DNA of 59,092 nucleotides from Thermoplasmatota archaeon (GTDB taxonomy: Archaea > Thermoplasmatota > Thermoplasmata > UBA10834), in assembly GCA_016930135.1 (NCBI GenBank), contig JAFGHM010000102.1, positions 1 to 59,092 of the forward strand, in the 5' to 3' direction. Below are positions 1 through 59,092 of this stretch, one piece after another; within the stretch, counting starts at the first letter, position 1; every line of letters starts with the position of its first letter. The position numbers and the translations under genes were made by a program. The notes beneath the pieces are model-generated. The model was not told the origin of the DNA and made no database searches. It saw only the letters and a list, made by a program, of their open reading frames with translations.

Positions 1-156
1 CATGTCCTTGATGGCGCGTGCCATCTCCGGATAGGTTCTGATGGTCACTATCCTGAATCTGTGCGGCAGCAATCGCTGATCTATCGCCCTGACCACCCTG
101 CCCTCCATCCAGATGGCCCGAAGATCCTTCTTCCCTTTCGGAGTCGAGACCAGCAT
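1..156 (-). CDS. mtnA: methylthioribose-1-phosphate isomerase / eIF2B-like protein (5' part, runs off window)
   Basis: Own translation from ATG at 156: MLVSTPKGKKDLRAIWMEGRVVRAIDQRLLPHRFRIVTIRTYPEMARAIKDM. DQRLLP...AIKDM is the MtnA/eIF2B N-terminal signature. Confidence 0.8.
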   Translation of the reverse strand, partial: MLVSTPKGKKDLRAIWMEGRVVRAIDQRLLPHRFRIVTIRTYPEMARAIKDM

Positions 157-218
157 GTCCTAGACCATCATGTGAATGAGCTAGGACGGATAAAAGCCTC
201 AGTCTCTGTCACACCGGC

Positions 219-233
219 CAAAAGGATATTAAA
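219..233 (+). promoter_or_regulatory. BRE/TATA promoter of tRNA-Val
   Basis: CAAAAGGATATTAAA about 30 nt upstream of the tRNA. Confidence 0.55.
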
Positions 234-265
234 CCAAAGCGGCATTAATCGGCCTGCCTCGCCAT

Positions 266-338
266 GGGCCCATGGTCTAGGGGTTATGACAGCGCTCTCA
301 CACAGCGCAGATCACCGGTTCAAATCCGGTTGGGCCCA
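266..338 (+). tRNA. tRNA-Val(CAC)
   Basis: Acceptor stem GGGCCCA/TGGGCCC, anticodon stem GCGCT/AGCGC with loop CTCACAC (CAC at 299-301), T arm ACCGG-TTCAAAT-CCGGT; no intron; CCA not fully encoded. Confidence 0.95.
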
Positions 339-398
339 CCTCTTCTTCTCCGTTCCTCACCTTGGAAAAGGTCATATGGGAAGAAAAGGTATCGGGGA

Positions 399-1088
399 AT
401 GGTCGAGGGGGATGGTGTGAGGTGTCTAGGTTGCGGAGTCCTGAATCCAGATGGGTCCAGATTCTGCCACCGATGTAGAGCACGATTGACTGCTGATGAT
501 CGGCGAACTCTCGACGATGTCGCAATACAAGGGGTGACAGCACAGCATCAGCATGAAGAGGCTGAGAAGAGGCGCGACCTTGCTTTGGCGACCATTCTGA
601 CTCTCGTGGGGGTAATCGTGATCATTCTGCTTGAGCTGATGATGAGAACGGGCTCAGCCGACTTTATTGACCATTCGCGTGAGGGCATTGTCTCTATGCA
701 AGCTAATGCATTCATAGCAGCGTTCGTGGGCATATGTATCATGATACTCCGTCTCCTCAAAGGACGGACGAGTGGGGGGGCTGTCCGGTCCGAATCATCC
801 TTCTTCCACAGAATGGAGCCTTCGCTGCTTTCCGGTGGCACCCTCAAATCGCAGGCAGACTCCCTGGACCAAGGAGGTGGGATTCCCATTGTGCTCAGAA
901 TTCCCCTCTACCTGATTTCCGCAGGCATTCCCGCACTTGGCTGCATTGCAGGTGGAATACTCGTGACAAACAAGAGAACAGAACATAGGGCTGTAGGGAG
1001 TAACTGCATCAAAATCAGCATTGCCGCTTTGGTTGTGCTCAACGTGATGTTGGGAATCATATATCTGGCAGTTAGTCGAGTGCCCTGA
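399..1088 (+). CDS. zinc-ribbon membrane protein
   Basis: N-terminal CLGC...CHRC double zinc ribbon followed by about 4 hydrophobic helices; start moved to ATG 399 because the longer ORF overlaps the tRNA. Confidence 0.7.
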   Translation: MVEGDGVRCLGCGVLNPDGSRFCHRCRARLTADDRRTLDDVAIQGVTAQHQHEEAEKRRDLALATILTLVGVIVIILLELMMRTGSADFIDHSREGIVSMQANAFIAAFVGICIMILRLLKGRTSGGAVRSESSFFHRMEPSLLSGGTLKSQADSLDQGGGIPIVLRIPLYLISAGIPALGCIAGGILVTNKRTEHRAVGSNCIKISIAALVVLNVMLGIIYLAVSRVP

Positions 1089-1186
1089 GTGAAGCGTGTT
1101 GTGGGACGCCGCCGACTCCCATTTCTATATCGCCTTTCGTGAGCTGCGACATTTCCGCTCTTGATTGAAATCAGAAAAAGGATGTC

Positions 1187-1420
1187 TGGCTACCCTCAGG
1201 GTACCATGTGATAGAGATTAGGGTCATCGATAACGCTGGCAACCAGGCAATTGACAGTGCTGGATTCAACAACGACATCCGAGCGTTGAGTCTCAGCGGT
1301 CTGTATTATGGCCTTCCTCGTCGGCATAATCATTGCCGTTGTGCTCGCCGGCTTGCTTGTCACGATGATGGTCTGGCGGCGGATGAAGGCCCGCTCCCTC
1401 CTCCTGGGAAAAGCCCATAG
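1187..1420 (+). pseudogene. frameshifted C-terminal remnant of an Ig-like surface protein with TM anchor
   Basis: GYHVIEIRVIDNAGNQA...SGLYYGLP in one frame, LVGIIIAVVLAGLLVTMMVWRRMK in the next, then GPLPPPGKSP* back in the first frame. Confidence 0.5.
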
Positions 1421-1447
1421 GAGAGGAAGGGGATTCAGGCCGGGGAT

Positions 1448-2002
1448 ATGGCCATGGGTTTCGGCCTCTTTGATGATGATCGGGATGAGAGAAGGACACT
1501 AGGCATAAGGGAGAAGCAGATTCTCTACAGGAATGCAAAGAAGAGATGTCAGAATCCCGCATGTGGAAGGAGAATCGACTTCGATGAAATGCAGGTCGGA
1601 CATAGGACAGCGTGGTCGAAGGGAGGAAGGACGACGCTGAAGAACAGCGTATGCCTCTGTTATCGATGCAACAAGCTACAAGGCAAGGATAGTTGGGCTG
1701 TATTCTTGAGGAAGCAGGGAGTGAAGGACGAGAAGGCGGAACTGAAGAATTCGCTTGAGTCCCTCAGCCTCCAGCAATTGAAGGCCCTCGCAAAGAAGCA
1801 CAACATCAAGGTCAAGGGCCGGACTGAGGAGTACCTCTTCGGCAGCGAAAGGAAGCCTCCCACAAAGAAGCAGTACATCTCTAGACTCAAAGGAGTCGTT
1901 ACTGAGAAGGAGGTCAAGTCAATGCCGAAGAAAGCCAAGTCCGTCAAGAAAAAAAGGAAGAAAAGATCGAGTGGCTTCTGGGACGACTTCTTGGGATTCT
2001 AG
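1448..2002 (+). CDS. HNH endonuclease with C-terminal SAP/Rho-N-like helical domain
   Basis: CQNPAC...VGH...GG...N...LCYRCN HNH/Zn motif; LESLSLQQLKALAKKHNI...TKKQYISRL; Lys-rich tail. Confidence 0.8.
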   Translation: MAMGFGLFDDDRDERRTLGIREKQILYRNAKKRCQNPACGRRIDFDEMQVGHRTAWSKGGRTTLKNSVCLCYRCNKLQGKDSWAVFLRKQGVKDEKAELKNSLESLSLQQLKALAKKHNIKVKGRTEEYLFGSERKPPTKKQYISRLKGVVTEKEVKSMPKKAKSVKKKRKKRSSGFWDDFLGF

Positions 2003-2108
2003 GGGTGAATAAGGAAAGGGGTTTGAGCCGGGTTTCCGGTCGCCTTCCAAAGACGCGGTAAACGGGTCGACCTGTACCTTCTCGGGTCGAGCCAGTCATT
2101 TTGGTGGA

Positions 2109-2129
2109 TTCAAATCCTGTTGGGCCCAC
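2109..2129 (+). repeat. att-like copy of tRNA-Val 3' end
   Basis: 20/21 match to 319-339. Confidence 0.75.
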
Positions 2130-2523
2130 TCAGACTCCTCCGGCAGTAACGAAGGGCGCTTCGGCCGACAATGATAATCGAAAAAGAACACAGAGGGAGG
2201 TGGACATCTGCAGAGGATGATGAGCCTTCTCCGACCACCGCCTCTTGATCCGCACTCTTCTTGTCTCTGTAGGGGACGCGGCCCTTGGCTCCATTGACAA
2301 GAGTAGGGGGATATCTGATTGAGCCGGGTTTCATGTAGCTTCTGAGAGACGCAACGAAACGGACCTTATGCACCTTCTGGGGTCAAGACGGTCGCACTTG
2401 CATGCTCAGATATGGTCCTATGCTCCTTACTGGCTACCTGAATGGACCTCGTTCCCAGATTTGGTTTTGGAGACGCTGGAAATATATATCCCCACTTCGA
2501 ATAATACGCCCAACGGTGGTCAA

Positions 2524-2970
2524 ATGGGATTCCTAGACAAGGTGAAATCCGCAGGGTCCGCCATGACCGGCGGCGCGGCGAAGGTGAGCCTCGAATACCC
2601 GCATCAGCCAATGAAGCCTGGCGATTCGATCAATGTGAAGGTGACTGTGGTCTCGACAGGCAAAGAGGTCAAGTCAGGCGGCGTGTTCGTCGACGTCCAT
2701 GCAGCGGAGAAGGGCCAGGTCAAATGCAAGAACGCAAAATGCCAGCAGATGGTTAACATAAGCAACGAGACCGTCAAACAGGCGATATCTATCGCGCCCG
2801 CATTCGTGCTGCAACCGAACGAGACCAAGGTCTTCGAGTCGACCATACAGCTGCCCATGGGACAGCCGACATACCACGGTGTGGTCAACCACGAATGGAT
2901 GATAAGGGGAAGGCTCGAGGCGTTCGGGAACGACCCTGATTCTGGGTTCCAGAGGATCGAGGTAAGATAA
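2524..2970 (+). CDS. SpoOM/arrestin-N-like beta-sandwich protein
   Basis: MGFLDKVKS...GGAAKVSL...PGDSINVKVTV...W.IRGRLE..GNDP resembles the SpoOM family; TATA-like AAATATATAT upstream supports ATG 2524. Confidence 0.6.
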   Translation: MGFLDKVKSAGSAMTGGAAKVSLEYPHQPMKPGDSINVKVTVVSTGKEVKSGGVFVDVHAAEKGQVKCKNAKCQQMVNISNETVKQAISIAPAFVLQPNETKVFESTIQLPMGQPTYHGVVNHEWMIRGRLEAFGNDPDSGFQRIEVR

Positions 2971-3029
2971 ACAGGATCGAGCAAACTCAGCATCCTGGAA
3001 ACCCTTTGCCTTGCTTTTCGCAACAGATG

Positions 3030-4250
3030 CTAAGGCACCTGTCTCAGGGTCCTCACGCGGGCCAACGGTGCTTTGGCGCTCGCCTGAGCCAGGAACTCCT
3101 CGATCTTGATGATCCGGTTGTTTATACGCGCGATGTCCTCGTTGATCTGGGAGACTGCCATCACGAGCTCCTCGTATAGCTTCGTCGGGATCTCGTCTTT
3201 GCCCTTCCCGCTCAGCCGCTCCTCGATCTGTGCCTGCAGCGCCTGGGCGGTGTTGTCCAGCTTCTCGAGCCGTTCCTCGAGGTCCTTCGGGATGACGACC
3301 TCCGGGGCCTGCCTGGGTGCCTCCTCGTCGGCTTGCATCTGAATCGCTCTGACGTCCTTCTCGATGGATTCGAGGCGCATCTCGAGCTCACGCGGCAACT
3401 CGAACATGACATCTCTGTTCTTGGCCCCGGCGAGGGCCGCGAAGCCCTTGTCGATCTTCTTGTCCGAGGCCGCAAGTATGACCGCGAGACCCTTCGCGAT
3501 CCTATCGTCCATGTTCTTGTTGAGCTCCGTGAGGGCCTTTCTGAGGGCGTGCTCCAGCTCCTCGAGCTTCTGATCCTGGCCCTCCACTCTGCCGATGATG
3601 TTCGAGAGGTCGCCAAGGTCGCGTGCAATGCCTTCGAGGAGCTGCTTCGCCTCGAAATCGGCCTTCGGAGACGTCTGAAAGCCTGGGTAGTGCCTCAGCG
3701 CATCCACCAGTCTGAGCATGTCGACCTCGGGCCCGGCCTTCTGTATCGCTTCTCTGATCGGTCCGAGCTTCGCCAGCTCCTGTTCTCCCAGCTCTGCGAC
3801 GGTCCTGTTCGATTTCTCAACGCTGGTCATCCCCTGGAGGACCTTCTCCAGGGCGGTTATCGCCTTTGATATGGTCGAGTCCTCGATGGTCCTGATATCC
3901 CTGACGGCATCCCGCTTGCCCCTCGCGATCGCGTCCGCGACCGTGACCCCTTCATGGGCATACAGGGCGACCAGGTGGTCGACCCCAGCCGTCACCTTCT
4001 GCTCCACATACTCCCAGTCGCGTTCCTTGACCACGACATCCTGACTGTCGGCCTTCTCGAAGAGCAGCGAGTAGCAGCCGTTTGGCATGATGCATATCTC
4101 GACGGAGTGTTGGTTGCCCCTGGCAAGCAGGGGGATGTGCTCTGGCCGCTCCTTCTTGACAGTGTTCAGGTACGCCCCCAGATATGAGATGGCGTACGTC
4201 TCGAGCGTCTTCTTTGGAGGTGGTAGAGGCGCCGGGGGTCCGCTCTCCAT
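3030..4250 (-). CDS. coiled-coil protein of unknown function
   Basis: 406 aa ORF with host-like codon usage; globular N-terminus then long heptad-rich helices. Confidence 0.8.
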   Translation of the reverse strand: MESGPPAPLPPPKKTLETYAISYLGAYLNTVKKERPEHIPLLARGNQHSVEICIMPNGCYSLLFEKADSQDVVVKERDWEYVEQKVTAGVDHLVALYAHEGVTVADAIARGKRDAVRDIRTIEDSTISKAITALEKVLQGMTSVEKSNRTVAELGEQELAKLGPIREAIQKAGPEVDMLRLVDALRHYPGFQTSPKADFEAKQLLEGIARDLGDLSNIIGRVEGQDQKLEELEHALRKALTELNKNMDDRIAKGLAVILAASDKKIDKGFAALAGAKNRDVMFELPRELEMRLESIEKDVRAIQMQADEEAPRQAPEVVIPKDLEERLEKLDNTAQALQAQIEERLSGKGKDEIPTKLYEELVMAVSQINEDIARINNRIIKIEEFLAQASAKAPLARVRTLRQVP

Positions 4251-4454
4251 CAGAATCTACAGTGGCATTATGGCCTATCTGGTATTGAGCTTTTCCTTCG
4301 TCAGTCTCCTCCGATGTATGCGAGCCAGTGTAAGAGACCTAGCAGCATGCCTCTTGACACGTCAGCGCCCCCGGGCTCGGAAAGGATTATTATCCATGTA
4401 TTTCTTATACTGACCGGCACTTGACTGATAAGCGTCAGGGGCAGCCCAGGCGGG

Positions 4455-5279
4455 ATGTACTTGAGCATAATCAAATCGAAGCGATACATCAAGAAGGTGG
4501 CCCTGATAGGCGATTCAGCCGTTGGGAAGACCTCGCTGATAAGGAGATTCGTGATAGATGTTTTCGACGACAAGTACATAGCTACCGTGGGCGCGAAGGT
4601 CAGCAAGCGCGACCTGGAGTACAAGCTGTCGGACAAGACGGTGTACCTGACGCTCATGCTCTGGGACATCCTGGGCCAGAAAGACTACAAGAAGATGAGG
4701 ACTCAAGGCCTCACGGGCGCTCACGGAGTGATGCTCGTAACTGACCTGAACAGGCCGGAGACCGTACAGTCGGTGCAGGACTTCTGGCTGCCAGAGATAG
4801 CGGAGATCGTCCCCAATTCACCAGTGCTCTTCGTCGGCAACAAGGCGGACCTCGTCAAGGAGAGCGCTCCGACGGTCCGATTGCTCAAGGAGATATCTCG
4901 TAAGACCAAAATGCCCATCGTGCTCTCGAGCGCGAAGACGGGCGAGAACGTCAGCGATACCTTCAGGAAGATCGGCGAGCTCATGCTGGAGAGCGAGCTC
5001 TTCGACAAGAAGGCTGCAGAGCCTACGCCGGAGTCCATGGCCCAGGCGATAGACGATGTTGTGAGCGACTTCTGCGAGCAATATGGGGACACCTTCAGGG
5101 CGATGGAGATCGTCGAGCGCGAGTTCACAAGGGCCAAGGTGGATGTCAACGCGCCCAACAAGGACGCTCTCCTGATGGCGATAGAGTACCTCTCGGACAT
5201 CGAAAGGGACGTCCATGGCAGGGACGTGTCCGAGGTGAACAAGCTCAGGCGCTGGAAGATGATTGACGAGGCTCGCTGA
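4455..5279 (+). CDS. Rab/Ras-like small GTPase with C-terminal helical extension
   Basis: G1 GDSAVGKTS, G2 YIATVG, G3 WDILGQ, G4 NKAD, G5 SAK; about 90 aa extra C-terminal domain. Confidence 0.9.
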   Translation: MYLSIIKSKRYIKKVALIGDSAVGKTSLIRRFVIDVFDDKYIATVGAKVSKRDLEYKLSDKTVYLTLMLWDILGQKDYKKMRTQGLTGAHGVMLVTDLNRPETVQSVQDFWLPEIAEIVPNSPVLFVGNKADLVKESAPTVRLLKEISRKTKMPIVLSSAKTGENVSDTFRKIGELMLESELFDKKAAEPTPESMAQAIDDVVSDFCEQYGDTFRAMEIVEREFTRAKVDVNAPNKDALLMAIEYLSDIERDVHGRDVSEVNKLRRWKMIDEAR

Positions 5280-5309
5280 GGGAGCGGGCCCGCTCCTGCC
5301 GTCGGGGGC

Positions 5310-5915
5310 ATGGCCGACATGAAGAAACGCCAGCTGGAGATGGCCCTGCAGAGTCTGCGGCCCCTGGGAACGAGAGAGGCCAGGCTTGAGCAGTATAGCA
5401 CGCCGGCCGAGGTGGCTGCGGACGTCCTCTGGGAGGCGTTCTCGGCGGGGGATGTGTCCGGCAGAGCGGTGGCCGACCTGGGCACCGGCAACGGCGTGTT
5501 TGCGATAGGGGCGAAGCTGCTCGGCGCCCAACGGGTGCTGGGGATCGATCTGGACCCTGAGGCCATACGCGTGGCGGAGAGGAACGCCCAGGTCCTCTCC
5601 CTGGGGGTCGAATTCGTCGCAGGGAGTGTGGATGAACTCTCGGGCTCCTTCGATACCGTGATCCAGAATCCCCCTTTCGGAGCCCAGACCAGGCACGCGG
5701 ACCGGGCCTTTATAAGGAAGGCTCTGGAGCTGGCTCCCAGAACCTACTCCCTCCACAACGACGGTACCCAGGGGTTCGTGAGCAAGCTGGTGTCCTCTCT
5801 GGGAGGCGGGGTCAGGACGGTCAAAAGGTATAAATTCGAGATTCCATATGCGTTCGAATTCCACAGAAAGGCTACAGAGACGATTTCGGTAGTTCTTTTG
5901 CGGTTTGACAGGTAG
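5310..5915 (+). CDS. METTL5-family N6-adenine RNA methyltransferase
   Basis: LEQYSTP, DLGTGNG, NPPFG, YSLH motifs; adjacent to csl4. Confidence 0.9.
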   Translation: MADMKKRQLEMALQSLRPLGTREARLEQYSTPAEVAADVLWEAFSAGDVSGRAVADLGTGNGVFAIGAKLLGAQRVLGIDLDPEAIRVAERNAQVLSLGVEFVAGSVDELSGSFDTVIQNPPFGAQTRHADRAFIRKALELAPRTYSLHNDGTQGFVSKLVSSLGGGVRTVKRYKFEIPYAFEFHRKATETISVVLLRFDR

Positions 5916-5924
5916 GTAATCGAC

Positions 5925-6488
5925 TTGACCAGAACCGGTCGCAAGGTGCTGCCTGGGGACGAGGTGGCAATCGCCGAGGAGTACATGTCCGGCGAGGGGA
6001 CTTACGAGCAGGACGGCAAGGTGTTCTCCAGCACAGTCGGCGAGCTCGATCTCGATCCGAAGGAGAAGGTCGCCAGGGTCATCCTGGACAACCCGCCCGT
6101 CGTGCTCAGAGAGGGCGATGTCGTGCTCGCCCAGGTGACAGACGCAAAACCGGCCATGGCGATCGTGAGCATAGTCCAGCAGGAGGGCAGGGACAGGGAA
6201 GTCTCGAGCGAGACGCTGGCATCGGTCCACGTGTCCAAGCTCTCAAGCTCGTATGTGGAGGATGCGGGGGATGTCGTGCGCCCGGGCGACATCATAAGGG
6301 GCCTGGTGATCCAGGCCGAGCCGAGCGTCCAGCTGTCCACGGCCGGGCCGCACTTCGGAGTGGTTCGGGCGGTCTGCGGCGTGTGCAAGAACCCCATGGA
6401 GAAGAAGGGAAGGGGCCTCTACTGCGAGCACTGCGAGAGGACTGAGAACCGGAAGCTGGCAGACGACTACAGGTCATTCCTCAAGTGA
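5925..6488 (+). CDS. csl4: exosome complex RNA-binding protein Csl4
   Basis: VLPGDEV..EEY..GEGTY, S1 domain, C-terminal CGVC...CEHC...ENRKLA zinc ribbon. Confidence 0.92.
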   Translation: MTRTGRKVLPGDEVAIAEEYMSGEGTYEQDGKVFSSTVGELDLDPKEKVARVILDNPPVVLREGDVVLAQVTDAKPAMAIVSIVQQEGRDREVSSETLASVHVSKLSSSYVEDAGDVVRPGDIIRGLVIQAEPSVQLSTAGPHFGVVRAVCGVCKNPMEKKGRGLYCEHCERTENRKLADDYRSFLK

Positions 6489-6730
6489 ATGCGACAGGCC
6501 AAACTCTTTATCGCGGTATCCCGATAGGTCGTTGCAGAAGGGGGGCGTCACGGACGGTCGATGACAAGGAACTCCTCGCTGAAATCGCACGTCTCAGGGA
6601 GGACCTCAAGCAGCTGAGGGAGATAGTGAACGTGCTCGTCAACGTTGTAATAGAAGATGAGCTTGAGGAGGAGGACCCCGAGTTCCAATCGCCCCAAGGC
6701 CCCGAGAACAGATTCAATATACTAAACTGA
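6485..6730 (+). CDS. small coiled-coil/acidic protein (start uncertain)
   Basis: DDKELLAEIARLREDLKQLREIVNVLVNVVIEDELEEE amphipathic helix. Confidence 0.55.
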   Translation: MNATGQTLYRGIPIGRCRRGASRTVDDKELLAEIARLREDLKQLREIVNVLVNVVIEDELEEEDPEFQSPQGPENRFNILN

Positions 6731-6768
6731 TTTAACGGGCAAGCCCACTTACCCTCACAGGCAAGCAG

Positions 6769-7983
6769 ATGAAGAGCACGTACTTCTTGGACAGCATGCG
6801 GGCCCAGGAGAAGTGGAGGATCGAGGAGTGCATAAACCTCATGCCCTCCGAGAACCAAACGAGCCCACAGGCCAGAGCGCTGCTCTCGGCGGATTTCGTG
6901 AACAGATACACCCTAACAGTGAATGCCGAGTACGCAGGGGAGTACATGGAGAACTCCTACCGCGGAACGCGCATAACGACTGAGATAGAGCGGAAGGCGG
7001 AGGAGCTGGCCAGAGAGGTCTATGGCTGCAAGTACGCATGCGTCGAACCGCTTTCAGGCCACATTGCTGCCATGATAGCGATAGTCTCGACGACCTCGAG
7101 AGGCGACAAGGTCCTTGCGATATCCGAGGAGTTTGGGGGCTATGATGGCTATGCGCAAAAATACATCCCGGACATAGTCGGTCTGAGGGCGGGAAAACTG
7201 CCCTTCGAAGCCTCGAAATGGAACCTCGACTACGAGGCCGCAGCGGCCCAGATACGACGCCAGAAGCCGAAGGTCGTCATCCTGGGCGCATCGCTGATAC
7301 TCTTCCCATACGACATGCCTCCGATCAAGGAGGCATGCGACGGGGTCGGAGCCACCCTGCTCTACGACGGCTCGCACGTGATGGGACTCATTGCTGGAGG
7401 GGAGTTCCAGAAGCCTCTCAGGCAGGGCGCGGACATTCTATATGGCTCTACCCATAAAACCCTCCCTGGACCACAGGGAGGCATCGTTCTCACCGACTCC
7501 AAGGAGATGGACAAGGCCATCAGGGGCAACCTCACCTGGAGGCTGATGGACAACGCGCATTGGAACCGCATCGCCTCGCTGGGCCAGACGCTCCTCGAGA
7601 TGAGGCGATTCGGGCCTGCTTATGCGAGGCAGGTCGTGAGGAACTCGAAGAGGCTCGGGAAAGAGCTCAAGGAGCGTGGTGTCCCGATCATGTTCGAGGA
7701 GCTCGGGTTCTCCGAGTCACACCAGCTTCTAATGGACAGGAGGGCGCTCAAGGCCAGATACCACCTGACCGTGAACGACTTCGCCAACCGCATGGAGAGA
7801 TCGAACCTGATCATCGATGCAGTTGGCAGGATAGGAACCTGCGAGCTTACCCGGATTGGCATGAAAGAGAAGCATCTGCCTGAGCTCGCCGATCTTTTTG
7901 CTGCGGCCGCGGGTGGGAAGGCAGTGAAGAAGCAGGTGAAAGCCCTGAGAAACCAGTTCGACATGGACTTCAGGTATCGATAG
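6769..7983 (+). CDS. glyA: serine hydroxymethyltransferase
   Basis: INLMPSEN, DGSHVMGLIAGG, PLP-lysine motif STHKTLPGPQGG. Confidence 0.93.
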   Translation: MKSTYFLDSMRAQEKWRIEECINLMPSENQTSPQARALLSADFVNRYTLTVNAEYAGEYMENSYRGTRITTEIERKAEELAREVYGCKYACVEPLSGHIAAMIAIVSTTSRGDKVLAISEEFGGYDGYAQKYIPDIVGLRAGKLPFEASKWNLDYEAAAAQIRRQKPKVVILGASLILFPYDMPPIKEACDGVGATLLYDGSHVMGLIAGGEFQKPLRQGADILYGSTHKTLPGPQGGIVLTDSKEMDKAIRGNLTWRLMDNAHWNRIASLGQTLLEMRRFGPAYARQVVRNSKRLGKELKERGVPIMFEELGFSESHQLLMDRRALKARYHLTVNDFANRMERSNLIIDAVGRIGTCELTRIGMKEKHLPELADLFAAAAGGKAVKKQVKALRNQFDMDFRYR

Positions 7984-8015
7984 CCGGCCGACGTTAAGGC
8001 ATTAATACGGAGGCA

Positions 8016-9035
8016 ATGCATTCAACCCCGTTGAAAGAGAACAGGTACTCCAGACAGATACTCCTGCCGGAGATCGGGCCAGAGGGGCAGAGGAAGCTAG
8101 CGAGGAGCAAGGCGGTCGTGATAGGATGTGGAGCCCTCGGCACTAACGCATTATCCTTTCTGGTAAGGGCGGGGGTGGGCCAGGTCAAGATTGTCGACAG
8201 AGACATAGTGGACCTCTCGAACCTGCAGAGGCAGGCCCTTTTCGAGGAAGCCGACGTCGGAAGGCCGAAGGCGAAGGTCGCCGAGGAGAGGCTCGGGAGG
8301 ATCAACTCGGAAATCAAGATCAAGGGCTTGGTCGCGGACCTCACACATGCGAACATAGAGGGCGTCATCAAGTGGGCGAACGTCGTGCTCGACGCGACCG
8401 ACAACATGGACACCAGGTTCCTCGTGAACGATGCCTGCGTGAAGCACGGGATACCGTGGGTGTACGCAGGCGCAGTGGGGGTGACCGGCATGGTGATGCC
8501 AGTGATCCCCGGAGGACCGTGCCTAAGATGCGTCTTTCCCAACCTCCCCAGGCCTGGTCAGCTCCCGACGTGCGACACTGCAGGCATAGTCAACACGCTG
8601 CCGGGCGCCATCGCCTCGCTCGAGGTCACCGAGGCCTTCAAGATCATGCAGGGCAAGGAGCCCATTGAGGAACTCATGGTCCTCGATGTATGGCATGGAG
8701 ACCTCCAGAGGATCAAGGTCAGGAGGAATCCCGGTTGCGGGACCTGCGGCAGGCGGGATTTCAAGTTCCTACAGGCGAGGGAGCGGAAGACGGTCGTCTC
8801 GCTCTGCGGCAGGAACGCAGTGCAAATCCGGCCCGCGAAGCAGCTCGCAGGCGGCCTTGCAGACCTTAGAAGGAACCTCGCCAGATCCGGCGAGGTGGAG
8901 ATGGCAGATGGCGTGCTCAAGTTCAAGGCGAAGGGTGTTGAGCTGACTGTGTTCCCAGACGGCAGGACCATAATCGGCGGGACGACGAATCTATCGAAAG
9001 CGAAGACCATCTTCTCCAAGTACATCGGTGATTGA
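8016..9035 (+). CDS. ThiF/MoeB family adenylyltransferase
   Basis: RYSRQ, GCGALG, DRD.V..SNLQRQ, CLRC, TCDTAG, C..CG. Confidence 0.92.
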   Translation: MHSTPLKENRYSRQILLPEIGPEGQRKLARSKAVVIGCGALGTNALSFLVRAGVGQVKIVDRDIVDLSNLQRQALFEEADVGRPKAKVAEERLGRINSEIKIKGLVADLTHANIEGVIKWANVVLDATDNMDTRFLVNDACVKHGIPWVYAGAVGVTGMVMPVIPGGPCLRCVFPNLPRPGQLPTCDTAGIVNTLPGAIASLEVTEAFKIMQGKEPIEELMVLDVWHGDLQRIKVRRNPGCGTCGRRDFKFLQARERKTVVSLCGRNAVQIRPAKQLAGGLADLRRNLARSGEVEMADGVLKFKAKGVELTVFPDGRTIIGGTTNLSKAKTIFSKYIGD

Positions 9036-9662
9036 TTGCGAGGGATAGTGCTTCTCTCAGGAGGGATCGACTCGCCCGTGGCGGCCTACTTGATGGGCAG
9101 ACGAGGGCTCGAGCTCGTCCTGGCTCACTTCGACAACAGACCGTTCACTAGCGACGCGGAGATCGACAAGGCGATCAGCCTGATGAGGCGACTGGATGAG
9201 GCGCTTGGCACGACTTCGAAGAAGCTGCTCGTGCCCCACGGCAAGGCCCAGACGGAACTCGCAAGGGAGTGCAGGCGCAACATGCAGTGCGTCCTGTGCA
9301 GGCGCATGATGTTCAGGGTGGCGGAGAGGCTGGCCCGAAGAATGGATGCGCGGTATGTGGTGACGGGGGAGTCGCTGGGCCAGGTCGCCTCGCAGACGCT
9401 GGCCAACATGAACGTGGAGGAGAGGGCCACCAGCCTGCCCATCCTCAGGCCGCTGATAGGCCTCGACAAGGTGGAGATCGAGAGGATCGCCAAGAACATC
9501 GGGACCTATGAGATATCCACGGGGCCTGGCCTCTGCTGCACCATAGCCCCCAAGAGGCCCTCGACCTATGCCAGGCAGGAGGACGCCGCCCGCGAGGAGG
9601 CCAAGGTGGACATCGAAAAGCTCGCCGAAGAGGAGTCCGAAGGGGCGTTTGAGATATCATGA
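9036..9662 (+). CDS. thiI: ThiI-like sulfurtransferase, catalytic domain only (no THUMP)
   Basis: PP-loop SGGIDSPVA, CVLCRRMM, TGESLGQVASQT, RPLIG.DK, CC. Confidence 0.8.
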   Translation: MRGIVLLSGGIDSPVAAYLMGRRGLELVLAHFDNRPFTSDAEIDKAISLMRRLDEALGTTSKKLLVPHGKAQTELARECRRNMQCVLCRRMMFRVAERLARRMDARYVVTGESLGQVASQTLANMNVEERATSLPILRPLIGLDKVEIERIAKNIGTYEISTGPGLCCTIAPKRPSTYARQEDAAREEAKVDIEKLAEEESEGAFEIS

Positions 9663-10138
9663 AGGGATACGTCCTCGATTCATCCGCGCTGTTTTACGGC
9701 AAGGACTTCCCTCCCAGCTTCGAATGCGTCATCACGCCCGGGGTCGTGCGGGAGCTTAAGAAGGAGGACATGGGCGAGAGGCTGGAACTGCTTCTCGCGA
9801 CGAAGATAAGGGTCGTCTCGCCGAGCATGCGTTCCGTCAAGAAGGTTGAAGAGAAGGCCAAGGAGACCGGAGACCTGAGAAGGCTGTCGCAGACCGATAT
9901 CGAGATCGTCGCGCTTGCCCTGGACCTCGGATACGAGCTGGTGTCGGACGACTACTCGGTCCAGAACATCGCCAGAGTTGTTGGCGTACCTTGCAGGGGA
10001 ATGGAGCAGAAGGGCATCAGGGAGGTCTACCGTTGGAAGGCGAAGTGCAAGGGGTGTGGCAAGACCTTCGATGCCGATGTGCGGGAGTGCGATGTCTGCG
10101 GGAGCGAGACCAGGACCAGAAGGGACGGGAGGCCCTGA
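9659..10138 (+). CDS. nob1: Nob1 PIN-domain endonuclease
   Basis: VLDSSA, LS.TD, SDDYSVQN, C-terminal CKGC...CDVCG. Confidence 0.9.
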   Translation: MKGYVLDSSALFYGKDFPPSFECVITPGVVRELKKEDMGERLELLLATKIRVVSPSMRSVKKVEEKAKETGDLRRLSQTDIEIVALALDLGYELVSDDYSVQNIARVVGVPCRGMEQKGIREVYRWKAKCKGCGKTFDADVRECDVCGSETRTRRDGRP

Positions 10139-10140
10139 GC

Positions 10141-10506
10141 TCAGAGCCTCTCGAGAAGGTATATCGTGACTGTGTCGTTGTCCTCTGGCTGGTCGTACAT
10201 GGGGTACCTCTTCCCCAGTTTGCTGTAGAGCTTCTGCCTTGTCTCCCCGGGCTTCGCCTCGAGGTCGTACTCAAGGAAGCTAAGAGGTATGTCCTTCAGC
10301 TTGCAGTTCCAGCTGAGGAGGACATTGGCGGCAAGTTTCTTCCTGGGTCCGACCACCTCGACATTCTCATCGGGGGAGTATCTGAGGTCGCCCTTGTGTA
10401 TGCGTATGGTCGCGAACACCCTGTCATCCAGTTTCTTCCAGTCCTGCGAGAAATCCATCTTCCGGAACCTCATCGGGTCAGCCTCCGTGTTATGTATCCG
10501 CTCCAT
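10141..10506 (-). CDS. ASCH/PUA-like small protein
   Basis: F.....L....ATIR pattern, central beta strands, helix and final strand as in ASCH domains. Confidence 0.55.
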   Translation of the reverse strand: MERIHNTEADPMRFRKMDFSQDWKKLDDRVFATIRIHKGDLRYSPDENVEVVGPRKKLAANVLLSWNCKLKDIPLSFLEYDLEAKPGETRQKLYSKLGKRYPMYDQPEDNDTVTIYLLERL

Positions 10507-10618
10507 GGCTTAAGCGTTGCTGGAGCAACAGCGGGCTTGGGGCCACCTGTCCAGATGCTGGACCGTGCTGATGTCGGATATTCGGTCCGAATTAGTGCCC
10601 CGGCGGTTCCTGGAGGCC

Positions 10619-11701
10619 TCAGAACAGGTAGAACACCTTCTTGCACCTGATCGCCCTCGCAAGGCCGCGGACGCCGAGCACGCGCATGGCGAATTCCATC
10701 CTTCTGTCAGCCGGAAAGAACAAATCGCCTAGCTTCCTCGTCCACAGCGAGCTGGCGAGGGGTTTCTCCAGAACGGACCGCCACCTAGGCTCGTACTCCG
10801 CCAGCGGCAGGCCTCCTCTGAGATGCTCCTTCACGGTCCGGCCCGCAATCCGCCCCGCGATCATCGCGATGGGTATGCCTCCGCCATTGGAGGACATGAC
10901 GTGCCCCGCAGCGTCGCCCACAAGCATCGTGTTTCCGCCAACGGTCCTGCTCGTGGGACCCGACAGAGGCACGAAACCCATTGTCACGTCCCTGTACGGA
11001 ACGCCCAACCTGGCGACGAACTCCTGGAAGTACGCGCTCGGGTGCCTCGAGAGGGTCTTCGGGTTGAAGCCGGCCCCGATGTTCGCTCCCTTTCTCTTGG
11101 GTATGACCCAAGCATAACCTCCAGGAGCGACCGAGCCGAAGTACATCTTGATCGCCGGATCGAAGTTGCCCTCTGCATGGCAAGTGACGGCCGGGTACCT
11201 CGCAAGCGGCCTCTCGAGGCCCACCTCCCGAGCCGTCCTGGAGTTCGGGCCGTCTGCGCCTATGAGGACTTTGAAGCCTATGTCGCCGATTGTCGTCCTG
11301 GCAATGCCATCATCGACGGACAACAACGATGTGCCGGCTCTCAGCTCCGCCCCTGCCTCGACCGCCAGCTTCACTAGCGACTTGTCGAAGGACCGCCTAT
11401 CGAGCGCGACACCCTCGAAAGGACATCGATAGGTCCTACCACGCGGGGACACCAGGTCGATATGGTTCACATGCCCCACGACAACGCCCTCGTCAATCCT
11501 AAAGAGGTCCTCGAGGTCAGTCGATCTGGGGAACATCGAGTACATCTCTTTGGCCGACGGGAAGAACTCCCCGCACTGCACAGGTTGGCCAATCTCCCTG
11601 CGCCTGTCTATCATGAGCACGCTTGTATCTCTACCAGCGCAGTATCTTGCCGTCGTGCTTCCAGCTGGACCCGCGCCCACGATCAGGACGTCGACTTCCA
11701 A
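10619..11701 (-). CDS. geranylgeranyl reductase family flavoprotein
   Basis: GAGPAG, PVQCGE, DR..FD, GADG, PGGYAWVIP, LVGDAAG...NGGGI. Confidence 0.92.
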   Translation of the reverse strand: MEVDVLIVGAGPAGSTTARYCAGRDTSVLMIDRRREIGQPVQCGEFFPSAKEMYSMFPRSTDLEDLFRIDEGVVVGHVNHIDLVSPRGRTYRCPFEGVALDRRSFDKSLVKLAVEAGAELRAGTSLLSVDDGIARTTIGDIGFKVLIGADGPNSRTAREVGLERPLARYPAVTCHAEGNFDPAIKMYFGSVAPGGYAWVIPKRKGANIGAGFNPKTLSRHPSAYFQEFVARLGVPYRDVTMGFVPLSGPTSRTVGGNTMLVGDAAGHVMSSNGGGIPIAMIAGRIAGRTVKEHLRGGLPLAEYEPRWRSVLEKPLASSLWTRKLGDLFFPADRRMEFAMRVLGVRGLARAIRCKKVFYLF

Positions 11702-12414
11702 GGTTTCTTCCCCCTGGTCATCGTCGCCCCTCTCAGCTCTAGGTACTCGGTGGCCACGCCCTCGAAGCCTCCGGCCCTCAGTGCCTTCTCATAGACATCG
11801 ACGGAGCCAAAGGCCTCGTATGTCTCCAGGAGCTTCGAGTACGGATCCCTGGTCCATCTCTCCTTCGCGGCAGCAGGGGCTGCGATCCTGGCCAAGGGGG
11901 GCACCATGTGCCTGACATGGAGGTCTATCATCTTGGCCATAGGCCCTGGCGGCGGCTTGGCCATGTCCAGGATTATCGCCTCTCCGCCTTCCTTGAGGAC
12001 TCTGCGCATCTCCCCGATACTGGCCTTCCTGTCGAAGAAGTCCCGGAAGGAGAACACGCAGAAGACCTTGTCCACAGTCTGGTCAGCGAGGGGTATCTTC
12101 TCCCCCACACCCCTGAGAAAACCGACCCTGTCTCTCCCCAGCAGCTTGGCCGCATATGCCGAGAGCTCGCTCGAAGGCTCGAGCGCCATGACCGTGCCGG
12201 CCTTCAGGTGCTTCAGGAAGTTGCCCGGCCCGGAACCTATCTCAAGGACGACGTCCTCAGGCCCCACAATGGAGGCTGCGCGCCTGCGCCATCTGTCGAC
12301 CATACCCATGGTTATGAGCGAGTTGACTCTCTCGTAGTACGGTCCGACCTCCTCCATGGCGTCCATCAGCTCATGCCATTCGCGAAGGCTCATGCCGTCG
12401 TGGTCCAGCATCAT
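11683..12414 (-). CDS. UbiE/MenG-type quinone C-methyltransferase
   Basis: YERVNSLITMG...WRR, EIGSGPG, FSFRD, EMRRVLKEGG. Confidence 0.8.
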   Translation of the reverse strand: MMLDHDGMSLREWHELMDAMEEVGPYYERVNSLITMGMVDRWRRRAASIVGPEDVVLEIGSGPGNFLKHLKAGTVMALEPSSELSAYAAKLLGRDRVGFLRGVGEKIPLADQTVDKVFCVFSFRDFFDRKASIGEMRRVLKEGGEAIILDMAKPPPGPMAKMIDLHVRHMVPPLARIAAPAAAKERWTRDPYSKLLETYEAFGSVDVYEKALRAGGFEGVATEYLELRGATMTRGKKPWKSTS

Positions 12415-12419
12415 CCCTC

Positions 12420-13391
12420 CTAGAAATCCCTGCCCAGGACCCTGGAGACCAGGTTCCTCAGGCCCTTGCTGTACTCGTTTCCCAGAAGGCATCCGAGGTG
12501 CCCGAGGGCCTCCATGCCGTAGTATTCGCCCATGCCCTTCGCCTTCTCGATCGCTCCCGACTTGATGACGAGCTCAGTGCATCGCCTGACCTCGTCGCTG
12601 GAGGGATTCTCCTGGGAGACGACATCTAGGATCGCCTTCCTTGCCTCTTCGGAGCTCTTGATGGCGAGCAGTGACGGCAGCGTCAGATGGCCTTCCTTGA
12701 GGTCGTTCCCCACCATCTTCCCCAGCCGGTCCTCATCGCCGGTGAAGTCCAATATGTCGTCGATTATCTGGAACGCTATGCCCAAGTCGAGCCCGTAGCT
12801 CCCGAGCGTCTGGATATCGTTCGCAGAGCCACCCGCGAGGTATCCCCCGACCATCGCACCGGCCTTGATGGGCATCGCCGTCTTGCGCTCGGCGACTCGG
12901 AGGTACGCGTCCACCGTCAGGTCCTTCCTGTGCCTGAACCTGTTCTGCAGAACCTCTCCCTCCGCCAGCGCAGCGCAGGCATCCGCGGTCGTCTCGACAA
13001 TGACCTTGTCGAACACGCCGCCTATCCTGAAGGCCTTCACAAAGAGGAAGTCCCCTGTGACGATCGCATCGTGCAACCCCCACTTCTTGTACACGCTCTC
13101 CCTTCCGCGCCTAGTCGAGCCCCCATCGTTTATGTCGTCATGTATGAGGGTCGCGGAGTGTATGAGTTCGAAGGCCGCAGCGATGTCCACGATCCTGTCC
13201 GTGTCCTTGCCTCCCAATGCCCTGTAGGACAGGATCGTCACCGTTGGCCGGAGGCGTTTGCCGCCCGCGGATATCACGTGCATGGCGGCATCTGTGAGGA
13301 CCGATTCCTCCGATTGGACCATGTCGCTCAGCTTCTCATCCACCCGTCTGAGCTCGTCCTGGATGCCGAAGTCCCACGGCTTCGTGGTCAT
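12420..13391 (-). CDS. long-chain trans-polyprenyl diphosphate synthase
   Basis: GGKRLRP, first motif HSATLIHDDIND, KTA, second motif FQIIDDILD. Confidence 0.92.
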   Translation of the reverse strand: MTTKPWDFGIQDELRRVDEKLSDMVQSEESVLTDAAMHVISAGGKRLRPTVTILSYRALGGKDTDRIVDIAAAFELIHSATLIHDDINDGGSTRRGRESVYKKWGLHDAIVTGDFLFVKAFRIGGVFDKVIVETTADACAALAEGEVLQNRFRHRKDLTVDAYLRVAERKTAMPIKAGAMVGGYLAGGSANDIQTLGSYGLDLGIAFQIIDDILDFTGDEDRLGKMVGNDLKEGHLTLPSLLAIKSSEEARKAILDVVSQENPSSDEVRRCTELVIKSGAIEKAKGMGEYYGMEALGHLGCLLGNEYSKGLRNLVSRVLGRDF

Positions 13392-13497
13392 GCAATGGCG
13401 CATATGCCACAATTGCTACTTAACGCTAATGGTTTCTGCCTGAGCCGGCTGAGCGCATCTGGCCAACCCCAAAATACGCCTAGGAGAGCGTGCCCTG

Positions 13498-14997
13498 TCA
13501 CCGCCATCCCAAGGGCAGGTCTGCGAACCTCTCGGCGGCTGCGATGCACGCATCGACAAACGGTCCTGGGAACAGACCAATCCCCACGACCATGACCACC
13601 GCGAAGACGACGGAGACCACGAGCATGGGCGGCGGCCTCACCTTCTCCTCGGAGACGCCCTTGACCATGTACATGTATTTGATCACGCGCGCGTAGTAGT
13701 AAAGAGAGAGGGCCGAGTTGAGCACGCCAGCTATGGCCAGCCAGATGAGCCATCCCTCACCAGGCTCGAACGACCAATAGACCGCCGATGAGAACAGCAC
13801 GAACTTGCTCGCGAAGCCCGCGAGCGGCGGTATGCCCGCCAGGGACAGCAGGAACAGCGTCATCGCGATGGCCAGGAACGGCGAGCGCCTGTTCAGGCCC
13901 TTGAAGTCGTCGAGCTTCTCGCCGATCGCCACCGCGCCCATCGCGGCTACGACCATGAACGCTCCTGACTTCATGAACGCGTGCGTGAGCACGTGGAACA
14001 GGCCTCCCGCGACAGCGTACTGTGTCGCCACTGGGAGGGCTATCAGAAGATATCCGGCCTGGGCGATGGAGCTGTATGCCAGCATCCTCTTGATGCTCGT
14101 CTGCGAGACCGCGATCAAGTTGCCGACCGTCATGGTTATGATCGCAAGCGCCCCAATCGCGACCTGCCAGTCCGTCTTCGTCACTATCAGCCCTATCAGG
14201 AATATCTTGAACAGGGCCGCGAATCCCATCTTCTTCGACGCGGCTGCGAGCAGGCCAGAAATCGGCGTAGGGGCGCCCTCGTACACATCGGGGGCCCACA
14301 TGTGGAAAGGCACCATGGCTACCTTGAACCCGAGGCCTGCCATGAGCAGAACCGTCGCGAGGATCAGTATCGGCCCCGCATCAGAGCCCGCAGGAACGCC
14401 GGCGAACACCGGCTGGATTGCGATTATCTCGGTGGTCCCCGCAACGCCATACAGCAGTGATATCGCGAAGAGCGTCAGAGCCGAGCTGAACCCGCCGACG
14501 ATGAAGTACTTCGTCGCCGCCTCAGCTGAGCGCTTCTCGCGCTTCCGGAAGCCCGAGAGAGCGAAGGACGATATCCCCGCGATCTCCAGGCCCACGAACA
14601 GCACTATCAGGTCTGTGGCCTGGGCGACGACAGTCATGCCTGTGATGGCGAGTAGGATGAGAGAGTAATACTCACCCTGGTTCCTGTCCTTCAGTATGAA
14701 CTCGGGGGAGCCGAGGACGACCACTATGCCGACGAACAGGAAGACCAGCGTGAAGAGCCCGGTGAAGACGTTGACCTCCAGAAGCTGCAGCCTGCTGACC
14801 GGCATCTCCCACCATCCGAGGAAGAGCCATGAGATCAGGGCCGCAGCGAGTGCCGTCAGCGGTGCCATCGCCACCCACGCGAGCGCTCGCTTGTCCTTGA
14901 AGACGTAGTCAAGGGCTGGCATCACGAGCGCGAACAGCACCAGCACGAGCTGCGGGAGGAAGGTCTCGAGGTAGCTGACAGCGGACACCTCATCCAC
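13498..14997 (-). CDS. nuoN: complex I/Fpo subunit N
   Basis: EAATKYF, FKVAMVPFHMWAPDVYEGAPTP, KRMLAYSSIAQAGY. Confidence 0.95.
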   Translation of the reverse strand: MDEVSAVSYLETFLPQLVLVLFALVMPALDYVFKDKRALAWVAMAPLTALAAALISWLFLGWWEMPVSRLQLLEVNVFTGLFTLVFLFVGIVVVLGSPEFILKDRNQGEYYSLILLAITGMTVVAQATDLIVLFVGLEIAGISSFALSGFRKREKRSAEAATKYFIVGGFSSALTLFAISLLYGVAGTTEIIAIQPVFAGVPAGSDAGPILILATVLLMAGLGFKVAMVPFHMWAPDVYEGAPTPISGLLAAASKKMGFAALFKIFLIGLIVTKTDWQVAIGALAIITMTVGNLIAVSQTSIKRMLAYSSIAQAGYLLIALPVATQYAVAGGLFHVLTHAFMKSGAFMVVAAMGAVAIGEKLDDFKGLNRRSPFLAIAMTLFLLSLAGIPPLAGFASKFVLFSSAVYWSFEPGEGWLIWLAIAGVLNSALSLYYYARVIKYMYMVKGVSEEKVRPPPMLVVSVVFAVVMVVGIGLFPGPFVDACIAAAERFADLPLGWR

Positions 14998-16522
14998 CTC
15001 CTGGCAAACCGAGCAGGTTGATCACAGTCACGGCAGCCGGGTCAATGTATTGGAACAGCAACAGGGGGAAGACCCCAAAGATGGCTATCAGAGCGATGAG
15101 CACGACGACCGGTACGCCCTCGAACCAGTCGATATCGTGCACATCAGAGGTGTCTATCTCCTTCGTCAGAGGCCCGAACATCGACCTTTGCAGCGCCCAG
15201 AGATAGTACCCTGCCGTGATGGCGACGCTGAGTATGGGCAACAACAGCCACAGGCCCCATGTCTCGTACATGCTCACGAAGACCATGAACTCGGCCGCGA
15301 AGCTGACCAGCCCTGGCAGACCCAGCGACGCGAGGAAGCCGATGGTCAGCATGGTTGCCGCGCTCGGCATCTTCTTCGAGAGCCCTCCCAGGCTCTGGAT
15401 GATCCTCGTGCCGCAGTGGTGTTGGACCACGCCGCACATCATGAACAGGACTGCTGTGACGAGGCCGTGGGCGAACATCTGGAACACCCCGGCGGTGACA
15501 CCCAACTGGGTGAAGGTCGCGTACCCGAGGAGGACAAAGCCCATATGGCTTATCGAGCTGTACGCCACGAGCTTCTTGAGATCCTTCTGCGCAAGACAGA
15601 GCATCGCGCCATAGAGTATGCTCGCGATAGCGATGACCGCCATCACGAGCTGGAGGGCGTCCGCGCCCAGAGGCAGAGTTGGTATGGCGACCCTTATGAT
15701 ACCGTACCCGCCCATCTTAAGCAGCAGCCCGGCCAGGAGAACGCTCCCCGCGGTCGGCGCCTCGACGTGCGCGTCTGGAAGCCAAGTGTGGAACGGCACC
15801 ATGGGCAACTTGACGCCGAACCCGAAGAACGCCGCTGCGAACACTCCGATCTGGAACATCCTCGCGAACTCAGTCTGGCCCGCCCTCCAGATGTCCTCCA
15901 TGCCAAAGGAGTTGGCCCCCGCCTGGAAGTACATCGCCATTATCGCGATGAGCAGCGCGAGGCTCGCAATGTGGGTGTATATGAAGAACTTGATCGCGGC
16001 ATAGTCCTTGTTCGGCCCGCCCCAAACCCCGATCATGAAGTACATCGGAATGAGGACGACCTCCCAGAAGACGTAGAACACGAAGTAGTCCAGCGTGGTG
16101 AACACACCGAGCACTCCGACCTCGAGCACCAGCATCAGCCCGAAGTACTCCTTGGGCCTCAGTTTCGTGTCCCACGAGAACACTATGGAGAGCGTGCTCA
16201 GCAGCGTCGTGAGCACGAACAACGGGAGACTTATGCCGTCGAGGCCCACGATGTACCTGATCCCAAGCGCCTCGATCCAGGTGTGCTCCTCGTAGAACTG
16301 ATAGTCGAAGAACCCTCCTCCGTCGTGGTAGCCTGGGGAACTCGAATCAGGCTCGACAACGAACACGAAGGCCACAAGGGCCGACAGCACCAATGCGACG
16401 AGCGAGAACGCCAGTGCCACGTACCTGGCATACCTCCCGTATCGCCCCAGGCCGAAGGTGATCAGCGCGCCTATGAGAGGCATCAGTATTATGATTGAGA
16501 TTATGGGGACGCCCTCGAGCAT
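14990..16522 (-). CDS. nuoM: complex I/Fpo subunit M
   Basis: GLDGIS, FWEVVLIPMYF, PFHTWLPDAHVEAPT, AYSSISHMG. Confidence 0.95.
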   Translation of the reverse strand: MLEGVPIISIIILMPLIGALITFGLGRYGRYARYVALAFSLVALVLSALVAFVFVVEPDSSSPGYHDGGGFFDYQFYEEHTWIEALGIRYIVGLDGISLPLFVLTTLLSTLSIVFSWDTKLRPKEYFGLMLVLEVGVLGVFTTLDYFVFYVFWEVVLIPMYFMIGVWGGPNKDYAAIKFFIYTHIASLALLIAIMAMYFQAGANSFGMEDIWRAGQTEFARMFQIGVFAAAFFGFGVKLPMVPFHTWLPDAHVEAPTAGSVLLAGLLLKMGGYGIIRVAIPTLPLGADALQLVMAVIAIASILYGAMLCLAQKDLKKLVAYSSISHMGFVLLGYATFTQLGVTAGVFQMFAHGLVTAVLFMMCGVVQHHCGTRIIQSLGGLSKKMPSAATMLTIGFLASLGLPGLVSFAAEFMVFVSMYETWGLWLLLPILSVAITAGYYLWALQRSMFGPLTKEIDTSDVHDIDWFEGVPVVVLIALIAIFGVFPLLLFQYIDPAAVTVINLLGLPGGG

Positions 16523-16525
16523 GGC

Positions 16526-18490
16526 TTACCACCCTCCCCACGGCAGCACGTATAGCATGAACACCAGCAGCGCGATGATGCCGACCACGATCAGGCTGGC
16601 ATATCTCTGGACGTTGCCAGTCTGTGCCTTCCGCATCTTCCCGCCCGTGTTCGCGCCCAAATAGGCGAACCCGTTCACGACGCCGTCGATGACGTACCTG
16701 TCGAACGCATCCGCGACCAGGGAGAACCCGTACCAGATCTTGTACGCGAAGTCGTCATAGAACTGGCTTATGTACCACCTGTTCTCGAGCGCCCTCTGGA
16801 CCTTGCCCGGGAAGCCCTTCGCGAAGACCGACCTGTCGAAGCCGGGCATGCAGTAGAGTCTGTACGCCACCAGTATGCCAGCGATTGCGAGAACGAGCGA
16901 CACGTAAGTGAGGGGGTCGGTGAATATCTCGACCGCGACGTCCATGGGAGACTCGTGGTGGACTCCCTGGAGGAGCCCGTGTATGGAGCCCTCCATGAAC
17001 GTCTTGAAGCCGTCCCCGATGAACAACGCAAACCCCGAGCCCATGGCCAGGGCTGCCAATATCATGAGCGGCACGGTCATCGTCTTGGGGGACTCGTGCG
17101 CGTGGAAGTCCGACCTCTGCTCGCCCGCAAAGGTCATGAACCACATCCTGAACATGTAGAACGCCGTCATGAACGCGGTCACAATGCCCATCACCCACAG
17201 AAGGGTGAAGGTCCAGTCGAACTCCCCTGCGTGCCACACGGCCGCGAGGACCTCGTCCTTGCTCCAGAAGCCGGAGAGGGGAGGTAAGCCCGCGATAGCG
17301 AGCGCTCCTATGAGCATCGTGATTGATGTGATGCGCATCTTCTTGTGCAGGCCGCCCATCAGACGCATGTCGTTCGTGCCGATAGAGTGTATGACGCTTC
17401 CGGCGCAGAGGAACAGGAGCGCCTTGAAGATCGCGTGATTTATCAGGTGGAAGGTCGCAGCAGTATACCCATTCGGGTTACTGGCCTCGATGACCAAGTA
17501 TCCGCCCGCCCCCAGACCGAGGATCATGTACCCGAGTTGGCTGATCGTGCTGTAGGCCAGCACCCTCTTGATGTCGTTCGCGGCCAGGGCGCATGTCGCC
17601 GCCAGCAGAGCTGTCACGCCACCGATCACCGCGACCAACATGAGGCTCTCAGGAGACTGCACCAGAAGCGGATACGACCTGGCTGTCAGGTAGACGCCCG
17701 CCTTGACCATGGTCGCGGCGTGGATGAGGGCCGAAACGGTCGTCGGGCCCTCCATGGCATCCGGAAGCCACTCGTGCAGAGGGAACTGGGCGCTCTTGCC
17801 TATCGCGCCACCGAATATGAGCGCGGTGGCGAGGGTCATCATGTCGGCAGGCACCGCCTGCGTCCCGCCCTCATCGAACAGTGTGACGAAGTCGAGAGTG
17901 CCCACGTACTTGAGCAGGATTATGATCCCTGCCATGAACATGATGTCGCCCACGCGCGTGACTATGAAGGCGCGCTTGGCGGCGCTCGCGGCGGACGGCC
18001 GCTCGTACCAGAAGCCTATCAGGAGGTAGGAGCAGAGGCCGACCAGCTCCCAGAAGATGAACATCTCGATGTAATTGTCGGCCAAGACAAGGCCGTACAT
18101 GACCGATATGAAGAGCATGATCTCCGCGTAGTAGCGTCGTCTGGTCACGCCCTCCTGGTGCATGTATCCTGCCGAGTATATCACGACGAGTGTGCCCACG
18201 ACGGACACGACCACCAGCATCAGTGCCGTGAGCTCATCGATCCAGATGCCAAAGGTGACCGATATGTCCCCGATTATGAGCCAGGTGAACCGGGGCGCGT
18301 CCTCCGGGAGCAACGTCCGGCCATTGATGACTTCCCAGACCACGAGCGCGGAGAGGGCGAACGCACCTGCTGCTCCCGCTATGCCGTACCCACAGCCATC
18401 CTCCCAGCCGAGGGTCCTCTTGGGCAGCAGCGCTATGAGAATGAACGCGATGAAGGGGAAGACCGGTATCAGCCAGGCGTACTCGAGCAT
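16526..18490 (-). CDS. nuoL: complex I/Fpo subunit L
   Basis: WELVGLCSYLLIGFW, GKSAQFPLHEWLPDAMEGPTTVSALIHAATMV. Confidence 0.95.
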   Translation of the reverse strand: MLEYAWLIPVFPFIAFILIALLPKRTLGWEDGCGYGIAGAAGAFALSALVVWEVINGRTLLPEDAPRFTWLIIGDISVTFGIWIDELTALMLVVVSVVGTLVVIYSAGYMHQEGVTRRRYYAEIMLFISVMYGLVLADNYIEMFIFWELVGLCSYLLIGFWYERPSAASAAKRAFIVTRVGDIMFMAGIIILLKYVGTLDFVTLFDEGGTQAVPADMMTLATALIFGGAIGKSAQFPLHEWLPDAMEGPTTVSALIHAATMVKAGVYLTARSYPLLVQSPESLMLVAVIGGVTALLAATCALAANDIKRVLAYSTISQLGYMILGLGAGGYLVIEASNPNGYTAATFHLINHAIFKALLFLCAGSVIHSIGTNDMRLMGGLHKKMRITSITMLIGALAIAGLPPLSGFWSKDEVLAAVWHAGEFDWTFTLLWVMGIVTAFMTAFYMFRMWFMTFAGEQRSDFHAHESPKTMTVPLMILAALAMGSGFALFIGDGFKTFMEGSIHGLLQGVHHESPMDVAVEIFTDPLTYVSLVLAIAGILVAYRLYCMPGFDRSVFAKGFPGKVQRALENRWYISQFYDDFAYKIWYGFSLVADAFDRYVIDGVVNGFAYLGANTGGKMRKAQTGNVQRYASLIVVGIIALLVFMLYVLPWGGW

Positions 18491-18491
18491 C

Positions 18492-18818
18492 CTACCACCT
18501 CAGGATGTTGATCTTGTCAACATCGATAGTCTGGTACCTTCTGTAGACCTCCAGCAGGATGGCCAATCCGACCGCCACCTCGGCGGCTGCAATCGCAATC
18601 GAGAACAGCGCAAACACCTGCCCGGACGCGTCCGCGCCGAGTCCTGGGTGCAGCGTGGTGTAGTATGAGCTGAACGCCACCAAGTTGACGTTCGCCGCGT
18701 TGAGCATAATCTCTATGCACATGAGGACAACGATGGCGTTCTTCCGGGTGAGAACGCCGTACGCGCCAATGGCGAACAGGAGCGAGCTGAAGATGAGCCA
18801 GTACTCTATGTTGATCAT
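18492..18818 (-). CDS. nuoK: complex I/Fpo subunit K
   Basis: [20 protein letters not shown]. Confidence 0.93.
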
Positions 18819-19060
18819 TCCTCTTCCTCCTCCTTCGCCAGGAAGACGCCGCCCAAGAGAGCGACCAACAATAGCAGGCCTATCAGCAGCACCACGAGAC
18901 CGTAACCTCCGGACTCCGAGTCGCCGAACAGCGTCCAGCCGACGTCCTCGCTCGAGGTGTCATCGACGCTCCCTTCGGGCCACTCGACGGACATGATGGC
19001 GCCGATGAACATGAGGGCGAAAGCGAGGACTGCGATTGCCTGGTAGATGCCTCGCCTCAT
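18815..19060 (-). CDS. nuoJ: complex I/Fpo subunit J, C-terminal half (J2)
   Basis: Two TM helices, VG..LF...[17 protein letters not shown]; position between J1 and K. Confidence 0.8.
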
Positions 19061-19320
19061 CGCTTCTCACTCTCCATGATACCGCGCCTGGTGAGCATGA
19101 TGCCGAATAGGATGACGACTACCACGGCGCCGACATAGACCAGGATCTGGACGATGGCCACGAACTCCGCGCTGAGCATCACGAACATGCATGCGACCGC
19201 GATGAAGCAGGTGGCCAGTGCAATCACGCTGTGCACTATCTCCCTGGCCCGTACGACTAGCAGGGCGGATATGAGCCCTGAAGCGGCCAGGAACAGGAAC
19301 ACGAACAGCTCCCAGGTCAC
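19057..19320 (-). CDS. nuoJ: complex I/Fpo subunit J, N-terminal half (J1)
   Basis: GTG at 19320 overlaps the nuoI stop; AEFVAIVQILVYVGAVVV. Confidence 0.88.
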   Translation of the reverse strand: MTWELFVFLFLAASGLISALLVVRAREIVHSVIALATCFIAVACMFVMLSAEFVAIVQILVYVGAVVVVILFGIMLTRRGIMESEKR

Positions 19321-20228
19321 TTCTTCACCCCCGGCATCTCGATGGCCGCGAACTTGCATGCCCGGAAGCACTTGCCGCATCCGACACACTTCTCGAGAAT
19401 GAAAACCGCCCGCTTCTTCGGCTTGCCCTTCTTGCCATCCTTGAGGACCTTCTCCGTCCCCGGCATCTCCATCATGTAGATGGCGTCTGCAGGGCACGCG
19501 CGCGAGCAGGCACCGCATCCGGTACAGTTGCTCAGCAGGAACTTGGGCTCTGGCATCTCGAAGTACAACTCGTAAACGTCCTTCATCTCGAGGGCCTTCT
19601 CGGGACAGACGATGGCGCACTTCTCGCACCCTGTGCACTTGGCCAGATCGATCTCGGGTCTCGACCTCCCGACCTTCTCGATGGGCATCATAACTATGCA
19701 CGTCTCGGGGCACTCGCCGGTGCACTTCTCGCAGCTCGTGCACTTGGACATGTCCAGGACTGGCAACCTCCGCTTCTGCCTCTCCTCAACGATCCCGTCT
19801 GCGTATGTGTCGTCCCTCAGCTCTCTTGGCCCGTATCTCAGATCCTCCCTTTGGTAGTCAGCAAGCTCGAATTCAACCGTGTGGTGCAGGGCGGCCGTGG
19901 GACAGACCTCGACGCAGAACCCGCAGAACAGGCATCTCCCCATGTCCACGCCGGGCCGCTCTATCTTGCCTAGCTCAGGGTCTTCGAGCTTCTCCATCCA
20001 CATGCAGTCGTTCGGACATATCTGTACGCAGTTCCCGCACCCGATGCACCGCTTGAAATCGAGGGTGTGCTTGCCCCTGTACGTCGGCGGCAGGTCCAAT
20101 ATGTGATACGGATACAGGATCGTGTTCGGCTTCCCCTTGATGAACGACCTGACGAACTGAGTACCCGACCTCAGCATGGGCCTTATGATTAGCCCCTCGG
20201 ACTTCGGAAGCCTCTTCTTGTCGGCCAT
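19317..20228 (-). CDS. nuoI: complex I/Fpo subunit I with polyferredoxin extension
   Basis: TILYP...YRG, CIGCGNCVQICP, CLFCGFCVEVCP plus four further CxxCxxCxxxC motifs. Confidence 0.92.
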   Translation of the reverse strand: MADKKRLPKSEGLIIRPMLRSGTQFVRSFIKGKPNTILYPYHILDLPPTYRGKHTLDFKRCIGCGNCVQICPNDCMWMEKLEDPELGKIERPGVDMGRCLFCGFCVEVCPTAALHHTVEFELADYQREDLRYGPRELRDDTYADGIVEERQKRRLPVLDMSKCTSCEKCTGECPETCIVMMPIEKVGRSRPEIDLAKCTGCEKCAIVCPEKALEMKDVYELYFEMPEPKFLLSNCTGCGACSRACPADAIYMMEMPGTEKVLKDGKKGKPKKRAVFILEKCVGCGKCFRACKFAAIEMPGVKK

Positions 20229-21362
20229 CTAGAACCACCCCATGCTCTTGACGGCCACTGCGATCATCAGGTTGAGTATAGCGAGCGGAAGCAGCCGCTT
20301 CCAGCCGATGTCCAGAATCTGGTCGACCCTGACCCTCGGAAGGGACCACCTGGCCCACTCTATCAATACAAAGACTGTGTATGCCTTGATCAGGAACCAT
20401 ATCGGGTCGGGTAGGAACGCAGGGCCGTGCCATCCTCCGAGGAACAGGGCCGTTGCGAGAGCCCCTCCGATGTAGCCTCTCAGGTATCCTGTCATCATGA
20501 AGAGGCCGAACCGCATCCCGCAGTATTCCGTCGTCCAGCCTTCGACCAGCTCCGCCTCCGCCTCCGGCAGGTCGAAAGGCTGTATCTCCACCTCGGCCGC
20601 GAGACAGACTATGAAGGTGACCAGGCCGATGAACAGGGGGATGCCGAACCATATGTCGTGTTGGGCGGCCACGATGTCCATGAACCCGAAGCTGCCCGCG
20701 AGCAAGAATACGCTGGCGACGGTCAGGAGCATGGGTATCTCGTAGCTCATCATCTGGGCAGCGGACCTCATCCCTCCTATCAGCGTGTACTTGTTGTTCG
20801 AAGACCAGCCCGCGATGAGGATTGAGAACGGGGCGATTGCGAAGAATGCGAAAGCGATAAGCGCGCTCGCCCCCACGCCGGTGCTCGCCAGGTCTGTGTT
20901 GGTTCCCACGTAGAACTGCCTCCCGAGCGGTATCGTGGCCAGAGCGAGGAAGGAGGAGCCCACATAGATCACAGGGCCCAGGAGGAACCCGACCTTGTCT
21001 GCCTTGGCTGGAGTGATTATCTCCTTGACGAAGAGCTTGATGCCGTCCGCGAGGTTCTGGAGCCAGCCTCCTATCTTGTAGCCGACGTAGTAGGGACCGT
21101 AGAAGTCGAACATCCTGCCCATGAACTTCCTGTCGAGCCAGATGAAGTTCAGGACATTGATGAGCGCGATGGCTATGATTATGATCACCTCCAGCAGAAT
21201 CGCCATTACCGCTATGTGCCCGTGCGAAGCTGCGAAGTCGCCCACGGCCGTGAAGAAGTCCCCGAACCACCAGGGCAAGAAGTCGCCCAGCCAGTACCAG
21301 ATGTTGTTGATGAGGTCGACGAGCCAGTGTATGATGCCATAGCAGAAATCGAACAGGTTCAT
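20229..21362 (-). CDS. nuoH: complex I/Fpo subunit H
   Basis: ADGIKLFVKE, SNNKY...GGMRSAAQMMSYE, PFDLPEAEAELVEG. Confidence 0.95.
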   Translation of the reverse strand: MNLFDFCYGIIHWLVDLINNIWYWLGDFLPWWFGDFFTAVGDFAASHGHIAVMAILLEVIIIIAIALINVLNFIWLDRKFMGRMFDFYGPYYVGYKIGGWLQNLADGIKLFVKEIITPAKADKVGFLLGPVIYVGSSFLALATIPLGRQFYVGTNTDLASTGVGASALIAFAFFAIAPFSILIAGWSSNNKYTLIGGMRSAAQMMSYEIPMLLTVASVFLLAGSFGFMDIVAAQHDIWFGIPLFIGLVTFIVCLAAEVEIQPFDLPEAEAELVEGWTTEYCGMRFGLFMMTGYLRGYIGGALATALFLGGWHGPAFLPDPIWFLIKAYTVFVLIEWARWSLPRVRVDQILDIGWKRLLPLAILNLMIAVAVKSMGWF

Positions 21363-21366
21363 GGCA

Positions 21367-22449
21367 TCACCTATCAGTCTCCCCGATGCACATGTCGAGC
21401 CCGCCCATGATTGCGACAACATCGGCCACCTTGTATCCTATGAGCATCCTAGGGGCTGCGGACACGGTCACGAAGATCGGGCTCCTGACCTTCATCCGGT
21501 AAGGCTTGTCGGTGCCGTCCCCGACGATGTACATCATGCCCTCGCCCCTCGGGTCCTCGACCCTGCCCATGCCCGTTCCCACCGGGGCGTTCCTTGGGGC
21601 CACGACCCTCCACTTCCCCTTGGGCATCTTCTGGATTGCCTGCCTTATGATCTTGCAGCTCTCGTACATCTCGTCCATCCTGACCCTGTACCTGGCGTAA
21701 CAGTCTCCGGCAGGATGGACAGCCGGCTGGAAGTCGATCTCCGGGTACACGCTGTACGGCATCTCCTTCCGGAGGTCGTAGTTGACGCCGCAGGCCCTGA
21801 GGGGAGGGCCCGTGACGCCGAGGTTAATCGCGTCCTCCTTCTTCAGAAGCCCAACGCCGACATTCCTCATCATGAAGACCCTCGAGCCCTCGTAAAGGTC
21901 CTCGTACTCCCGGAGCCTGTTCTCTATGTAGGCGCATGCGCGCAGCGAGTCGCGCTCGAAGTTCGGTGGGATGTCGTGCGCGACCCCGCCTATCCTCGGA
22001 TAGTTGTATGTGAGCCTTGATCCTGAGAGCGCCTGGAGCAGGTCGATGAAGACTTCCCTGTCCCTCATCGCGTGCAGGAACCCGAGCATCAGGCCTAGGT
22101 CGGTGGCATATGCCGCCAGCCACATGAGGTGAGACGCTATCCTCTGCATCTCTATCGCTGCGACCCTGATGTACTCGGCGCGCTCAGGCACCTCGACCCC
22201 CATCAGATCCTCGGCGGTCAGGCAGTATAGATGGCTCCATGTGAGCGAAGAGCCGTAGCAGAGCCTGTCGGTGATCGGGATTATCTGAGTGTAGGTCCGG
22301 CCCTCGCATATCTTCTCTATGCCCCTGTGGAGGTATCCGACCTCGGGCTGCGCGTCGACTATGGTCTCCCCGTCGACCTTGACCCGCAGGTTCCAGAGCC
22401 CGTGGGTCATGGGGTGCTGAGGTCCCATGTTGATCCACATCTCGGCCAC
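21367..22449 (-). CDS. nuoD: complex I/Fpo subunit D
   Basis: NMGPQHPMTHG, GYLHRGIEK, DRLCY, C-terminal GETDR; full NiFe CxxC pairs absent. Confidence 0.95.
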   Translation of the reverse strand: MAEMWINMGPQHPMTHGLWNLRVKVDGETIVDAQPEVGYLHRGIEKICEGRTYTQIIPITDRLCYGSSLTWSHLYCLTAEDLMGVEVPERAEYIRVAAIEMQRIASHLMWLAAYATDLGLMLGFLHAMRDREVFIDLLQALSGSRLTYNYPRIGGVAHDIPPNFERDSLRACAYIENRLREYEDLYEGSRVFMMRNVGVGLLKKEDAINLGVTGPPLRACGVNYDLRKEMPYSVYPEIDFQPAVHPAGDCYARYRVRMDEMYESCKIIRQAIQKMPKGKWRVVAPRNAPVGTGMGRVEDPRGEGMMYIVGDGTDKPYRMKVRSPIFVTVSAAPRMLIGYKVADVVAIMGGLDMCIGETDR

Positions 22450-22959
22450 TCAATCACCCCCCTTGAAGTCCTTCCTGAGCGGATGGTAGAGGTAGTCCTT
22501 CGGCAGGAGTATGCGCTCCAGCTTCGGGTGGTTGTTGAACCTGATGCCCATCAGATCGTACGCCTCCCTCTCCTGCCAGTTGGCCCCGCCCCAGACAGAG
22601 GAGACGGAGTCCACGGACGGGTCGTCCTTCGGGGTCGTCGTGATGAGTTCGAGGAGCAGCCTGTGCTTCCAGCTCGCGACGTGGTAGACGACCTCGAACC
22701 GGCCCTCGTACTCCACGGCCGATATCATCGAGATGTGCTCGAAACCGAGGCTGTCCCTGAGGAACACGCAGGCCCCGTGCAGGTCCCTCCGGTCAATCCT
22801 GGCCCTCAAGACGCCCGCCCTGAGCTTCTTGAAGTCCGTGACGGTGGCCGGGAAACTGTCAAGGAGTGCCCTGAAGACCTTCTCTTCGGACACATCGTCT
22901 GCTCCGCCGACGGCGCTCTCCATGCCCTCAGCTGAGCTGCGCTTCCCCCGCTCCTCCAT
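22450..22959 (-). CDS. nuoC: complex I/Fpo subunit C
   Basis: ANWQEREAYDLMGI.F..HP...RILL...HPLRKDF. Confidence 0.93.
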   Translation of the reverse strand: MEERGKRSSAEGMESAVGGADDVSEEKVFRALLDSFPATVTDFKKLRAGVLRARIDRRDLHGACVFLRDSLGFEHISMISAVEYEGRFEVVYHVASWKHRLLLELITTTPKDDPSVDSVSSVWGGANWQEREAYDLMGIRFNNHPKLERILLPKDYLYHPLRKDFKGGD

Positions 22960-22977
22960 CCTGTTACCCCTGCTCCC

Positions 22978-23559
22978 TCACTTCCCTGTCAGAAGTCCTT
23001 TCTTGTTCTCCTTGATCAGATTCTGCAGTTTGATGAACCCGTCAATCAAGGCCTCGGGCCTTGCCGGACAGCCAGGTATGTAGATGTCGACCGGTATGAA
23101 CTGATTCACTCCCGGGACTATGCTGTAGCTCTGCCAGAACGGCCCCCCGGAGATCGCGCACTCACCCATAGCTATGACCCACTTCGGTTCCGGCATCTGG
23201 TCATAGAGCCTCCTTAGGTCAGGCTTCAACTTCTTGCTGACGGGGCCGTTCACAAGCAAGACGTCGCACTGCCTCGGCGTGGAGCGATATATGACCCCGA
23301 ACCTCTGGGCGTCGAACCTTGGAGCGCTCGCGACCGCCATCTCGAGCGCGCAACACATTATTCCGAAATGCAAGGGGTAGATAGAGTTCCTCGTGGCCCA
23401 GTTGAAGAAATCCTTCAGGAGCCAGTCGAGGCCGCTGCCGACGGGCGATCGCTTCAGCACTCCCTCCAGGACTTCATCACACCACTTCAGGAAGTCCTTG
23501 GAACGGAACGCGATGGCCTGGCCGGGCGTCTGCCCGCCGCGCCCCGCCTTCAGATCCAG
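22978..23559 (-). CDS. nuoB: complex I/Fpo subunit B (start probably CTG at 23559; GTG 23460 is the alternative)
   Basis: CCALEM, RQCDVLLVNG, GECAISGG, PVDIYIPGCP. Confidence 0.93.
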   Translation of the reverse strand: MDLKAGRGGQTPGQAIAFRSKDFLKWCDEVLEGVLKRSPVGSGLDWLLKDFFNWATRNSIYPLHFGIMCCALEMAVASAPRFDAQRFGVIYRSTPRQCDVLLVNGPVSKKLKPDLRRLYDQMPEPKWVIAMGECAISGGPFWQSYSIVPGVNQFIPVDIYIPGCPARPEALIDGFIKLQNLIKENKKGLLTGK

Positions 23560-23909
23560 ATTATCTCCTCCTTCTTCAGAGCGTACGTGACGCCGACGAG
23601 GAGTATGCCGAGGAACAGCAGGACGTAGACCTTGGCCAGATCGCCAAGGCCGGAGAACACAAGTGCCCAGAGGAGCACGAAGACGGTGACGAGGTCAAAG
23701 GCCACGAATATGATGGCATACATGTAGTACTGGAAGTGGAACTGTATCTGGGCATCGCCTATGGGCTCCTCGCCGCACTCGTATGTCGTCTGGCCGCGAG
23801 GGTCGTTCCTGTCGTTTCGGAAGTACCTTGACAGAAGGAACACTATGGCAGGGATCAGAATGGCTATGGCCGCGAAAACCGCGACCCCCATGTAATCCTC
23901 TGCAAGCAT
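23550..23909 (-). CDS. nuoA: complex I/Fpo subunit A
   Basis: TYECGEEP.G, QYYMYAIIFVAFD. Confidence 0.93.
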   Translation of the reverse strand: MLAEDYMGVAVFAAIAILIPAIVFLLSRYFRNDRNDPRGQTTYECGEEPIGDAQIQFHFQYYMYAIIFVAFDLVTVFVLLWALVFSGLGDLAKVYVLLFLGILLVGVTYALKKEEIIWI

Positions 23910-23931
23910 CCCTCGTGCATTCCCTCAGATG

Positions 23932-23950
23932 TATAAATCGTTTTTCGATT
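23932..23950 (-). promoter_or_regulatory. BRE/TATA of nuo operon overlapped by an inverted repeat
   Basis: Minus strand AATCGAAAAACGATTTATA, about 23 nt before the nuoA ATG (likely leaderless); AATCG-N5-CGATT palindrome. Confidence 0.55.
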
Positions 23951-24114
23951 CGGAGGAGTCTTCTTCGAACGGTCAGTGGCCACGGGAGGGGGGTCCGTGA
24001 ACAATGCTAGGCTGGCCGTGTTCCGGTTCTCACGTGGCACTTGCTAGCACGTGCATTGCCTGTCTTGCCGGTCCCCTTGGGAATGGTTCCTCCCGGTCTG
24101 TCGCGACGCTACGG

Positions 24115-24708
24115 TCAACGCAGCTTCGCGCCGCACTTAGCGCAGAAGGCCATCGAATGGTCTATCGGAGTGCCACAGACGCCGCAGTTGTTGCCCATCG
24201 GAGGAACGATGCCCGCGCCGGGCCCGGTCATGGCTTGCGGTTCTTTCTTCTTACCCCTCACGACAACCAGGACGACGACGACCACGATGATGACGATGAC
24301 TGCGAGCACGATCAGCATTCCGAGGATGATTGCGTCGCCGAGTTCGTCGAAGAAGCCCGCGCCGAGATTGATGACCTCGACATCGTACTCTATCTCAACT
24401 GGACCCGCGTTCAAGTTGGTCCATACCAGGGTGTATACCCCTCCGTTGTCGACCGTGTACAGCCCGGAGCCAATGGTCCCCGAGCCCGTCCTGAGGTTGT
24501 TCATTGCCTGGTCTCGCAGGACGAACTGGAGCGCTCCATCTGAGTTCCATGAATAGGAGATCGTCGAATCGGCACTCACGGTCATGGTAACCGTGAGTTG
24601 GAGCCCCGCTGGGATCAGAGCGTCTGTAGCTGCGACAGGGCCTGCACAGAGGCCCGCGGTTGCGAGCGTGAGCATCAAGAGCATCAGACTTGCTATGATT
24701 CTCCTCAT
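24115..24708 (-). CDS. type I membrane protein: signal peptide, beta-sandwich (GOLD-like) ectodomain, TM, cytoplasmic zinc ribbon
   Basis: Signal peptide; G.YTLVWTN strand pattern; long Val/Ile TM; CGVC...FCAKCG tail. Confidence 0.75.
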   Translation of the reverse strand: MRRIIASLMLLMLTLATAGLCAGPVAATDALIPAGLQLTVTMTVSADSTISYSWNSDGALQFVLRDQAMNNLRTGSGTIGSGLYTVDNGGVYTLVWTNLNAGPVEIEYDVEVINLGAGFFDELGDAIILGMLIVLAVIVIIVVVVVLVVVRGKKKEPQAMTGPGAGIVPPMGNNCGVCGTPIDHSMAFCAKCGAKLR

Positions 24709-24880
24709 AGTGATCAGACCTGCATCTGGTCTCATGGGATATTAGGTTGTCCATTGCGCGACTCTCGGAGGCTTTCTTTAAGCCGCTCTCTGACAAGGAC
24801 AAGTCACTCCATGGTGCGCGCGAGAACATGGGGATGTGACATGGTAGATACTAATATGCCTGGGTGCGTATGCCCTTCTG

Positions 24881-26587
24881 ATGGCGTCCCTGGACCTGCT
24901 CCTGATGCACCCACCGAATGTGATGGATTTCAGGAAGCGCACGATGCTCCTGGGCCCGATAAGCGACCTCATACCCTCGACCCCCGTCTTCGAGATGTAT
25001 CCCATCGGGTTCACGACAATCGCCTCGCACCTCGATTCGAAGGGGTACCGGGTCAGGATAGCCAATATCGCCACGAGAATGCTCGCGTCCAAGAGGTTCG
25101 ACCCCAGCCGGTTCGTCAAATCCGTGGATGCGAAGCTTGTCGGCATTGACCTGCACTGGATGCCACATGTCCAGGGCGCGCTTGAGCTGGCACGAATCGT
25201 GAAGGTACATCATCCGGAGACCCCGGTTGTCCTCGGAGGGTTCTCAGCGAGCTACTACCACGAGGAGATCCTCTCGAAGCATCCCTATGTCGATTTCGTG
25301 ATGCGCGGCGATTCCACTGAGAAGCCACTGGAGATGCTCATCCAAGCACTGCAATCTGGCCGCCCTCTCGACTCCGTACCCAACCTGACCTGGCGGAAGG
25401 ACAAGGGCGTCAAGGTAAACCCCCTGACCCATATCCCGGAGACCCTTGACGAAGTGGTCATCGACTACGGTCTGATGATAAGGAAGGTTCTCAGATATGG
25501 GGATCTGGAGGGACACCTTCCATACAGGAACTGGAAGTCCAATCCGATGTCCATCGCGGTCTCAGTTCGGGGATGCACGCACAACTGCGTCAACTGCGCC
25601 GGGTCCTGCGACTCGTTCGCCGTCAACTTCGGACGCTCGAAGCCCGCCTTCAGGTCCCCCAAGCTTCTTGCGGAGGACGTGGCCACAGCTGAGCAGTATG
25701 TCAAGGGGGCCACTTTCGTGGTGGGGGACATAAGGCAGGCTGGCAAGCAGTACGCTTCGAAGTTCCTCTCAGAGCTGGGCAACCACAAGGTCCGGAACGA
25801 GATAGTGATCGAGCTGTTCACGCCCGCGGACAGGGAGTTCGCTGACCAAGTCGCCAAGAGCGTCGATCGGTTCAGCGTGCAGATGTCCCCTGAGACGCAC
25901 GACGAGGTCGTCAGGCGCGCCCAGGGCAAGTCCTACACGAACGAGAGCCTTGAGAGAACCGCGGAGGCCATGTTGGATGCTGGATGCGGCAGGTTTGACA
26001 TGTTCTACATGATAGGTCTCCCGCTCCAGACGCCTGAGTCCGTCAAGGGGACCGTGGAGTACGCTCGGAAGCTTTACACGAAGTTCAAAGGGAAGCGCTT
26101 GTTCCCCTTCATCAGCCCCCTCGCGCCGTTCCTCGACCCGGGCGGGAACGCCTTTGAGAGCCCCGAGATGCACGGTTTCAGGCTGTTCGCCTCCACCCTG
26201 GAGGACCATCTGAAGCTGGCCACGATGCCCAGCTGGAAGTACGTTCTGAACTACGAGACCGTCTGGCTGACCCGGTCGGCGATAGTCGAGGCGACATATT
26301 CCTCCGGCCTCGGCATGAACAGGATCAAGCGGGAGGTGGGGCTGATAACCGAAGAAGTGGCTGATAGGACCGCGAACAGGATAGTAGCGGCCCACGAGCT
26401 GTCCAATAGGATAGACGCAATCGTCGGCAAGGGGACGGCCTCCGGAGGCGAGATCGAGGCCCTGAGGGAGGCGGCCATGGACCTGAGCGAATCGACCGTG
26501 TGCGAGAAGACGGAGCTGGACTGGACGGAGGACACCTTCTGGGCGAGCGTCCCCAGGATCATGGGAGCGCTCGTCAGGCGTAGGTGA
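24881..26587 (+). CDS. B12-binding domain radical SAM protein (Ta0216/TIGR04190-like)
   Basis: DLHWMPH cobalamin-domain motif, RGCTHNCVNC CxxxCxxC, PLAPFLDPG. Confidence 0.85.
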   Translation: MASLDLLLMHPPNVMDFRKRTMLLGPISDLIPSTPVFEMYPIGFTTIASHLDSKGYRVRIANIATRMLASKRFDPSRFVKSVDAKLVGIDLHWMPHVQGALELARIVKVHHPETPVVLGGFSASYYHEEILSKHPYVDFVMRGDSTEKPLEMLIQALQSGRPLDSVPNLTWRKDKGVKVNPLTHIPETLDEVVIDYGLMIRKVLRYGDLEGHLPYRNWKSNPMSIAVSVRGCTHNCVNCAGSCDSFAVNFGRSKPAFRSPKLLAEDVATAEQYVKGATFVVGDIRQAGKQYASKFLSELGNHKVRNEIVIELFTPADREFADQVAKSVDRFSVQMSPETHDEVVRRAQGKSYTNESLERTAEAMLDAGCGRFDMFYMIGLPLQTPESVKGTVEYARKLYTKFKGKRLFPFISPLAPFLDPGGNAFESPEMHGFRLFASTLEDHLKLATMPSWKYVLNYETVWLTRSAIVEATYSSGLGMNRIKREVGLITEEVADRTANRIVAAHELSNRIDAIVGKGTASGGEIEALREAAMDLSESTVCEKTELDWTEDTFWASVPRIMGALVRRR

Positions 26588-26642
26588 GCAAAGCCTAATC
26601 GGTTTTATCGGAGAAAGCTAGTACGGGGATCGGGCGTGTGCG

Positions 26643-27365
26643 ATGATCATAGGCATATACGGCTTCCAGGACGCGGGCAAGACGGTGCTGGTTGAAAGAC
26701 TCGTGAAGGCCCTGGTGGGCAAGGGCTACAGGGTCGCGTCCGTGAAGCACACCACCCACGCTGTGAGCGTTGACTCCCAGGGCAAGGACACCTGGAGGCA
26801 CTGGAAGGCCGGGAGCGATCCGGTCGTGTTCATGTCGAGCATTGAGACAGCCATCATCAAGCACCCACGGATTTCCGAAGAGGAGGCCGTACGGCTGGTT
26901 CTCAGCGAGTTCGACCCAGACGTGCTTGTGATAGAGGGGAATAAGGCGGGCGACTATCCGAAGGTCAGGATAGGCGACGTACCCGTAAGACCAGGCACGG
27001 TCCTGAGAGACCCGCCGCTGAGGACCCTGCTGGCATACGTAGAGAAGGAGGTCGCAGTCGAGAGGGTCAGAAAGAAGCTCCCAGGGCTGTACTGCGGGAA
27101 ATGCGGGCTCGACTGTGACGAGCTCGCGAGGGCGGTCGTGGATGGCAAGAGGAAGTTTGCCGACTGTAAGGAGCTCTCGGACTTGAAGGTGGAAGTGCTC
27201 GTCGGAGGCCGGAGGTTGGTCACAGGTAAGTTCGTCTCAGAGATAGTGAACAGCACTGTTCGGGGGATGCTGAGCAGCATGAGGGGCTACGAACCTGGCG
27301 AGGAAGTTGAAATCCGTCTCTCGGCTATGAAGACAAAGGCGAGAAAGGGCAAGGGCAAAGCCTAG
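26643..27365 (+). CDS. mobB: molybdopterin-guanine dinucleotide biosynthesis protein B with Fe-S domain
   Basis: GFQDAGKT, VKH, GKDT.RH..AG, LPGLYCGKCGLDC...C. Confidence 0.85.
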   Translation: MIIGIYGFQDAGKTVLVERLVKALVGKGYRVASVKHTTHAVSVDSQGKDTWRHWKAGSDPVVFMSSIETAIIKHPRISEEEAVRLVLSEFDPDVLVIEGNKAGDYPKVRIGDVPVRPGTVLRDPPLRTLLAYVEKEVAVERVRKKLPGLYCGKCGLDCDELARAVVDGKRKFADCKELSDLKVEVLVGGRRLVTGKFVSEIVNSTVRGMLSSMRGYEPGEEVEIRLSAMKTKARKGKGKA

Positions 27366-27511
27366 GCCAGCAACTCGCGGTTTCTTGGCACTTCGCTACG
27401 TTTATCAACATTGACGGCATCACTGCTGACGGGGGCTTATCCGGCCGAGGTGCCTCACCTGAGGACTCTCGGTCTGTTGACTACCTATCGACTGCTTTCC
27501 GGTGACATTTC

Positions 27512-28669
27512 ATGAGGAAGATCAGCGAGATTGAGAAGGACCTCTATGCCTGTCTTCAGTGCGGCTACTGCAGAGACGTCTGTCCCGTATACGGCCAGAT
27601 CGGCTGGGAGTCATCGACGCCGAGGGGGAAGGTCTACTATCTCAAGCAGATTGCCGGCAAGACCCCGATGGACAGGCTCCTCAGGCGCCAGAGCAAGATC
27701 ACTCCCGAGTTCGTGGAGAGGGTCTTCCAGTGCACCTCGTGCGGGGCGTGCGAGCACAACTGCCATGTGGAGATCGATTTCCCGAAGCTGTGGGAGGAGG
27801 TCAAGGAGTGGCTCATATCGGAGGGCTACGGCCCACCCGAGGCGCATAAGAAAATCAGGGAGAGGGTAGTAGCCAAGAAGAACCCCTACGACGAGCCGAT
27901 AGAGAAGAGACCTGCCTGGCTCCCGAAGGACATAAAGCTCTCCGACAAGCCCGAGGTGGTCTTCTTCACGGGCTGCACGGAGGCATTCAGAACGCAGCCT
28001 CTGGCCGTCTCGACCGTGAGGTTGCTCGACAAGGCCGGGGTGAAGTTCAACATACTCGGCGAGGATGAGTGGTGCTGCGGGTCGCCTCTGATCAGGACGG
28101 GTCAGAAGCGCTACGTCATCGACGAGTTGGCCCCCCATAATGTGAATGAGATGGAGAAGCGAGGCTGGAACGCGATGGTCATCGCCTGCGCGGGATGCTA
28201 CAACACCATCAAGAACGACTACCCCGAGATGATTGGCAAGCCGCCGTTCAAGATCTACCACCTGACCGAGTATCTAGATCAGCTGATCAAGGACGGCAGG
28301 CTGAAGTTCACCAAGGAGTACAAGAAGAAGGTGGGATACCACGACCCATGCCACCTCGGGAGGCACGCGAAGATCTACGACCCGCCCAGGAACGTCCTCA
28401 AGGCCATCCCAGGCCTCACGCTGGTACAGATAAAAGCGGAGAGAGAGGATGCAATGTGCTGCGGGGCGGGCGGCGGGTTCAAGTCCGCGTTCAACAACAT
28501 GGCCGAGGAGGTAGCGGCCGAGAGGGTCAGGCAGTTCGTCGATGCGGGGGTTGATGTGATTGCCACCTCATGCCCGTTCTGTCAAGTGAACATGAACGCA
28601 GGTGCGAAGAGGGCAGGCCTGAACATCAAGACCGTGGACATCACCCAAATCGCCCTGCAGGCAGTGTGA
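27512..28669 (+). CDS. HdrD/GlpC-like Fe-S oxidoreductase (two ferredoxin motifs and two CCG domains)
   Basis: CLQCGYCRDVCP, CTSCGACEHNC, CCGSP, HDPCHLGR, CCGAGGG, SCPFC. Confidence 0.9.
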   Translation: MRKISEIEKDLYACLQCGYCRDVCPVYGQIGWESSTPRGKVYYLKQIAGKTPMDRLLRRQSKITPEFVERVFQCTSCGACEHNCHVEIDFPKLWEEVKEWLISEGYGPPEAHKKIRERVVAKKNPYDEPIEKRPAWLPKDIKLSDKPEVVFFTGCTEAFRTQPLAVSTVRLLDKAGVKFNILGEDEWCCGSPLIRTGQKRYVIDELAPHNVNEMEKRGWNAMVIACAGCYNTIKNDYPEMIGKPPFKIYHLTEYLDQLIKDGRLKFTKEYKKKVGYHDPCHLGRHAKIYDPPRNVLKAIPGLTLVQIKAEREDAMCCGAGGGFKSAFNNMAEEVAAERVRQFVDAGVDVIATSCPFCQVNMNAGAKRAGLNIKTVDITQIALQAV

Positions 28670-28701
28670 GCCCTTTCGGATGAGGAACCTCGGCCCGGGA
28701 C

Positions 28702-29220
28702 CTAGATGCCTGTCCACGGGACCCCTTTGTGCGCGCTCATCACTATCTGCGTGTCGGTTTCTTTTATCCCGTCCGTCTTCAGGAAAGTGTCTATGAACTC
28801 CTGGAGCTCCGTCATTCCGACGAAGAGCGCGACCACGAGTATGTCGTACTCCCCGGTGACCCGATAGACCGCCACTACCCTGTCGTGGTTGACGAGGTGC
28901 CGCACTACCAGATCGAGCTTGTCGGTGACCGTCTTGATGTGGACATAGGCCTTGACAGTGTTCTCTATGAGCCTGTAGTCGATGTGTATCGAGAAGCGCA
29001 TGATGATGCCTTTCTCGATGAGGTTCTTGATCCTCCGCCTGACGGTCGCCTCGGTGACGTTGAGCTTCTTCGCTATCTCCGAGTTGCTCATCCTCGCGTT
29101 CTCCCGGAGCTCGCAGAGTATCTTGATGTCTGTGGTGTCGATGGGGAGCATCTTGAAGTCGAGGCACTTCCAGCGCTCGTGCAGCTCGCACGGTTGGTCG
29201 TTCGAAGGTGAAGACCCCAT
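28702..29220 (-). CDS. Lrp/AsnC family transcriptional regulator (start 29220 or 29151)
   Basis: D.KIL.EL.ENAR...EIAKKL.VTEATVRRRI; VTGEYD. Confidence 0.9.
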   Translation of the reverse strand: MGSSPSNDQPCELHERWKCLDFKMLPIDTTDIKILCELRENARMSNSEIAKKLNVTEATVRRRIKNLIEKGIIMRFSIHIDYRLIENTVKAYVHIKTVTDKLDLVVRHLVNHDRVVAVYRVTGEYDILVVALFVGMTELQEFIDTFLKTDGIKETDTQIVMSAHKGVPWTGI

Positions 29221-29358
29221 TGGAATCCCGGCCCACAAAGGGAGACGCCCTACTTCAAGTTAACGGAATTCATACAAGAAAATGCGTATGAGATGCCCAA
29301 TTCGTACATGGCCGACGGTCCGTTGTCGATTGGACATTAGGTGCGTGCCGAAAAGTAG

Positions 29359-30141
29359 TTATGTCCCGAATCGTCGCTTCCTCATCTGATACGACCTGAC
29401 CGCCCTGAGGAAATCGATCTTCCTGAACCCCGGCCAGTAGACATCCGAGAAGTACAGCTCAGAGTAGGCGAGCTGCCAGAGCAGGAAGTTCGAGACCCGC
29501 TCCTCCCCGGAGGTCCTGAGGACGAGGTCGGGGTCGGGCATGTCTTTCGTGTACAGGAACTCCGTGAAGGTCCTCTCGGTTATGGCGTTGGCCGGCATCT
29601 CACCGTGCTCGACCTTCTCGGCTATCCTCCGGATGGCCTGTATGATCTCCTCCCGGCCGCCGTACCCCAGGGCGATGTTGAAGAAGTACTGGTCGTACTC
29701 CTTGGTCCTTTCTTCGGCGCGCCTGATCGCCTCCTTGAGGTCGTCAGGCAGGATGTCCCTTCGGCCGAGCACCCTCACTCTTATCCTGTGCTTGTGGACC
29801 CTCTCCTCCTCGGCGAGCCGGTTGAAGTTCTGGATGAACATACGCATGAGCGTGTCGACCTCATCCTTGTCCCTGCCGACATTCTCTGTCGAGAAGGCGT
29901 ACACGGTCAACATCCTGACGCCTATCTCCATGCACCACTCGAGTATCTGCTCGAGCTTCTCCCTGCCCTTCTCGTGGCCCTCGGCCACGAGAAGGCGGAA
30001 CTCCTGGGCATACCGCCTGTTGCCGTCCATGATGATGGCCACGTGGTGTGGGACGGGCATCGAGGCGACCTCTTTCAGGAGTCGTTTCTCGTAGGCGCTG
30101 TAGGCCGTTGAGGATATCGCCCTTGATATATCGCTAGTCAT
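29359..30141 (-). CDS. uppS: cis-prenyltransferase (undecaprenyl diphosphate synthase)
   Basis: HVAIIMDGNRR, YAFSTEN, RTSGEERVSNFLLWQ. Confidence 0.95.
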   Translation of the reverse strand: MTSDISRAISSTAYSAYEKRLLKEVASMPVPHHVAIIMDGNRRYAQEFRLLVAEGHEKGREKLEQILEWCMEIGVRMLTVYAFSTENVGRDKDEVDTLMRMFIQNFNRLAEEERVHKHRIRVRVLGRRDILPDDLKEAIRRAEERTKEYDQYFFNIALGYGGREEIIQAIRRIAEKVEHGEMPANAITERTFTEFLYTKDMPDPDLVLRTSGEERVSNFLLWQLAYSELYFSDVYWPGFRKIDFLRAVRSYQMRKRRFGT

Positions 30142-30185
30142 GTGCTGACCGCTTGGCAAACCCAATGCTGGAACCGGATTTAAAG

Positions 30186-31142
30186 CTATACGTGCTTGAA
30201 ATCCTCGGGCAGGCCAGCGCTGTACAGTCCCAGGTCGAAACAGCCGATCGCGGCCACTGCACCTATGGCGCCTCGCCTGCCCGTGACCTCGATCAGCCTC
30301 ACGCCGGACCCCTTGGCGGCGTGCTCGGCGTCATGTATCGCGAGTATGACCTCCTTGGCCTCCGCGCCGTACTTCACCAGGCTCTTGGGTATCTCCAGGC
30401 CCTCGAACGCCGCCACGCATGTCTGGTCGGAATAAGTGTGCTTCGCGACATACTCCTTGGCCCAGTCCACGGCCCTATCGACATCTCCGGGCGGCACGGC
30501 GAACGCGGCGCCTGTCGAGGCGCAGTTGGTCGTCTTCTGAGGGGCGTTGGGGTTCAGCTGGACGATCTTGTGGTTCAGGAACATCCCGAAGGGCATCTCC
30601 CGGCCAAGCTGGATGCCCAGGACCCAGGTCGCGCCCTTCTCCTTGGTGTCAGTGTCGTCGATGCCGATGATGAGCCTTCTGTGAAGGGGGGTGGTTATCC
30701 TGATCTCGACCTTCCTGCTGCCACCGACAAGCTGGTCGCTCAGGAACTCCGCCTTCTCGACGCCCTCGGCCTGAGGTAGACATGCGCCTACGCCCACGCT
30801 CGCGCCTGCGAGGCCGACCCAGGTGGTCTCGACCTTCCCGCCCCTCACATGGACCGACTTCAGGGCCTGTCCCCCAGTGTCCTTTGACGCCGGCCCGAAC
30901 CTGATCTCCCCCTCACCCAACCTGGCATCCATGACGAGCGTTGTCCCCATGACCTCGATGTGCTCCACCACGCCTCTCGCCCTCATCCTGTTCATCGCAT
31001 CCCACTCGACGGGCCCTTGCGCGCAGCACTCCTCGACGATCTTCACCCTCTTCGTCTTCTCATCCACCATGGTTATCAAGCGCTTTGAGAACAGCTTCCC
31101 ATGGCGTCTGGTGAACTCGTCAGGCGTGAGGGCGGCAGGCAT
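30186..31142 (-). CDS. methanogenesis marker protein 11-like protein
   Basis: GPVEWD..NR, GLAGASVG...C, C-terminal TiaS-like IGIDDTD..GATW...H.IVQL...KTTNC. Confidence 0.75.
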   Translation of the reverse strand: MPAALTPDEFTRRHGKLFSKRLITMVDEKTKRVKIVEECCAQGPVEWDAMNRMRARGVVEHIEVMGTTLVMDARLGEGEIRFGPASKDTGGQALKSVHVRGGKVETTWVGLAGASVGVGACLPQAEGVEKAEFLSDQLVGGSRKVEIRITTPLHRRLIIGIDDTDTKEKGATWVLGIQLGREMPFGMFLNHKIVQLNPNAPQKTTNCASTGAAFAVPPGDVDRAVDWAKEYVAKHTYSDQTCVAAFEGLEIPKSLVKYGAEAKEVILAIHDAEHAAKGSGVRLIEVTGRRGAIGAVAAIGCFDLGLYSAGLPEDFKHV

Positions 31143-31148
31143 GCTCGA

Positions 31149-31829
31149 TCAGACTTCCAGAGATTGCCCAGGCTGCAGGATCACGACCTCTGCGTCCGAG
31201 GCCTTCTTGACCAGCTTCGCGAACTCCTTGGGGTCCTGCTCGATAGGAGGCCATGTGCCATAGTGCATCGGCACCACGATCTTGGGTCTCAGGAGCTTCA
31301 CAGCCATAGCCGCCTGTCGCGGGTCCATCGTGTAGAAGCCGCCTATGGGCAAGAGCGCCACATCCGGCTTGTACATGTCGCCCACGAGCTTCATATCGCC
31401 GAACACGCAAGTGTCGCCTGCATGATAGACGGTCTTTCCGGACTCGATGACCAGCCCCACGGCCATCGCCGCGGAGAACTCCAGCCCTGGCGCACCTATG
31501 CTCGACGAATGGAAGGCCGGGACCATGGTTATGTTGGTGTCCCTGATCCTTATCGTGCCTCCCAGGTTGAACCCCACGGCGTTCACCTCACAGCGCTCGA
31601 GATACGTCGACATCTCGACGATGGCTGCGCAGACGGCCCCTGTCCTACGCGCGATGGGGACCGCGTCTCCGAGGTGGTCGCCGTGTCCGTGCGTCACGCA
31701 TATGATATCGCACTCTACCTTCTCCGGAGTCGTCGAAGCCTTCGGATTGCCGGTCAGGAAGGGATCGATCAGGACCCTGTCCCTACCCTCTATCAGAAAA
31801 GCCGCATGGCCGAGCCAAGTTATCTTCAT
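31149..31829 (-). CDS. metallo-beta-lactamase fold hydrolase (UlaG/UPF0173)
   Basis: WLGHA, THGHGDH, HAGDT, PMHYGTW. Confidence 0.92.
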   Translation of the reverse strand: MKITWLGHAAFLIEGRDRVLIDPFLTGNPKASTTPEKVECDIICVTHGHGDHLGDAVPIARRTGAVCAAIVEMSTYLERCEVNAVGFNLGGTIRIRDTNITMVPAFHSSSIGAPGLEFSAAMAVGLVIESGKTVYHAGDTCVFGDMKLVGDMYKPDVALLPIGGFYTMDPRQAAMAVKLLRPKIVVPMHYGTWPPIEQDPKEFAKLVKKASDAEVVILQPGQSLEV

Positions 31830-31890
31830 CCGCTCATCCGACTACTTCAATGCGAGGAGGATATTTCTGTGTTTGGCCTCCGAGAAGATG

Positions 31891-32742
31891 TCACGCGACG
31901 TCCCTGGCGAGGAAGCGCCCGGGGAAGTCCGACAGGTTCAGGGCTTTCAGGCCGCGGTCGTCGAATATGACCCACTTGCCCTTGATGCCGACGTACTCGC
32001 CCGAGTGCTCTCCCCAGGATTGCTCAAGTCTCGGGACCTCGGCGAGGGGCAGCTCGATGGGGTAGTCCCTGAGCCAGACGAGCGGCTCTGGGCTGAGCCC
32101 GTAGGCCTCTCTCAGTGTCATCCTCAGGCCCTCGAGCCTGCCCAGTATGCCATGTGTGTCCAGAGGCCTCGACAGGTTCCTCAGGAGCAACTCCTGCCTG
32201 TATGCCTGCGGGATGCCCAGCCGCTCCGAGATCTTCTTCTCATGTGTCCTTGCCCTCTTCCTCCCAGAGAACTTGCCGATGACAGAGTACGCATCCGCGC
32301 CCTGCTCGATAAGCCTCTCCTCGACCCTCCGCGATGAACTCATGCCTATCTTCATGCGCGTGTCGTAGAATGCGATATACAGCAGGTGCTCCCTGCTGCA
32401 GAACTCGATGCCGCACAGCTCCCCGTCGCACTTGGGCTCGAAGATGCACTCCTGGTCCGGAAGGAAGACCTCTCGGGAGCAATCCGGGCACTGGCTGAAT
32501 CTGGTGACAGGGGCGTTCCTCGGACACAGGACGTATCTGCCGTCGTCGTCCCAATATCCCACGCACGTCTTCTGCTTGCTGACCCTGAACCTGACATCTT
32601 CCAGGTCGAGCTCGCACACTTTGCGCTCGGAAGTGTCGTAGCATCCAAGGTGAGGCTCGAACTCCTCCCAGTGGTACTCGAGCGCGTGGAGGGGGTATGC
32701 CTCCTCTCTGTCCTTCGGACCAGATGCCTGCTCGGAACTCAT
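31891..32742 (-). CDS. DUF2797-like protein
   Basis: CVG...C, QC..C, FC..H..Y, KIG......RL.EQGA, GIKG pattern. Confidence 0.7.
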   Translation of the reverse strand: MSSEQASGPKDREEAYPLHALEYHWEEFEPHLGCYDTSERKVCELDLEDVRFRVSKQKTCVGYWDDDGRYVLCPRNAPVTRFSQCPDCSREVFLPDQECIFEPKCDGELCGIEFCSREHLLYIAFYDTRMKIGMSSSRRVEERLIEQGADAYSVIGKFSGRKRARTHEKKISERLGIPQAYRQELLLRNLSRPLDTHGILGRLEGLRMTLREAYGLSPEPLVWLRDYPIELPLAEVPRLEQSWGEHSGEYVGIKGKWVIFDDRGLKALNLSDFPGRFLARDVA

Positions 32743-32805
32743 CCCAGAAGCATAAGGTCGTCTGGTCGGTATTAATGATTGGACCATGGGGGAGCGAATG
32801 TGCCC

Positions 32806-33537
32806 TCACTCATCAAGGTCTGGAGCAGGCTGTTCGAACGCGCCCTCGGCCTCGTCCTCGTCCTTGTCCTTAGGAGGTTTCTCCAGAGGGAACTCGGAGA
32901 GATCCACCTCCATCCTGCTGAGGTACCTGGGGGGAACGTCCGATGTGAGGTAGACCGTCCTCCCCGCTTTCTTGATTATGATGCCGTCCTCGACCGCTGC
33001 CCTCGCGTCCACCTCCAGGATGATGGGCTCTGGGGTCCTCACGCGGCCCGCGTTGACCGCATCTCCGACGCCCTTGCTCAGGTGCACCATCTTCCTGTCG
33101 GACGGTTTGAGGCCGACCTCGAGGACTATGTCAACCTCCTCCTTTGTGGTCGGATAGTACAGCTTGTCTGGGGTGCCGCCCGAGGGGAGGTCGAGATCGA
33201 CTTCGAAGGAATGGGCATAGGTCGCGCGTATCATCCCGTCCCTGTACTCGTATCTCCCCTTGTCGTCCGTCTCTATGATCGCTATGATGTGGTGAGGCCT
33301 CAGCCAATGGTATCTGCGCTGCTTCCTGCCTATGGCGTTCACGAAGTCCCTGAGGCTGACAAAACCATGTGAATCCATCTTGAGGTCGAACCTGTCCGGG
33401 AAGTGCCTCAGCACTCCGGCCATGGTCCTGCTGAGCCTGTCGAGCTCCTCAGTGTTCATCAGGAACCGGCCCTCGTCGCCGCACACCGGGCAGAATTCCG
33501 CCCTGAAGTACCCGTGCTCCCTGCACTCCTTCAGCAT
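32806..33537 (-). CDS. kptA: RNA 2'-phosphotransferase (Tpt1/KptA)
   Basis: N-terminal CREHGYF...CPVC, LRHFP, KGRYE, IRATYAHS, VHLS. Confidence 0.92.
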   Translation of the reverse strand: MLKECREHGYFRAEFCPVCGDEGRFLMNTEELDRLSRTMAGVLRHFPDRFDLKMDSHGFVSLRDFVNAIGRKQRRYHWLRPHHIIAIIETDDKGRYEYRDGMIRATYAHSFEVDLDLPSGGTPDKLYYPTTKEEVDIVLEVGLKPSDRKMVHLSKGVGDAVNAGRVRTPEPIILEVDARAAVEDGIIIKKAGRTVYLTSDVPPRYLSRMEVDLSEFPLEKPPKDKDEDEAEGAFEQPAPDLDE

Positions 33538-33670
33538 GAAAGATACCTGCGGTCAGGTTATGTGAGAACCTGATAAAAGCTTTCGCCTGGGAAGTGCTGC
33601 TCGCCGCGCATCACCCCAGGGCGGGTCTAGCACAGCCAAGCCAGATTCCTTCACTGTCGGAAGCGCAAAG

Positions 33671-33800
33671 TTACTTATTGGTGACCTACTTACCCTCAAA
33701 AAATCACCTCATGGAGGGCTGTCGGACCTGTGCTCCCAGCCTCGGACGCCCTGCCCGACCATGATTAGCCATCCATGAACATCAGCCCTGAGGGAGCGGA
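33671..33800 (+). promoter_or_regulatory. promoter and structured ~100 nt leader of the hdrA-fdh operon
   Basis: TATA-like TTACTTAT at 33671; two mutually exclusive stems, one masking the RBS GAGGGAG (33790-33796). Confidence 0.45.
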
Positions 33801-35099
33801 ATGACGAGCAAGGTCGTGGTGGTAGGAGGAGGGATCGCGGGCATCCAGGCTGCGCTCGACCTCGGAGATATGGGATACGAGGTGCACCTCGTCGAAAGGA
33901 CGCCCTCCATTGGAGGACGCATGGCCCAGCTGGACAAGACCTTCCCGACCAATGACTGCTCGTTGTGCATACTGTCGCCCAAGATGATTTCATGCGCCGG
34001 GCACGAGAACATCAAGCTACATACCTACTCTGAGATTGAGAGCGCCGATGGCGGGTTCCCCAAGACGAGGGTGAGGATCAGGGAGAAGGCTAGGTACGTG
34101 ATTCTCAGCAGGTGTACTGGGTGTGGAGACTGCATCGCCAAGTGTCCGGTCAAGGTAACATTCGAGTTCGAGGAAGGGCTCTCCAAGCGAAAGGCCGTCT
34201 ATCTGCCTTTCCCACAGGCGGTCCCGAGGAAGGTCACCATAGACGCTGAGCACTGCAGGATGATCACCGAGGGCAAGTGCGGTGTATGCAAGAAGGTGTG
34301 CCAGGCGGGGGCAATCGACTACGAGCAGAAGGACAGCTTCGTCGACTTGGAAGCTGGCGCGGTAGTCATCGCGACGGGGTTCGACCTGGCCGATGCCTCC
34401 GCGCTGCGGCAATACGGCCTTGGCACCTGCAAGGATGTGATCACCTCGCTCCAGCTCGAACGGATACTCTCTGCCGCAGGACCTACAGGCGGACGCCTCA
34501 CGAGGCCCTCGGACGACACGGAGCCTAAGAAGCTCGCGTTCGTGCAGTGCGTGGGCTCCAGAGATTCCAGGATGTTCAAGTACTGCAGCAGCGTGTGCTG
34601 CATGTACGCCACCAAGGAGTCCATCCTGGTACGCGAACACGTCCCGGACATCGAATCCACCATATTCTACATGGACATGAGGGCGACTGGGAAGGGGTTC
34701 CAGGAATTTGTGCTGCGCGCAGAGAGGTCATACGGTGTGAGATACATCCGCTCGAGACCAGCCGAGGTCCAGCCTGCCTCTGACGGAAGAGGTGTGCTGG
34801 TCACTTACGACACGGGAGGGGGGATTGGCGAACAGCGCACTGAGAAGTTCGACCTGCTCGTCCTGTGCCCTGCGCTGGTGCCGTCCAAGGGCACTTCTGA
34901 GATCGCGCGAATACTCGGCGTGGAACTTGACGAGAACGGATTCATAATGACCCCTGACACTAGGAACCCGATAGACTCGACGAAGAAAGGGGTTCTGGTC
35001 TGCGGATTCGCCGGGGAACCTATGGATATCCCGGATTCGGTAGCGCAGGCGACGGGGGTCGCGGCCAGAGTGGCGGAACTGCTCCAGGAGGCGCGCTGA
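33801..35099 (+). CDS. hdrA: HdrA-like flavoprotein, first half of a split tandem HdrA
   Basis: GGGIAG, GGRMAQLDKTFPTNDCSLC, inserted ferredoxin, QCVGSR...YCSSVCC; lacks the N-terminal RIGVF domain. Confidence 0.9.
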   Translation: MTSKVVVVGGGIAGIQAALDLGDMGYEVHLVERTPSIGGRMAQLDKTFPTNDCSLCILSPKMISCAGHENIKLHTYSEIESADGGFPKTRVRIREKARYVILSRCTGCGDCIAKCPVKVTFEFEEGLSKRKAVYLPFPQAVPRKVTIDAEHCRMITEGKCGVCKKVCQAGAIDYEQKDSFVDLEAGAVVIATGFDLADASALRQYGLGTCKDVITSLQLERILSAAGPTGGRLTRPSDDTEPKKLAFVQCVGSRDSRMFKYCSSVCCMYATKESILVREHVPDIESTIFYMDMRATGKGFQEFVLRAERSYGVRYIRSRPAEVQPASDGRGVLVTYDTGGGIGEQRTEKFDLLVLCPALVPSKGTSEIARILGVELDENGFIMTPDTRNPIDSTKKGVLVCGFAGEPMDIPDSVAQATGVAARVAELLQEAR

Positions 35100-35101
35100 C
35101 A

Positions 35102-36787
35102 ATGGCGAGGATAGGCGTCTTCATATGCCACTGCGGGCACAACATCGCATCGGCAGTGGCAGTCGAGGAGGTCGTGAAGTTCGCAAGGACCCTCCCCGAT
35201 GTGGTCTATTCCGACCACAACTTGTATTCGTGCTCCGAAGAGGGGCTTGGCTCCATTAAGAAGAGCATAGAGGAGAACAAGCTGGACAGGGTCGTGGTGG
35301 CAGCCTGCACCCCGAGGACCCACGAGCCCCTTTTCCGAAGGCTGTGCGAGCAGGCAGGGATCAACAAGTACCTGTTCGAGTTTGTCAACATCAGGGAGCA
35401 TTGCTCATGGATACATGCGAAGGAGCCAAACGCGGCCACGGAGAAGGCAAAGAAGCTCGTGGCGATGGGGGTGTCCAAAGCCGCCCTTCTCGAACCTCAA
35501 GTCGAGAGCGAGTCGGGCGTCATACCCACGGCGGTCGTGATCGGCGGCGGTCTGGCCGGGCTGACCGCGGCTGCATCGCTGGTCGCGCAGGACATAGACA
35601 CACATCTCATTGAGATGGAGGGCAAACTCGGGGGACAGCTGAACGATATCTCTATCCTTGCTCCGAACTTCGAAAAGAGCGCCGACCTGCTCAACAAGCT
35701 GGTTTCAGAGCTGAAGAAGTCCGAGAGGGGGCACATACACCTGGGGGCCAAGCTCGTCGATGTCAAAGGATTCGTCGGCAACTTCGAGATTACGGTCGAA
35801 GAGGAGGGTGTCCAGAACAAGATACCTGCGGGCGCAATCATACTCGCGACGGGGACACAAGAGCACCAGCCCGAGGGCGAATACGGCTTCCGGAAGGCTC
35901 CTGGTGTCGTGACCCAGCTGGAGTTCGAGAGGGCGCTCCAGAGAGGAGAAGTGCCGAAGCGCGTCGTCTTCATCCAATGCGTGGGCAGCAGGCAGCCGGG
36001 TAGGGAGTACTGTTCCAGGATATGCTGCAACACATCGCTGAAGAACGCTCTCAGAGTCGTCGAGGCCGGAGGCACTGCCGCGATAATCCACAGGGACATA
36101 ATGAGCTACGGGGCCGCATGGGAGGAGCTCTATCGACAGGCATCGGAGAGGGGAGTGGCCTTCTTCAGATACTCGCTCGAAGACAAGCCGAGGATCTCTG
36201 CAGAGAACAAGCACATCCTGGTCGAGGTCTTTGATGACAACCTGGGCGAAGGCGTGACCCTGCACACTGACCTTGTTGTCCTGGCCACGCCGCTGGTATC
36301 GAGGGATGATTCGGGTGATGTCAGCAGGATGCTCAAGGTACCAAGAGACAAGAATGGCTTCTACCTCGAGGCGCACGTGAAGCTCCGGCCAATCGAGTTC
36401 GCCACGGATGGCGTGTTCATATGCGGCTCTGCGAGATGGCCCAGCAGCGCGAGAGAGGTCATGTGCCAGGCCCTTGCGGCGGCAGCAAAGGCCGCAATCC
36501 CGATCAAGAGAGGTAAGGTCGTCACAGAGGCGATTACGGCCTGGTCTGACCCCGACAAATGCGCGGGGTGCGGCAACTGCGTCATCGCATGCCCATATGA
36601 GGCTATCGAGATAGTCGACCAGGACGGCAGGAAGATCGCGAAGGTCAACGAGACGCAGTGCAAGGGATGCGGGAACTGCGTGGCTGCGTGCCCTAACGAC
36701 GCGATGCAACAGAGGGGTTTCACGACCCGGCAGCTGAGCGCGATGATAGACGCGCTGGTGAAGCGCGCGCTGGAGGAGAGCTCATGA
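35102..36787 (+). CDS. hdrA: HdrA-like flavoprotein, second half
   Basis: RIGVFICHCG, AACTPRTHE, NIREHCSW, GGGLAG, QCVGSR...CSRICC, C-terminal 2x[4Fe-4S]. Confidence 0.9.
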   Translation: MARIGVFICHCGHNIASAVAVEEVVKFARTLPDVVYSDHNLYSCSEEGLGSIKKSIEENKLDRVVVAACTPRTHEPLFRRLCEQAGINKYLFEFVNIREHCSWIHAKEPNAATEKAKKLVAMGVSKAALLEPQVESESGVIPTAVVIGGGLAGLTAAASLVAQDIDTHLIEMEGKLGGQLNDISILAPNFEKSADLLNKLVSELKKSERGHIHLGAKLVDVKGFVGNFEITVEEEGVQNKIPAGAIILATGTQEHQPEGEYGFRKAPGVVTQLEFERALQRGEVPKRVVFIQCVGSRQPGREYCSRICCNTSLKNALRVVEAGGTAAIIHRDIMSYGAAWEELYRQASERGVAFFRYSLEDKPRISAENKHILVEVFDDNLGEGVTLHTDLVVLATPLVSRDDSGDVSRMLKVPRDKNGFYLEAHVKLRPIEFATDGVFICGSARWPSSAREVMCQALAAAAKAAIPIKRGKVVTEAITAWSDPDKCAGCGNCVIACPYEAIEIVDQDGRKIAKVNETQCKGCGNCVAACPNDAMQQRGFTTRQLSAMIDALVKRALEESS

Positions 36788-37203
36788 GCGACTTCAACCC
36801 GACAATCCTGGCATTCTGCTGCAACTGGTGTTCGTACGCGGGCGCAGACCTTGCGGGTGTGAGCAGGCTCCAGATGCCGCCCAACGTCCACGTCGTGCGG
36901 GTGATGTGCAGCGCGAGCGTGAAGGGGGAGTACATCCTCAAGGCGATCTCACAGGGCGTCGACGGTGTACTCGTGCTTGGCTGTCACATCGGGGACTGTC
37001 ACTACATGACGGGCAACCACAGGACCGCGAAGAGGATCCCGGTGGTCCAGAAGCTACTGAAGGACGTGGGCTTCGACGAGAGACGTGTAAGGCTGGACTG
37101 GGTCAGTGCTGCCGAGGGGGAGAAGTTCCAGAGGGTCATCACGGAGTTCGTCGAGGAGATCAAGGGCCTCGGCCCCAACCCGGTGAGAGAGGTGATGTCT
37201 TGA
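36784..37203 (+). CDS. mvhD: MvhD [2Fe-2S] subunit
   Basis: AFCCNWCSYAGAD, VMCS, GCHIGDCHY..GN. Confidence 0.93.
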   Translation: MSDFNPTILAFCCNWCSYAGADLAGVSRLQMPPNVHVVRVMCSASVKGEYILKAISQGVDGVLVLGCHIGDCHYMTGNHRTAKRIPVVQKLLKDVGFDERRVRLDWVSAAEGEKFQRVITEFVEEIKGLGPNPVREVMS

Positions 37204-37985
37204 GCGACCTAGGCAAGAAACTCGCCTCGATAGCCTTCGACGAGCTTGGGGCGGACTACCTGCTCGCGATGCGAGAGGAGCACGGGAACGTTGCCCCAGT
37301 GATGCTGGCCAGAGGACAGGACCCCGGCGAGATCAGACTCGACGTCCCATACCAGCTGGTGAACATACTCAGCAACATATATCCGTGGCTCAAGGACGGC
37401 AAGGTCGCAGTCGTCACGAGACGGTGTGACGAGAAGGCCCTTGAAGAGTTCTTTAAGCGGGAGCTGTTCGATCCGCGAAGGATTCTTAAGATCGGGCTTG
37501 CGTGTTCCAAGGAGCAGGTCGCCAAATGCAGGTGTTCGGACCCTGTACCGGCAAAGACGCACATAGGAGAGCCACAGAAGGCGATGGAGAAGGACGAACT
37601 ATCCGAGAAGCTGATGGCGATGCCTCCCGAGGAGAGGCTCAGATTCTGGGCATACCAGTTCAAGAAGTGCAACAAGTGTTTCGCGTGTACTCTCACCTGC
37701 CCCGTCTGCTTTTGCGACGAGTGCATACTCGAGGAGAAGACCTTTGTGCCCGAGCCAGGGATACCTCCGGGCATGTCCTTCCATCTGATACGCGCATATC
37801 ATCTGGCGGACAAGTGCATCGAGTGCGGTGAGTGCGAGCGCAGCTGCCCTGCTGAAATACCGCTCCTGACCCTGAGGAAGCTGCTGGCGAAGGATGTCAA
37901 GGAGATCTTCGGGTTCGCCCCCGGCGACAGGAAGACCGTGAGCCCACTCCTGACGGTGCTGGAGGAGGGATGCAATGAGTGTTGA
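37200..37985 (+). CDS. FdhB/FlxB-like 4Fe-4S protein (short)
   Basis: TTG start overlapping the mvhD stop; CNKCFACTLTCPVCFCDEC, FHLIRAYHLADKCIECGECERSCP. Confidence 0.8.
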   Translation: MSDLGKKLASIAFDELGADYLLAMREEHGNVAPVMLARGQDPGEIRLDVPYQLVNILSNIYPWLKDGKVAVVTRRCDEKALEEFFKRELFDPRRILKIGLACSKEQVAKCRCSDPVPAKTHIGEPQKAMEKDELSEKLMAMPPEERLRFWAYQFKKCNKCFACTLTCPVCFCDECILEEKTFVPEPGIPPGMSFHLIRAYHLADKCIECGECERSCPAEIPLLTLRKLLAKDVKEIFGFAPGDRKTVSPLLTVLEEGCNEC

Positions 37986-40011
37986 GCACGTGCTGACGAC
38001 ATGCCCTTACTGCGGCACCGGCTGCTACTTCTTCCTCCAAGTCGTGGACGGGAGGCTGGTGGGGGTCGTGCCGTGCAAGACGGATGAGATTTCGCTCGGA
38101 CGACTCTGCATCAAGGGCTACAACGCGCACGCGTTCGTCCAACATCCGGATCGGCTGAAGCATCCGATGATAAGGATCGACGGGGAGCTGAAACCTGTCT
38201 CATGGGACGATGCCCTCGGCAGGTTCGCGGAGGAACTCAGACGAATCAGGGAGAAGCACGGTCCGGACTCGATCGCGATCCTGGCATCGGCCAAGTGCAC
38301 GAACGAGGACAACTATCTCTTCCAGAAGCTCGCGAGGGCGGTGGTAGGTACAAACAATGTGGACCACTGCGCACGGCTCTGCCACGCGTCCACTGTCACA
38401 GGGCTCCTGTACTCGTTCGGCAGTGGCGCGATGACCAACACGGTACCTGAGTTCGAGAAAGCAGACTGTATTCTTGTGACGGGCTCCAACACGCTGGAGG
38501 CGCACCCTCTAATCGGCTCGAGGATACTCAGAGCCCTTGACAGAGGAGCGAAGGTCATTGTCATCGATCCAAGGGACACCCCTCTGTCGCGACTCGCAAC
38601 AATCAAGCTGAACCAGATATCCGGCACGGACATCGCCTGGATAAACGGGATGATCAAGCTGATCATAGACGAAGGCCTGTACGACGAGGACTTCGTGAAT
38701 GCGAGGACGGAGGCATTCGAGGAGCTGAAAGAAGCCGTCAAGGGCTACAACCTGGCGAAGGTGGAGTCCATCACCGGGATACCGGGTCAGATGCTCGCAG
38801 AGGCCGCGAGGGTCTATGCGAAATCGAAGAAGGCGATGGTAGCCTACGCGATGGGCGTGACTCAGCACAGCAACGGCACGGACCTGGTGAAGGCGCTCGC
38901 GAACCTGTCAATGGTCACGGGGCACATAGGCAAGGAGTCCACCGGCCTCAACCCGCTTAGGGGACAGTGCAATGTACAGGGTGCGTGCGATGCCGGCGGC
39001 CTGCCGAATCTGTTCCCTGGGTACCAGAGAGTTGACGACAAGTCTGCGAGGGCGAAGTTCGAGGCGGCGTGGGGTGTGCGATTGCCGGAAAAGCCCGGGC
39101 TCACCTTGACCTGCGCCATCGAGGAGGCGGCTGCCGGCAAGCTGAAGGCGATGGTGGTGTTCGGCGAGAACGTCATGCTCTCGGACCCGGATCTGAATCA
39201 CGTTGAGGAGGCGCTGAAGAAGCTGGAGCTGCTTGTGGTCGCCGACATATTCCCAACCGAGACGATCAAGTTCGCTCATATCGTGCTCCCGGCTGCATGC
39301 TACGCCGAGAAGGACGGGACGTTCACATCGACGGACAGGGCCATCAGGGTTCTCAGAAAGGCAGTGGACCCCCCGGGGGAGGCATTGCCGGACTGGCAGA
39401 TCGCATGCGATATCGGCAGGCGGCTGGGCTCGAAAGGGTTCGAGTTCTCTTCATCCGCTCAGATTATGGACGAGATGGCCTCCGTGACCCCAATCTATGC
39501 GGGGATAGACCACGCAAGGGCGGACAACACAGTGCTCCGGTGGCCCTGCCCCGCGAAGGACCATCCGGGGACGAGGATCCTGCACACCCAGAAGTTCACC
39601 AAGGGCCTTGGGACATTCGCGCCTGTCCATCACTCGCCTCCCGCGGAGGAAACCTCGGAGGACTACCCGCTGATTCTCACGACAGGTCGGAACCTGTTCC
39701 AGTACCATACGGGCACGATGACCAGGAGGTCTCCCAAGCTCGAGCGGGAGGCCCCGGAGCCCTATGCGGAGGTCAACAGGGCAGACGCGAAGAGGCTCGG
39801 CGTTTCGGACGGCGAGCGTGTCATGGTCTCCTCCCGGAGGGGGTCGATCGCTCTTAAGGCGCGGGTCACTGAGAGGATCATCCAGGGTTCGATATTCATA
39901 CCGTTCCACTACGCCGAGGCCGCCGCGAACAGACTCACGAACGCGGCCTTGGACCCCGACTCGAAGATACCCGAGTTCAAGGTGTGCGCTGTGAGGCTCG
40001 AGAAGGCCTGA
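37975..40011 (+). CDS. fdhA: formate dehydrogenase alpha subunit (Mo/W, Cys ligand)
   Basis: TCPYCGTGC, LC.KG, NNVDHCARLCH, PLRGQCNVQG, TGR...YHTGTMTRR, PEFKVCAV. Confidence 0.93.
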   Translation: MSVEHVLTTCPYCGTGCYFFLQVVDGRLVGVVPCKTDEISLGRLCIKGYNAHAFVQHPDRLKHPMIRIDGELKPVSWDDALGRFAEELRRIREKHGPDSIAILASAKCTNEDNYLFQKLARAVVGTNNVDHCARLCHASTVTGLLYSFGSGAMTNTVPEFEKADCILVTGSNTLEAHPLIGSRILRALDRGAKVIVIDPRDTPLSRLATIKLNQISGTDIAWINGMIKLIIDEGLYDEDFVNARTEAFEELKEAVKGYNLAKVESITGIPGQMLAEAARVYAKSKKAMVAYAMGVTQHSNGTDLVKALANLSMVTGHIGKESTGLNPLRGQCNVQGACDAGGLPNLFPGYQRVDDKSARAKFEAAWGVRLPEKPGLTLTCAIEEAAAGKLKAMVVFGENVMLSDPDLNHVEEALKKLELLVVADIFPTETIKFAHIVLPAACYAEKDGTFTSTDRAIRVLRKAVDPPGEALPDWQIACDIGRRLGSKGFEFSSSAQIMDEMASVTPIYAGIDHARADNTVLRWPCPAKDHPGTRILHTQKFTKGLGTFAPVHHSPPAEETSEDYPLILTTGRNLFQYHTGTMTRRSPKLEREAPEPYAEVNRADAKRLGVSDGERVMVSSRRGSIALKARVTERIIQGSIFIPFHYAEAAANRLTNAALDPDSKIPEFKVCAVRLEKA

Positions 40012-40056
40012 GTGGATAAATCTTGGGGTTTGCAGAGGGGTTTTCAATCTCAGGGC

Positions 40057-41379
40057 TCAGGTCCTGACTGGCGTGGCCAAGGGCTCGACTTCCACGTGCA
40101 CAGGTGGCCGGGTCGCCAATGCGACCCCGAAAGCGACCAACGAGGCGATCCCCACGGCCACGAAGACGTAGACGAATCCGGACTGAGACCCTGCTAGAAC
40201 GCCTGGTATCAACGCGCCCAGCGCTCCCGCGAGGCCATAGGATGTGAACACGTAGCCGTAGTTGTTGCCGAAGTTCTTGGTCCCGTAGTATTCCGATGTG
40301 GTGGACGGGAAGAGCGCGAAGTTGCCTCCAAAAGTGAAGCCGACGAGCGACGCCAAGCTGGTGAGGCCCACGAACTGCACTATCTCCCCCGTAGGTCTCA
40401 AGGCGAAGAACCCTGCAGCCCCGAAAAGGATAATGGCCTGAATCAGGAACATGAGCTTGAGTGTATTCGTCCTTCCGAGCTTGTCGGAGAGCTTGCCCCA
40501 GCCTATCCTGCCGGCCGCGTTGAACAGCGCGAGAATGCCAGCAATCGTCTGGAACTCTGCGACGACCATCGTCGTGCTAGTGGGATCGAGGAATATCGCA
40601 AGGTTCTTCACGTTGCTGATCATCATGAGCCCAGCCGTGCCGGAAAGGGCAAACATGACCCAGAGCATGAGGAAGCTCCTGGTCCTCATCATCTCCTTCT
40701 GCGTGTAATCGACCTTCCGACCGTTGTTCTTGTCGTTTGCAGATGGCACGTAGCCCTTAGGCAGCCAACCCGCAGGCGGGTTAGTCAGCAACTGCGCACC
40801 GACAACAACCATGGCCATGTAAATCAGGCCGAGGTAGACGCAGGCGTCCGCGAGGCCGTACGAGTCTATGAGGGCCTTTCCGACCTGAGTGAATATGAAC
40901 GCTCCAGCGCCGAACCCAGCGACTGCGATTCCGCTCACGAGACCCTTCTTGTCGGGAAACCACTTGACCCCAGCGGCGAGCGGGCAGACATATCCGAAGC
41001 CGAGACCGATGCCTCCGATGATGCCGAAGGTCGTGTACATCAGCACGATGTTCTCAGTAGCGAAGGTGGACAGCACATAGCCCGCGCCGAGGATGAGGCC
41101 GCCCATCGTGGCCACGACTCTCGGGCCCTTCCGGTCCTGTATCCTGCCCGCGAATATCACGGTGAAGGCGAAGACCGCTATGGCCGCAGCGAATATGCCA
41201 AGTATCTGGAACGATGCGGCATCGTAGCCCAACGACTTGGACAGCTCGCTCGTGAAGATTGAGAACGCGTACAGCGACCCCAGCGCAAGCTGGATCAGCA
41301 GCGCGCCAGCGACCACGATCCACCTATTCATGACTCTCTTTTCCCTTACTACCATCTTATCTGTTCTCCCAACTACCAT
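40057..41379 (-). CDS. OFA (oxalate/formate antiporter) family MFS transporter
   Basis: GSLYAFS, GRIQDRKGPR, KWFPDKKG, GRIGWGKLSDKLGR, YG.KNFG.NYG. Confidence 0.88.
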   Translation of the reverse strand: MVVGRTDKMVVREKRVMNRWIVVAGALLIQLALGSLYAFSIFTSELSKSLGYDAASFQILGIFAAAIAVFAFTVIFAGRIQDRKGPRVVATMGGLILGAGYVLSTFATENIVLMYTTFGIIGGIGLGFGYVCPLAAGVKWFPDKKGLVSGIAVAGFGAGAFIFTQVGKALIDSYGLADACVYLGLIYMAMVVVGAQLLTNPPAGWLPKGYVPSANDKNNGRKVDYTQKEMMRTRSFLMLWVMFALSGTAGLMMISNVKNLAIFLDPTSTTMVVAEFQTIAGILALFNAAGRIGWGKLSDKLGRTNTLKLMFLIQAIILFGAAGFFALRPTGEIVQFVGLTSLASLVGFTFGGNFALFPSTTSEYYGTKNFGNNYGYVFTSYGLAGALGALIPGVLAGSQSGFVYVFVAVGIASLVAFGVALATRPPVHVEVEPLATPVRT

Positions 41380-41472
41380 GCTCAAATTGACGGCCGAATA
41401 TCACCATTCTGAGGGACTCGATCTTGCTGGACCCGACAGCATTTCTGATAGTGCAGCTCCACTCCAGGAGCT

Positions 41473-43254
41473 CTAGTCCTCCAACGTCGATGTGTCGCCG
41501 ATCGGCAGCCCGAGCTCCCTCGCCCTTAGCAGCCGCCTCATGATCTTGCCACTCCTGGTCTTCGGGAGGTTCTTGACCACGTCGATCTCCCTCGGGTACG
41601 CATGGCCTGCGAGCTTGCTCTTGACGAACTTCTGGATGTCCGTCTTGAGCGCATCGGACTCAGTATACCCAGGCGTGAGCACTATGAACGCTTTGATTAT
41701 GTTGCCCCTGATCTCGTCTGGCTTGCCTATGACCCCCGCCTCAGCGACGGCCGGGTGCTCTATCAGGGCGCTCTCGACCTCGAACGGTCCGACTCTCTCG
41801 CCAGCGGTCTTGATGACATCGTCCGCGCGGCCGACATACCAGAAGTAACCGTCCTCGTCGGTCTGGGCGGTGTCGCCTGTATAGTACCAGCCGTTCCTGA
41901 AGTACTCGTTGTACTTCGCTGGGTTCTTCCAGATCTGTCTCATCATGGCCGGCCAGCCCGGCCTGATGCAGAGGTGGCCCTCCTCGCCCTGCCCCAGAGG
42001 CTTGCCGTTCTCGTCCACTATCGCGGCCTCTATCCCTGGCAGCGGTTTGCCCATCGAGCCCGGCTTTATGTCCATCTCGGGGAAGTTCGTTATCAAGATC
42101 GAGCCCGTCTCCGTCTGCCACCATGTGTCGTGGAAGGGCTTGCTGTCGAAGACATCGAGGGCCCACTTGACTCCCTCGGGATTCAGAGGCTCCCCGACCG
42201 AATAGAGCGCCCTGAGGCTCGAGAGATCGTACTTGTTCGGGAGGTCGTCACCCTTCGCCATGAGCATCCTCACGGCCGTAGGCGCGGTGTACCACACGCT
42301 GACCTTGTAGCTCTGGATGGTCTTGTACCAGCGCTCGGGGTCGAACCTGCCGCCCAGACCAACCTGGGTGACGCCGTTCGACCAAGGTCCGAGCACGCCG
42401 TACACGACACCGGTGACCCAGCCGAGGTCGGCGGTGCACCAGTAGACATCCTCCTCGTGGACATCGAGAACCCAGTAGGTCGAGAGGTGCATCTGGACGA
42501 TGTCCTTGTGGGCATGCACGACTCCCTTGGGCTTGCCCGTGGTGCCTGATGTGTAGAGCATGTAGGAAAACTCCTCGGGGTCCATGTGGGTCGCCTCGAA
42601 CTGGTCGCTGGCCTCCGCCATCTCCGTATCCAGGCTTACCTCGTTCTGGGCGACTTCCTTGCCGGTCACAATGATGTGCTTCAGCTCGGGCAGGTCTTTG
42701 ACGACCTCGTACACCCTCTTCTTCAGCTCCCCATCGGTGACGATTGCGACCGCGCCGCTGTCCAACATCCTGTCCTTTATGCCGTCGGGGCCGAAGGCCG
42801 GGAACATCGGGCTGGCGATTGCGCCATACTTTATCGCCCCCAGGAACCCTATGTAAAGCGCAGGGGACCTGGAGAGGAAGAAGAAGACCCTGTCCTGCCT
42901 CTTGACTCCTATCTTCTTGAGGACGTTGGCGAACTTGTTGGTCTGCCTGTAGAGCTGGTCGAAGGTCAACTTCGAGAAATTGCCCTCTCCATCATCGTAG
43001 ATGAGGGCCACCTTGTCCTTCCTCTTGCCGAGGGCGTGCCTATCGACGGCGTTGTACGCGGCATTGATCTTCCCGCCAGGGAACCAGTCAACCATCTTCT
43101 CCGCATCTGACCATCTGAAGGTTGTCCTCAGATCTTCGTACCCCAGTAGGTTAGGCTTCAGCCTAAGCTTCGAAGGGTCCTTCTTGACGATCTGCGTGTG
43201 AATCAGCTCAGAGCTCTCATCGGCCATCATATCCACATCCGGTTCCGGAATCAT
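41473..43254 (-). CDS. acsA: AMP-forming acetyl-CoA synthetase (start uncertain, 43254 or 43230)
   Basis: YTSGTTGKPKG, WCTADLGWVTG, SVGEPLNP, DTWWQTETG, PKTRSGKIMRR. Confidence 0.92.
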   Translation of the reverse strand: MIPEPDVDMMADESSELIHTQIVKKDPSKLRLKPNLLGYEDLRTTFRWSDAEKMVDWFPGGKINAAYNAVDRHALGKRKDKVALIYDDGEGNFSKLTFDQLYRQTNKFANVLKKIGVKRQDRVFFFLSRSPALYIGFLGAIKYGAIASPMFPAFGPDGIKDRMLDSGAVAIVTDGELKKRVYEVVKDLPELKHIIVTGKEVAQNEVSLDTEMAEASDQFEATHMDPEEFSYMLYTSGTTGKPKGVVHAHKDIVQMHLSTYWVLDVHEEDVYWCTADLGWVTGVVYGVLGPWSNGVTQVGLGGRFDPERWYKTIQSYKVSVWYTAPTAVRMLMAKGDDLPNKYDLSSLRALYSVGEPLNPEGVKWALDVFDSKPFHDTWWQTETGSILITNFPEMDIKPGSMGKPLPGIEAAIVDENGKPLGQGEEGHLCIRPGWPAMMRQIWKNPAKYNEYFRNGWYYTGDTAQTDEDGYFWYVGRADDVIKTAGERVGPFEVESALIEHPAVAEAGVIGKPDEIRGNIIKAFIVLTPGYTESDALKTDIQKFVKSKLAGHAYPREIDVVKNLPKTRSGKIMRRLLRARELGLPIGDTSTLED

Positions 43255-43748
43255 GTCTGTTCTTGGAGAAACCAATCTGCGCACATGCCAGTACGGTTGC
43301 GAGAGGTTCACGGCAGCTGCTCAGTCCGATCTCTGTGGACGGCATTCTTGCTCTGGTTATAATGCTTTTCGATGGGACAACGCCGATTTGTGGCGTCGTC
43401 CGGATTCGAACTCTTCATATGCAGATTTCGCTGACGTCGACTTTCGACATGATACGGCATATATCGAACCACACTCGATGCCAGAAGCTCGCAAGAACCT
43501 GTGCGCCCGCTGTAGAATGCCCTGGCCCCGGCTCACCTCTTGCCTCCGGCGCCGAATACCATGGTGCCAACGCCTGCGGACAGCATAAGCCAGGCGGCCC
43601 GATGCTGAGTGAAGAAGTATAGCATGAAGACGACAACGCCCATGACCAAGAACCATGTATTCAGCGACGGAACCTACGGCTTGAGATTGCCATCCGTCTC
43701 AGTGAAGGCATCTATCTGGTCAGCACTCCCTCTCGTCTCTGTTTGCGC

Positions 43749-44639
43749 TCAATCCTTCCATCCGTGGTGCACCTTGGCCGCCTTGAGAGTATTCTGCATC
43801 AGCATCGTAATCGTCATCGGTCCAACGCCTCCAGGAACGGGGGTGATCGCCTTCGCCTTCACCTTCACCGCGTCGAAATCGACATCACCGACCAGCCTGG
43901 TCCCGCTCTTCGCCGAGGGGTCGCTTATCCTGTTGACTCCGACGTCGATTACGACGACGCCGTCCTTGACCATGTCCGCCTTGACGAACCCCGGGGAGCC
44001 GATTGCCGCTATTAGAATATCCGCCTGCCTGGTCATCTCGGCCAGATTCTTCGTCCTCGAGTGGCATATGGTGACCGTCGCGTCCGCCCCCTTGGCCTTC
44101 TGGATGAGTATGCAGGCCACCGGCTTACCGACTATGTTGCTCCTGCCCAGAACCACGACGTGCTTGCCCGAGGGATCGTTGCCGCTCCTGATAAGAAGCT
44201 CCTGGACACCGTGGGGTGTGCAGGGCAGATACGACTCGCTCCCGACCACCATCTTGCCGACGTTCACCGGATGGAACCCATCTACGTCCTTGCCCGGGTC
44301 GATCCTGAGGAGCACCTTCTCCTCACTGATGTGTTTCGGCAGAGGGAGCTGCACGAGGATGCCGTCGAACTTCGGATTCTTGTTGTAGTTGTCGATGAGC
44401 GCGAGCAGCTCGTTCTCAGTCGTGGACGCTGGGAGCCTGACCGTCTCCGAGCATATCCCCAAGTCGTTGCAGGCCTCACCCTTCTTCCTCACATATACCT
44501 GCGACGCGGGGTCCTCCCCGACTATGATGACCACAAGGCCAGGCTCTATGCCTGCCTTCTTCAGCTTCGAAACCTCGATCTTGATCTCTGCCCTGATGCT
44601 CTTAGCGACCTCGTTGCCGTTTATGACCTCAGCGACCAT
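43749..44639 (-). CDS. folD: methylene-THF dehydrogenase/cyclohydrolase
   Basis: YVRKK, GILVQLPLP, KDVDGFHP, PCTP.G, GRSNIVGKP, TPVPGGVGPMT; start at ATG 44639. Confidence 0.95.
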   Translation of the reverse strand: MVAEVINGNEVAKSIRAEIKIEVSKLKKAGIEPGLVVIIVGEDPASQVYVRKKGEACNDLGICSETVRLPASTTENELLALIDNYNKNPKFDGILVQLPLPKHISEEKVLLRIDPGKDVDGFHPVNVGKMVVGSESYLPCTPHGVQELLIRSGNDPSGKHVVVLGRSNIVGKPVACILIQKAKGADATVTICHSRTKNLAEMTRQADILIAAIGSPGFVKADMVKDGVVVIDVGVNRISDPSAKSGTRLVGDVDFDAVKVKAKAITPVPGGVGPMTITMLMQNTLKAAKVHHGWKD

Positions 44640-44855
44640 CCTAAACCCCCTAAGACCGGATGCGGACTCTTTACTTAACAGTTGCGCGCAGGCCGATGAC
44701 CAAGGGGATACCACTCGCCGGGTTCGACCATCTTTCGACCGCCCGAACGAGCATCCCTGGCATGGTAATGCCGAAGAGACGCGGCTGCTCTGGGAAAGCA
44801 TTTTCCGAAACGTTTTACTAGGTGCGCTGAATACCCTGCCAGAGGAGGATTCCGA

Positions 44856-46535
44856 ATGGCCATGAAGCCAGACATCGAGATTGCACAAGCTGCGAAGGTG
44901 CAGCACATTGAGAAGATTGCGGAGAAGATAGGCCTCTCGCGCGATGATCTTGAGTTCTATGGGAAATACAAGGCGAAGGTCCCGTTGGACGTCCTGAAGA
45001 GGTTCGACAAGAACAAGGACGGGAAGCTCATCTTCGTGACTGCAATAACTGCGACGAAGGCAGGTGAAGGGAAGACCGTCACCTCGATAGGACTCTGTCA
45101 GGGCTTGGGACAGCTCGGCAAAAAGGTCATGCTGTCTCTGAGAGAACCGTCGCTTGGCCCGACTTTCGGCATCAAAGGAGGAGCGACTGGCGGAGGATAC
45201 TCCCAGGTCTACCCGATGTGGGACATCGACCTCCACTTCACTGGCGACATTCATGCGGTTGGGACTGCCCACAACCTCCTGTCCGCGCTCGTCGAGAACC
45301 ACATAACCAAGAAGAACGAGCTCAACATCGACGCCACGAGGATCGTCCTCAGCAAGGTCATGGACATGAACGCGAGGGAGCTGAGGGACATAGTAGTAGG
45401 GCTTGGCGGAAGGGAGAAGGGCGGCGTGCCCCACGAGAGCAGATTCGACATCACCGTCGCCTCAGAGATTATGGCCATATTGGCTCTCTCGAAGGACATG
45501 GCGGACCTGAGGCAGAGGCTCTCGAGGGTCGTCGTAGCATATACGCGCGACAGAAAGCCGGTCACCGCTGACAAGCTCAAGGGCATAGGATCGATGTGTC
45601 TGCTCCTGAAGGACGCGATCATGCCCAACCTAGTCCAGACGCTCGAGGGACAGCCAGCATTGATACACGGAGCGCCCTTCGCGAACATCGCGCACGGGAA
45701 CAGCTCGATCATAGCCACGAAGTACGCGCTCAAGATGGCGGACTACGTAATCACTGAGGGTGGATTCGCTGCGGACTTGGGCGGAGAGAAGTTCTTCGAC
45801 ATCGTCTGCAGAGTCGCAGACCTCAAGCCTGATGTCACTGTCTTGGTTTCGAGCATCAGGGCGCTCAAGATGCACGGTGGAATGGACGAGAAAGACATCG
45901 GAACGCCGAACCTCGACTACCTGGAGAAAGGCTTCGCCAACCTCGACAAGCACATCGAGAACATGCGCAAGTTCGGAGTGCCGGTGGTCGTGGCGCTCAA
46001 CAGGTTCCCGACGGACAGCCAGGAGGAACTCGAGCTGTGCAAGAAGCACTGCGACAAGATGGGCGTGCGCTCTGCGCACTCCACAGTATTCGCCGAGGGC
46101 GGAAAGGGAGGCGTCGAACTCGCAAAGACCGTGCTCGAATGCATGGAGAAGGAGAAATCCAATTTCCATGTGCTGTACGATGAGAAGCTCCCGATCAAGA
46201 AGAAGATCGAGATCATCGCAAAGGAAATTTACGGTGCGGAGGGAGTGGTGTACACCGGAACCGCTCCTACGGATATAGCGAACATCGAGAAAGCCAGGAA
46301 CGACAAGCTCCCGATATGCATGGCCAAGACGCAGTTGTCGTTGACGGACGACCCGAAGAAGAAGGGCGCTCCGAAGGACTGGTCGCTGACTGTGAGAGAG
46401 GTCAGGCTGTCTGCGGGTGCGGGGTTCATCGTTCCCCTCACTGGCGAGCTGATGACCATACCAGGCCTGCCCACCGTCCCGGTAGCCGAGAAGATCAACA
46501 TCGACGACAAGGGCTACATAACGGGCCTTAACTGA
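44856..46535 (+). CDS. fhs: formate--tetrahydrofolate ligase
   Basis: GEGKT, REPSLGP.FGIKGGA.GGGYSQV, HFTGD, PFANIAHG, CMAKTQ.S. Confidence 0.96.
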   Translation: MAMKPDIEIAQAAKVQHIEKIAEKIGLSRDDLEFYGKYKAKVPLDVLKRFDKNKDGKLIFVTAITATKAGEGKTVTSIGLCQGLGQLGKKVMLSLREPSLGPTFGIKGGATGGGYSQVYPMWDIDLHFTGDIHAVGTAHNLLSALVENHITKKNELNIDATRIVLSKVMDMNARELRDIVVGLGGREKGGVPHESRFDITVASEIMAILALSKDMADLRQRLSRVVVAYTRDRKPVTADKLKGIGSMCLLLKDAIMPNLVQTLEGQPALIHGAPFANIAHGNSSIIATKYALKMADYVITEGGFAADLGGEKFFDIVCRVADLKPDVTVLVSSIRALKMHGGMDEKDIGTPNLDYLEKGFANLDKHIENMRKFGVPVVVALNRFPTDSQEELELCKKHCDKMGVRSAHSTVFAEGGKGGVELAKTVLECMEKEKSNFHVLYDEKLPIKKKIEIIAKEIYGAEGVVYTGTAPTDIANIEKARNDKLPICMAKTQLSLTDDPKKKGAPKDWSLTVREVRLSAGAGFIVPLTGELMTIPGLPTVPVAEKINIDDKGYITGLN

Positions 46536-46693
46536 GTCCGGCGGCGTACTTCAGGCAGAATGGCCGGCTCCGAAACCTTTCATTCGATTCGGAACGGGGG
46601 TGCTTTTTATCCCCCTCATGCGTTCCGATTACTAGCTCCTGCCCCTGTTTGATGGGTATGATGGAGGGGCTTACAGTAAGCGGGAGGGTCCTG

Positions 46694-47932
46694 ATGACGC
46701 AAGTCCTGGTGATTGGAGGAGGTCCAGCAGGTCTCACGGCCGCGAAGTCTCTAGTGGACAGCGGCGCGGAAGTAGTTCTGGTCGAGAAGAGCGACTCGCT
46801 CGGGGGGATGGCGAGGAATTGGACCTGCAAAGGCCTGGTCGAATGCAGAAACTGCGGCGTCTGCTTCGCGGTTGATCAGGCGGAAGGAATACTCAGGGAA
46901 CCGTCAGCAGAGATCCTGCTGCTGTCTGAAGTGGCATCCGCACATAGGACCGAAGATGGGTTCTCATTCAAAATCAAGACCTCTCCCAGATATGTCACCG
47001 ATGATTGCATAGGCTGTGGCAAGTGCGTGGCCGTGTGCCCTGTCGAGGGCAAGGCGATATTCCCTCCGACAGGCACCGGCCGGCCCCAACAATACTGGAT
47101 CGACCGCATAAAGTGCTTGCATTTCAAGAAACGCAAGTGCAACGCGTGCGCCGAGGTCTGCCCGACAAAGGCCATCGACTACGACGACAGGGCAAAGAGC
47201 ATTTCGAGAAAGGTTCAGTCCGTGGTTCTGGCAACTGGCATTGATGCGATAGAGGCGTGCGAAACCAACAGATTCGGCTGCGGCAGGTATGCCAATGTCA
47301 TCTCGAGCGTGGACGCAGAGAAGATACTGAACGAGAAGGGACGGCTGCTGAGGCCTTCAGACGGCAGACCCCCGAAGAAGATAGCGGTGGTACAGTGTGT
47401 CGGCTCGAGGTCTGTGGAGTTCGGCGTGGAATACTGTTCGAAGTTCTGCTGCAAGTACGCGACCAAGATCTGCCAGCTGTTGCTCGATATCGATGCCGAA
47501 ATCAACCTTGACTTCTACTTCATGGACCTGCGGACGCTGTATGAGCCCCAGGACGAGTTCAAGCTCTGGGCGAAGGCGAAGAAAACCGTCAGACTCGTAA
47601 GATCGATGCCCGCGGACATCTACGAGAAGGACGATTCCAAAAACCTCCTCGTACGGGTCGCCGGGGAGACCGATTCGGATATCTCTGAGACCGAGTACGA
47701 CCTCGTCATCCTCTCGGTGGGCATGAGACCTTCAGGTGCTTCGTCCGAGCTGGCCCGGTCCCTCGGAGTGGGCACCGACGAGATGGGGTTCGCCATGGTC
47801 TCGAAAGAGATCGAAGCCAGTGGGGTCTACGTCTGTGGTGCGGTAACGCAACCGATGGACATCGAGGAGGCTGCTGTCAGAGCGGTGGCGACCGTTTCTC
47901 GGATGAACAAGAAAAAGGAGGCGGGACCGTGA
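46694..47932 (+). CDS. HdrA-like flavoprotein, first half (divergent)
   Basis: GGGPAG, GGMARNWTCKGLVECRNCGVC, ferredoxin insert, QCVGSR...CSKFCC. Confidence 0.85.
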   Translation: MTQVLVIGGGPAGLTAAKSLVDSGAEVVLVEKSDSLGGMARNWTCKGLVECRNCGVCFAVDQAEGILREPSAEILLLSEVASAHRTEDGFSFKIKTSPRYVTDDCIGCGKCVAVCPVEGKAIFPPTGTGRPQQYWIDRIKCLHFKKRKCNACAEVCPTKAIDYDDRAKSISRKVQSVVLATGIDAIEACETNRFGCGRYANVISSVDAEKILNEKGRLLRPSDGRPPKKIAVVQCVGSRSVEFGVEYCSKFCCKYATKICQLLLDIDAEINLDFYFMDLRTLYEPQDEFKLWAKAKKTVRLVRSMPADIYEKDDSKNLLVRVAGETDSDISETEYDLVILSVGMRPSGASSELARSLGVGTDEMGFAMVSKEIEASGVYVCGAVTQPMDIEEAAVRAVATVSRMNKKKEAGP

Positions 47933-49506
47933 AGGCGAAGATACAGGTCGTTTTGTGCAAGTGCTGCACCGAAATCCCCTCTGTCCTCAGGCTCGAATCC
48001 CTCTCCAAGCTGGCATCCGAGAGCAACAATGTGATGTCCGTCATGACCGTGGATGCCATCTGCGACGGGAAGCAGCTCGCACCTGTCATGAACGACGTGA
48101 AGCAGAAGGAGCTTGACAGAGCGGTCGTGCTGGCATGCCACAAGAAGGATGTGAGCCCGACCCTTCTGAGAGCATATAGGCGCGCGGGCGTGAACGAGTT
48201 CATGGTCGAGCTCGTCAACATCCGCGAAGAGGTGGTTCTTCCACACGCGAACGAGCCCGAGAGAGCGCAGGCGAAGGCAGAGGCGAAGCTGAGAGCCGCG
48301 CTGGCGAGGTCGCTCATGCTCCAGCCGCTCGAACGGCAGACAGAGGAGATGAAGACAAGGAACGTCGTCATAATAGGCGCTGGAGTTGCCGGCCAGGCAG
48401 CCGCAAAGGAGGCTGCCAAGGCAGGCGCTCACACTGTCGTCCTTGAGAAGTCCGGGAAGACCCTCAAGGTGCCCGGGGTCGTGATGCAGCACTCGACGCT
48501 CGTCGGCGCTGAGGGATATGGAGGCAATCTCAAGCTCAAGATCAGGGCCGGCGAGAAGGTTGAGTCCCTTGACGCTGCCGCCTTGGTCATCGCCACCGGA
48601 GGAGGATGGACCCAACTGAAGGGATCTCTGGCGAAGGCCGTCAAGGACGCCGTTCCTCTATACAAGCTGAACGAGCAGGTCCAGGTCGACGCGCCCATCA
48701 AGGGACCCGTCGTCGTGGTCGACTCCCCGGATCCGTCAGGAAAGACGATGGCTGTCCAAGACTTCGCATGGGACGAGACCCTAGAGACCGTCGTCGAGCT
48801 GAAGAAGAAGCATCCGGAGACAGAGATATGGGTCGTCTTCCAGGAGATGAGGGCCTTCGGCTTGTCGGAGCTGGTGTACAAGGAGGCCGCTGACGCCGGT
48901 ATCAAGTTCATCAGATATGACAAGGGAGGAGTGCCAAAGGCCGACCCGAAGAACCCAGGCGTGCTCTCTGTGAGGGATTTCTCGCAGGGCGAGCAGCTCA
49001 ACATCAGATTCGGCACGCTCGCTTTCGCATCGATTCCGGCAAACCCCGACAATAGACTGATAGCTGAGGTGCTCAGGATTCCGATGGCGGCAGACGGAGG
49101 AATCAGGAGAGGCAGCATACAGAGATGGCCTGTCTCCACTCCAAGACCTGGTGTGTTCGTGTGCGGCTCCGCCCTGTTCCCGAAGTCGAGAGAGGCTGCA
49201 GAGGCTGAGGGAGAGGCTGCGGGAGCGATGGCCAGCGCTTTCGTGAAGCGCGGCACGATTGAGTTCGGTGGCGTCGTGGCCGAGGTGGAACAAGAGAAGT
49301 GCTCGGCGTGTCTGACCTGCGTGCGCACATGTCCTTACGAGGCCCCATTCATAGGAGCGGCAGGCAAGGCGGAGATACGGATCCAGGCATGTCAGGGGTG
49401 CGGGATGTGCGTCGGCATCTGCCCAAGCAAGGCCATCGAGCTGAGGAACTACACCGACGACCAAATCATGATAGAGACGCGGACTCTGCTCGGAGGTGAT
49501 TTCTGA
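47929..49506 (+). CDS. HdrA-like protein, second half (degenerate)
   Basis: VVLCKCC, ELVNIREE, GAGVAG, C-terminal CSACLTCVRTCP and CQGCGMCVGICP; central CVGSR/CS..CC motif absent. Confidence 0.85.
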   Translation: MKAKIQVVLCKCCTEIPSVLRLESLSKLASESNNVMSVMTVDAICDGKQLAPVMNDVKQKELDRAVVLACHKKDVSPTLLRAYRRAGVNEFMVELVNIREEVVLPHANEPERAQAKAEAKLRAALARSLMLQPLERQTEEMKTRNVVIIGAGVAGQAAAKEAAKAGAHTVVLEKSGKTLKVPGVVMQHSTLVGAEGYGGNLKLKIRAGEKVESLDAAALVIATGGGWTQLKGSLAKAVKDAVPLYKLNEQVQVDAPIKGPVVVVDSPDPSGKTMAVQDFAWDETLETVVELKKKHPETEIWVVFQEMRAFGLSELVYKEAADAGIKFIRYDKGGVPKADPKNPGVLSVRDFSQGEQLNIRFGTLAFASIPANPDNRLIAEVLRIPMAADGGIRRGSIQRWPVSTPRPGVFVCGSALFPKSREAAEAEGEAAGAMASAFVKRGTIEFGGVVAEVEQEKCSACLTCVRTCPYEAPFIGAAGKAEIRIQACQGCGMCVGICPSKAIELRNYTDDQIMIETRTLLGGDF

Positions 49507-49922
49507 TGGCCGAGAGGAGGCCGAAGATAATAGGCTTCTGCTGTGAGAGGCATGGCATGGACTCAGCCGTCCTCGCAGCGAGGACGGGGAAGCAGTTCGA
49601 TGCGAGTGTGAGGCTGGTCCAGGTGCCCTGCGCCGGCCGGGTGGATGGCATCCATATACTCCAGGCGCTTGAGGACGGGGCAGACGCCGTATTCGTGCTT
49701 GGCTGCCTTGAGAAGAACTGCTACTATGACACCGGCTCAATCGAAGCGCGGAAGCGGGTGGAGTACGTCAGGCAGATGCTCGCGGAAATGGGGATCGAGA
49801 AGGAGCGGGTCGAGATGTTCAACGCCGCCTCGACGAACGCGTGGGCGTTCCCCGAAATAGTCGCGAAGATGGTCGAGGTCGCGAAGAAGCTCGGCCCCAT
49901 CGAGGAGGGTGAGAGAAGATGA
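49506..49922 (+). CDS. mvhD: MvhD [2Fe-2S] subunit, second copy
   Basis: GFCCE, VPCAGRV, GADAV...GC...CYY..G. Confidence 0.88.
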   Translation: MAERRPKIIGFCCERHGMDSAVLAARTGKQFDASVRLVQVPCAGRVDGIHILQALEDGADAVFVLGCLEKNCYYDTGSIEARKRVEYVRQMLAEMGIEKERVEMFNAASTNAWAFPEIVAKMVEVAKKLGPIEEGERR

Positions 49923-50623
49923 TTGTCGCCAAGAGAAAGCCGCTCGGCGAGATAGTGGAGATGCTCGCACCCTACCAGAAGATCACAGTCATCGGATGCA
50001 GGAGCTGCGTGGCCATCTGCCTTGCGGGGGGAGAGAAGGAGGTCAAGATGCTGGTCTCCGCCCTGAAGATCAAGAATAGGAAGGAGGGCAGGAAGCAGCA
50101 GATCGATGGGTTCGTCGTTGAGAGGCAGTGTGAGAAGGAGTGGGTCAAGGAGGTCGAGGAGAGGATCCTCGATTCCGATGTCACGCTCTCGATGGCCTGC
50201 TCTCTGGGCGCTCAGACCATCGGCGACATGTACCCGAAGCACCTCACGTTTCCAGGGCTCAACACCGGCATGTTCGGCGTCCCAGAAGAACAGGGTGTGT
50301 GGTCGGAGAAGTGCATCGGATGCGGCAACTGCATCATACACACAACGGGGGGCATATGCCCGATTGCCAGATGCGCCAAGAGCATGTTGAACGGCCCATG
50401 CGGCGGGTCTGCGAACGGGAAGTGCGAAGTGAACCTCGAGGTCGACTGCGCTTGGGTGGCGATCTATGACCGGCTCAAGCTGCAGAACAGGCTGGATCTC
50501 ATCGAGAATTTCACTCCGGCAAAGGACTGGTCGACCAGTCACTCAGGTGGGCGGAGGATCTATGTCCGCGAGGATGCGAAGCTCTCTCAGCACCAGAAGA
50601 AGGGCAAGGAGGCGGTGCAATGA
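49919..50623 (+). CDS. metV: methylene-THF reductase Fe-S subunit MetV
   Basis: GCRSCVAIC..GG, RQC, C.GCG.C, CP...CAKS.LNGPCGG...CEV...CAW. Confidence 0.9.
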   Translation: MIVAKRKPLGEIVEMLAPYQKITVIGCRSCVAICLAGGEKEVKMLVSALKIKNRKEGRKQQIDGFVVERQCEKEWVKEVEERILDSDVTLSMACSLGAQTIGDMYPKHLTFPGLNTGMFGVPEEQGVWSEKCIGCGNCIIHTTGGICPIARCAKSMLNGPCGGSANGKCEVNLEVDCAWVAIYDRLKLQNRLDLIENFTPAKDWSTSHSGGRRIYVREDAKLSQHQKKGKEAVQ

Positions 50624-51537
50624 AGGCGGGCAGCAACCTCGAGAAGGTCTTGGAGTCGGGCAAGTTCGCTGTGACCGCTGAGATAGGTCCGCCGCAGTCT
50701 GCTAACCCCGAGCCCCTGACACATCACGCACGAATGCTCAAGGGGTACGCGGATGCGTTCAACCTGACGGACAATCAGACGGCGGTCGTCAGGTTGTCGA
50801 GCATCGCCAGTGCCGTAATCATAATGCGCGAGGGGATTGAGCCCGTCATCCAGATGACCTGCAGGGACAGGAACAGGATCGGGCTCCAGAGCGACCTGTT
50901 CGGCGCGGCCGCACTCGGAGTGAAGAACGTCCTCTGTCTCACGGGGGACCACCACATATTCGGGAACGAGAAGGCTGCGAAGGGCGTCTTCGATTTCGAC
51001 TCAATCGTCGAACTCAAGGTCTTCGACGACTTGAGGAACAGCGGGAAGCAGCTCGGAGGAGAACAGATCAAGGACCCGCCGAAGACCTACCTCGGATGTG
51101 CGGAGAACCCCTTTGCCACTCCCTATGAATGGAGGGCCGCGAGGCTCGCGAAGAAGGCCGCTGCCGGAGCGGACTTCTGCCAGACCCAGGCCATATTCGA
51201 CATGAAGATGTTCGAGAGATGGATGGACGAGATAAGGGGGCGTGGGTTGGACAAGAAGGTCCACATACTCGCCGGCGTGATCCCCGTGAAATCTGCAGGA
51301 TCCGCCAGGTACATGAAGAACAAGGTCCCGGGCATGATCGTGCCGAAAGAGATAGTGGACCGGATGAAGAATGCCAAGGACGCCAAGGAGGAAGGCATAC
51401 GGCTCTGCGTCGAGCAAATCGAGACTCTGAAGAGCATCAAGGGCGTCCACGGAGTGCACATCATGGCCGTGGCGTGGGAGGAAATGATTCCCAGGATCGT
51501 CAAAGAGGCAGGGCTCTTGCCCAGGCCGACGTTCTGA
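50620..51537 (+). CDS. metF: methylene-THF reductase catalytic subunit
   Basis: TAEIGPP, NLTDNQ, QMTCRDRNR, LCLTGDH, AGADF.QTQ. Confidence 0.93.
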   Translation: MKAGSNLEKVLESGKFAVTAEIGPPQSANPEPLTHHARMLKGYADAFNLTDNQTAVVRLSSIASAVIIMREGIEPVIQMTCRDRNRIGLQSDLFGAAALGVKNVLCLTGDHHIFGNEKAAKGVFDFDSIVELKVFDDLRNSGKQLGGEQIKDPPKTYLGCAENPFATPYEWRAARLAKKAAAGADFCQTQAIFDMKMFERWMDEIRGRGLDKKVHILAGVIPVKSAGSARYMKNKVPGMIVPKEIVDRMKNAKDAKEEGIRLCVEQIETLKSIKGVHGVHIMAVAWEEMIPRIVKEAGLLPRPTF

Positions 51538-51604
51538 CACGCTGAAGAACTCGCTCCACCACAACAATGAAGTCCACTCAGCCGCTTCCGGTCAGGGGGA
51601 TAGA

Positions 51605-53260
51605 ATGGCTCAGGACGGATTCGACGCGCTTTCGGAGGAGATGTTCAAGAGATACCTCGAGATCAATCCGGAGAACGGCACCGCCTTCGGGCTCCACGAG
51701 CCATATGACCACCATCTGCCGCACGGGGGACTAAAGAGGATTGAAGACACGATGCGGCTCATGGAGGATTGGAGCAGGAAGGCACACGAGATTGCCGAGT
51801 CGTCCGAGCTGTCGACGGAGCAGAGAATCAGCCTCCGGCTCCTAGACCAGACCATCGCTCTCCAAAGGTTCGTCATAGACGACTATCCGTTCCTGAAGAT
51901 GTGGCCCGACGGCCTCGAACTCATAGGCAACCTGATGTTCATGATGTTCTCCAGAGATTATGCGCCCCTCGAGGAGAGGATCAAGGCGGTCACGTCGAGG
52001 CTCAAGGTACTCCCTCGGCATCTAGAGCAGTTCAGGACGAGGTTCGAGGGCACACGGATGGTCAAGCTATGGGTGGAAATGTCAATCGAGACCTGCGAGC
52101 AGCTCCCTGGGTTCCTCGCTTTCATCGTCGCCTCATCCAAGGACAAGGTCTCCGACAACGTCTATGAGGATCTCATCGGCGCCGTTGCTGTGGCCGAGAA
52201 GGCGGCAAACGAACAGCTGGGCTGGCTCAAAGCCAATCTTGGGACCGCTGATGGCGCATTTTCGATGGGCAAAGAGAATCTCACCAGACTCCTTGAGCTC
52301 AGGGGTATACCGTACACGCCGGAAGAGCTGCTCGACCTCGCGGAGGGATACCTCAGAGAGTTCAAGGAGGAGAGGAGGCGTGTAGCCTCTAGGATAGCTC
52401 CAGGCAAGGCCATCGAAGAGGTCGCGAAGATCGTCCAGAGTAACGCGCCCAAGGTCTTCGAGGAGGCGCTAGAGGCGACGAAGAAGGAAATCCAGACAGC
52501 CAAGGTTTTTCTGGTGGAGAACAACATATGCACCGTCGACCCGGATGCCAAGCTCGAGGTCGTGGAGACGCCCGACTTCCTGACACCGGTCTTACCCTTC
52601 GCGGCGTTGTACAGTCCCTCGAAGTTCGACAAGGAACAAGTCGGCCAGTACGTCGTGACCAGACCGAAGAATCCGGCGAACCTCGCGGTCAATCTGAACT
52701 ATGCAACAATAATCAACACAGCAGTACACGAGGCATACCCAGGACACTTCCACCAAGGTGTCCAGACAAACAAGAAGCACTGGATGCTCCAGCTGACCGC
52801 TGCGGAGGCCCCGATCGCGGGCATCGAGACAATCGAGGGATGGGCGCTGTATTGTGAGCAGATGATGTTCGATCATGGATACAAGGCAACGGATGAAGGG
52901 GCCTTCGAGATGCTCAACGCGGCCATCTGGAGGGCGTGCAGGATCGTTGCCGATGTGAAGCTCGCCCAAGGAACCGCCACGGTCGATGAGATGGTCGAGT
53001 GGATGACCAAGGAGACGGGATGGGCGAGAGATGCGATGCTGGTCGAGGTCAAGAGATACTCCCGAACCCCTTCCTACGCCTTGTCCTACCTTGTCGGGCG
53101 GCACCTGATCACGGAGTTCAGGAAAGAGGTCGAGCGAAAGGCGGGCGGGGACTTCGAGGAGAGTGAGTTCCACGACCTCGTCGCCAGCTACGGTTGTCTT
53201 CCGTTCAACCTGATGAGGGAAGCCGTCCTGGACCATCTCGGCCTGCAGGCAGAAGGCTGA
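51605..53260 (+). CDS. DUF885 family putative metallopeptidase, no signal peptide
   Basis: HEAYPGHFHQ, EGWALYCE, WRACR..D, RY...P..ALSY..G. Confidence 0.85.
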   Translation: MAQDGFDALSEEMFKRYLEINPENGTAFGLHEPYDHHLPHGGLKRIEDTMRLMEDWSRKAHEIAESSELSTEQRISLRLLDQTIALQRFVIDDYPFLKMWPDGLELIGNLMFMMFSRDYAPLEERIKAVTSRLKVLPRHLEQFRTRFEGTRMVKLWVEMSIETCEQLPGFLAFIVASSKDKVSDNVYEDLIGAVAVAEKAANEQLGWLKANLGTADGAFSMGKENLTRLLELRGIPYTPEELLDLAEGYLREFKEERRRVASRIAPGKAIEEVAKIVQSNAPKVFEEALEATKKEIQTAKVFLVENNICTVDPDAKLEVVETPDFLTPVLPFAALYSPSKFDKEQVGQYVVTRPKNPANLAVNLNYATIINTAVHEAYPGHFHQGVQTNKKHWMLQLTAAEAPIAGIETIEGWALYCEQMMFDHGYKATDEGAFEMLNAAIWRACRIVADVKLAQGTATVDEMVEWMTKETGWARDAMLVEVKRYSRTPSYALSYLVGRHLITEFRKEVERKAGGDFEESEFHDLVASYGCLPFNLMREAVLDHLGLQAEG

Positions 53261-53304
53261 CCTCTCCCGCAAGTCAAGTGCCGCCCCCAGAGACCACGGC
53301 TTCA

Positions 53305-53320
53305 CGAAAACCGTTATAAA
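53305..53320 (+). promoter_or_regulatory. BRE/TATA of purH
   Basis: CGAAAACCGTTATAAA. Confidence 0.6.
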
Positions 53321-53400
53321 CCGCCAGAGGATAACATGCCGGCATACCTTTTGCTCTGAAGGGGAGGGATGTTTCAGCAAGCAAGCGGAGTGTGCAGCTA

Positions 53401-54957
53401 ATGAGCAGGATAAAGAGAGCACTGGTCAGCGTTTCAGACAAGAACGGTCTTGTCGAGTTCTGCAAGGGTCTTTCGGAACTCGGCGTCGAGATACTGTCAA
53501 CAGGCGGGACAATGGCAGCCCTGGACAAGGCGGGCGTGCCGGTCATAGGCGTCTCCGAGGTGACGAAGTTCCCTGAGATGCTCGACGGGCGCGTAAAGAC
53601 ACTCCATCCGGCGATACATGGAGGAATCCTCGCGATGAGGACCAAGGAGGAGCACATGGAGGCCATCAAGAAGCACGGCATCGAGCCCATCGACATGGTG
53701 GTCGTGAACCTGTATCCCTTCGAGTCGACGGTCGCCAAGCCTGGGGTCAGGATCGAAGACGCGATAGAAAACATCGACATAGGAGGGCCGTCGATGATCA
53801 GGTCGGCGGCCAAGAACCACGCCGCTGTCGCTGTCGTTACCGACTCTGGGCAGTACGATTCCGTCCTCAAAGAGCTCAGAGAGAACGACTGCAGGCTTTC
53901 AGAGGAAACGAGACGCAAGCTCTCACTGGATGCCTTCAGAGCGACCGCAAGGTACGACTCGGCAATTGCGCAGTTCCTTGGTAGAAGGTTCGCATCTTTC
54001 GAGATGTTCCCGAAGAACCTCACGCTGTCTTTCGAGAAGCTCGGGGACCTCAGATATGGCGAGAACCCGCACCAGAAGGCAGCATTCTACAAGGACCTCT
54101 TCGATCAGACCCCTCTGAGCGTGGCCGCCGCGGAGAAGATGCACGGCAAGGAGATATCCTACTGCAACGTCCTAGATCTGGATGCTGCAATGGCGATCGT
54201 CTCCGATTTCGAGAAACCCACCGCCGCCGTGATCAAGCACACGAACCCCTCTGGCGTGGCGACCGCTGCTACCATTGCAGAGGCTTTCAGGATTGCCTAC
54301 GATGCGGACTCGCTGAGCGCCTTCGGATGTGTGGTTGGCCTGAACAGACCGGTCGACCTCGAGACCGCGAAGGAGATCGGGAGCCATTTCGTAGAAGCCG
54401 TGATCGCACCTTCCTACGACCCCGATGCGGAGGAACACCTGGAGAAGAAGAAGAGCATACGTCTGCTGCGCACGAACGTGCCCGTCAGACGTGAGGAGGG
54501 CCGACTGTTCATGGCCAAGGTGAAGGGCGGCCTTCTGGTCCAGACCGATCCGTACGCGGAGCTGGACAGGACCAAGCTGAGGGTGGTGACGAAAAGGGCA
54601 CCCTCTCAGGAGGAGATCGATGCCATGATCTTCGGGGTCAAGGTTGCGAGGCACATCAAGTCCAACACGATACTCCTGGTCAAGGGAGAGAGGACCGTGG
54701 GAGTGGGTGCCGGTCAGATGAGCAGAGTCGATTCCGCGAAGATAGCCGGCATGAAGGCCGGTCCGGAGGCCAAGGGGAGCGTGTTGGTATCAGACGCCTT
54801 CTTCCCCTTCAGGGACGGTATCGACGCGGCTGCGGCGGTAGGCGTGTCCGCGATCATACAGCCCGGAGGGTCGGTCAACGACGCGGAAGCGATTCAAGCT
54901 GCGGACGAGCACGAAATATCGATGGTCCTGAGCGGGCTGAGGCTGTTCAAGCACTGA
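53401..54957 (+). CDS. purH: bifunctional AICAR transformylase/IMP cyclohydrolase
   Basis: RALVSVSDK, GRVKTLHP, IDIGGPS, RYGENPHQ, SDAFFPF, QPGGS. Confidence 0.96.
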   Translation: MSRIKRALVSVSDKNGLVEFCKGLSELGVEILSTGGTMAALDKAGVPVIGVSEVTKFPEMLDGRVKTLHPAIHGGILAMRTKEEHMEAIKKHGIEPIDMVVVNLYPFESTVAKPGVRIEDAIENIDIGGPSMIRSAAKNHAAVAVVTDSGQYDSVLKELRENDCRLSEETRRKLSLDAFRATARYDSAIAQFLGRRFASFEMFPKNLTLSFEKLGDLRYGENPHQKAAFYKDLFDQTPLSVAAAEKMHGKEISYCNVLDLDAAMAIVSDFEKPTAAVIKHTNPSGVATAATIAEAFRIAYDADSLSAFGCVVGLNRPVDLETAKEIGSHFVEAVIAPSYDPDAEEHLEKKKSIRLLRTNVPVRREEGRLFMAKVKGGLLVQTDPYAELDRTKLRVVTKRAPSQEEIDAMIFGVKVARHIKSNTILLVKGERTVGVGAGQMSRVDSAKIAGMKAGPEAKGSVLVSDAFFPFRDGIDAAAAVGVSAIIQPGGSVNDAEAIQAADEHEISMVLSGLRLFKH

Positions 54958-54968
54958 GTAATCCACAC

Positions 54969-55658
54969 CTAATCCGATAAATCCAACTCAGCGGAGAAGC
55001 CGCGCCGCCAAAGAAGCCCGGAGTCAACGGGGTTCTGAATGCCCCATTCGAAGGGGATCCAGGTCGGCTTCACGAGCGAACCCGAAACGTGCCGCAGACG
55101 CACCTGTCTCCTGAAGTTGTCATCAATCCTCGTCTCGAACACACTGTCCGCAATCGATGAGAAGGAGGCCAGTATGTCCTCGGTCACAACGCCGCTCGTA
55201 ACGGATGCTGTCAATGAGCCGGTGAATCTGGAGATGGTAGAGAGGTCCTTGTAGAACCTTGAGACATAGATGGGCTCATGCGTGGCGAGAAGAGGCGTGA
55301 GCGAATCGAACACTGTCTGAACCGGCCTTCCCCCGAGGACGCCGACCGCCTTCGTGACGCACTCGAATATGTTGGAGAGCATGCTCGGGTCACCAACCTT
55401 TATCACGTGTGGGTCCGGGACTGGCGCGGATTCGGCACAGGCGTCGACGATGGCGAATGATCCTTCGGACTCGAATGCGGATGTGTTGACGCCGAACTTG
55501 GAGAGGTAGAAGACGACTTCGTCAGGCGGGGTCTTCGTCTCAACGAAGACAACCTTCTGGCCTGCCTCGAGCCTAGTCGCAGCCAGTTGGCAACAGACCT
55601 GGCAGACGCCCTGCTCCGACTCAGTGATCACCAGCGCAGAGCGGTTCTCCGAGAGCAA
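54969..55658 (-). CDS. KaiC/RAD55-like ATPase-fold protein lacking Walker A
   Basis: VFDSLT Walker-B-like strand and KaiC-type layout; the P-loop position reads TESEQGVCQ. Confidence 0.7.
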   Translation of the reverse strand: MLSENRSALVITESEQGVCQVCCQLAATRLEAGQKVVFVETKTPPDEVVFYLSKFGVNTSAFESEGSFAIVDACAESAPVPDPHVIKVGDPSMLSNIFECVTKAVGVLGGRPVQTVFDSLTPLLATHEPIYVSRFYKDLSTISRFTGSLTASVTSGVVTEDILASFSSIADSVFETRIDDNFRRQVRLRHVSGSLVKPTWIPFEWGIQNPVDSGLLWRRGFSAELDLSD

Positions 55659-55704
55659 TCTGAACGACCCCTCCTCTCGTGCCCCTGATTGACGTCCGAC
55701 TCTA

Positions 55705-57288
55705 CTAAAGTATCGGAACCAGCTTCGGCCTGAAATCCCGCGGCTCCGGGTCCGTCATCGCGTGAGGTGCCGTATAGGGCTCCTCGCCCCTTATCATCGT
55801 GACGCCTGAGATCTTGTCTATCCGGAGGTGAGCGTGCGCCAGGTCAGACAGCCTGCTAGTCGACCTGACCGACGGAGTGACTGTGGCCACGAAGAGGCCC
55901 TCATTGTTCAACAGGGATGTGAGGAACTCCATCATCCCGTCGAGAACCGCCGGGCCATAGACCGATTCGAGTGAGTCGAAACCTATGACAGCCAGGAAAG
56001 GCGCGTCCGAGTTCCTGAGCGCGTACTCCACATCCTGCCACTTCATGTCGACCCTGACGTCCTCGCCCTCCAGGGTCATTGCATATGGCTTTGGGGATCC
56101 GGCGGACGCATGCGGCTCTAGTATCCTCACGTTCTTGTCGAAGTCCTCAGCGGATACGAACCCGAGCAGCTCCTCCCTCGCGGACTCCGCACCTGTCTTC
56201 TTAGTCGGTATCCAGGCGACGCCGCGGCTCTGTGCGATGGAGTTGCATATGACCGCGCTCTCTATCGGGGCAGACGCTATAACCGGGACTCCAGGGCCCA
56301 GCTCAATGAGCGTTATCGTCCCCTTCCGGAGGCCTCCCCCTAGCATCGCGTCGAGCTCAGGCATGCCGGTCGAGACGTGCTTGGCGTCCGTGTCGGATTC
56401 GGCCTCGAACTTCTTCGGCTTGTCCGGCTTCGAGTACCTCGCGTATTCGAAGGTCCTCACCCTTCCGCCGAGAAGGGTGTAGACATACTTGGGCTGGCGT
56501 ATCTCGCACCCTCGGAGCTTCAGGATGTCCATCTCCCTTATCCTTCTGCCAGTGGAGCTGTCGAGGTTGAGGTATATGATGCCGTCGCCGAGATAGTCCA
56601 GCAGCGGGTCAGGAGTCTCGAGGACGTACACCACGTTTGTGCCGCATCCCTCGACTAGATCCTTCTGCATCGTGCTTATCAGCTTCGATGCGGGGACGCC
56701 GTACTTCTCGGCCAGTGCATCTATGCTGTCTATGACCACCAGCGTGCGCTCGGGAAGGGCCTTGTCCACCACATCGTATGCCATCTCTATCTCCGGCATC
56801 ATCGAGCCCACGGAGACCACCAGCTCTCCCTCCCTGTCACCAGGTTCCGCGGGCGACTCCTCACCGCCCTGCTCGATTATCCCCTGGAGACGCATCAGCT
56901 CTCTCCTAGGGGCTTTGACCTTCTCTGCCTTCAGCTCTCCTTTGATGGCCGCCAGCCCGAGCAGTATCTTCTCGACCTGCTGCTCGGAGTCCGCCTTCTT
57001 CCGGATCTTCTTACGAGCCTTGAGTATCTCGCCTTCCTTGACCTTATCGAGCAGCCACGGGAACTGCCTGAAGAGGGACGGGTCAGATACCCTGGTCGAC
57101 ATGTAGTAGCTCTGCTGTACTGCGGCCAGCTCCTCAATCAATTGCAGCGCCAGCGTGGTCTTGCCAGTGCCGGCCATGCCCCTGAAGATCAATGAGTGGC
57201 CTCCAGCGTTGGAGAGGAACCTGATTATCTCCTTGGGGAAGGTCGAGCTGCCTCTATATGCGGTTGCGGCCTCTTTTCTCTCTGCCAT
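55705..57288 (-). CDS. GvpD/KaiC-like double-domain ATPase
   Basis: GMAGTGKTT, IDSIDAL, LDYLGDG, KLRG, STG..ELD.MLGGG; second P-loop degenerate. Confidence 0.82.
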   Translation of the reverse strand: MAERKEAATAYRGSSTFPKEIIRFLSNAGGHSLIFRGMAGTGKTTLALQLIEELAAVQQSYYMSTRVSDPSLFRQFPWLLDKVKEGEILKARKKIRKKADSEQQVEKILLGLAAIKGELKAEKVKAPRRELMRLQGIIEQGGEESPAEPGDREGELVVSVGSMMPEIEMAYDVVDKALPERTLVVIDSIDALAEKYGVPASKLISTMQKDLVEGCGTNVVYVLETPDPLLDYLGDGIIYLNLDSSTGRRIREMDILKLRGCEIRQPKYVYTLLGGRVRTFEYARYSKPDKPKKFEAESDTDAKHVSTGMPELDAMLGGGLRKGTITLIELGPGVPVIASAPIESAVICNSIAQSRGVAWIPTKKTGAESAREELLGFVSAEDFDKNVRILEPHASAGSPKPYAMTLEGEDVRVDMKWQDVEYALRNSDAPFLAVIGFDSLESVYGPAVLDGMMEFLTSLLNNEGLFVATVTPSVRSTSRLSDLAHAHLRIDKISGVTMIRGEEPYTAPHAMTDPEPRDFRPKLVPIL

Positions 57289-57306
57289 TTTGACTCAACT
57301 CCTTTT

Positions 57307-57705
57307 CTACTCTCGCTCCTTGGGCCTGAGAAGGCCTCCTGCGGTTGCTTCCTCCTCTTCTTCCTCGACGAGCTTGATCTCCTTCCACTCGCCCCCGAAG
57401 TCCTGCACCTGTCCGGTGACCATCTGGAACCTGACCCTGAGCCTCCCACCCTCGAAGAATATGTATGCGTTCCTGAGTTGGGACAGATATAGGACTATCC
57501 TCTTGCCCTGCTGGGTCAGCGCCCGCTCGACAGGTTTGATCAGACCGGCCTTCTCGAGCACGTGTATCCTTCTGTAGCAGGCCGCTATCGGGATGCTCAA
57601 CTTGGCACTGAGCTCCAGTGCGTGCTTAGGCTTGCGGGAGCATGCGACAAGTATCTTGGCGGCGTAGGCGTCCATTATCAGCCTAGATGCCTCGAGGGGG
57701 TCCAA
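57307..57705 (-). CDS. winged-helix (ArsR-like) transcriptional regulator
   Basis: ELS..L.IPIAACYRRI..LEKAGLI; TTG start with GGAGG RBS. Confidence 0.85.
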   Translation of the reverse strand: MDPLEASRLIMDAYAAKILVACSRKPKHALELSAKLSIPIAACYRRIHVLEKAGLIKPVERALTQQGKRIVLYLSQLRNAYIFFEGGRLRVRFQMVTGQVQDFGGEWKEIKLVEEEEEEATAGGLLRPKERE

Positions 57706-57937
57706 TCCGTAGCCTCCGTGTCACGTTACAGCACCGAATGTCACAAATGCTCAAGTTGGGGGGATCATCCGCTTGCTGCGAACAACAGGCTCTGTTCCTG
57801 TGGAACGCGAATGCGCTACTGTCGTTTAAATGCTTTCGGATTTCTGGATACGGCCCTTGTAGGCACCCTCGCAAGCATTATATCACATGAGACGCCGTGT
57901 GCTCGCCCGCGGAGATAAACCCCGGGAAGGAAGGCGG

Positions 57938-58267
57938 ATGAAGGGCTCCAAGTGCAAGTGCGGGTTCTCCACGCTCTCCTACAGGAGAGCGTGTCCTCGG
58001 TGCGGGAGGCAAATGACGTCAGGCGATTGGCCGGACGAGGGCAGGGTTCTCTCCTTCGCGAGGCTGCAAGCAGTCCCGGAAGGCCTGCAGGATCCCTACG
58101 ACATGGCCCTCGTGGAAATCGAAGATGGCCCGAAACTGGTGTGCTGGAGCTCGTGCATCCTGAAGGAGAAGGATGAGGTCTCGATCTCGAAGGTCGAGGG
58201 GAAGTACATCTGCACCCCAAAGGTAACCCCGGACCAGAAGCCGAACAGCACCTCAAAGACTGATTGA
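57938..58267 (+). CDS. DUF35-type zinc-ribbon/OB-fold protein
   Basis: KCKCG...R.ACPRCG...G.V.SF...P.G...PY..ALVE. Confidence 0.82.
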   Translation: MKGSKCKCGFSTLSYRRACPRCGRQMTSGDWPDEGRVLSFARLQAVPEGLQDPYDMALVEIEDGPKLVCWSSCILKEKDEVSISKVEGKYICTPKVTPDQKPNSTSKTD

Positions 58268-59071
58268 GTCGGCACTGGCCAGGCAGAAGGATGGGCCCAG
58301 AGAGGCTATCCTGTTCTTCAGTGTCTCAGCGATGTCCGCCTTGGCCGAAGATGCCCTTATGTCAATGACAAGCTCGCAGGTCATGCGCTCGTAGTAGACG
58401 AGGACGTTGGTGTATCCTGCCAGAACGTTGATTCCCTCGTCTCCCAAGGCCCTCATTATCTCGAATATCGCGCCAGGCCTGTCAGGGATGTCGACGCACA
58501 GCCTCATCAGCTTCGAGTCCTCGTCGAGGAAGGCGATGGAGAGTATCCATGAATCGGGCTCACCTATGAGCATGATCGGTGCCGAGCGACTGCCCAGGAA
58601 GTTCATGTAGGCTTGGGGCATCTCGAAGATGCCGTCCTTGATGATGCTCGCCTTCTTCTCTGTCTTCCTGAGGGCCTTCGTCTTGACCTTCTCGTTCTCG
58701 ACCACTGCGCCCCGCGTGTACCGGGTGGCAAGATCAGATGCCGAGACGCGGAGGAAGTCGACCAGCGACAGTGACGGGTTGTTGGCCTTCTTGGCATCGT
58801 CGAACTCCTTCCTGAGCGAGGCGGAGTCGCCGAAGAACGACAGGTCGGCCAGCATCTCCCAGACCATCTCGACCTTTGGTATCGAGCTGACCGTCTCGGA
58901 GTTCAGTATGTCCACGTTCCTGGACTTGAGGAACTGGGCAACCTGAGCGAGCGCACCAGGTTCATCCCTGACCTGGAAGGTCAGGTAGGCGATCTCCCTG
59001 TAGTTCTCAGGTCCGAACGGGGAGAGCACTATCTCGTAGCTGCCCTTGCCATCTATCTCGTACTTGAACAT
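58253..59071 (-). CDS. double ACT-domain protein (frame open to window edge, may be 5'-partial)
   Basis: DEPGALAQVA..L....VDIL and DRPGAIFEI...L...GINVL. Confidence 0.8.
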   Translation of the reverse strand: MFKYEIDGKGSYEIVLSPFGPENYREIAYLTFQVRDEPGALAQVAQFLKSRNVDILNSETVSSIPKVEMVWEMLADLSFFGDSASLRKEFDDAKKANNPSLSLVDFLRVSASDLATRYTRGAVVENEKVKTKALRKTEKKASIIKDGIFEMPQAYMNFLGSRSAPIMLIGEPDSWILSIAFLDEDSKLMRLCVDIPDRPGAIFEIMRALGDEGINVLAGYTNVLVYYERMTCELVIDIRASSAKADIAETLKNRIASLGPSFCLASADSISL

Positions 59072-59092
59072 GGAGCTGAAGACCTCGCTCCC

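Follow-up and report, generated by a model that had tools for sequence, protein, structure and literature searches.

The fourth, Hdr-type methylene-THF reductase (MTHFR), MetFV-HdrCBA-MvhD, has been described from Moorella thermoacetica and Sporomusa ovata. Its gene order ends in mvhD-metV-metF, and its HdrA combines two thioredoxin-reductase/FAD modules that have lost the N-terminal domain and Cys197 in complementary fashion (PMC9430772). The Moorella HdrA is a fused double HdrA (PMC9012536). In the methanogen Fdh-MvhD-HdrABC complexes (7BKB, the Fdh-Hdr-Fmd complex of Methanospirillum hungatei, and 8RVU, Elp-Hdr) FdhA and an FdhB-type subunit are combined with MvhD and a full-length HdrA homodimer.

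ANME archaea and Methanolobus have tandem or fused HdrA genes accompanied by FdhAB-like genes, and in Ca. Syntrophoarchaeum clusters of MetFV-HdrA-MvhD have been noted (PMC9012536). In the ANME pairs HdrA5/6, 12/13 and 3/4 the copy with the N-terminal domain lacks Cys197 and the other copy has it; the tandem clusters include MvhD and FdhAB-like genes, often together with HdrBC or HdrD, and an asymmetric heterodimer that breaks the two-fold symmetry was proposed (PMC9012536). A core of mvhD-fdhB′-fdhA is also present in deep-sea Chloroflexi single-cell genomes and in Desulfobacula toluolica, with fused hdrBC and a Sec-type FdhA (PMC5736913).

The locus analysed here comes from an uncultured Thermoplasmata archaeon of UBA10834. 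This order, Ca. Gimiplasmatales, includes the genus COMBO-56-21 and is described as non-methanogenic, with a THF Wood-Ljungdahl pathway and genes for Fhs, FolD, MTHFR, acsA-E, HdrA-D and MvhAGD; the Hdr and Mvh proteins were read as a way to 'recycle CoM' (PMC11264602). The available portion of that genome description does not report operonic HdrA-MvhD with MetVF and Fdh. The preliminary description of the locus as unusual because of its archaeal host was overstated, as similar archaeal clusters and the THF pathway are already in print (PMC9012536, PMC11264602).

Gene content of the locus

The window, meaning the whole stretch of DNA analysed, is the 59,092 nt of contig JAFGHM010000102.1 (GCA_016930135.1). 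What the genes encode, which domains and cysteines the proteins contain, and how the genes are distributed and arranged in relatives was determined directly. The ORF listing, Pfam and NCBIfam confirmed the gene identities and order given in the preliminary description (Table 1; the FolD start is the first Met ahead of the domain).

Table 1. Features of the window discussed in the text
Feature	Position	Strand	Basis
HdrD-like protein (HdrC-type ferredoxin domain and two CCG domains)	27512-28669	+	PF02754, E 1.4e-40
HdrA paralogue a1 (432 aa)	33801-35099	+	NCBIfam HdrA2 profile positions 139-562
HdrA paralogue b1 (561 aa)	35102-36787	+	NCBIfam HdrA; PDB 5ODC_A match
MvhD1, [2Fe-2S] adaptor (139 aa)	36784-37203	+	PF02662, E 1.4e-53
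FdhB-type iron-sulfur subunit, shortened (261 aa)	37200-37985	+	Profile against PDB FdhB chains; fold comparison
FdhA (678 aa)	37975-40011	+	TIGR01591, 836 bits (cut-off 666)
MFS monocarboxylate transporter, oxalate/formate-lactate family	40057-41385	-	NF049980, 386 bits (cut-off 320)
AMP-forming acetate-CoA ligase (Acs)	41473-43311	-	NF003313, 843.5 bits (cut-off 729)
FolD, methylene-THF dehydrogenase/cyclohydrolase	about 43749-44639	-	PF00763 and PF02882
Fhs, formate-tetrahydrofolate ligase	44856-46535	+	PF01268, E 1e-257; NF010030, 831 bits (cut-off 652)
HdrA paralogue a2 (427 aa)	46649-47932	+	Pfam, NCBIfam, alignment
HdrA paralogue b2 (525 aa)	47929-49506	+	Pfam, NCBIfam, alignment
MvhD2 (138 aa)	49506-49922	+	PF02662, E 9.9e-37
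MetV, small iron-sulfur subunit of MetVF-type methylene-THF reductase	49919-50623	+	PF12225, E 9.2e-36
MetF, catalytic subunit of methylene-THF reductase	50620-51537	+	PF02219, E 2.8e-40

The methyl branch of the THF pathway is encoded by Fdh, Fhs, FolD and MetVF, and both of its non-pyridine redox steps are joined to an HdrA-HdrA-MvhD trio of their own, as had been claimed. By ORF coordinates, adjacent genes in both five-gene sets are separated by 2 nt or overlap by 1-11 nt; all are co-directional, and the mvhD2/metV and metV/metF junctions each overlap by 4 nt. The headless complex I of the preliminary description was located inside the window as a nuoABCDHIJKLMN operon without NuoEFG. CODH/ACS is indeed missing from the window; a complete carbonyl branch of bacterial type lies on another contig of the genome, which encodes CooC, a fused CooS-AcsB (1378 aa), AcsD, AcsC, RACo and a Pterin_bind methyltransferase. 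The window and this contig together complete the bacterial-type (THF) Wood-Ljungdahl set of Fdh, Fhs, FolD, MetF, AcsE, CoFeSP and CODH/ACS at genome level. An Mvh/Vhu-type hydrogenase is encoded elsewhere in the genome.

Asymmetric HdrA pairs and their catalytic heads

The HdrA pairs had been taken for split HdrA genes. This reading was rejected: all four proteins have a Rossmann/FAD fold of their own, and each pair consists of paralogues whose domains complement one another. Paralogue a1 contains the FAD/thioredoxin-reductase fold, both cysteines of the Cys194/Cys197 motif, the four cysteines of HA4 (the cluster beside the FAD) and an inserted 2x[4Fe-4S] ferredoxin domain. Neither the N-terminal domain nor the C-terminal ferredoxin domain was found in a1 with the NCBIfam profile or in the alignment with the solved HdrA, PDB 5ODC_A, of which residues 143-563 are covered (457 bits). 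Paralogue b1 covers residues 5-234 and 319-650 of 5ODC_A and contains the N-terminal cluster domain, the FAD fold, the HA4 cysteines and the C-terminal 2x[4Fe-4S] domain; the alignment shows no Cys194/197 motif and no inserted ferredoxin domain.

The second pair follows the same plan. The domain set of a2 is that of a1, with a four-cysteine motif (C60, C66, C69 and C72) at the Cys194/197 site, and b2 combines a Rossmann/FAD motif with the N-terminal domain and the C-terminal 2x[4Fe-4S] domain. The 69% identity of b2 to a protein of MAG RBG_19FT_COMBO_56_21 makes it probable that the organism belongs to the Ca. Gimiplasmatales group. Both a paralogues have the Cys194/197 motif and both b paralogues lack it, a dinucleotide-binding motif is retained in all four proteins, and the complementary N-domain/Cys197 pattern of tandem asymmetric HdrA, the same as that reported in ANME archaea (PMC9012536), holds for both pairs. 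The Cys197-type position in the a-type matches of related loci is either Cys (37) or an in-frame TGA (48), accounting for 85 of 85. In b2 the four HA4 cysteines and one N-domain cysteine are replaced in all 120 family representatives, while 11 other cysteines are retained in 119-120 of the 120 and one N-domain cysteine in 116; the 16 cluster cysteines of a2, including eight in the inserted ferredoxin domain and four in HA4, are kept in four of four orthologues. These patterns of uniform loss and retention indicate that the asymmetric design is conserved and is not the result of decay. The complementary domains suggest that a and b form a heterodimer. A simpler role without bifurcation would fit the degeneracy of b2 as well.

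FdhA is a probably cytoplasmic Mo/W-bis-PGD formate dehydrogenase catalytic subunit with Cys at the Sec/Cys position, its motif ARLCHAS aligning with ARLXHSA of 9t1s_L. The best PDB chains were 9t1s_L, 7qv7_S and 7bkb_D (654 bits to the last), and inspection of the first residues by eye revealed no twin-arginine motif. The gene preceding fdhA starts with TTG and overlaps the mvhD1 stop; its product has 14 invariant cysteines, and its closest relatives outside Thermoplasmata are from Chloroflexota (42-43% identity). Pfam gave only weak Fer4 matches to this protein and no FrhB_FdhB match. A profile made from the family alignment left two large gaps in its match to the FdhB chains 7bkb_E and 9t1s_M (E 8.6e-49), and the predicted model (pLDDT 85.9) gave VIA Z 19.8 to 8rvu_E and 19.2 to 7bkb_E over 242-249 aligned residues. 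The provisional label 'fdhB-like' can be sharpened: the protein is a true FdhB-type subunit (VIA Z 19-20), shortened by about 110 mid-protein residues relative to methanogen FdhB. Because of this shortening its flavin/F420 site is doubtful. mvhD lies directly 5′ of the fdhB-type gene in all 62 loci with at least 4.5 kb of upstream sequence, and the predicted fold suggests that the Fdh head docks through its FdhB-type subunit, probably on MvhD.

In the representative library 1666 clusters match MetV at E up to 0.001. Fold searches with the MetV model showed likeness to neither FdhB nor HdrC, so the parallel with the Fdh head is one of gene order only. MetV may dock on MvhD2 or, alternatively, on a2 at its HA4 side. 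Pfam detected no CCG-domain gene between positions 44856 and 54957; the nearest such gene is the HdrD-like one at 27512-28669.

The second operon has the mvhD-metV-metF end and the two complementary FAD modules in common with the Moorella and Sporomusa MTHFR. It differs in that its FAD modules are two genes, a2 and b2, and not one fusion, that it contains no hdrB or hdrC, that no GltD/NAD(P)H domain was detected with Pfam or NCBIfam, and that b2 lacks the HA4 cluster. In addition, a2 has an inserted ferredoxin-docking domain, whereas the bacterial HdrA proteins are reported to have no such domain in their C-terminal part (PMC9430772). The first operon shares the FdhA family, FdhB-type subunit, MvhD and HdrA with the methanogen complexes, but the full-length HdrA homodimer is replaced by an a1/b1 pair, there is no hdrBC in the operon, and, unlike in M. 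hungatei, no Fmd is attached. The ANME clusters belong to another lineage and to H4MPT as C1 carrier, whereas the carrier here is THF; their FdhA-like proteins are described as very distant from characterised enzymes (PMC9012536), whereas FdhA here scores above the equivalog cut-off. Unlike the Chloroflexi and Desulfobacula clusters, with which it shares the mvhD-fdhB′-fdhA core, the operon has tandem a/b HdrA, a Cys-type FdhA and no hdrBC.

Distribution of the two operons

MetV and the FdhB-like protein were used as markers in a survey of 49 genomes of the order. MetV was found in 45 and FdhB-like in 33; 15 genomes, including a closed one with 98% completeness, contain MetV without an FdhB-like gene. 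Five good genomes among these 15 were searched for FdhA and yielded no orthologue, the best match being 27-31% identical. All three Fdh-less loci compared, one of them from a closed genome, lack exactly the five Fdh genes, at a site between a Tpt1-like gene and the MFS gene, and are otherwise syntenic. The MFS transporter shares 65-88% identity with its counterparts in Fdh-containing relatives, against only 48-54% where Fdh is missing.

Outside the order the Fdh cassette is common in bacteria (Chloroflexota, Thermodesulfobacteriota). We fetched 80 FdhB-like loci, 76 bacterial and four from Thermoplasmata, with flanks of at most 10 kb. No MetVF was present within 10 kb of the cassette in 74 of the 76 bacterial loci, and in the four Thermoplasmata loci MetVF lies beyond the flank. 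The Fdh operon is thus an accessory cassette common to many bacteria, the MetVF operon belongs to the core gene set of the order, and the two modules are not a dependent pair.

Electron partners and alternative explanations

We propose that the locus encodes two separate five-gene operons built on one plan, in which an asymmetric HdrA heterodimer, an MvhD adaptor and a catalytic head would be combined. FAD and HA4 would both be in the a subunit, along with the Cys197-type ligand and the inserted domain for ferredoxin docking. With its accessory domains shared out over a and b, each heterodimer would have one complete electron path, compared with two in the methanogen HdrA homodimer. The head would be the shortened FdhB-type subunit with Cys-type FdhA in the first operon and MetV with MetF in the second. 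Each complex would couple one C1 step (CO2/formate or methylene-/methyl-THF) to ferredoxin and would require a third redox partner from outside its operon; this ferredoxin would also serve CODH/ACS and the genome's complex-I-like enzyme that lacks NuoEFG. That the heads dock on MvhD, and which way the flux runs, is inferred, and bifurcation is proposed by analogy. No listed RNA run contains the stretch. On balance we lean towards two independent flavin-based electron-bifurcating or confurcating complexes, each with an external third partner.

The preliminary description had suggested that the modules may form one complex or a coupled pair. In such a pair FdhA would bifurcate formate electrons to ferredoxin and, by way of the second module, to methylene-THF, with the opposite flow when acetate is oxidised. 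This would be thermodynamically sensible by established potentials. The operons complement each other in content, one with a donor head of mid potential and the other with an acceptor head of high potential, and each is without the partner type found in the other. The operons are also 12.3-13.2 kb apart in 18 of 21 genomes with both on one contig, and in two bacterial loci the Fdh cassette directly adjoins metF-metV-mvhD-hdrA(ab). These two are, however, the only ones of the 80 fetched stretches, with flanks of at most 10 kb, to include MetV/MetF. Each module has its own HdrA pair and MvhD, just 35% (a1/a2), 25% (b1/b2) and 34% (MvhD1/MvhD2) identical across modules, and in a tree of 30 rows a1 does not group as sister to a2. 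Together with the retention of MetV in FdhB-less genomes and the clean absence of the cassette from Fdh-less loci, this makes a single complex or obligatory coupling very unlikely. If HdrA(ab)-MvhD were instead a mere electron wire making FdhA and MetVF ferredoxin-dependent, the loss of HA4 from b2 would be readily accommodated, and CO2/formate is roughly isopotential with ferredoxin. Isolated S. ovata MetVF made methyl-THF only with ferredoxin (PMC9430772). Three additional subunits would nevertheless be a high cost for a wire, and the dinucleotide-binding motif in all four proteins, HA4 in a1, b1 and a2, and the conservation of three distinct ports (MvhD, inserted ferredoxin domain and HA4) argue against it. 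Ferredoxin-only reduction of methylene-THF would also waste about 250 mV, and we consider a simple wire improbable.

Ordinary HdrABC logic, with each HdrA pair serving an HdrB/C- or HdrD-type CCG protein from another locus that reduces a disulfide as high-potential acceptor, deserves more weight, though it too seems unlikely. The HA4 cysteines kept in a1, b1 and a2 mark the exit towards HdrC in the solved enzyme, and HdrBCA-MvhD-FdhBA clusters exist in the Chloroflexi single-cell genomes and D. toluolica (PMC5736913). The absence of HdrB/C noted in the preliminary description is correct within the operons, but an HdrD-like gene lies 5.1 kb upstream of a1, inside the window. It is upstream in all four Thermoplasmata loci and all three Fdh-less loci, and its best NCBIfam match is TfrB, at 244 bits (below the cut-off of 385). 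The genome has 12 CCG-type ORFs, with about 10 HdrB/D-type proteins encoded outside the window; genes of the HdrBC kind elsewhere, which the preliminary description had named as grounds against its reading if they explain both modules, do exist and may serve these modules. Against this reading, the HdrD-like gene is present with or without the Fdh cassette, six genes of both orientations lie between it and a1, and the other MvhD-HdrCB and CCG genes examined adjoin HdrA genes of their own. A long CCG gene occurs in the fetched stretch of 23 of 42 a+b-type loci and is missing from that of the other 19. No disulfide substrate is evident, and the published genomes of the group are described as lacking MCR (PMC11264602). 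The HdrD-like protein is a candidate third partner, outside both operons, in our preferred scheme of two independent complexes. In view of this gene and the further CCG proteins of the genome, the modules may be HdrBC-free at the operon level only.

A broader scheme, which we regard as quite improbable, would place a self-sufficient, HdrBC-independent HdrA(a/b)-MvhD cassette on every redox head (Fdh, MetVF, Mvh hydrogenase and a membrane FeS/NarI-like protein). Pairing would occur in trans, a donor cassette (Fdh or Mvh) and the MetVF acceptor cassette together dividing formate or H2 electrons into a methylene-THF and a ferredoxin stream. If true, this would reveal the second partner that has long been sought for the Hdr-type methylene-THF reductases, and the methyl branch would conserve energy without NADH. 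The design itself belongs to a known, biochemically unsolved kind, which is also found in many bacteria and is partly published, and the locus is a useful variant of it, not a new type of machine.

Gene order and subunits of the two modules

An ORF listing with Pfam and NCBIfam matches bore out the gene order given in the preliminary description. In the C1 locus, two five-gene sets run in the same direction, and a divergent trio lies between them; we refer to the first set as the Fdh cassette or module 1, and to the second as the MetVF module or module 2. Neighbouring genes within both sets are separated by a 2-nt gap or overlap by 1–11 nt; judged from the sequence, each set is arranged like a translationally coupled operon. 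A search for RNA runs covering window positions 41538-51537 found none. The locus is flanked by other genes of one-carbon and purine metabolism, namely those for a serine hydroxymethyltransferase-like protein, a DUF885 protein and PurH.

Features of the C1 locus and of its surroundings in the window
Feature	Position	Strand	Placement
serine hydroxymethyltransferase-like gene	6769-7983	+	flanking
polyprenyl synthase, UbiE-like methyltransferase, geranylgeranyl-reductase-like gene	10619-13412		adjoining nuo operon
nuoABCDHIJKLMN	13498-23909	-	
radical SAM protein, MobB, HdrD-like trio	24881-28669	+	5′ of C1 locus
HdrD-like gene	27512-28669	+	in trio
hdrA-like a1	33801-35099	+	set 1
hdrA-like b1	35102-36787	+	set 1
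mvhD1	36784-37203	+	set 1
fdhB-like, 261-aa iron-sulfur protein	37200-37985	+	set 1
fdhA	37975-40011	+	set 1
MFS monocarboxylate transporter	40057-41385	-	between sets
AMP-forming acetate-CoA ligase (Acs)	41473-43311	-	between sets
folD	about 43749-44639	-	between sets
fhs	44856-46535	+	after divergent trio, before set 2
a2	46649-47932	+	set 2
b2	47929-49506	+	set 2
mvhD2	49506-49922	+	set 2
metV	49919-50623	+	set 2
metF	50620-51537	+	set 2
DUF885 protein, PurH	51605-54957	+	flanking

The FdhB-like protein gave weak Fer4 matches in Pfam. A profile from an alignment of 22 family members (A1) matched methanogen FdhB chains at nearly full length (E 8.6e-49), with two large gaps where FdhB carries about 110 more residues. 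A structural model of the protein (pLDDT 85.9) gave a Foldseek E-value of 3e-11, and Z scores of 19.8 and 19.2 over 242–249 residues against the FdhB chains of Elp-Hdr and Fdh-Hdr-Fmd. These profile and fold matches therefore indicate that the protein is a shortened FdhB; the label given to it in the preliminary description is sharpened to that of a genuine homologue lacking the extra stretches. Binding of flavin or F420 by this protein is doubtful. FdhA scored above the NCBIfam equivalog cut-off and has a cysteine aligned with the non-standard residue of 9t1s_L; no twin-arginine motif was seen by eye in its first residues. In the compared loci (including L096, L098, L099 and L101), the MFS transporter is 65–88% identical in relatives with the Fdh cassette and 48–54% identical in three Fdh-less loci. 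A distinct variant of the transporter seems, from these identities, to go with the cassette, and is possibly a formate carrier.

MetV had no sequence relative among solved structures, and its model (pLDDT 88.7) no Foldseek match in the PDB at E up to 0.001. In a VIA fold search the best matches were to generic alpha/beta binding-protein folds (best Z 9.8). Neither fold search linked MetV to FdhB or HdrC; such kinship may still exist.

Against the solved HdrA 5ODC_A, a1 aligned with residues 143–563 (457 bits), comprising the FAD/thioredoxin-reductase fold and the inserted ferredoxin domain, and b1 with residues 5–234 and 319–650. Thus a and b span complementary domains, and are not halves of one split gene as had been supposed. 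When all HdrA-type proteins of the genome were aligned, the Cys194/Cys197 motif and the four cysteines of HA4, the cluster beside the FAD, were retained in a1 and a2, and the motif was absent from b1 and b2. This is exactly the pattern of complementarity for which obligate HdrA heterodimers, breaking the two-fold symmetry of the methanogen enzyme, are proposed in an excerpt of PMC9012536; in the same excerpt, the HdrA of the Moorella MetFV-HdrABC-MvhD enzyme is such a pair fused in one protein. An a/b dimer would have one N-domain cluster, formed by b together with a Cys197-type ligand of a, one ferredoxin-docking domain (from a) and one MvhD-receiving domain (from b). This single domain set would provide one electron path instead of two.

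In b2, all four HA4 cysteines and one of the five N-domain cysteines are replaced. The same replacements were found in all 120 representatives of the b2 family (at least 64% identical), of which 119–120 retain the eight cysteines of the C-terminal ferredoxin domain and 116–120 retain four N-domain cysteines. The 16 cluster cysteines of a2 are kept in all four orthologues from other genomes. Module 2 is the more derived of the two, and by this conservation its b2/a2 cysteine pattern is a conserved design, not decay. At the Cys194/197 site, residues 60–72 of a2 carry four cysteines (C60, C66, C69 and C72), as against two in canonical HdrA, again kept in all four orthologues; this motif may represent a modified or additional cluster site that makes up for the cysteine loss in the b2 N-domain. 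At the Cys197 position of a-type hdrA genes in loci L020–L095, 85 alignments gave cysteine in 37 and in-frame TGA in 48, the latter probably specifying selenocysteine in many bacterial versions. All Thermoplasmata a-type copies have cysteine here.

Distribution and relationships of the modules

Within the order (UBA10834, or Ca. Gimiplasmatales), we sampled 49 genomes from six genera and two families. A strong match to the FdhB-like protein (E up to 1e-40) was present in 33 (36 at E up to 0.001, three being weak partial matches), and a match to MetV in 45. Both genes were found in 30 genomes, MetV only in 15, the FdhB-like gene only in three (75–86% complete) and neither in one (55% complete). 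They lie 12.3–13.2 kb apart in 18 of the 21 genomes with both on one contig. On contig C1 of genome G008 (loci L100/L101), about 13 kb is inserted between fdhA and the MFS gene, and the modules are 27 kb apart.

Of the genomes in which the FdhB-like gene is missing, five well-assembled ones (98, 96, 93, 89 and 87% complete, one of them closed) had no FdhA orthologue, the best match being a paralogue 27–31% identical; all five encode an Mvh-type hydrogenase, 85–87% identical. In three relatives (G021, G015 and G044), a1-b1-mvhD1-fdhB′-fdhA is exactly absent between the Tpt1-like and MFS genes, and the rest is syntenic from the HdrD-like gene through metF (in G021 through purH). As Fdh-less genomes retain the MetVF module, this module appears to work without the Fdh module, and on gene content the Fdh cassette is accessory in the order. 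The observation made in the preliminary description is real, with corrections, and its interpretation of the modules as one complex or a coupled pair is not supported by this distribution.

The FdhB-like protein has 405 relatives among the species-representative genomes. The best 80 of these 405 loci comprise four from Thermoplasmata, which keep the entire window order as far as the flank extends, and 76 from bacteria (Anaerolineae, Dehalococcoidia, Thermodesulfobacteriota including Syntrophales, Desulfobulbaceae and Desulfomonile, and others), so that an archaeal-specific Fdh module is ruled out. Among the best 80, 62 loci extend at least 4.5 kb upstream, and in all of them mvhD immediately precedes the FdhB-like gene, accompanied by a and b in 42, a alone in 12, b alone in two and neither in six. 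A long gene with CCG (HdrB/D-type) domains lay within the fetched stretch in 23 of the 42 a+b loci, and in 19 there was none. In two loci (L066 and L085; Desulfocapsaceae and Desulfobulbaceae) the Fdh cassette adjoins metF-metV-mvhD-hdrA, with a and b fused, on the opposite strand. Among 300 other genomes sampled from the phylum, full-length FdhB-like matches (37–39% identity) occurred in four and partial C-terminal matches in 19, with none in the genomes listed there as 'same class'. Synteny had been put forward as a check on the locus; searched in the order and in species representatives, it places the Fdh cassette in archaea and bacteria, and the MetVF module without that cassette in the three Fdh-less loci. 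The wide bacterial spread of hdrA-hdrA-mvhD-fdhB′-fdhA suggests that this cassette is one family of cytoplasmic formate dehydrogenases, uncharacterised in the literature searched.

A recent twin duplication of the modules is ruled out: corresponding subunits are 25–35% identical, and a1 and a2 are not sisters. In a tree of a-type domains (30 rows, partial sequences and b-type proteins left out, deep forks unresolved), the five Thermoplasmata Fdh-linked sequences formed one clade (100/100), with Chloroflexota as the nearest rows by path. The a2 protein and its G021 orthologue have a branch length of 2.48 and are sister neither to a1 nor to bacterial MetVF-linked copies. Lateral exchange with bacteria is likely; because of the unresolved forks and the very long a2 branch, we propose neither a donor nor a sequence of events.

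Genomic context and proposed electron routes

HdrB/C-type proteins, an Mvh-type hydrogenase, CODH/ACS and glycine-cleavage P proteins, named in the preliminary description as genes to look for, are all encoded in the genome (1.83 Mb, 125 contigs, 85% complete). On contig C40 lies a carbonyl branch of bacterial type, made up of CooC, a CooS-AcsB fusion, AcsD, AcsC, a second CooC, RACo, a pterin-binding methyltransferase and DUF3786. CODH and acetyl-CoA synthase share one 1378-aa frame (L012:6552-10688; Prismane, CODH_A_N, CdhC and ACS_CODH_B_C). The [NiFe] large subunits are one of Mvh/Vhu type and one of sulfhydrogenase type. There are seven MvhD domains, and further HdrA proteins occur as a canonical-length HdrA with an HdrCB-like protein, a fused a-b HdrA (1010 aa) followed by an MvhD-HdrC-HdrB fusion (C24), an HdrA with an MvhD-HdrC-HdrB fusion (C98), an HdrA-MvhD fusion (C44) and a third tandem a/b pair with MvhD (C63; L010:3557-9512). 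The last pair has DsrE-like and MvhD genes on its 5′ side and a gene for a ferredoxin-domain and NarI-like membrane protein on its 3′ side. In the closed genome G021, an Mvh-type hydrogenase gene comes after an array (L102, G021:C1:1335000-1354900) in the order HdrA, HdrCB, MvhD, fused HdrA(a-b), MvhD-HdrCB, fused HdrA(a-b), MvhD, fused HdrA(a-b), MvhD. From this array, contigs C24 and C25 of the genome under study are probably neighbours, and the a/b plus MvhD unit is reiterated.

The HdrD-like protein, encoded 5.1 kb upstream of a1, has a ferredoxin domain and two CCG domains (TfrB-like below cut-off), and 12 ORFs match it in the genome. It is encoded together with a B12-binding radical SAM protein (Ta0216 family, TIGR04190, 651 bits) and MobB, a trio that relatives keep 5′ of the C1 locus whether or not they have the Fdh cassette. 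The 'headless complex I' proved to be a complex-I-like operon without nuoEFG; its NuoI homologue is long (303 aa), with extra 4Fe-4S ferredoxin domains.

[quoted passage not shown] One branch would then lead to ferredoxin by way of the N-domain cluster and the domain inserted in a1, and the high-potential branch would exit via HA4, for which no acceptor is encoded in the module 1 operon. The conserved ports of module 2 are MvhD2, the inserted domain of a2 and the HA4 of a2 only, and MetVF is the sole head encoded. MetV may either dock on MvhD2, as gene order suggests, or occupy the site of HdrC at HA4; as third partner, either arrangement would call for a donor such as Mvh hydrogenase, or for a CCG protein. 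Flux could run towards acetogenesis or formate assimilation, or towards acetate oxidation and export of formate, a direction with which the nearby Acs and monocarboxylate transporter would be in keeping.

Relation to described systems

Hdr-type methylene-THF reductases (PMC9430772, PMC6085437), HdrBCA-MvhD-FdhBA clusters (PMC5736913) and a tetrahydrofolate Wood-Ljungdahl pathway in Ca. Gimiplasmatales (PMC11264602) are described in excerpts of these papers, and published support for such related systems consists of genome description or partial biochemistry. The excerpt of PMC9430772 gives the second electron partner of the Moorella and Sporomusa reductases as unknown, and that of PMC11264602 assigns Hdr/Mvh a role in CoM recycling. 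In the part of the literature that the searches reached, we found no account of an arrangement in which both C1 enzymes of the order are wired, within operons, to a/b-MvhD sets without HdrBC, of the shortened FdhB, of a cluster-less b2 or of an accessory Fdh cassette.

The locus is a variant of a known, still unsolved kind; for Hdr-linked C1 enzymes it provides a minimal model that is modular by nature. In organisms with Hdr-type reductases, the coupling of methylene-THF reduction to energy conservation is an unsolved question. The order offers stripped-down five-subunit versions, with separate a and b genes in an operon without HdrBC, an HdrA copy (b2) that has provably shed a cluster, and sister genomes that naturally have or lack the Fdh cassette. 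With the stripped-down modules and sister genomes, expression and structural experiments can address the partner question directly. The modules also correct the reading of the Hdr genes in these abundant sediment archaea: on the sequence evidence, at least two HdrA-MvhD sets belong to C1/tetrahydrofolate enzymes, not to CoM/CoB recycling.
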